From Candidatus Thorarchaeota archaeon (GTDB taxonomy: Archaea > Asgardarchaeota > Thorarchaeia > Thorarchaeales > Thorarchaeaceae): a stretch of DNA of 27,006 bases. The stretch covers positions 1 to 27,006 of the forward strand of contig JBHLRZ010000039.1 in assembly GCA_048882045.1 (NCBI GenBank). Reading direction: 5' to 3'. The notes beneath the pieces were generated by a model, which was given only the letters and a program-made list of their open reading frames with translations, was not told where the DNA came from and made no database searches. The translations under genes and the position numbers were made by a program. Shown here piece after piece: positions 1 to 27,006 of this stretch (position 1 is the stretch's first letter; every line of letters begins with the position of its first letter).

Positions 1-213
1 GGAGAGTATCTATCAGTTCAGTTGGACTCCAATGGGATCCCGCATGTTGCTTGGTCTGATGGCAGGAACAATGAGATGGACATTTGCTATGCTCACGGAG
101 TCAATGAAACAACAGCGTATCCAGACATGGTGACTATTATCACAGGGTCAGTGATTTTCGCGGTTGTGATTATTCTGATATACGCAATAAGACGTCGGAG
201 TAGTAAAGAATAG
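1..213 (+). CDS. C-terminal fragment of a membrane-anchored extracellular protein (beta-propeller/BNR-like repeat, C-terminal TM helix)
   Basis: Frame open from base 1 (GEYLSVQLDSNGIPHVAWSDGRNNEMDICYA), then a hydrophobic helix and basic tail RRRSSKE; runs off the left edge. Confidence 0.7.
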   Translation, partial: GEYLSVQLDSNGIPHVAWSDGRNNEMDICYAHGVNETTAYPDMVTIITGSVIFAVVIILIYAIRRRSSKE

Positions 214-269
214 GGAGTAACAATGAAGATTCCCCTTTCACACAACCCAGTCATCCCCTATCCCTACTC
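212..269 (+). repeat. Degenerate copy of the dispersed repeat family
   Basis: AGGGAGTAACA...GATTCCCCTTTCACACAACCCAGTCATCCCCTAT matches the 23646 copy at 24/34 positions by manual alignment. Confidence 0.5.
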
Positions 270-285
270 AGATGGAGATAAATAA

Positions 286-300
286 CATGACAGCGTTATA
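286..300. promoter_or_regulatory. Putative autoregulatory operator (TATAACG-N-CGTTATA family)
   Basis: CATGACA-G-CGTTATA directly after an AT-rich TATA-like box (277-285) and 20 nt before ATG 321. Confidence 0.5.
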
Positions 301-320
301 CAGAAAAGGTTGTTTTCTGA

Positions 321-707
321 ATGCGTCCTCCATGTGAATCAATTGTGTCTGCTGTCCTTCCTGCCATTCGTTCTCTAATCGCTCGAGAGCTCATTGAGAA
401 CCACTCCATGACTCAGACACAAGTCGCGGAAATTCTGGGTACAACACAATCAGCTGTCAGTCAGTATCAGAAGCAGAAACGAGGTGACCAATTGACTGAT
501 GCACTTGGATCTTTACCTGAGGTAAAAGAGGCGATTGAGAACCTTATTGTCAAAATCACTTCGAAGGACAGACTAGAGAAAGAATCGGTCAAGACAATCT
601 GTTCAATCTGCATGTCCCTGAGGACTGACGGAACGATTTGTGCAATACATCACACTCATTCTGAGGGGCAGGAAGATTGTGATGTATGCAGGCTAGTGAC
701 CGACTGA
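321..707 (+). CDS. Archaeal HTH transcriptional regulator (COG2522-like) with Cys/His metal-binding tail
   Basis: MRPPCE start; HTH MTQTQVAEILGTTQSAVSQY; C-terminal CxxC...CxxH...CxxC. Confidence 0.85.
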   Translation: MRPPCESIVSAVLPAIRSLIARELIENHSMTQTQVAEILGTTQSAVSQYQKQKRGDQLTDALGSLPEVKEAIENLIVKITSKDRLEKESVKTICSICMSLRTDGTICAIHHTHSEGQEDCDVCRLVTD

Positions 708-725
708 CCTGTTTCTCAAAAGAAA

Positions 726-805
726 TATAACGGCGGAATAATAATAGCAGCGCTAGGTATAACGCCGTTATACTTCAGGGTCTGTCAAGTATGACGTTGT
801 TGTAT
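726..805. promoter_or_regulatory. Phased array of three palindromic sites, 32-bp period
   Basis: Half-sites start at 726, 758 and 790; central site GTATAACGCCGTTATAC (757-773) is a perfect palindrome around one base. Confidence 0.6.
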
Positions 806-939
806 TTCTGGCATACACACGAATCATCCTCCCAATGTCAGAAGCACAGGCTTTCCAGATACACCCATACACGGAGTTGTTGAACAGCATCAACAGGACA
901 TCTCGCTCAGATCCTATTTCTAGGATTTGGGTCAATTAG

Positions 940-974
940 GGGCTCTGTCGTTTTTCCCGACAGAGCCCTTTCTT
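940..974 (+). terminator. Strong hairpin, possible terminator
   Basis: GGGCTCTGTCG (940-950) / CGACAGAGCCC (958-968), 11-bp perfect stem followed by TTTCTT. Confidence 0.45.
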
Positions 975-987
975 GAAGCGAGGTGAG

Positions 988-1027
988 CGTTGTACTTTGG
1001 AATCTGTCAAGGATAGCGGCGTTATGC
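988..1027. promoter_or_regulatory. Degenerate duplicate of 766-805 carrying further operator-like sites
   Basis: 27/40 identity to 766-805 including TCTGTCAAG; contains GATAGCG-G-CGTTATG (1012-1026). Confidence 0.5.
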
Positions 1028-1150
1028 TCAGCGTGTTCAGAGGTCTAAATGACATCTAGGAGTAGATGAAAGAATATACGTAAGGCATCAACAATTGGCT
1101 ATTTTTTCGGAACGGTTTATTTATTGAAACCAACACATGGTGGAAATGAA

Positions 1151-1762
1151 ATGTCTCGATCAATCTATGTCTATGCAGGACTCTTTGGCCCAATCATTTA
1201 CACGATAATTCTCTTCACTCTTGGGGCTCTAGAACCAGGATACAACCCGATTAGTCAATCCATGAGTGAACTGGGTGATGTCGATGCTCCTTATGCCATT
1301 GTCATGAACACTCTTGGTTTTCCCCTGTTGGGCATCTGTTTCATGCTCTTTGCTGTAGGACTACACCAGAATATAACATCGGGCGAAGGCACTAGAATTG
1401 GACCCTTTTTGATTGTAGCATCAGGTGTTTTTCTTGTTCTGACAGGAATCTTTCAGTGTGATGCAGGTTGTATCGATGTGACAACCATTGGCGAACTACA
1501 CAGTTTCTTTGCAACCTTAGCTGCTCTTGTGATGATTCCCGTCCCACTTGCAATAATACCACGAATATATTCGAATCATTCCTGGCGCTCCTATGTGTGG
1601 TTTAGTTGGGCAGTAATGATCCTGACAAGCCTATTCTCTCTTCTATACATGTTTCCGGACCTTCAACCTTTTGAGGGATTGCTTCAACGTCTTGCGATTG
1701 CTGGTCCACTCATTTGGATGATGATAACAGCAGTCAAAATTCTAGGAGAAGGTAACCAATGA
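1151..1762 (+). CDS. DUF998-family membrane protein
   Basis: PGYNPISQSMSELG, GIFQCDAGC, LH and GLLQRL motifs; 5-6 TM helices; ATG 1151 preferred over TTG 1124. Confidence 0.85.
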   Translation: MSRSIYVYAGLFGPIIYTIILFTLGALEPGYNPISQSMSELGDVDAPYAIVMNTLGFPLLGICFMLFAVGLHQNITSGEGTRIGPFLIVASGVFLVLTGIFQCDAGCIDVTTIGELHSFFATLAALVMIPVPLAIIPRIYSNHSWRSYVWFSWAVMILTSLFSLLYMFPDLQPFEGLLQRLAIAGPLIWMMITAVKILGEGNQ

Positions 1763-2226
1763 CGCTTCAGAACTCTTTAGCCAGATATCATAGGGTTGTA
1801 CTATACGTGACTACACTTGGATTGGCTGTTTATGGTGTGATGGCAATGATAAACCCTGAAGTACTCGCTGCAGGATTTCATACATTCACTGACCAGGACT
1901 GGCTACTGTTCCAAACAGGAAACAGTGTTGTTGCTGCGTACATCGTCCTCCTGTGGAGGCTTATTGGGATTTTCAATTTGATGGCAGGTGTAGTATTATC
2001 ATTCATAGTTTGGAAGTGGCTCAAGTTTGGAAATAGTTGGTCTTGGATCACTTTGTTCACTGGTACAATATTGGCATATCTAGGCCCAATAATAACGGAC
2101 CTTACAGTACAGAGTATAGAGATCTTTGAGGTGATTGAATTTGCTCTATTTGGTCTCTTTCTAATAACGATGCTTCTTATGAGGAACAAATACTGGGCAG
2201 CTCTTGAAAAAGATGGGGGAATGTAA
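1759..2226 (+). CDS. Hypothetical 4-TM membrane protein
   Basis: ATGA overlap with the DUF998 stop; four hydrophobic segments. Confidence 0.7.
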   Translation: MTLQNSLARYHRVVLYVTTLGLAVYGVMAMINPEVLAAGFHTFTDQDWLLFQTGNSVVAAYIVLLWRLIGIFNLMAGVVLSFIVWKWLKFGNSWSWITLFTGTILAYLGPIITDLTVQSIEIFEVIEFALFGLFLITMLLMRNKYWAALEKDGGM

Positions 2227-2280
2227 AGTAAGCTTACCTCGAATATGAAATCACATGGTAACCAAGATGGGTGATGAAAA

Positions 2281-2646
2281 ATGAATTCAAAAGAATCTTT
2301 GATACTACTAGTGCATGCAATCGTGATCTACTTTGTATGCTTTGCAGTGATGGGAATAAGCATGGCAACGCTGACCATTGATATGGCTTTGATAGCACAT
2401 GCTGCAGCCGCACCGTTTGTTTCAGCGATCTTCTCATACATATACTATAAGAAATTCAACTATACAAGCCCGCTCGTCACAGCGTTGGTGATAGTTTTCA
2501 CAGTAATCTTTCTCGACTTCTTTCTAACTGCTACGATAATCCTTCAAGACTATGCAATGTTCTATAGTGTAATTGGTACTTGGATACCCTTTGCATTGAT
2601 TTTCACAGCAGCATTGTTAGTTGGTATCTATATGAATAGGGATTGA
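2281..2646 (+). CDS. Hypothetical 4-TM membrane protein
   Basis: GGTGA RBS-like motif upstream; four hydrophobic segments. Confidence 0.7.
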   Translation: MNSKESLILLVHAIVIYFVCFAVMGISMATLTIDMALIAHAAAAPFVSAIFSYIYYKKFNYTSPLVTALVIVFTVIFLDFFLTATIILQDYAMFYSVIGTWIPFALIFTAALLVGIYMNRD

Positions 2647-2751
2647 TTGGTTAGACTGTTTGGAGGATGTGAGGTTGGAAGAACGTGGCGACGAAAGGAC
2701 AGTGTGTGGACATTTTGATTGGTATTGTGAATTATAAAGAGATGAACAAAA

Positions 2752-2952
2752 ATGGAAGAAATTAAAGCAGATTTGGCATCAGAGGGTCTTTCCCCAAGGA
2801 AACTAGTAAGTCTCGTCCTATACGCAGTTGCATTAGCGATGGGAGTTATTACAATAATACTACCAATGCTCGGCCAATCAGTCGATCAATCTCTTTCTGG
2901 GATTGCTCTGATTTGTCTGGGAATTGCTGGTCTTGACCAAATTACGAATTAA
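2752..2952 (+). CDS. Small 2-TM membrane protein
   Basis: 66 aa with two hydrophobic helices; followed by a terminator. Confidence 0.65.
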   Translation: MEEIKADLASEGLSPRKLVSLVLYAVALAMGVITIILPMLGQSVDQSLSGIALICLGIAGLDQITN

Positions 2953-2956
2953 CAGC

Positions 2957-2988
2957 AAAACCCGTGTCACTGACACGGGGTTTTTTTT
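2957..2988. terminator. Hairpin plus T-tract terminator between convergent genes
   Basis: AAAA-CCCGTGTCA-C-TGACACGGG-G-TTTTTTTT. Confidence 0.8.
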
Positions 2989-3037
2989 ATTCGGATGGTC
3001 GGTTCATTTGTGAAAATCTTTGGTAGTCTAATATGAT

Positions 3038-3571
3038 CTAAAGCCTTCCAGTGCGTCTCATCCAACTGCGAATCCTGCTTTTAGCCCATCGATAATGATT
3101 GGCAGTGTTGGCGAGTATAAATCCACCAATAGTATCCTTACCAGTCCATTGATACCTACCAATCTTAAAGAGGTCCTTTTCAGGAATATCATTTACAGTT
3201 TCAAGTACCTTTTCAAAAGAGGATTGGAACTCCTTCTTGATGTCCGATAGTGCTCTGCCCTGATACTTGTCGAAAATTCTTTGATTCAGAATACGTAGTT
3301 GGCTCCACTTGAGTCCAGGAGCAGGAGTTTCAGGAACCTCTCCTCTTAGTCCTGCATCATACCATCCGAGGAATCTCTGTTCCCAATCGAAGAGATGAGC
3401 TAGTATGTCCTTAACGGACCACTCTCCTATTACACCTGACTCTATCATGTCTGCATCGGAGAGAGAGGTGAGATTCTTCTCTAGTCTTCGTCGTTCAATA
3501 TGGATACTCTCCATTATTCTCTCTTTGTTCCAACGTTTTCTCATATTGATTAACTCCTCTTTCACAATCAT
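3038..3571 (-). CDS. ClbS/DfsB (DUF1706)-like DinB-superfamily four-helix bundle protein
   Basis: WSVKDILAHLFDWE, PAPGLKWSQL, W-TG and NTANHYRWA motifs; true start may be the internal MRKRW. Confidence 0.8.
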   Translation of the reverse strand: MIVKEELINMRKRWNKERIMESIHIERRRLEKNLTSLSDADMIESGVIGEWSVKDILAHLFDWEQRFLGWYDAGLRGEVPETPAPGLKWSQLRILNQRIFDKYQGRALSDIKKEFQSSFEKVLETVNDIPEKDLFKIGRYQWTGKDTIGGFILANTANHYRWAKSRIRSWMRRTGRL

Positions 3572-4236
3572 CTATTACTATGATTACTATCAATGAGAAC
3601 CATTAGGTCCTTGAATAACATAGGATCGGTGAAAAATGCCCCCATCATCCCGATGAATCGAGTTGTGTCGTTCATCCAGCTTATATCGATTTCACTGATA
3701 ATCGATGTTAATTGCTCTGAGCTCTCGCATCTCTTGAACAACTGTCTTACAGTCTTTTCCCAAAGTTCAAAGAATCTCTCCAATAGTTCCTTAATCTTGG
3801 ATTTTTCTGCTATAGAAACCTCAAAAAACTCTGAGATTAAGCTGGACAACTGCATAAGATAGTTTTGTCCTGCACTTGAGCGCCACCATTTCTGTATTTC
3901 CGCACTCTCTTGGGGAAAGAAGACATCTGCAGTGCAGCTGTACAATTTCTCTATTTGACGACTGCCTTCATATTTTCTATAACCCACTACTTTTACCAAT
4001 TCTGACTTCTCTAGGTTGTATAAATCACGATAAAGAGTCTTCAATGCCCTGCTGTAGGTTGGCCTATCATGATTAACTAGAAATTGTCTATGAATCTCTT
4101 TGACAGTCAGGAACTTGCAACAAAGAGCTCGAATAATCTCGATATGATTGTTCATTAATGCATGTTGATCCTTGTCAAGTAGCTTGATCCGGGCCGGTCT
4201 TTCTCCTATTGTATCCTTGTAGGCAGAAGTAGTCAT
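3568..4236 (-). CDS. Winged-helix transcriptional regulator
   Basis: LTVKEIH...KTLYRDLYNLEKSELVKVVG...EKLY wHTH pattern; GAGGTGA RBS upstream. Confidence 0.7.
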   Translation of the reverse strand: MTTSAYKDTIGERPARIKLLDKDQHALMNNHIEIIRALCCKFLTVKEIHRQFLVNHDRPTYSRALKTLYRDLYNLEKSELVKVVGYRKYEGSRQIEKLYSCTADVFFPQESAEIQKWWRSSAGQNYLMQLSSLISEFFEVSIAEKSKIKELLERFFELWEKTVRQLFKRCESSEQLTSIISEIDISWMNDTTRFIGMMGAFFTDPMLFKDLMVLIDSNHSNR

Positions 4237-4290
4237 CTAATCACCTCATATAATGCACTCATTGATACTTGGTCTTTGGGGGGAAAAGGA

Positions 4291-4339
4291 TTTATATAAA
4301 CATTCTCTCTATCATAGCACGGTTCTCATATAATGAGAA
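4291..4339 (+). promoter_or_regulatory. TATA box and palindromic operator in a divergent promoter
   Basis: GAAAAGGA-TTTATATA (BRE/TATA-like, 4291-4298); TTCTCAT-ATA-ATGAGAA (4323-4339). Confidence 0.55.
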
Positions 4340-4355
4340 TCGTTGAGGGATAAAT

Positions 4356-4583
4356 ATGGAAAACCGGCTTCATGCAATTGACTATGATAAGATATTGAAA
4401 CGGATTGAAGAGATACTCGAATCATATGGAATAAGTTTGAATGATCTGTTGAGCCATACGGGAAGGAACCGATTCTCTGAATATGAAAGAAGTGACTGTT
4501 GTTCACAAGTAGATACAGAAATGTGCTGTCCCGAAGGTGAACAGTTACTTGACGACTTTGATGAGTTTGATTGGCAAACATAG
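4356..4583 (+). CDS. Small acidic protein with two Cys-Cys pairs (possible metal-binding peptide)
   Basis: 75 aa, SDCCSQ...MCCPE, acidic tail; lies behind TATA box and operator. Confidence 0.55.
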   Translation: MENRLHAIDYDKILKRIEEILESYGISLNDLLSHTGRNRFSEYERSDCCSQVDTEMCCPEGEQLLDDFDEFDWQT

Positions 4584-4637
4584 ACTCTTCCAATCATGAG
4601 TTCTGATGTTTGTAAGTAGTTCAGGACGGGATTTGGA

Positions 4638-5354
4638 GTGAGAGGATCTGATGAACTGAGTTCGACTCCTAGGAGTATCAGTAACCAATCAGGAGACAAA
4701 TTCTCACAAGTGCAAACACCATTGCTCCTAGTTGAACTCTCAATTGTCATGCTATTCTTTTTTTGTCTAACTTTCCTAGTAGGGGAAGTGGCATTTGGAG
4801 TCCCAATTGTTTACATTCTAGCAGATTCAGTAAGACACAATCGAAGAAAGGAAGATTTTGGTTTAAAACATGAAAGTTTTGTTAGCGATCTCCATAAGAA
4901 TGCAAGTCTGGTCGTTTTAGGTGTTATTGTTATCCAGAGTACAATAGTCTTGGGGAGTCTAATACTCTTTCCACCCTATCTCCAGTATATTATAACTAAT
5001 CGAGCTTGGTCGATTAACATGAGTTTTGGAATGTTCGTTTTCATGCTATTCTCAATACCGCTTACAACAATGCTCGAAGAAGTCATATTTAGAGGACTAG
5101 TTCAGGAAAGACTTGGTTGGTTCTTCAATAAAAAAGCATCTTTGACAATAGCATCATTCCTGTTTGCTGCAATTCACTGGATACCGGATGATGTATTCAT
5201 TATCCTGATTGACTTGATAGCGATAGCAGCTGGTGGTTTTGTTTATGGAATAATATACATGAGGTGCAGGAATGTCTACATAGCATGGTTTGCTCATATG
5301 TTTTCAGACCTGTACGGCATAGTTCTGTTATTTATCATTTTCAATGTCTTGTGA
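4638..5354 (+). CDS. CPBP (Abi/CAAX) intramembrane glutamic endopeptidase
   Basis: EEVIFRG, FAAIH and AHMFSD motifs; start uncertain. Confidence 0.85.
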   Translation: MRGSDELSSTPRSISNQSGDKFSQVQTPLLLVELSIVMLFFFCLTFLVGEVAFGVPIVYILADSVRHNRRKEDFGLKHESFVSDLHKNASLVVLGVIVIQSTIVLGSLILFPPYLQYIITNRAWSINMSFGMFVFMLFSIPLTTMLEEVIFRGLVQERLGWFFNKKASLTIASFLFAAIHWIPDDVFIILIDLIAIAAGGFVYGIIYMRCRNVYIAWFAHMFSDLYGIVLLFIIFNVL

Positions 5355-5433
5355 ATAGAGTGACCCGTTGGTCAATCACGGAGTTTCACCATTTGTTGCT
5401 ATGAGTCCAAATACATCAAAATGAAGAAGGTGC

Positions 5434-5808
5434 TCACTGAATGAAGCCACCAATGAATTGAGATTTGATACTCACATCAATCCCAGATCCTGCGACCTTC
5501 TTCATCATCTCCAAGGCGTAATCGTTGGGTGTGCCATAAATCTCAATGCTGGTTGGTTCAATGAGTTTGTAGGTTATTTTTGTTCGCTGATCAGCTCCCT
5601 GTAATTGCAAATCCAAAGATTCTGCATTAGGAAAGACACGGATGATGTCCACTTCAGTAGCATCGTCATTGATGTATGCAAGCTGAAGAATCGTGCCGCT
5701 CTTGCTTTTCTTTGTCAACGGGATGCTTTTCAGGTAATGATTATTGAAATCATCAAGCATCCCTTCCTTTATGCGGTTACGGATGATGAATACAACGGGG
5801 TCGGTCAT
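5434..5808 (-). CDS. Dimeric alpha/beta-barrel (ABM-like) protein
   Basis: 124 aa; IKEG..DDF, FPNAESLDLQ and IEIYGTP pattern; GGTGA RBS. Confidence 0.6.
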   Translation of the reverse strand: MTDPVVFIIRNRIKEGMLDDFNNHYLKSIPLTKKSKSGTILQLAYINDDATEVDIIRVFPNAESLDLQLQGADQRTKITYKLIEPTSIEIYGTPNDYALEMMKKVAGSGIDVSIKSQFIGGFIQ

Positions 5809-5832
5809 CTGTCACCATTCTTCAAACGATTC

Positions 5833-6264
5833 TTAGGTTTCAGACTCGATGAGTTGCTTCATATTGCGGCCGCTCCGCTCCATGCGGCTAGTTATGAAAC
5901 TCTTATCCATTGACTCATCCATTCCAGGAATGTCAATAGAGGTCGTCACAGTGGTTTGGGAATCGTTTACAGCCTTGAATGTTATTCGTCCGCGCATTTC
6001 AGCAGGGCCATCATGAATGACCGTTCCAATCACTTGGTTAGGTTCAAATTCCACCACTTCCATGGTCCCCTCAATGGGAGTCCCACTACGGTTGTTACGC
6101 CTCTGAATAATCGTCCCGACTCCAATTGGACCATCTGACTCCAGCCAGAGCTCTATGTCTGGATCCCAGCGAGGGTGGTTGCGGACGTGCTGTTCAGCAA
6201 CGAAATGGAAAACTGTGGTCACAGGTCGATTGATTACTTGCGAATATCGAATTTGTACTGCCAT
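5833..6264 (-). CDS. SRPBCC / polyketide cyclase family protein
   Basis: INRPVTTVFHFVA, NHPRWDP, GPIGVGT and VVEFEPN motifs; ATG 6264. Confidence 0.85.
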   Translation of the reverse strand: MAVQIRYSQVINRPVTTVFHFVAEQHVRNHPRWDPDIELWLESDGPIGVGTIIQRRNNRSGTPIEGTMEVVEFEPNQVIGTVIHDGPAEMRGRITFKAVNDSQTTVTTSIDIPGMDESMDKSFITSRMERSGRNMKQLIESET

Positions 6265-6276
6265 TGCTCTCGCCAG

Positions 6277-6300
6277 ATATATTAACAATAGTTAATATAT
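6277..6300. promoter_or_regulatory. Perfect inverted repeat, putative operator of the SRPBCC-ABM pair
   Basis: ATATATTAAC-AATA-GTTAATATAT, 12 nt upstream of ATG 6264. Confidence 0.6.
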
Positions 6301-6391
6301 TCTTTGGGCGATATAATCCTTCCGTTAGGTAATAATCAAATTATATTGACTAGCCATTGGACTATTTGTAAAGAGCCTAAATCAAAGTGAT

Positions 6392-6516
6392 AGGGTGGAT
6401 TAACAGGTGAGGGTTACAAAAGTTCCGTGTCGGGTAAACTGATGATTGCACCGCGTTCCCCGACGTTTGACCTGTACATCTCTCGGTCCGAAGACAGAGC
6501 AAGCTGTTTCACAATT
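6392..6516 (+). repeat. Dispersed repeat, long form with internal insertion
   Basis: AGGGTGGATTAACAGGTGAG...AAAGTTCC...CCTGTACATCTCTCGGTCCGAAGACAGAGCAAGCTGTTTCACAATT; right half nearly identical to the 10406 and 26178 copies. Confidence 0.85.
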
Positions 6517-6680
6517 CGATGGCTCAAGAGGAAGATTGCTTATTATTATTGCTTCAATCTCTAAAATTACTTGAAATAACACCTGGATCTCTACCTGTCA
6601 GAATCAACAGAATCAGTCTCGTCAATGGCTGTGACAATAAGAGAAGCAATTTGTCCAATTCCTCTTCCTGTCGCTCATCA

Positions 6681-7475
6681 CTATTCACTTTCCATCGACT
6701 CCAGTTCCTCGACTTTCTTGATCGCAGCATCAGCAATACCAATGGCGAATGGAGCTGTAAATAACGAAATCATGATTAGAGCAACTCCGGTCTGGGATAC
6801 CCAAGGTATGGCTCCTGAAGCTGCAAGTAGAATATAGAGTGCCATAAACAAAACAGAGGGAAACGCGAATGCTCCAAAGACTAGGAAGTTCCCTCTGTTG
6901 GGGGACCGCATGAGAAACCAGTCTTGAGAAATGAGAAGAAGAACTGATAGTCCTAAGTCATATTTCCTAGCGAGTTTTACGATATTGTTGATTGAGATTA
7001 TAGTTAGCCCAATGCTTAGTGCGAAACAAACAAACCCGAAAACAAAACCAAGCGGATTGGTCACAAACATCCCTATTAAACTGATGAACATGAATAGAAT
7101 ACCGAAGAAACTCCCGATTTGGCTTTTGAATAGCTCGAGCTCTTCTCTGGGAGTCATTGAGATAACTGCGGAGAGAACACCGTATCTGTCAACCTGAGGT
7201 TCTTGTCTAACCTGGTCTATCAGAATGAGTGCGTTTCGACCAAGGTTACTTATCTTGTACTCACTATCCACACTCTCAATAAGACCTGCCTCTGTCAACT
7301 CCTTGAGATGATAATTGAATGTACCACTTTCTTGAGAAGGAATAAGACCGAGGATTTGCATCATCTCTGTGTATGACGCACTACCTTTCTTAGCGATGAG
7401 TTGCATGATCTCTCTTCTCCTGGAGTTTGACAGTGCCTTCAGCACTCCTTCATCATGGCCATTTGAATTCATCAT
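6681..7475 (-). CDS. ArsR-like wHTH regulator fused to about 4 TM helices
   Basis: VLKALSNSRRREIMQLI...GTFNYHLKEL..AGLIE followed by hydrophobic segments; ATG 7475 or 7472 preferred over TTG 7559. Confidence 0.8.
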   Translation of the reverse strand: MMNSNGHDEGVLKALSNSRRREIMQLIAKKGSASYTEMMQILGLIPSQESGTFNYHLKELTEAGLIESVDSEYKISNLGRNALILIDQVRQEPQVDRYGVLSAVISMTPREELELFKSQIGSFFGILFMFISLIGMFVTNPLGFVFGFVCFALSIGLTIISINNIVKLARKYDLGLSVLLLISQDWFLMRSPNRGNFLVFGAFAFPSVLFMALYILLAASGAIPWVSQTGVALIMISLFTAPFAIGIADAAIKKVEELESMESE

Positions 7476-7580
7476 CAGTATCAAGTAGTATCTTGTTCTG
7501 TAGTTATTTAAGCCATTTTCACGAAATTTTTCGACAACAACTTCTATTCGAATATTCAATACCTTGTAAATGCAAAATAG

Positions 7581-7663
7581 AAAGAGTGCTCAACAGAGAG
7601 CGGATGGGAAAGTTCCTTGTTCACCCGACTCTATCAGCCTCTACTCCTTCAGGAGCTGATGTC
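7581..7663 (+). repeat. Dispersed repeat copy
   Basis: AAAGAGTGCTCAACAGAGAG...GGAAAGTTCCTTGTTCACCCGACTCTATCAGCCTCTACTCCTTCAGGAGCTGATGTC. Confidence 0.8.
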
Positions 7664-7686
7664 TTATGATTTCTTTAGAAACTGGT

Positions 7687-9618
7687 TCATTTCATTTGTA
7701 ATTTGAGAAGAGCTTGTTTTGCAGCTTCTGTTTCGGGCTTGAGGAATAGAGCGTTCTCAGGACATCGGTTTACACAGGCCCGACAATTAACGCATATTTC
7801 AGGTGTTCTTAACTGGACCTTTCTGCTTTCTTCATTCACAGAAGGAATCAACATAGGACAAACATCAACACAAACTCCACAACCATTACATGAATCCAAT
7901 ATTATGGAAATCTCTCCATAGGGTAGTAGAGAATAGGAACTCCCCCATCTTTCTTGTATCTCTGTGTTTCCCTTGTTCCAACCTCGTGCTGCTAATGATG
8001 ACCGAAGTGTAGGTGTCATCCCATCTGCATCATATATGAGGATAGCCATTAGAATAAGTGCAAAAACCAAGACTGGCCAGTAGTTGAGAAAAGCAAGAAA
8101 ATCTTGGAAAGATGGTCCACTTGGATAAGGAAGTTCAAGAATGTCAGTAGTATACCATGAAACCAAAGAGATCAGAATAATGATTACTACCGACCAGATC
8201 ACGGTCTTGCTTGTACCTGATTTAGATGGTATTAGTGGCCAAAACAGAAACAGACCGTAAGTCTGACTCAGCATTGTAAAAAGTATGGGAATAATCCAGA
8301 CATCTTGATTCAGGAAAAGGAGAATCAAAGACAAGGGGGGCATCAATAATAGTAAAATTGGAAAGAATAAAGCAGATGCCATCTCCAATCGGTTGGCAAA
8401 ACCAAATCGAACTTTTCTCTGCTTCTCTGTTTTGTTTCTGACTGATTTTGGGAAGTCAGATAGAAAACTAGGAATGTCCTCCATATGCACAGGGCCCCAG
8501 ATACAGCGCCATCCTGTGATCCGACTTACCTTCTTTGGGTCAATTCCAGATGCTCCCAGTTGTGGTAATATTATTCTACGATGATTGACGTACTTCTCAA
8601 GGCTTGAAATTTTGATTGCTGTAATGACAGATCCTGCATTGAAGTTTTTCCCACAAGACGCACACCAGACGTTAATGCCATCTGTTGGAGCCACAAGGAT
8701 CCAAGAATTGATTTTCGAGGTTTTCAAGAGTCTATAGAGGCGGCGGACTGTTAGATCGAAATTGCAGGTACAGAGTACGGGGCTATCTGGGGTCGGTTCA
8801 CCCACGGGGATAAGACCAATCTGTGTGGAATGCCCAATCATCCTTGCAGCTGTTTCCCAAAAAGTGGAAAGAAATCCCCCGGATGGGGGTTTGATTGGTT
8901 CGGACTTAATTGACGGAATGAGTTCTCTTTCTGTATCAGAGTCCTTTGGTTTTCTTGCAATGATTAGCTGGAAAGAGTCCAACTGATAATTCTCAATCGA
9001 TTCGATTTCGAATCCTGCTTCCTCAATTATGTTATCTAAATCTCGAACAGCCTTTGTTGATGTCTGAGTCGCCAAGTAGGTAATCAGTTTCAGTGGAGCA
9101 GAAATCAGCGAATGTGCAAGTCTTTTCGATAACCGGCTTGGTATCACTTCATCAGCCAGTACTATAATACCTCCAGGTTTTAAAATCTGAAATGCATAGA
9201 ATAGCACATATTGTTGTTCAGAGGGATCAAGTTCAGAAAAGACGAGTGTTGATGTGACTGCATCAAATGAGTCATGAGAAAACTCATCTAGCTCCACTGC
9301 GGCTTTATGCAACAATGTAACTCTAGATCCAATCTCTGTTCCACCTTCCTCCTTTTCGAGAGATTCCATCTTTCCTTGAGCAATTGCCAGCATACCAGAA
9401 GAGTGGTCTAAACCTGTAACTTCTAGACCCCGTTTTGCAAGTAGAAGAGCTTGAGTGCCAGTACCAGCTCCTATCTCAAGTACATTTTCTGCTTCAGCTT
9501 CTATTATGTCAGCAATACGGTTACGAATACCATCTAACTTTAGCCAACCAAGCCATCTTATTCCTTTGTCATAACGTTCCGGAGCTGACTCCAGAGCTTT
9601 CATGTAGACATATGTCAA
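7687..9618 (-). CDS. Fusion: class I SAM methyltransferase (CpaM-like) + HgcA-like corrinoid domain + TM helices + 2x[4Fe-4S] ferredoxin
   Basis: N-terminal LESAPERYD and VLEIGAGTG; middle TCNF, GINVWCASCGK, HRRIILPQLGASG, WGPV; about 4 TM; C-terminal CNGCGVCVDVCP and CVNCRACVNRCP. Confidence 0.9.
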   Translation of the reverse strand: MTYVYMKALESAPERYDKGIRWLGWLKLDGIRNRIADIIEAEAENVLEIGAGTGTQALLLAKRGLEVTGLDHSSGMLAIAQGKMESLEKEEGGTEIGSRVTLLHKAAVELDEFSHDSFDAVTSTLVFSELDPSEQQYVLFYAFQILKPGGIIVLADEVIPSRLSKRLAHSLISAPLKLITYLATQTSTKAVRDLDNIIEEAGFEIESIENYQLDSFQLIIARKPKDSDTERELIPSIKSEPIKPPSGGFLSTFWETAARMIGHSTQIGLIPVGEPTPDSPVLCTCNFDLTVRRLYRLLKTSKINSWILVAPTDGINVWCASCGKNFNAGSVITAIKISSLEKYVNHRRIILPQLGASGIDPKKVSRITGWRCIWGPVHMEDIPSFLSDFPKSVRNKTEKQRKVRFGFANRLEMASALFFPILLLLMPPLSLILLFLNQDVWIIPILFTMLSQTYGLFLFWPLIPSKSGTSKTVIWSVVIIILISLVSWYTTDILELPYPSGPSFQDFLAFLNYWPVLVFALILMAILIYDADGMTPTLRSSLAARGWNKGNTEIQERWGSSYSLLPYGEISIILDSCNGCGVCVDVCPMLIPSVNEESRKVQLRTPEICVNCRACVNRCPENALFLKPETEAAKQALLKLQMK

Positions 9619-9717
9619 TCTTGTTCGCCAGTGAAATGAAACTAGAATTCACTTCATTTGGTAGATATGATGAATCGTGATATATCTTCTCAACACAACA
9701 TTTCAAGTGCAAAATGA

Positions 9718-9813
9718 AAAGGGTGATGTAACTGGTGAGAGCAGGAGAGTTCTATGCTTACCAGACCATAGCAGTTTATACTTCTTGCAAGTTTGAAAAG
9801 TGGAGCTGATATC
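9718..9813 (+). repeat. Dispersed repeat copy (degenerate)
   Basis: AAAGGGTGATGTAACTGGTGAG...GAGAGTTCTATGCTTACCAGACC...CAGTTTATACTTCTT...GGAGCTGATATC; shares its right end with the 7581 copy. Confidence 0.65.
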
Positions 9814-9916
9814 CATCTAGATGTCAAATTCCTCTGGATTTGGGATCAAGCTGGTCTGTATGCTCAGTCAAACCGAGGGAATTGAATAATATAGAGGGGA
9901 CTATATTGGAGTATAG

Positions 9917-10375
9917 GTGTTAGCAATGGACTCAAGAAATCAAAAGGAGTCAATCCTAAAGCTTCGTGATAATCAGCAAGAAGTTGTTTCTTTTAGGGTC
10001 ACAATTATAGAAGATGGAAATTGCCGCGCAGGCCACAAAGTAGGGCAAAAGGTTGAGTTTAGTTGGAACTCTCCAGAGGGGATTTGCACAGAGAGCCTTG
10101 TTGGAATGTATCCCATATTACATTCCATGCGAGTCTTTGGTGACATGAGGGAGTTGGGCAGTCGCGAACGTAATATGAGGGTGTACAATTGTCCATCTAG
10201 AGAAATCAAGTTCAAAATCGAAGCTCAATACAGTTGTAACATTTGCGGAAGTGAGCTGCAAGTTGGCAAAGATGGAGTTCAATCCCATAAGCTTCTGTGC
10301 ACAAAGCCAGAGTTTCCTCTGCGTGTATGTGAAAGTTGTTATTCCAAATATAAAGACACGAAAATAGAATGGTAG
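9917..10375 (+). CDS. TIGR04076-like protein with C-terminal zinc-finger extension
   Basis: GNCRAGHKVGQ, GIC..L..YP and CP motifs; then CNIC...CESC; start may be ATG 9926. Confidence 0.7.
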   Translation: MLAMDSRNQKESILKLRDNQQEVVSFRVTIIEDGNCRAGHKVGQKVEFSWNSPEGICTESLVGMYPILHSMRVFGDMRELGSRERNMRVYNCPSREIKFKIEAQYSCNICGSELQVGKDGVQSHKLLCTKPEFPLRVCESCYSKYKDTKIEW

Positions 10376-10405
10376 TGTCACAACTAACATGATTATTCTG
10401 AAGAT

Positions 10406-10510
10406 AAAGGGTGTTCAACAGTGAGCAGCTAGGGGAAGGTCCCATTGGCCAACCCCGCCCTTAGGCTGCACCTCTCTCTGTCCGAGGGCAGAGCAAGCTG
10501 TTTCACAATT
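10406..10510 (+). repeat. Dispersed repeat, full-length copy
   Basis: 90/105 identical to 26178-26281 by manual alignment. Confidence 0.95.
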
Positions 10511-10609
10511 TGAGATTGTGATGAGATACACAGTTACATGTATTTAGGCGGTCCTTCATTCTACGAGCTATTAAGTAGATGCTATCAAGAAACCTTAGCA
10601 TTTTGCGGT

Positions 10610-11395
10610 CTAAGGATTAAAAATCCGAGACTGCGCTTTCAGATGATCAAATAGCTTTCTTAACCATTCAATGGCTTCAGGGTCTTTGGTGTATAAGCAC
10701 TGATTATAGTCGATTTCAAAATCAAGTTTGGGTAGGAATAGAAAGCCCGAAGATTCTCCAACACCAAGACCCAAATCACATTCTTCAATTTCGTATAACC
10801 AAGTTTTATTCTCATCAAACCTACTCATGAATAGATCCTCTTCTTCTCGGTTTTGAATCTGATTTATCAGCTGACGAGTCAGAACGATTTCAACCCGGGT
10901 ATTCTTGTGATTTAACATTCCTAATCCATAAACGGTTTTTCCGATTTGATAGTCTAAATTCCCACCAGCTTGTATAAGCTCCTGTGTATCATTGAAATCA
11001 TTCATAATTTGATTGATAGTTGAGATTAGGTCAGTTATCACTTCAAAGGCTAGCGAACCAAATCTAATTCGTATGTCATGATTTTCGATTGGGAAGATGT
11101 GTGAAAAGAGATAGGATCTAGAGCCAATCTTCTGAAGGTTGTTGAATTTATCCCAAACAAGAATAGAGTTCGCCGTTGATAGGTAAAGATTATCATAATG
11201 AGAGATTAATCTGCTTCCTACTAGTTTAGCCAAATGCTTCTCTAACGTTGAGGGATAAATACTCAAAGCTCTTGCTATTTCACCAAAGCGCAAGCCTCGA
11301 GGATTCTCAAGAAGTAGTTCTACCACCTGGCGTCTTGTCTTTGACTTGAAAGCGCCAATAATATCCTCAAGAAGTTCATCATCCATTTGACTCAT
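10610..11395 (-). CDS. Archaeal wHTH transcriptional regulator with C-terminal effector domain (FilR1/DUF1724-like)
   Basis: AFKSKTRRQVVELL...GLRFGEIARAL...LEKHLAKL; C-terminal LFLP...DYNQCLY..DPEAIEW. Confidence 0.8.
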   Translation of the reverse strand: MSQMDDELLEDIIGAFKSKTRRQVVELLLENPRGLRFGEIARALSIYPSTLEKHLAKLVGSRLISHYDNLYLSTANSILVWDKFNNLQKIGSRSYLFSHIFPIENHDIRIRFGSLAFEVITDLISTINQIMNDFNDTQELIQAGGNLDYQIGKTVYGLGMLNHKNTRVEIVLTRQLINQIQNREEEDLFMSRFDENKTWLYEIEECDLGLGVGESSGFLFLPKLDFEIDYNQCLYTKDPEAIEWLRKLFDHLKAQSRIFNP

Positions 11396-11436
11396 CTCCT
11401 CTTTTGGCTATTAACAGCAGAGGTATACGCCTTTTG

Positions 11437-11449
11437 TCGTATAATACGA
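11437..11449. promoter_or_regulatory. Palindrome in divergent promoter (putative operator)
   Basis: TCGTAT-A-ATACGA between the regulator and the transglutaminase gene. Confidence 0.35.
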
Positions 11450-11507
11450 GATTCTGTCCGCGCTATCTTATATGAATTGAGGACCAAGTAAGAACGGGAC
11501 TATATCA

Positions 11508-12221
11508 ATGATAAAGTATGATCAAGGAATAAGTGATACAAGTCAATATTTGAAACCAACAGAATTGTGTGACTGGGACAATCCAGATATTTTGAGGAAA
11601 GCGAAAGAGCTCACAGGAAAATCAGAGAGCCAACAAGAAACAGCTTTGAGTATCTTCTACTATGTTAGAGATGACATCGCTTTCAGTATCAATGACTCCA
11701 AAACGAAGGCCTCACAAACTTTGAGGGCTGGCTTTGGTGATTGTGGATCAAAAACGAATCTTCATGTTGCCATTCTTCGTGCCTCAGGGATTCCCGCAAG
11801 GTATCATATTTCGAAATGCAGGAGCGACCCATTGAAAGGAATTATTCCTGAATGGTTGTTCAATAGAATGCCAAAAGTGGCTTCACATTTTTGGCCAGAA
11901 GTATATCTCTCTGAGAAGTGGATTGCCTGTGAAGGGATGCTTGACAGAGATTTGTACAGTGGACTGCTTGGAAGGAATCAACTAGACAAGAACCAGATTC
12001 CAACTATTGACTGGGACGGAGTAAATGACTCCATTATTCTGAAACCATGGCTTGTTGAGGATTGTGGCACAACGCCATTTTATGAGGACATCTATAGGAT
12101 GATAGATGTGACAAGGAAAGAGGAAGGAATGCCACCTCGAATTGTTGAACGTCTATTCGGTTGGATTATCTACTCATTCTTTAAACGTCATACTGACAAA
12201 ATCAGAAAAACAGTGATATGA
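11508..12221 (+). CDS. Transglutaminase-like cysteine protease domain protein
   Basis: YYVRDDI, GDCGSKTNLHVAILRASGIPARY and HFWPEVY motifs. Confidence 0.85.
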   Translation: MIKYDQGISDTSQYLKPTELCDWDNPDILRKAKELTGKSESQQETALSIFYYVRDDIAFSINDSKTKASQTLRAGFGDCGSKTNLHVAILRASGIPARYHISKCRSDPLKGIIPEWLFNRMPKVASHFWPEVYLSEKWIACEGMLDRDLYSGLLGRNQLDKNQIPTIDWDGVNDSIILKPWLVEDCGTTPFYEDIYRMIDVTRKEEGMPPRIVERLFGWIIYSFFKRHTDKIRKTVI

Positions 12222-12310
12222 GGAGGGTGGCATCTTTCAAAAAAGAAGTAAAAGAATATTCATGTATCATCGATATGTTTCTTGAGTATCAGAATTGTTA
12301 ATGCTACTAG

Positions 12311-13429
12311 TCACAAAAGTCCTGCAATCAGTGAAGTAATGGAGCGGACCTCAATTCTTGATCCCATTGAATTGGCTCCATCTTGAAGATTTCGCAGACA
12401 GAATGGACAGGATGTGACAAGGAGTGATGCATCCGTAGCTTCAGCTTCTCTGACTCTGTTTGCAGCGATGGCTACTGCATCCTCACTTTTGCCAGATCGG
12501 AATCCACCGCCTGCACCACAGCATTTTGCAAACTTTCGGTTCCATTCCATCTCAACCAATTCCAATCCAGGAATTGAGTCCAGTATCTCTCTTGGTTCGT
12601 CATAGACTCCAGAATGTCTTCCCAAGTGACATGGATCATGATAGGTCACCTTCTTGTTCAATGAATTGAGGTTAACTTTGTCATTTTGGATGAGTTCACT
12701 AAGAAGTTCCATGAAGTGGACCACCTTGTAAGTTGGTGATTCGTCCAATAGATTCTGGTAATCGTGGGTCAGCATTCTATAGCAACCTGCACAAGAAACT
12801 AAGACGTTACCAGATTCCATCATATCAATGATTGACTCAGCCTGAAATCGAGCTTGAGATTCATCACCCACTCGATAGGCTGGAGAACCACAACAAACAG
12901 GATCAGTGAGGGTTCTGAAGCTCACACCTGCTGCTCGTAATATTTTCAGTAAGGATTCATTTTCTTTTGGCTCTCGATAGATTTGAGTACATCCTAGAAA
13001 TAGTGTATAATCAGCTGAGCTATAATCTGATTCTGGAATAGATTGTAGATATTGAAACCCATCTTTTGTTTCAGCTGAGTAAGGATTACCACTTTCTCTA
13101 GTCTTTTTACTCACCTTCTGATACCCGTCAGGTATGGCTACATCATGGTCGTAGAGGACTGTCTTCATCTCTTGGATTGCTTCACTCTGACTGTATCCAC
13201 ATGCAACATCACACAGCCCACAGCTAGTGCAGGCGAATACCCTCTCAGCAACAGTTTCATCTAGCTCCAGATTTCCTTTCAACAGATGATACAGGATGGT
13301 CATCTTTCCTTTCGCTGCATAACTGTCAAGTTTAAGTTGACTATATGCTGGACAATTTTCACGACAGAATCCACATCTTACATGCATACAAGCACGAGCC
13401 CAGTCCGCGTATTTCTCGAGTCTGTCCAT
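12311..13429 (-). CDS. (Fe-S)-binding protein, GlcF/HdrD-like with CCG domains
   Basis: CxxxxCGFCxxxCP, CTSCGLCDVAC, CCGSP, YHDPCHLGR, CCGAGGG and CPFC. Confidence 0.9.
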   Translation of the reverse strand: MDRLEKYADWARACMHVRCGFCRENCPAYSQLKLDSYAAKGKMTILYHLLKGNLELDETVAERVFACTSCGLCDVACGYSQSEAIQEMKTVLYDHDVAIPDGYQKVSKKTRESGNPYSAETKDGFQYLQSIPESDYSSADYTLFLGCTQIYREPKENESLLKILRAAGVSFRTLTDPVCCGSPAYRVGDESQARFQAESIIDMMESGNVLVSCAGCYRMLTHDYQNLLDESPTYKVVHFMELLSELIQNDKVNLNSLNKKVTYHDPCHLGRHSGVYDEPREILDSIPGLELVEMEWNRKFAKCCGAGGGFRSGKSEDAVAIAANRVREAEATDASLLVTSCPFCLRNLQDGANSMGSRIEVRSITSLIAGLL

Positions 13430-14856
13430 TATGTATCAAATCCCCTGTTTCCTCGGTTCAGAATATTATTCGGATCCAAGATTGATTTCAAATCTGATAG
13501 AAGATCCCATGCAGGACCGAGCTGTTCTTGAACCCAAGGAGATGACCGGAGTCCCATTCCATTGGCGTTTGAGAGACTTCCACCCAACTCAAGAGCTCGA
13601 CGATACATTCGTTCTTTGAAAAGGAACCACTTATCGACCTCTTCTCTGATCCTCGTGTCGATTGGTACGCTGAAGTAGATGCAGAACGGAATGGGTCCTC
13701 TCGGGCCACCAACAACAAAAGCTCCAAAATCAATGTCCACCCATCCAAATTCTTTCTTCAGACCATCACAGAAGTCACTGTACTCCTGAAACTTGCTGAG
13801 GGGGACACAGGCATCAACTAGATCTGGTTCGTATTCTGTGTGCGATAGGGCGAAGTTACTTTGGTCAAAAGTGTCCTTGCCAATGTTGATTGATTTCCAC
13901 CAAGAATCAGTCAAGTCCTCGGGAAGTCTACTACCACCCTGTTCCTCCGAACACTTTGCAAGGACCTTGAGTGTTGTTTCAACCATCTCCGAATTCCCTG
14001 AAGCACCAAAGAGAACCGCCATTGATACTTCATCAGGAATGGGAGTCTTTGCTCGTTCCATGTATTGGACTAGAGACCTTCTGTCGAACAAGAAGACGGT
14101 TTCAGGCCAACATCCAGCAGCATGTGCACTCTTACATGCGTCGATTGCTGAGGTGATGTCTGAAAATCCGTAACTTATCCTGTCGCGTAATGGAGGTTTG
14201 GGGTATACCTTGAGCGTTGTTTCAGTGATGATTCCGAACGTTCCTTCAGCACCAAGAAAGAGGTTTAGAAGATTATGTGTAGGTAAAGAAAGATAGCTCT
14301 TGCCGCCAATTCTGATTTTCTTTCCACTACTCAAAACGACCTCTAGGGCAAGAACCTGATCATACACATATCCGTATTTTGCTCCGTAGATACTGATACC
14401 CATACAACTCAAGGCACCACCTATTGTAGAAGAGAGACTGCTCTCAGGATGATGGGCAAAGAACACTCCGTTGTCGAGTGCTGCGTTGTAGATGTTCTCG
14501 ATAGTTGTACCAGCTTGTGCTGTAATCGTCAAATTCTCGGTGTCAACCTCCATAACCTGATTCAATCCTTTCATGTCGAGAACAATACCACGCTCCACAG
14601 CCAATGGATTTCCTGACATACTTGTTCCGCCACCCCAGGTGTATATTGGAACGTTCAACTCATTGGCAATCTTGACAATTTTTACAATCTCATCGCTCGT
14701 TCTTGGTTTAACGACAATATCAGGAGTATAATCATCTGCAATTCCCTCTACCGAGTAATCTTTCGAATAGACAAGACGATCACAGAGCTCACTGCTAACA
14801 TACTTTTCACCTACGACTTCTGTAAGCAGTTTTTCAAGTTTCGAAGAGCCAGACAT
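13429..14856 (-). CDS. FAD-binding oxidoreductase, GlcD/D-lactate dehydrogenase-like
   Basis: PDIVVKP, GGGTSMSG, STIGG, GAEGTFGIIT and LDPNNILN; TAATG coupling to the Fe-S gene; ATG 14856 preferred. Confidence 0.9.
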   Translation of the reverse strand: MSGSSKLEKLLTEVVGEKYVSSELCDRLVYSKDYSVEGIADDYTPDIVVKPRTSDEIVKIVKIANELNVPIYTWGGGTSMSGNPLAVERGIVLDMKGLNQVMEVDTENLTITAQAGTTIENIYNAALDNGVFFAHHPESSLSSTIGGALSCMGISIYGAKYGYVYDQVLALEVVLSSGKKIRIGGKSYLSLPTHNLLNLFLGAEGTFGIITETTLKVYPKPPLRDRISYGFSDITSAIDACKSAHAAGCWPETVFLFDRRSLVQYMERAKTPIPDEVSMAVLFGASGNSEMVETTLKVLAKCSEEQGGSRLPEDLTDSWWKSINIGKDTFDQSNFALSHTEYEPDLVDACVPLSKFQEYSDFCDGLKKEFGWVDIDFGAFVVGGPRGPIPFCIYFSVPIDTRIREEVDKWFLFKERMYRRALELGGSLSNANGMGLRSSPWVQEQLGPAWDLLSDLKSILDPNNILNRGNRGFDT

Positions 14857-14966
14857 GGATATCAGTCCAATATATGATAACAGAATAGCAGGAGACACAT
14901 GTAATATCTCTACTGACTTGAACCAAAAGGAAGAGCTTATCAATGCTGTTCACTATAGTTAATATC

Positions 14967-15512
14967 ATGAGGTCCAAATGTAGAACTAACGATTTCATAG
15001 CTCTTTCAGGTCCCCATCTAACCTATCTTGTTACAGCGAATGATCCACGAAACAATAACAAAGCTGCAATCACAGTTTCATGGGCGACACCCATCTCAGT
15101 CAATCCCCCACTATTTGGAATAGTGATTTCACCAAACAAGGCGAGTAACAGTGTTATTCAAGAAGCAAGTATGTTCACTGTCAATATTCTGCCAATCACT
15201 GCAGTAGATGAACTATTGTGGGCTGGGTCTCATTCGGGTCGTCAATATGAGAATAAGATTAAGGCGGCGGGCCTGACAGCAGTGCCAGGAAGAACTGACA
15301 AAAACGCAACTTCAGTTGCAGAAGCCATAGCATCCTTTGAATGCAAGTTGAGAAATGTGGTTCCGATTGGAAATCATACCCTCTTCATAGGTGAGGTCGT
15401 ATACGTCGATGCTGATGAAAACTATTTCGACTTCGAGAAGGGAATATGGATTCCAGAAACGGTACAAACACTATTTTATCATGCAAGGAATGTATTTCGG
15501 ACGAATCGCTAG
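14967..15512 (+). CDS. Flavin reductase-like FMN-binding protein
   Basis: SWATPISVNPP, FTVNI, GSHSGR, FECK and GNHTLFIGEV; start 14943 or 14967. Confidence 0.9.
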   Translation: MRSKCRTNDFIALSGPHLTYLVTANDPRNNNKAAITVSWATPISVNPPLFGIVISPNKASNSVIQEASMFTVNILPITAVDELLWAGSHSGRQYENKIKAAGLTAVPGRTDKNATSVAEAIASFECKLRNVVPIGNHTLFIGEVVYVDADENYFDFEKGIWIPETVQTLFYHARNVFRTNR

Positions 15513-15718
15513 AGTCTGATTGCACATAACAAGGTCACTTGGGTGAACCTCAAACTAGTGTAACTTCTTTGGAAAAAAAGAGTTCCAGTTTCCCCTAGCG
15601 AATCTGTGATCACGCGAACGTTATTCCCTCATCCAATGTTTCATACTTGGTGTAGATTCTCACATCGAGCTGTACGAATTCATCCTCACCTATTTGAAAG
15701 AAGATTGATGAAAGAGAG

Positions 15719-15739
15719 GAAAGGGTGCTTAGCAATGGG
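15719..15739 (+). repeat. Truncated left end of the dispersed repeat
   Basis: GAAAGGGTGCTTAGCAATGGG vs GAAAGGGTGCTCAACAGTGGG (26177-26197): 18/21. Confidence 0.65.
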
Positions 15740-15743
15740 AATC

Positions 15744-16211
15744 CTACTCCATACTGGCAAGTACCCAACTAGCCACACTTTGTGCTACTTGATTCCTTTC
15801 AGATTCAGGAACAGCATCAATATCGAATACATTCGTATACTTTTTATAATGAGACAACGCATCGAATTGAACCAACTTTTCTTCAGGAATCAGATTTTCC
15901 AAAATCCGTCCCCAACATCGCATGAAACATCCGTCGATAAGTATGACTTTGTCTGCTGCTGCAACCCAATTATCAAATCCCGAACCCGGGACAGTGAGTA
16001 CTTCGCCATGACATGCATGTCGAAACTGGTCTTTTTTCGAAACTATGTTTGCGGCTAATCGAGCGATTTCCCCTCGGATACATGCTCCTGCACAGGCGAG
16101 AATGGGTGTTTTCTTCTCCGACATATTTTGAGCACCAGTTTTCTCTCCAATAGGACACCGCCTACTAGTTCCTGTTACTTCTAGAGTAAAATCCGTATTC
16201 GGTTCTCTCAT
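15744..16211 (-). CDS. DGC-domain putative zinc-binding protein
   Basis: LACAGACIRGEIARLAA, ACHGE and LIDGCFMRC; start between 16211 and 16223. Confidence 0.85.
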   Translation of the reverse strand: MREPNTDFTLEVTGTSRRCPIGEKTGAQNMSEKKTPILACAGACIRGEIARLAANIVSKKDQFRHACHGEVLTVPGSGFDNWVAAADKVILIDGCFMRCWGRILENLIPEEKLVQFDALSHYKKYTNVFDIDAVPESERNQVAQSVASWVLASME

Positions 16212-16357
16212 AAGCATACTCACATTTTGTATGTCTTCAAATTGTGCTAATATGTAGCTATGTCGAATTTGCTATACTACAGCACCTTCCATAGACCAGA
16301 ATCACAAATCAGATCCTAATGCATCGAAGCTAATCTCCATATAATGAACGAAAATGT

Positions 16358-16416
16358 AAGGGAGCTCAACCTAGAGAGGGAGGGGAATGTTTCCTGTTTA
16401 CCAAACTTGGTAACTT
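16358..16416 (+). repeat. Dispersed repeat copy (core)
   Basis: AAGGGAGCTCAAC...GGGGAATGTTTCCTGTTTACCAAACTTGGTAACTT. Confidence 0.65.
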
Positions 16417-16435
16417 GGCAAATGTTTGTGGATTA

Positions 16436-16807
16436 TCACTCCTCAAGTTGAATGACGAGAGTGAGAACATCCTGATCTCCAAGTACTCGGGACTTGTGTC
16501 CTTTCCCTGTTGTATCCTCCACTAGAGTGACACTACCTGGACCAAATGTACGTACTTCTCCATCGCTAACTTGTGCTTCCATCTTCCCTAGAATATAAAC
16601 GAATATTTGACGCTTGGGTGTGGGATGCCAATCTCCAAACCATCCACAAGGCGCTTTCACGAATCCGTATTTCTTTGATTCTTTGAATTCTGAGAGGTTC
16701 AATGGTGGTGCAGGTGGTGCAAAGCTACTTGGTGACAGTTCAACCTCCACATCTTCAAAATGAGTTTCACCGTTATCATCAGTGTACACGCGCGTATATC
16801 CAATCAT
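16436..16807 (-). CDS. Cupin-domain protein
   Basis: YTDDNGETHF, DWHPTPKRQ and EDTTGKGHKS. Confidence 0.85.
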   Translation of the reverse strand: MIGYTRVYTDDNGETHFEDVEVELSPSSFAPPAPPLNLSEFKESKKYGFVKAPCGWFGDWHPTPKRQIFVYILGKMEAQVSDGEVRTFGPGSVTLVEDTTGKGHKSRVLGDQDVLTLVIQLEE

Positions 16808-16891
16808 ACCACTTTGCACTTTGTAAGAAGTGATTATATCTTTCTACTGGACGCTATAATACTCAATAATTCGGTTGTTGATTCTTAGAAA

Positions 16892-17638
16892 CTATGGTTT
16901 CTTGCTAACCGCATAAAGAATGCCAGCCTTGGATGTCACATGTATGTCTTTAAGACCAACTTCAGTGAGTATTTCTTCAAGTTCCTCGGTGCTGATGCCG
17001 GGCGACTCATCGAGCCCAAATACATCATTGAAAAGAACTTCAGCAAAAACATTCTCGGTCTTCTCGATTTCGACTATTAGAAGTGTGCCATCTTCCTTGA
17101 GAACTCTATACAAACGATGGGCATAGTTCCAAATTTCTTGAACCTCTTTCCCAATTAGACAACCAACACCTAAGAAACTCAACACAATATCATAAGTATC
17201 AGATAGTTCATCTAGATTATAGGAGTATGTTACATTGGATTGTCTGTATGCCCGTTTTACTTCTTCATGTTCGAAAGTACTCAAAATTCTTTGACCTGGT
17301 CTAATCTTTACCAGCTCTCTTACAACTTCAATTATCCGCTTCATGTGTAGAGATACGTCGCAGCAGAATAGTCTTGCAGATGACATCAGATGATTTCTGA
17401 GCTCCGCGGCTCCAGTCTCAGTTATGGAGGCAATCTTCCTCCTAACTGAACCCGTCCTCTCTGTTCTCTGTTCAATTAAACCTCTTTCTCTGAGGGTTTC
17501 CAATGCAGGATATATAGTACCTGGACTGTTGATTCCCAATTTCTCCATCAACTCAGTCCCGGTCATCTGTTTGCTTCGTAGAGCCATCATGATCTTGACT
17601 TGTAGAGGGCCGGTGATTATTGACCTACTGACACTCAT
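16892..17638 (-). CDS. PadR-family regulator fused to a degenerate methyltransferase-like domain
   Basis: MTGTELM...SPGTIYPALETL..GLIE...ITETG; linker FCCD; C-terminal YDIVLS, YRVLKEDGTLLIVE. Confidence 0.8.
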   Translation of the reverse strand: MSVSRSIITGPLQVKIMMALRSKQMTGTELMEKLGINSPGTIYPALETLRERGLIEQRTERTGSVRRKIASITETGAAELRNHLMSSARLFCCDVSLHMKRIIEVVRELVKIRPGQRILSTFEHEEVKRAYRQSNVTYSYNLDELSDTYDIVLSFLGVGCLIGKEVQEIWNYAHRLYRVLKEDGTLLIVEIEKTENVFAEVLFNDVFGLDESPGISTEELEEILTEVGLKDIHVTSKAGILYAVSKKP

Positions 17639-17674
17639 ATCTGCCACCTTAGTCTATTTTCAGCACAAGCCCTT

Positions 17675-17705
17675 ATGTCAATATCGGTCATACCGATGAT
17701 GACAT
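17675..17705. promoter_or_regulatory. Putative PadR operator upstream of the PadR fusion gene
   Basis: ATGTCA-AT-ATCGGT-CAT-ACCGAT-GA-TGACAT nested palindrome. Confidence 0.7.
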
Positions 17706-17816
17706 GTGCTGAGTTGATGCAGCTAGTTGAATACTCAGATTCCCACTTTGTGAGAAGTCGTTCTTTCGAATGGAGTGTAGGGAAACTCATGACACGCAAC
17801 GTCAAGGAGGAAGGTG

Positions 17817-19886
17817 TTAGAGAGAGAGAAGTCTAGCGTTTATCGCAACAATGACCGTACTTAGTGACATTAGCGCAGCTCCGATAGCAGGACTAAGCAA
17901 TATTCCGACGGAGTAAAGTGCACCGGCTGCGAGAGGAATCGCTAAGGCATTATAGCCCGTAGCCCATATGAGGTTCTGAACCATCTTGCGGTAAGTTGCT
18001 CGTGAGAGACCCAGCAATGTAGCTACATCACGAGGATCGTTTTGAACAAGAACAATATCTGCGGTTTCGATTGCAACATCTGTGCCAGCTCCAATCGCTA
18101 TACCAACGTCAGCTTGAGCAAGGGCAGGTGCATCATTAATTCCATCACCCACCATTGCGACAGTCAGACCTCTGGTCTGCACTTCGCGTATTTTTTCTGC
18201 TTTCTCGTGTGGCATAACCTCGGCGAAGTAGTCGTCAAGTCCAAGTTCGGTCGCCACCCATTTTGCCACATGCTTGTTGTCGCCAGTCAACATCATGACC
18301 TGAATTCCCATCTCCTTTAGGTGATTGACTGCTTCTTTTGATTCAGGTCGAATGACATCCCCCAAGGCTAGCGCCCCAACAATCGTACCATCAACTAAAA
18401 CGTAGACAATCGTTTGACCTGTTTTGGATATTTCCCCAAGACTCTCATCGTCAGGTAGCATCTGATGCTCTCTCAAGAATGCCGGACCCACAACTGATAT
18501 CTCTTGATCCCCAACAAATCCTGTAGCACCTTGTCCGGGTATTGTCCTAAAGCTGTGGGCATGCTGATTTGATAGACCTCGCTCTCTCGCACCACGAACT
18601 ATTCCTTGTGCGATTGGATGTTCTGAATGAGTTTCTAACGATGCCGCTAGTTCAAGCAATTCTGATTCGTCCATATCACCGAATGAAATCACTTCTGTCA
18701 CAGAGAACTTTCCTTCAGTAAGAGTTCCTGTCTTGTCAAAGATTATTGCTTGAATCCCTCTAGCCTTCTCAAAGGCAGCTCTGTTACGAACTAGAAGTCC
18801 ATTCTGAGCAGCAAGAGATGTTGAAACAGCGACGACCAATGGCACTGCAAGACCCAATGCGTGAGGACATGTAATGACCATGACAGTCACAGATCTTTCC
18901 ATGGCAAACTGCAATGGGGCTTGAAGGAACACCCAACCGAGCAGTGTAACTGTTCCCACAGTTAAGGCAATCAAAGTCAAAAAGAATGATGCGCGATTTG
19001 CTAAGTCTTGAGTATGTGAACGACTGGCTTGAGCCTGACGTACCAATTCAATCACCTGTGAGAGAAAGGTTTCATCCCCAATCTTAACAATCTCAACTTC
19101 GATGCTGCCATCGCCGTTAATAGCACCACCAATGACTGAATCATTTGGCTGTTTTTCAACGGGTCTGGATTCGCCTGTTATCATCGCCTCATTCATGCTT
19201 GTATAACCTTCCACCACTACACCATCAGACGGAACCCGTTCTCCAGGCTTCACCAAGACTCTGTCTTTTCGTTTCAGCTGTACTAAAGGAACCTCAATCA
19301 CAACTCCATCCGTTTGAATCAAATGAGCTGTTGATGGCAACAATTTCGCTAGTTCCTCTAGCGCACGCGAAGCCCCCATTATCGATCGCATCTCAATCAA
19401 ATGGCCAACTAGCATTACATCAACTAGTGTTGAGAGTTCCCAAAAGAATAGGACTCCTTCCAATCCAAAAACAACAGCAGTACTATATGCGTATGCAACT
19501 GTGATAGCCACTCCCACGAGTGTCATCATTCCAGGCAATTTGTTTCGCAGTTCACGGACGAGTCCAGAAAGAAATGGATATCCACCATATAGATAGATTG
19601 TACTCGATAATAGGAAGAGGACAAGTGTGTCCCCTGGAAACTCAAGAAATGTCAGTCCCAGTAGAGTCCTGATTAAGGGAGACAACACTATGACTGGTAA
19701 TGTCAGGACTAATGATACGATTAAGCGATTTCGAAAGTCCTTGGCCATCATTTCATGATGGCCTTTGTGCGACTTTTCTGAGTGGCCCATTTGCTCATGG
19801 TCGATGCCCTTTTGCTTAATGACATCATCCATTTCCTGATCATCTTCGCTGTTACTATCGTGTTTCATATGTTCGTGGGTCATCAC
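17817..19886 (-). CDS. copB: Copper-translocating P1B-3-type ATPase
   Basis: His/Met-rich N-terminus, TGES, CPH, DKTGT, HP, TGD, GDGINDAP, YN and MSLS. Confidence 0.93.
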   Translation of the reverse strand: MMTHEHMKHDSNSEDDQEMDDVIKQKGIDHEQMGHSEKSHKGHHEMMAKDFRNRLIVSLVLTLPVIVLSPLIRTLLGLTFLEFPGDTLVLFLLSSTIYLYGGYPFLSGLVRELRNKLPGMMTLVGVAITVAYAYSTAVVFGLEGVLFFWELSTLVDVMLVGHLIEMRSIMGASRALEELAKLLPSTAHLIQTDGVVIEVPLVQLKRKDRVLVKPGERVPSDGVVVEGYTSMNEAMITGESRPVEKQPNDSVIGGAINGDGSIEVEIVKIGDETFLSQVIELVRQAQASRSHTQDLANRASFFLTLIALTVGTVTLLGWVFLQAPLQFAMERSVTVMVITCPHALGLAVPLVVAVSTSLAAQNGLLVRNRAAFEKARGIQAIIFDKTGTLTEGKFSVTEVISFGDMDESELLELAASLETHSEHPIAQGIVRGARERGLSNQHAHSFRTIPGQGATGFVGDQEISVVGPAFLREHQMLPDDESLGEISKTGQTIVYVLVDGTIVGALALGDVIRPESKEAVNHLKEMGIQVMMLTGDNKHVAKWVATELGLDDYFAEVMPHEKAEKIREVQTRGLTVAMVGDGINDAPALAQADVGIAIGAGTDVAIETADIVLVQNDPRDVATLLGLSRATYRKMVQNLIWATGYNALAIPLAAGALYSVGILLSPAIGAALMSLSTVIVAINARLLSL

Positions 19887-20213
19887 CTAGTCCTCCGCGT
19901 TTTTCCTAAGGGATTGGTTCAAAACCGTAATAAGTACATCGAGGGGCGGAACACCACCGTAGAGGGCTAACTCTTCATTAATGAAGAGTGCTGGCGCGAT
20001 TGCAAACCCATAATCTTCAAAGTGTGGTCGAATTTGACTGATGAGTTTCTCGTAACCTCCAAACATCACAGCTGTAACAGGCAAAATCTCAATCGATGCA
20101 GTCAACCCTATCTTCTCAAGAGTCTCCTCAAGTCGTGACCGATACTGTTGATCATATGACTCCATGCGTGGGTCACAGCATGCTGCTGATAAAATTACGA
20201 GTTTGTTAGTCAT
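19887..20213 (-). CDS. Small thioredoxin-fold protein with vicinal Cys (ArsD/MTH895-like)
   Basis: SAACCDP near the N-terminus; APALFINEEL..YGGVP; overlaps the arsA stop and abuts the copB start. Confidence 0.65.
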   Translation of the reverse strand: MTNKLVILSAACCDPRMESYDQQYRSRLEETLEKIGLTASIEILPVTAVMFGGYEKLISQIRPHFEDYGFAIAPALFINEELALYGGVPPLDVLITVLNQSLRKNAED

Positions 20214-21126
20214 ATAGTATTGCTCCTATCCTTCTCAAGCTAGCGATACCATGGATGTCTGTTTCGAGAAGAGGGACCATCCTTCTTGACATGCCGTTGA
20301 ACCTTGCATCGATGTCTTGCAGGTACACTTCCTGGGTCGCTTTTCTTCTCTCGAGAAACCAATTCCCATCGAGAACATTTGTCTGAATGACCTCATTTAC
20401 AATAAGTGCCTGCACAGTTATGGAAAATCCAGCCAAATCCTCAATAGCTCTTGAGGTTTCAGCGATAGGTAGCCTTTCTGGCAGGAGGACAAGACTGAAT
20501 GCTGTCTTCTTGGAGTCTGAGAGGTTTCTTATTGCCTCATCGTATCTTTTCTTTTCGCTCTCTAGCCCTTCAATCATATCTTGATCGCTGGCCCAACCAA
20601 GCGCTGTAGACAATTCAGTTCTACTCTTAATCTGTTGAGCCATAAAATCTGACCAATCAAAAGGCATTGAAAGCTCCCTAAGGGTGTGTCCAGTAGGAGC
20701 AGTGTCGAAGATAATCCTATCATGTTTCTGATTCTGCATGAAACTCACAAACTGGTCGAAGGCTGCCATCTCTTCCGCACAGGGCGTATTCATCACTCCG
20801 CTGCCAAATAGGCTCGTGAGGTTCTGCGTGAAATTCTGAAGCCGTTGCTGGAAAGCTCCTGTTGCTTTCTTTGGGTTGATAGTGAGTCCACTCAAGTTCT
20901 CAAAACCCTTTATTTTAGTGAGACTTGTTTCGCCAATATCTTGTTCAAATATCGCTGGAAGACTTACTGTGGGATCAGTGGCGATTACGAGGGTATCATA
21001 ACCTTGGTCTGCTAACCAAACGGCTGTCGAAGCCGCCATAGTAGTCTTGCCTACTCCACCTTTTCCTCCAAAAAAGAGGAATTCGTGGTTTTTCATTAAT
21101 CTCGTGAATTCATCTGTAGTTTTCAT
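20206..21126 (-). CDS. arsA: ArsA/GET3-family ATPase, single-domain, Cys-containing (ArsA-like)
   Basis: GKGGVGKTT, TDP, PCAEE and DTAPTGHT; ATG 21126 preferred. Confidence 0.85.
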   Translation of the reverse strand: MKTTDEFTRLMKNHEFLFFGGKGGVGKTTMAASTAVWLADQGYDTLVIATDPTVSLPAIFEQDIGETSLTKIKGFENLSGLTINPKKATGAFQQRLQNFTQNLTSLFGSGVMNTPCAEEMAAFDQFVSFMQNQKHDRIIFDTAPTGHTLRELSMPFDWSDFMAQQIKSRTELSTALGWASDQDMIEGLESEKKRYDEAIRNLSDSKKTAFSLVLLPERLPIAETSRAIEDLAGFSITVQALIVNEVIQTNVLDGNWFLERRKATQEVYLQDIDARFNGMSRRMVPLLETDIHGIASLRRIGAILYD

Positions 21127-21212
21127 CGGTATAACCGATATTGGATTGACCGATATAGATATAATCATTCGTGTTGGAATCCGATATTGACCGCAAGGGT
21201 GGCTGATATTGA
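21123..21212. promoter_or_regulatory. Putative PadR operator plus extra half-sites at the arsA start
   Basis: Reverse complement of 21123-21143 equals 17679-17699 at 20/21 positions; extra C(C/T)GATAT half-sites near 21150, 21181 and 21203. Confidence 0.7.
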
Positions 21213-21262
21213 CTTAGTAGAACGGTAAATCCTAGTACGAGAACTGAAATTGTATAAATATG

Positions 21263-21331
21263 AGGGAGTGCTTAACAGAGTGAGGAGAGGAAAGTTCCCT
21301 GTTAACCAAATCCCGTAAGTTTCTACCTCTT
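21263..21331 (+). repeat. Dispersed repeat copy (core)
   Basis: AGGGAGTGCTTAACAGAGTGAG...GGAAAGTTCCCTGTTAACCAAATCCCGTAAGTTTCTACCTCTT. Confidence 0.8.
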
Positions 21332-21613
21332 GCCAGAGTAGAGACTCGGTGAAATTTCTAGGGCTGTTTTTCTAACGCTCTCTTCAGACGGGAATTTTCT
21401 GAGAAGCAACCGACCTGATGGATAGACTGTGATAGATTGTCCATCTTCACCTTCAAGAATCAATATCACAGGTAATTTAACTCGAATCCTCATCCTAGTG
21501 AGTGATGCTAATTCTTCACTGACCGATATAAGATCAAGTTTGGTCCTCTGCCTGGATTTCACCTCAAAAGCTGCACCATCAGAACAAAGTTTGATGATGA
21601 AAGGGTCAGACAT
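21323..21613 (-). CDS. Small hypothetical protein (TBP-like / ThiF C-terminal-like fold suspected)
   Basis: Overlaps the thiI stop; KLC, KLDL and ITVYPSGRLLLR pattern. Confidence 0.6.
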   Translation of the reverse strand: MSDPFIIKLCSDGAAFEVKSRQRTKLDLISVSEELASLTRMRIRVKLPVILILEGEDGQSITVYPSGRLLLRKFPSEESVRKTALEISPSLYSGKR

Positions 21614-22643
21614 TCTCACTACCCTCCTTTAGGATTAATACTTCGGAATCAGAAATTTCAGCAGCTATCCAACCCATGTCCATCTTCTCTTCTATCGGTT
21701 TAATAGTATCAGGATTTGAATAGACCGTGGGGTACTTGGGAGGTAATGAGCAACATGAAACAGCTTCATGGGCAAATTCGTATGTGCGAATCCTCATTGC
21801 CATTTTCAAAATCTCGTCCTTGTCATTTCCAATGCAGGGTCTCAAGATGGGAATCTCAGTTACTGCAGTTTCCTCAGCAAGTAGATTCCTGGTCGTCTGA
21901 GAGGCCTGTTCTCCTATTATCTCGCCAGTTACAATTGCATCAGCATTTTCTATAAAAGCCACTTCTTGGGCCAGTCGATACATATTTCTCCTGCAAAAAA
22001 CACATGTCATCTTTCGTGGAGCATGTCGAAGCACTTCAGTCAAATCTTCGCCATGGGGGACAACATACATCTTAATCTCATGACCATAGATGTACTCAGT
22101 GAGCCTCTTTGCTTGTCGGATTGCTAGGTTTCGAGTAGATTCATCCCCAAAAGGAACATTGTCGAAATGGAGGAAGACCGGCACACAACCTCTTTTCATC
22201 ATCTTATAAGCTGCAATAGGAGAGTCAAGACCTCCGGAAATTGTACACACGACTTTTCCTTGACTTCCTGTGGGCATGCCACCCACACCATCAGTCCACT
22301 CCTTTGACAGGAACACCTTGTCATCGCATACCTCTCTGTTATAGGTGTCCGTTAAGAGAGAAGACTCAGTATCTGGTGAAACTATCACTGGTGCTGCGTG
22401 TGAAACGCCAAAGACTCCAGATGCAACTTTGTAAACCTCTAAGGCGTCGCTTGTACTGATGTAGATGAAGTGGCACACAGGTAGGATTTTGTCGAATGGA
22501 ATGTCATGGTATCTCAATGCAGATTTGAGATTCCTAATGAGTTGTGTAGTCAGATGTTTTTTGCTTTCTGATGAATGATACTGAAGCTCATCACATCTGA
22601 GCAACACTCCATCATATCCTTCCAATTGTTTCACTGCTTCCAT
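21606..22643 (-). CDS. thiI: ThiI-like PP-loop sulfurtransferase, Fe-S type, THUMP domain apparently shortened or absent
   Basis: GGMPTGSQG, SGGLDSP, MMKRG, CVFCRR, TGE..GEQASQT, RPCIG.DK and SCC..P.YP. Confidence 0.8.
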   Translation of the reverse strand: MEAVKQLEGYDGVLLRCDELQYHSSESKKHLTTQLIRNLKSALRYHDIPFDKILPVCHFIYISTSDALEVYKVASGVFGVSHAAPVIVSPDTESSLLTDTYNREVCDDKVFLSKEWTDGVGGMPTGSQGKVVCTISGGLDSPIAAYKMMKRGCVPVFLHFDNVPFGDESTRNLAIRQAKRLTEYIYGHEIKMYVVPHGEDLTEVLRHAPRKMTCVFCRRNMYRLAQEVAFIENADAIVTGEIIGEQASQTTRNLLAEETAVTEIPILRPCIGNDKDEILKMAMRIRTYEFAHEAVSCCSLPPKYPTVYSNPDTIKPIEEKMDMGWIAAEISDSEVLILKEGSENV

Positions 22644-22800
22644 CAGTTATGAATCCAAAGAAAAACTTCGCATCTTTCAGTGAAATTTCGCTGATATTCA
22701 GATAAAGCTGATGACATGGTTGTTCTGTCAACTGGACTAACGAATTGACCAATTCTCAATGCTTAAGACTGCCAGATGAAAGTTGATTTTGAATAGAAGA

Positions 22801-23610
22801 ATGAATGCTAGTAATAAGAAGTTCGACAAGATCAGCAGAATGTTTAGTGGAAAGACGATTTTGGTTGCGTTTAGTGGGGGTGTGGACAGCACTGTTCTCG
22901 CACACATTGCTAGAGAATCAGCAGCTAAAACGAAGCTATTGACTATTGATAGCATTACATTCCCAAGATCAGAATTGAAAGCAGCTGAAGATGTAGCAGA
23001 GGAACTGGATATCGAACTAGAAATTATACAGGTTGACGAGCTCTCAAACAAAGAACTAGTCAAGAATCCTGTAGATAGATGCTATCATTGCAAGAAAGAA
23101 CTATCATCTGTCTGGTTGGAAGCCGCAAAGAATCTTGGTATAGATTTAGTCGTAGAAGGGACTAATGCTAGTGAAATGGGTGGACATCGACCTGGAGCTA
23201 AAGCGCTTGAGGAAGCTGGGATTGTTTCACCTTTCATAGATGCAGGTGTTACGAAGGAAGAAATTCGGACTTATGCAAGAGAGGTGGGACTTTCAGTTGC
23301 AGACAAACCATCCATGGCTTGTCTCTCAAGCAGATTTCCTTACGGTACTGAAATAACCGAAGAGCGTGTTAGGAAAATTGATAGAGTAGAGAAGAAAGTG
23401 AAGGAGATTTTTGGCATCGAGTGTGTGCGTGCAAGATTCCACGGAGATTTGGTACGGATTGAAGTAGGGAGAGATGAGAGAGAGAGATTATTTGATGAAA
23501 GCAAATTGGATAAGCTAAATAAGTTTGCTAAAATTGTTGGATTCAAGTATGTCACATTTGATGCTTTTGGATATAGAACCGGTGCTATGAACGAGGTTCT
23601 AGAGTCTTAG
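22801..23610 (+). CDS. larE: ATP-dependent sulfur insertase LarE
   Basis: AFSGGVDS, NP.DRCYHCK, GTNA...HRPG, KPSMACLSSRFPYG, R.R.HG...RIE and GYRTG. Confidence 0.92.
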   Translation: MNASNKKFDKISRMFSGKTILVAFSGGVDSTVLAHIARESAAKTKLLTIDSITFPRSELKAAEDVAEELDIELEIIQVDELSNKELVKNPVDRCYHCKKELSSVWLEAAKNLGIDLVVEGTNASEMGGHRPGAKALEEAGIVSPFIDAGVTKEEIRTYAREVGLSVADKPSMACLSSRFPYGTEITEERVRKIDRVEKKVKEIFGIECVRARFHGDLVRIEVGRDERERLFDESKLDKLNKFAKIVGFKYVTFDAFGYRTGAMNEVLES

Positions 23611-23645
23611 CGAATTGAGTATCGTGCATTATGACTTATGCAAAA

Positions 23646-23689
23646 GAGATAGTTCCCTGTTCACCCAACCCTGTCAGCCTTTACTTCTT
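23646..23689 (+). repeat. Dispersed repeat copy lacking the left end
   Basis: GAGATAGTTCCCTGTTCACCCAACCCTGTCAGCCTTTACTTCTT aligns closely to 7607-7649. Confidence 0.8.
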
Positions 23690-23787
23690 ATCCATCTAAA
23701 GATTCCATTATGAATCCAAATTCTTTAACAGAAACAACAGACAGATTGACATGAGATATATAGACAAGAGTTGAAAAAAAGTTAGGA

Positions 23788-26163
23788 GTGAGAGAAGTGA
23801 CCTCTAGAAGTCAAATGATGCTAAATCGCTTTCTTGGATCTAAGACGCATTTGAGTATTGAAAGGACTAAGTTGCATACTGATTCGATGAAATCATCCGA
23901 GGGAGAACCTCAAATAATCAGACAAGCGAAGGCTCTCGCAAACATACTGAAAGGCATCTCTGTGACGATATACCCAGACGAGCTAGTTGTAGGTAGTGTT
24001 ACGGACAAAGTTCGGGGTGCAATGGTTTATCCAGAAGCTCATGATTCGCGAATTGTTCCAGAGCTTGAAGAGCTGAAAACAAGAGATTGCCGAGTTATAG
24101 AAGTCACACAAGAGGACATCAGTGCTATGCAAGAGGAAATCGCTTCCTATTGGACTGATGCCTCCTTGATAGCGCAAGCTGACAAGAAGACTCCTGAGAA
24201 GATAATGGAAACCTTGTACGCAGGTTCTGTCTTCATTCTCACAGAGGTCGCTGGATTTGGCCACTTAAGCATAAACTATCCTATGCTTTTCTCAATGGGC
24301 TTTGAAAAATTCAACGAAATAGCAGAGAAACGTATTGACGAATATAGTGGAACAACAGATACAGAGCTACTCAACAAGATCGACTTCTATAAGGCAGCTA
24401 AAATCGTAGCTGATGCAATAATCCAATTCGCAAATCGATATTCCAAAAGTGCAGTGATGTTAGCCCAAGATGAGAAGGATTTCAAGAGAAAGGCAGAGCT
24501 TGAGAGGATTGCTGAAATATGTCAATGGGTTCCTGCGAAACCACCAAGGAACTTGCACGAGGCAATTCAGTTCATTAGATTCACCCACCTTGCTCTCACC
24601 ATCGAAACATATGATGGGCAAGCAATCTCAATGGGACGGATTGATCAATACCTTCAACCATTCTATGAGAATGATATCAAATCTGGAAAATTGACAAAGG
24701 AAGGAGCACTAGAGCTTGTAGAAATGCTCTGGATTAAGACGAATGAACATGTCCCTGCATTTGATAGCTTCACTGGGATGTATTTTGAGGGGTTGTTGAC
24801 AACACAGGCAGCAACAATTGGGGGTATTGATGAAGAGGGATTTGATGCAACAAACGAGATGACTTACCTGATTCTACAAGCTACAAAGAATATTGGACTT
24901 CCCCTGCCAAATGTCCATGTCAGGATTCATCAGAAGAGTCCTTCAGATCTTATGGGAGAGATTGCCACTGTTGTTGCTTCAGGTGCGAATAATATAGCAA
25001 TTTTCAACGATGAGGTAATTGTCAAAGCATGGAAAAAACAAGGGATTTCGGAAGAGGAGGCTAGAAATTATGCAACTGTTGGATGTGTGGAGCTGGCTCC
25101 ATTTGGCAACAGTTTCACGTCATCAGATGCAGCACTCTTCAATCTCGCTATGTGTTTAGAGCTTGCGTTGAACAACGGTGAAACATTACTATTGGGAGCA
25201 GAACTTGGTCTCAAGACTGGCGACCCTCTGAAGTGGCAATCAATTGATGATGTTATCCAAGCATTTCAAAAACAAGTTTCATACTTAGTGGGACTCATGG
25301 CAGAGGGTTCAAACTCTTTCGAACAATTGAATATGGATATGATGCCAACCCCCTTACTTTCACTCTGTGTAGAGGATTGTTTTGAAAAAGGTCGTGACAT
25401 TACGAGCGGTTCTGCAAAGTACAATTTCACTGGTGTTCAGGGAGTTGGGATGGCTGACGTTGCGGACTCACTCGCAGCAATCGATCAGATTGTCTTCAGA
25501 GAAAAGAAAGTGAGTATGCATGAACTCATAGTCGCCTTGAGGGATGGATTTGAAGATCAGGAGTCACTTAGACAATTATTACAAAATAGGGCTCCTAAGT
25601 ATGGTAATGACGAGAAGTTCGTAGATGATTATGCTCAACTCGTGTCACAAATATATAGTGAAGAAGTGGAAAAGCACAAGAACATCAGAGGGGGAGCATT
25701 CATCCCTGGTATGTACTCAGTGACTACGCATGTAGCGTTTGGTCTGTTCACAGGCGCACTACCCAGTGGGCGCTTACCATCCACTCCTTTGAGTAATGGT
25801 GTTTCACCTGTAATTTTAGCTCCTTCAAAAGGTCTGACTGCAGTTCTTAATTCAGTCACAAGCATTGATTATACACTCTATCCAAATGGAGTTGCCTTCA
25901 CACTAGCATTGGATCCTACTTTTGTGGAGGGAAAAGATGGCTCAAAGTCACTTATTTCCATATTGAAATCTTATGTGGAACTAGGAGGAATGCACATACA
26001 GTTCAACTTGATCGATCCAGAAACCCTTCTTGAAGCGCAAACCAACCCCAGCTCATATCGAAATCTACTTGTAAGAGTTGCAGGGTATAGTGCATATTTT
26101 GTGGACTTAGGGGAAGCAGTTCAAAATGAGATTATTGGAAGATTCCAGAAGTCTATACATTGA
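23788..26163 (+). CDS. Glycyl radical enzyme (PFL2/PflD-like), substrate unknown
   Basis: GRIDQYL, single-Cys GCVE loop, APKYGND and RVAGYS glycyl loop; 791 aa. Confidence 0.92.
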   Translation: MREVTSRSQMMLNRFLGSKTHLSIERTKLHTDSMKSSEGEPQIIRQAKALANILKGISVTIYPDELVVGSVTDKVRGAMVYPEAHDSRIVPELEELKTRDCRVIEVTQEDISAMQEEIASYWTDASLIAQADKKTPEKIMETLYAGSVFILTEVAGFGHLSINYPMLFSMGFEKFNEIAEKRIDEYSGTTDTELLNKIDFYKAAKIVADAIIQFANRYSKSAVMLAQDEKDFKRKAELERIAEICQWVPAKPPRNLHEAIQFIRFTHLALTIETYDGQAISMGRIDQYLQPFYENDIKSGKLTKEGALELVEMLWIKTNEHVPAFDSFTGMYFEGLLTTQAATIGGIDEEGFDATNEMTYLILQATKNIGLPLPNVHVRIHQKSPSDLMGEIATVVASGANNIAIFNDEVIVKAWKKQGISEEEARNYATVGCVELAPFGNSFTSSDAALFNLAMCLELALNNGETLLLGAELGLKTGDPLKWQSIDDVIQAFQKQVSYLVGLMAEGSNSFEQLNMDMMPTPLLSLCVEDCFEKGRDITSGSAKYNFTGVQGVGMADVADSLAAIDQIVFREKKVSMHELIVALRDGFEDQESLRQLLQNRAPKYGNDEKFVDDYAQLVSQIYSEEVEKHKNIRGGAFIPGMYSVTTHVAFGLFTGALPSGRLPSTPLSNGVSPVILAPSKGLTAVLNSVTSIDYTLYPNGVAFTLALDPTFVEGKDGSKSLISILKSYVELGGMHIQFNLIDPETLLEAQTNPSSYRNLLVRVAGYSAYFVDLGEAVQNEIIGRFQKSIH

Positions 26164-26177
26164 GTATTATAAAAGAG

Positions 26178-26281
26178 AAAGGGTGCTCAACAGTGGGCGG
26201 CAAGAAAAAGGTCCCATAAGCTAACCCGCCCTTAGCCTGTACCTCTCTCTGTCCGAGGACAGAGCAAGCTATTTCACAATT
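26178..26281 (+). repeat. Dispersed repeat, full-length copy
   Basis: 90/105 identical to 10406-10510; hairpin CTCTGTC-CGAG-GACAGAG. Confidence 0.95.
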
Positions 26282-26331
26282 TGGTCGTCCATTCGCGACA
26301 AAAGTTACTGACACGTTGTAAAGGCAGACTA

Positions 26332-27006
26332 TCATCTAGTAGAACTAATGTCCTTTATTTCTTGCATCCTCAAATTATAAGCGAATATCTTTTCGGAATC
26401 GGGAACAAATTGGTTTGACTCAATTTCTAGAGCTTTTCCCACATGTTCTTCAGCCAATTCAATAAGTTGAGCTCTTAGATATCTGGTTCCGAGATAATAA
26501 TGAGCATATGATGATTCAGGATATTTCTGAACGTAAGTTTTGGCAACCTCCAAGGCCAGGGATTCTTCTCCTTGCTTATACATGCTACTCGCAACTTGGG
26601 AGTAGATTGATTCTGGAATGAGAACTTCGTACCCGTATTTTTCTGAGAGAGTTTCATAGAATGAATTTACAGCATCTAATCCATTGTCAATGATTTCCTG
26701 TGGAATCATGTCGTCGGAATGAAGTGCTCTCATTCCCTCGTATAGTGCTCTGTAAGGACCAAATTCGTGATTCTCAAGAGGAATCTCTACAGCCTTGAAA
26801 TTGGTACTTTTCTTCAAATGACTTGATAAAAGTGGAATAAAGCCATCTCTAACGCTTCGTCCTATATCTCCTCCTTCTTCAGATCCAATGGTTACAATTA
26901 GTGGTTTATCAGGTACTTTTCCTTGATCCAGTAGAGATTTGGTTCGCTCTACATAGAGGTCTTCGTCCCACCAAAGACTTGGACTAATGGCTAGATAGGC
27001 AGAGAA
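26332..27006 (-). CDS. Alpha/beta hydrolase (IroE-like esterase) with C-terminal TPR, N-terminally truncated by the window
   Basis: Frame open to the right edge: YLAISPSLWWD, VTIGSEE, ENH...ALYEG, then YPESSYAHYYLG TPR. Confidence 0.85.
   Translation of the reverse strand, partial: FSAYLAISPSLWWDEDLYVERTKSLLDQGKVPDKPLIVTIGSEEGGDIGRSVRDGFIPLLSSHLKKSTNFKAVEIPLENHEFGPYRALYEGMRALHSDDMIPQEIIDNGLDAVNSFYETLSEKYGYEVLIPESIYSQVASSMYKQGEESLALEVAKTYVQKYPESSYAHYYLGTRYLRAQLIELAEEHVGKALEIESNQFVPDSEKIFAYNLRMQEIKDISSTR

Follow-up and report, generated by a model that had tools for sequence, protein, structure and literature searches.

A variable gene-cassette array in Thorarchaeota whose repeats are very probably spare copies of the 16S rRNA 3' trailer

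Introduction

Genomic islands accrete in tandem at the 3' ends of tRNA and tmRNA genes; one example is the tycheposons of Prochlorococcus, reportedly described by Hackl et al. in 2023. Like islands at tRNA and tmRNA sites, the locus analysed here contains direct repeats copied from the 3' portion of a stable-RNA gene and the sequence downstream of it, and it forms one hot spot of repeated insertions whose content varies among close relatives. Unlike those islands, it very probably targets the trailer of the 16S rRNA processing stem, its units are single genes, no integrase was found in unit or genome, and its repeats are long (~90-170 nt) and mosaic.

Integrons and CALINs have been reported in Archaea and are enriched in Asgardarchaeota (Ghaly et al. 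2022, PMC9668308). With sedentary integrons and CALINs the array shares co-oriented sites at one locus, short, mostly single-gene and highly variable cassettes, and a cargo rich in toxin-antitoxin parts, GNATs and unknowns; as in CALINs, no integrase lies nearby. In contrast to integrons, its sites are conserved in sequence, very probably as 16S trailer copies, whereas attC hairpins are conserved in structure, and the array would be anchored on an rRNA gene instead of intI/attI, with only 60% of its genes co-oriented.

Archaeal pre-rRNA processing stems carry bulge-helix-bulge motifs (for example PMC7038931, PMC10351888). As in such stems, the true leader and trailer in Thorarchaeota flank 16S and form the long helix that is expected for endonuclease processing and pre-16S circularisation. 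In the known systems each gene is served by a single leader and a single trailer, whereas here as many as 10 or more spare trailers occur. No published description of such 16S-trailer arrays was found.

Results

The window, a stretch of 27,006 nucleotides, belongs to the 3.6-Mb assembly of a Candidatus Thorarchaeota archaeon (G000). The original prediction for it had been that about 10 same-strand copies of an anonymous motif divide it into unrelated gene modules. Using an nhmmer model trained on 98 copies from other genomes and on zero G000 sequence, we found 7 strong and 2 weaker copies, the strong matches all on the + strand, confirming that the repeat family is real. Nine of the proposed copies were thus recovered; the remaining one, a left-end fragment at 15718-15739, has no significance by itself under the independent model (E 9.9), its identity to the 26178 copy being its sole support. 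All copies in the window lie between ORFs, as had been predicted, and gene ends are found 0-35 nt from the repeat. The features are listed below, with the repeats named by the identity that we consider very probable.

199-285, + strand: trailer copy, degenerate (the '212' copy), weakest full copy; independent model 226-285, E 0.003; seed model 199-266
286-6381, no single strand: multi-gene block with HTH_3, DUF998, DinB/DUF1706, CAAX protease, SRPBCC-like protein and unknown ORFs (Pfam)
6382-6520, + strand: trailer copy, long variant with an internal ~24-nt insertion and a 3' hairpin; split matches, E 0.02 and 0.13
6521-7567, - strand: cassette with an ArsR/DUF7347 HTH protein plus C-terminal extension (6681-7559; Pfam)
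7568-7707, + strand: trailer copy, A type, best copy; E 4e-26; 80% identity to the G006 true trailer
7708-9703, - strand: cassette with a single fused protein, SAM methyltransferase plus CdhD/HgcA-like domain plus 2x[4Fe-4S] (7687-9618; Pfam)
9704-9806, + strand: trailer copy, A type, diverged; E 2e-9
9807-10393, + strand: cassette with a 152-aa ORF of unknown function (9917-10375; ORF call)
10394-10511, + strand: trailer copy, B type, hairpin CTCTGTCCGAGGGCAGAG; E 8e-17
10512-16348, no single strand: multi-gene block with FilR1-like regulator, transglutaminase-like protein, CCG/Fe-S protein, FAD oxidase, flavin reductase and DGC-domain protein (Pfam)
15718-15739: left-end repeat fragment, 21 nt; 86% identity to the left end of the 26178 copy
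16349-16438, + strand: trailer copy, mosaic joint; model match 16349-16407, E 3e-6
16439-21251, - strand: block with 127-aa ORF, PadR-like regulator, P-type ATPase, 108-aa ORF and ArsA ATPase (Pfam)
21252-21335, + strand: trailer copy, A type; E 4e-17
21336-23643, no single strand: block with 98-aa ORF, ThiI and PP-loop ATPase (LarE-like) (Pfam)
23644-23743, + strand: trailer copy, right (16S-proximal) part only; model positions 43-151, E 3e-16
23744-26160, + strand: cassette with a glycyl radical enzyme (23788-26163; Pfam)
26161-26285, + strand: trailer copy, B type, with hairpin; model match 26161-26276, E 2e-21
26286-27006, - strand: first part of the following block, with ORF 26332-27006 running off the contig end (ORF call)

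Several of the gene labels first given were loose: 'DGC' denotes the Pfam DGC domain PF08859 and not a diguanylate cyclase, and 'cupin', 'Trx' and 'TIGR04076' are without Pfam support at E<=0.001. The 152-aa ORF at 9917-10375 had no match in the Pfam search.

Outside the window, the G000 assembly holds only 2 matches at E<=0.01, one on contig C93 and one at a contig end (C34:29835-29961). C93 and the window start overlap by 77 bp, and the C93 copy is co-oriented after the contigs are joined. Such clustering and strand bias are therefore far beyond chance, and the genome-wide scan for scatter or mixed strands showed confinement to one locus and one strand. A MITE, an IS end or a REP-type dispersed repeat was rejected, the family occupying one locus and one strand with none else in the 3.6 Mb; an Rfam scan of the window returned nothing relevant, and the repeats match no Rfam family.

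The repeat is not the anonymous motif of the original prediction, since its copies are, with high confidence, spare copies of the 16S rRNA 3' trailer that together form a variable cassette array. At intact loci of Thorarchaeota relatives, a leader arm is followed by 16S, the true trailer and then a co-oriented array of trailer copies; the 16S genes were confirmed by Rfam, and in this genus the 16S gene stands alone with the array downstream. In the precursor, trailer and 16S leader pair to form a ~65-bp helix. The trailer supplies the downstream arm of this helix and then a T-rich run, CACCCTTTTCATTTTGCA, as read in the 16S direction. In four genomes, one of them G000 (C34), a single oppositely oriented copy aligns ~110 nt upstream of the 16S 5' end. 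Cofolding of leader and trailer, performed for the true pair in G006 and G017, gave a long helix of -80 to -85 kcal/mol, in which 3-nt and 5-nt bulges are predicted and no clear 3-4-3 bulge-helix-bulge arrangement could be placed. Copies from the window align with the true trailers of G006 and G013. The 6392 copy, which scores as two weak matches because its internal insertion splits it, aligns over its full length, GATTGCACCGCGTTCCCCG insertion included, to the genuine 16S trailer of G013; the 10394-10511 copy is similar to the G013 true trailer and 93% identical to the 26225-26283 part of the last copy; and the 23644-23743 copy is 89% identical to the G006 true trailer across 57 nt. The last 34-43 nt of 16S are also present as fragments beside some array copies, and in genus g23 a 270-nt repeat unit begins ~26 nt before the 16S 3' end. 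In G000 itself the 16S gene is unassembled, and leader (C34) and array are on separate contigs; from the order in its relatives, the window would be part of an array hanging on the 16S gene.

The best conserved parts of the copies are the T-rich distal end and the stem base. The 26 nt of the distal end are ~84% conserved over all copies, and columns 19-33 are ~84% identical across genomes. RNAalifold gave no conserved fold for a copy alone. At the centre of the repeat lies a palindrome, GGGAA..TTCCC, which in the B type reaches 9 bp; its pairing (71% vs 32-59% in shifted controls) includes compensatory pair types. Several half-copies break near this palindrome, and many copies are decayed or truncated. 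The likeness of the left end to the integron box RYYYAAC, noted in the window earlier, extends across genomes (90 of 115 copies, model columns 26-32), and the GTTRRRY (R') box is found at the partner position in 0 of 98. Identity with canonical attC, already doubted in the original prediction, is rejected, given the absent R' box, the conservation in sequence and the lack of an IntI match (TIGR02249) in G000. The attC R'' likeness comes instead from the conserved base of the rRNA processing helix. Modules of the pdif/Xer kind were also rejected: their 28-bp XerC/XerD sites alternate in orientation, while the trailer sites are ~90-170 nt and co-oriented, and no PF00589 protein was found in the 5 genomes searched.

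Across relatives, we mapped 135 array copies to 30 of 31 contig stretches in 21 genomes, and within every contig they are co-oriented. The 31st stretch (G000 C34) is a leader alone, and the opposite-strand copies on array-bearing contigs are three leaders only. Copies are spaced at a median of 1316 bp, with up to 10 or more spare trailers interleaved with protein genes over 10-30 kb. Gene content is nearly all specific to one genome: clustering of the 220 array ORFs gave 154 groups, of which 109 are singletons, with no family in more than 5 genomes and no recurrent gene in or beside the arrays. Their cargo comprises ParE, PIN and GNAT proteins, small membrane proteins, regulators and many unknowns; 60% of genes are oriented like 16S and 40% the opposite way.

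Judged by sequence comparison, the copies behave as recombination joints, as originally predicted: related genomes differ in which blocks they carry and in what order, and their homology breaks off within or at the repeats. Cross-genome repeat pairs share the left flank alone in 40 cases, the right flank alone in 41 and both in 4. In the window, sub-block 3039-6329 has a counterpart of 85% identity in G004 with different neighbours, and the homologue of ORF 26332-27006 in G004 adjoins the 3039-5354 block instead. The matching joint in G004 is without the ArsR/DUF7347 cassette and without both flanking repeat parts. The methyltransferase cassette is found in G004 (92%) and G006 (79%), both in other contexts, and the joint in G002 that matches its site has one repeat and no cassette. 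The block of the 152-aa ORF has homologues in G005 (79%) and G002 (85%) with other neighbours, and the glycyl radical enzyme cassette recurs in several Thorarchaeota at 68-86% identity with varying neighbours. In the window and in G009 the PP-loop gene lies between repeats; in G017 and G006 its place is outside the detectable array. Both G004 and G002 carry the DGC cassette (15728-16402) at 92-93% identity. At the 16349 joint, the left part matches the repeat beside the DGC cassette of G002 and the right part the repeat beside the next cassette; G002 holds ~2.5 kb between the two repeats that match this joint, giving an empty and an occupied version.

Discussion

How are cassettes exchanged at these joints? 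Mosaics of trailer types (BB|AA, BBB|A and AA|B) occur among the copies, with junctions in at least two different intervals; the estimated switch points are scattered, and some of their support intervals do not overlap. Copies in G017, whether near to 16S or far from it, match the trailer of their own genome at 82-100% identity, and a cassette common to G011 and G017 has host-type repeats in each. No significant match to tyrosine, SSV-type or serine recombinases or to Cas1 (PF00589, PF16795, PF00239, PF01867) was found in 5 genomes of the genus, which are MAGs of 71-99% completeness, so that a recombinase of unknown family or on an unbinned plasmid or virus would escape the search. PF00239 gave one sub-threshold match among the 5 genomes searched. 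The control genomes did give matches, and for PF00589 these came from 14 of 14 controls. Mosaic copies, scattered switch points, host-type repeats and the lack of a recombinase match together favour homologous recombination and gene conversion. We give about an even chance to the statement as a whole, namely that the array of trailer copies serves as a set of recombination joints exchanged by these general processes, with the resident true trailer presumably taking part. A segment between two copies would loop out as a circle bearing one copy, which would then re-enter at any copy by a single crossover, in the same cell or, after transfer, in a relative. The T-rich end is probably a transcription terminator as well, for cassette genes oriented like 16S. 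Of the earlier suggestion of an undescribed capture platform, the recombination joints are supported. A dedicated platform is only a possibility, and recombination between ordinary trailer copies could explain the data.

Some observations weaken the homologous-recombination reading. In the conserved core (model columns ~19-84) every pair of copies shares 65-85% identity to begin with, so that change-point estimates resolve little, and a fixed crossover may lie inside it. The central palindrome would suit a dimeric site-specific enzyme, and both it and the half-copies broken near it count against general recombination, which alone does not account for how foreign genes first came to be flanked by trailer copies.

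A site-specific system resembling an integron is a possible but rather unlikely explanation. Here, a recombinase that is unrecognised or acts in trans would bind the trailer, perhaps on its central palindrome, and would cut out and insert circular cassettes at one defined crossover, with the true 16S trailer as attI. It would fit the co-oriented sites ~1.3 kb apart with mostly single genes between them, a cargo like that of sedentary integrons (ParE, PIN, GNAT, small membrane proteins, regulators and unknowns), the compensatory changes in the palindrome and the half-copies broken near the centre, the ~84% conservation of the distal 26 nt, and genes ending 0-35 nt from the repeat. However, neither tyrosine, SSV-type or serine recombinases nor Cas1 matched in the five genomes, no gene recurs in or beside arrays, only 60% of genes are co-directional, and mosaic junctions fall in more than one interval. 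Furthermore, 23S-trailer, tRNA 3'-half and C43/C56 arrays coexist in the same genome, and a single sequence-specific enzyme would not serve all of them because their repeats are unrelated.

We regard as unlikely a dedicated, integrase-free capture of genes, in this lineage of Asgard archaea, at the 3' flanks of stable-RNA genes (16S, 23S, tRNA), in which the resident trailer is copied at each insertion. The copying might be a target duplication of great length, or an RNA-templated process tied to cleavage of the processing stem. Such capture would explain the G017 copies 82-100% identical to their own trailer and the arrays of different repeats in one genome.

Tandem accretion, by which self-integrating viruses, plasmids or islands would have targeted the 16S 3' end, displaced the old 3' end with its trailer and lost their integrases later, appears very improbable. 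Repeat units that can begin inside 16S (the 34-43-nt 16S fragments and the g23 unit) are a classic signature of integration into stable-RNA genes, and identity in G013 falls roughly with distance from 16S. Yet G017 and G006 are without such a gradient, the units are mostly single genes of ~1.3 kb, too small for autonomous elements, and neither an integrase nor a remnant of one was found in the 220 array ORFs or the five whole genomes. Viral contigs yielded no trailer, exact-pattern scans returning chance 16-mer matches only. Finally, it is very improbable that the spare trailers are kept at the RNA level as terminators, as processing signals or for pairing with the 16S leader, in an array duplicated for expression control and not for mobility: the T-rich distal end and stem base are indeed best conserved and 60% of genes share the orientation of 16S and end directly at the repeat, but this leaves near-total gene turnover and homology breaks at repeats unaccounted for, 40% of genes face the opposite way, RNAalifold gave no conserved fold of a lone copy, and many copies are truncated or decayed.

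If homologous recombination between trailer copies is the true reading, an rRNA processing signal also serves as landing pad for a cassette array, which contributes a large share of the accessory genome of a lineage near the eukaryotic ancestor. The array would then be a concrete locus for gene acquisition in Asgard archaea, including genes of bacterial type, and it occurs in genomes without a detected known site-specific recombinase, Xer homologues included. A further question is how 16S maturation proceeds undisturbed by the spare trailers. Scans designed for integrons may overlook or mislabel trailer arrays, and loci of this kind break assemblies, as in G000.

Results

The original prediction described a repeat family that divides the window into cassettes, that is, blocks of genes lying between two copies, and seed-based repeat finding with alignment recovered this family at the positions named then, which confirms the observation. 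An nhmmer model of the copies matched nine window sites, every one on the + strand, and hardly anything across the remaining 3.6 Mb of the assembly (G000). To avoid circularity, a second nhmmer model was made from 98 copies of other genomes only; seven copies in the window still match it (E between 4e-26 and 3e-6), and those near 212 and 6392 were weak matches to it. The site at 15719, a 21-nt fragment, is not significant with this independent model. Genome-wide, the same model found only two further copies in G000:

C93:1580-1703
C34:29835-29961

Contig C93 overlaps by 77 bp the start of C39, the contig that the window spans in full, and its copy therefore extends the array in unchanged orientation. 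Most genes of the window stop about 0-35 nt from a repeat. Pfam matches in the window, FilR1, DUF7347 and a TrmB-like HTH among them, indicated an archaeal host, and the relatives of its glycyl radical enzyme are Thorarchaeota MAGs. Scanned against Rfam with a cutoff of E<=1, the window gave a single hit, which lies inside an ArsR-like ORF, scores weakly and is most likely due to chance:

7437-7479, minus strand: C/D-box sRNA sR41, 20 bits against a gathering score of 54, E 0.87

We show here that the repeats are copies of the 16S rRNA 3' trailer, consisting of the downstream arm of the processing helix and a T-rich end. Of 24 sampled genomes of the genus, 23 have the repeat according to a sequence-only covariance model, and in each of them it is clustered, either on a single contig or on a few. 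On three long contigs a single reversed copy stands at the array edge, beside a 1.6-kb stretch free of ORFs, and alignment of this edge in four genomes, including contig C34 of G000, places the reversed copy about 110 nt upstream of the 16S rRNA 5' terminus and so identifies it as the 16S leader arm; each genome has one leader. Complete 16S genes at the array edge were confirmed by Rfam. The array opens 22-118 nt beyond the 3' end of 16S, and the copy found there is the trailer arm. Leader and trailer arms cofold into a bulged helix of about 65 bp, the processing stem, and the remaining copies repeat the trailer arm in direct orientation, T-rich end included. Judged by its conservation, this T-rich end would probably act as a transcription terminator as well. 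Since the 16S gene of G000 is unassembled, with its first 68 nt alone present at the end of C34, the physical link between the window and 16S is drawn from relatives.

Trailers occur in two variants, A and B. The "optional second hairpin" that had been read from the window is a feature of type B. Type B is the genuine trailer of a relative, G013, and the 6392 copy has an internal insertion in common with it. The 16S gene of G013 (L027:10872-12433) is also about 60 nt longer than those of the relatives G006 and G017 (1562 vs 1502 nt aligned), which suggests an insertion or expansion segment.

Two other anchors were considered and rejected. The window holds no tRNA gene, and the repeat has no relation to the tRNA-Ala gene that lies close to the leader. 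The 23S rRNA is not the source either, its processing stem being unrelated in sequence. On contig C205 of G017, the 16S gene (137,706-139,207, minus strand) and the 23S gene downstream of it (65,200-68,309, minus strand) are unlinked, with about 69 kb between them on one strand, and their separate processing stems are mutually unrelated. That the repeats are not canonical attC sites was borne out as well: the GTTRRRY partner (R' box) is never present, and the RYYYAAC box, which has the form of R'', is the base of the processing helix.

After a single round of model refinement, 135 array copies were mapped in 21 genomes. They lie on 30 of the 31 contig stretches covered; the other stretch, C34, carries the leader alone. 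Copies are co-stranded inside every contig and spaced by a median of 1316 bp (interquartile range 0.8-2.1 kb). The 220 ORFs of the arrays form 154 clusters, 109 of them singletons; the widest gene family reaches at most five genomes, and 60% of the ORFs have the orientation of the 16S gene. Recurrent cargo comprises ParE, PIN, GNAT acetyltransferases, a B12-radical SAM enzyme, small membrane proteins and regulators. Conserved core DNA (M1 aminopeptidase, DUF7521, tRNA-Ala) adjoins the array on the leader side, and the 869-aa gene adjoining the arrays, a candidate "integrase", proved to be this conserved neighbour, an M1 aminopeptidase with HEAT repeats. A family-level scan found multi-copy matches to be typical of this genus, with one or two matches to this model in three other genera. 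Independently of the model, four trailer copies follow 16S inside 3.3 kb in G063, from another genus, and G042 has none within 20 kb of 16S.

The window is homologous to other arrays block by block; the blocks are bounded by repeats and ordered differently from genome to genome. When the 250 bp on each side of every inter-genome repeat pair were compared, 40 pairs were homologous on the left only, 41 on the right only, and four on both flanks. The MTase-HgcA-like cassette recurs in G004 (92% identity) and in G006 (79%), and the matching joint in G002 has one repeat and lacks the cassette. Its gene is as follows:

7687-9618, minus strand: 643-aa fusion of a class I SAM methyltransferase, a CdhD/HgcA-like corrinoid domain and a 2x[4Fe-4S] ferredoxin

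Judged by its presence in G000, G004 and G006 and its absence from the matching G002 joint, this fusion gene has the behaviour of a mobile cassette. The 16349 copy is a mosaic of two repeats of G002: on the left it corresponds to the one that adjoins the DGC cassette, on the right to the one that adjoins the following cassette; about 2.5 kb separate these two repeats in G002. The ArsR cassette is absent from G004. As a test of precise excision, the comparison of G000 with G004 gave an unclean junction, where G004 has 44 nt unique to it and no more than a half-copy. What stands of the original prediction as a whole is that the repeats are recombination joints of a cassette array. The joints themselves are spare 16S trailers, and a dedicated capture platform goes beyond the evidence.

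The lack of a recombinase, first noted for the window, extends to profile searches of five genomes of the genus (G000, G005, G006, G013 and G017). No tyrosine recombinase (PF00589), Xer included, was found in the five, with 14 of 14 control genomes positive, four archaea among them, which implies that the five lack a recognisable XerA for chromosome dimer resolution. SSV-type integrases (PF16795), serine recombinases (PF00239; one sub-threshold match) and Cas1 (PF01867) gave no significant match in the five genomes, with positive controls in each case, and the integron integrase TIGR02249 had no match in G000. No recurrent gene was seen within the arrays or next to them.

Discussion

Change-point estimates from high-identity pairs are scattered over the entire repeat, some with non-overlapping intervals; inside the conserved core their power is too low to tell homologous from site-specific recombination. 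Copies are mosaics of A and B type with junctions in at least two intervals. Those of G017 are 82-100% identical to its own trailer independently of distance, a 100%-identical copy lying 6.9 kb from the 16S gene, and a cassette common to G017 and G011 has repeats of the host type in each genome; the copies of G000 are heterogeneous. The scattered breakpoints, the mosaics and the host-type copies fit the general machinery, which would recombine and gene-convert the trailer copies. We put the chance that homologous recombination or gene conversion is the main engine at about even.

It is possible, if somewhat doubtful, that an unrecognised site-specific system acts on the repeats, as a central palindrome with compensatory changes and half-copies broken near it would suggest. 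That the arrays are decayed self-integrating elements is improbable. The last 34-43 nt of 16S adjoin some copies as fragments and the repeat unit of G063 begins inside the 16S end, both of which resemble the signature of integration at stable-RNA genes. An element bearing an integrase was not found, and viral contigs had no match to two specific site patterns, their ten 16-mer matches being confined to the seed and attributable to chance. Such fragments of the 16S end lie inside arrays, remote from the true 16S, and three of the following four begin one common cassette in G017, G011 and G004:

L026:4935-4968
L025:17319-17352
L079:12866-12908
L084:12995-13028

A role purely at the RNA level has very little to recommend it. 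A structured RNA or attC-like hairpin was rejected: single-copy, single-strand folds seldom surpass those of shuffled sequences (z -3.1 to 0.04, the outliers being both strands of the 21258 copy at -1.9 and -3.1), and RNAalifold finds no consensus structure among the copies.

The trailer array works in the manner of sedentary integrons or CALINs (attC clusters without an integrase) and of tRNA-gene accretion hot spots, yet it fails features that define each of them. Clusters of attC are reported to be enriched in Asgard genomes, and in the tables of the same study the number of attC sites in Thorarchaeia genomes goes down to two (Ghaly et al. 2022, PMC9668308). Our literature searches found no published account of rRNA-trailer cassette arrays. 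We class the locus as a hot spot of gene accretion that is tied to a stable-RNA gene and has an integron-like organisation, and consider it of high interest because of its rRNA anchor, its Asgard host lineage and the absence of a detectable recombinase.

Further repeat families were observed in G000. Contig C1 (end at 258,175) terminates in the 3' end of a 23S gene, and its repeats share ACCTAG..TTGT..CAA...AACGATA..CTCC..TTTCATTTTG with the 23S trailer, so that they look like a smaller 23S-anchored array. A second family of co-oriented direct repeats, about 140 nt long with the core GGCAGAAAGTCAGGTCCGAATATCTCGCGTGCCATGACGATC, is unrelated to the trailer and has no Rfam match. On C49, the repeated unit is the 3' half of a tRNA together with the adjoining flank (..GGTCACGAGTTCAAATCTCGTCCGGCCCACCA), and its copies form a tRNA-anchored array in the style of the 16S-trailer array.

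C1, about 252,680-256,820: three direct repeats, 23S-trailer-like, 1.4-5.5 kb behind 23S
C43, 3.4-22.5 kb: nine copies of the second family
C44, 20.3-21.7 kb: two copies of the second family
C56, 11.1-14.6 kb: three copies of the second family
C49, 780-16,940: six direct copies of the tRNA 3' half and flank
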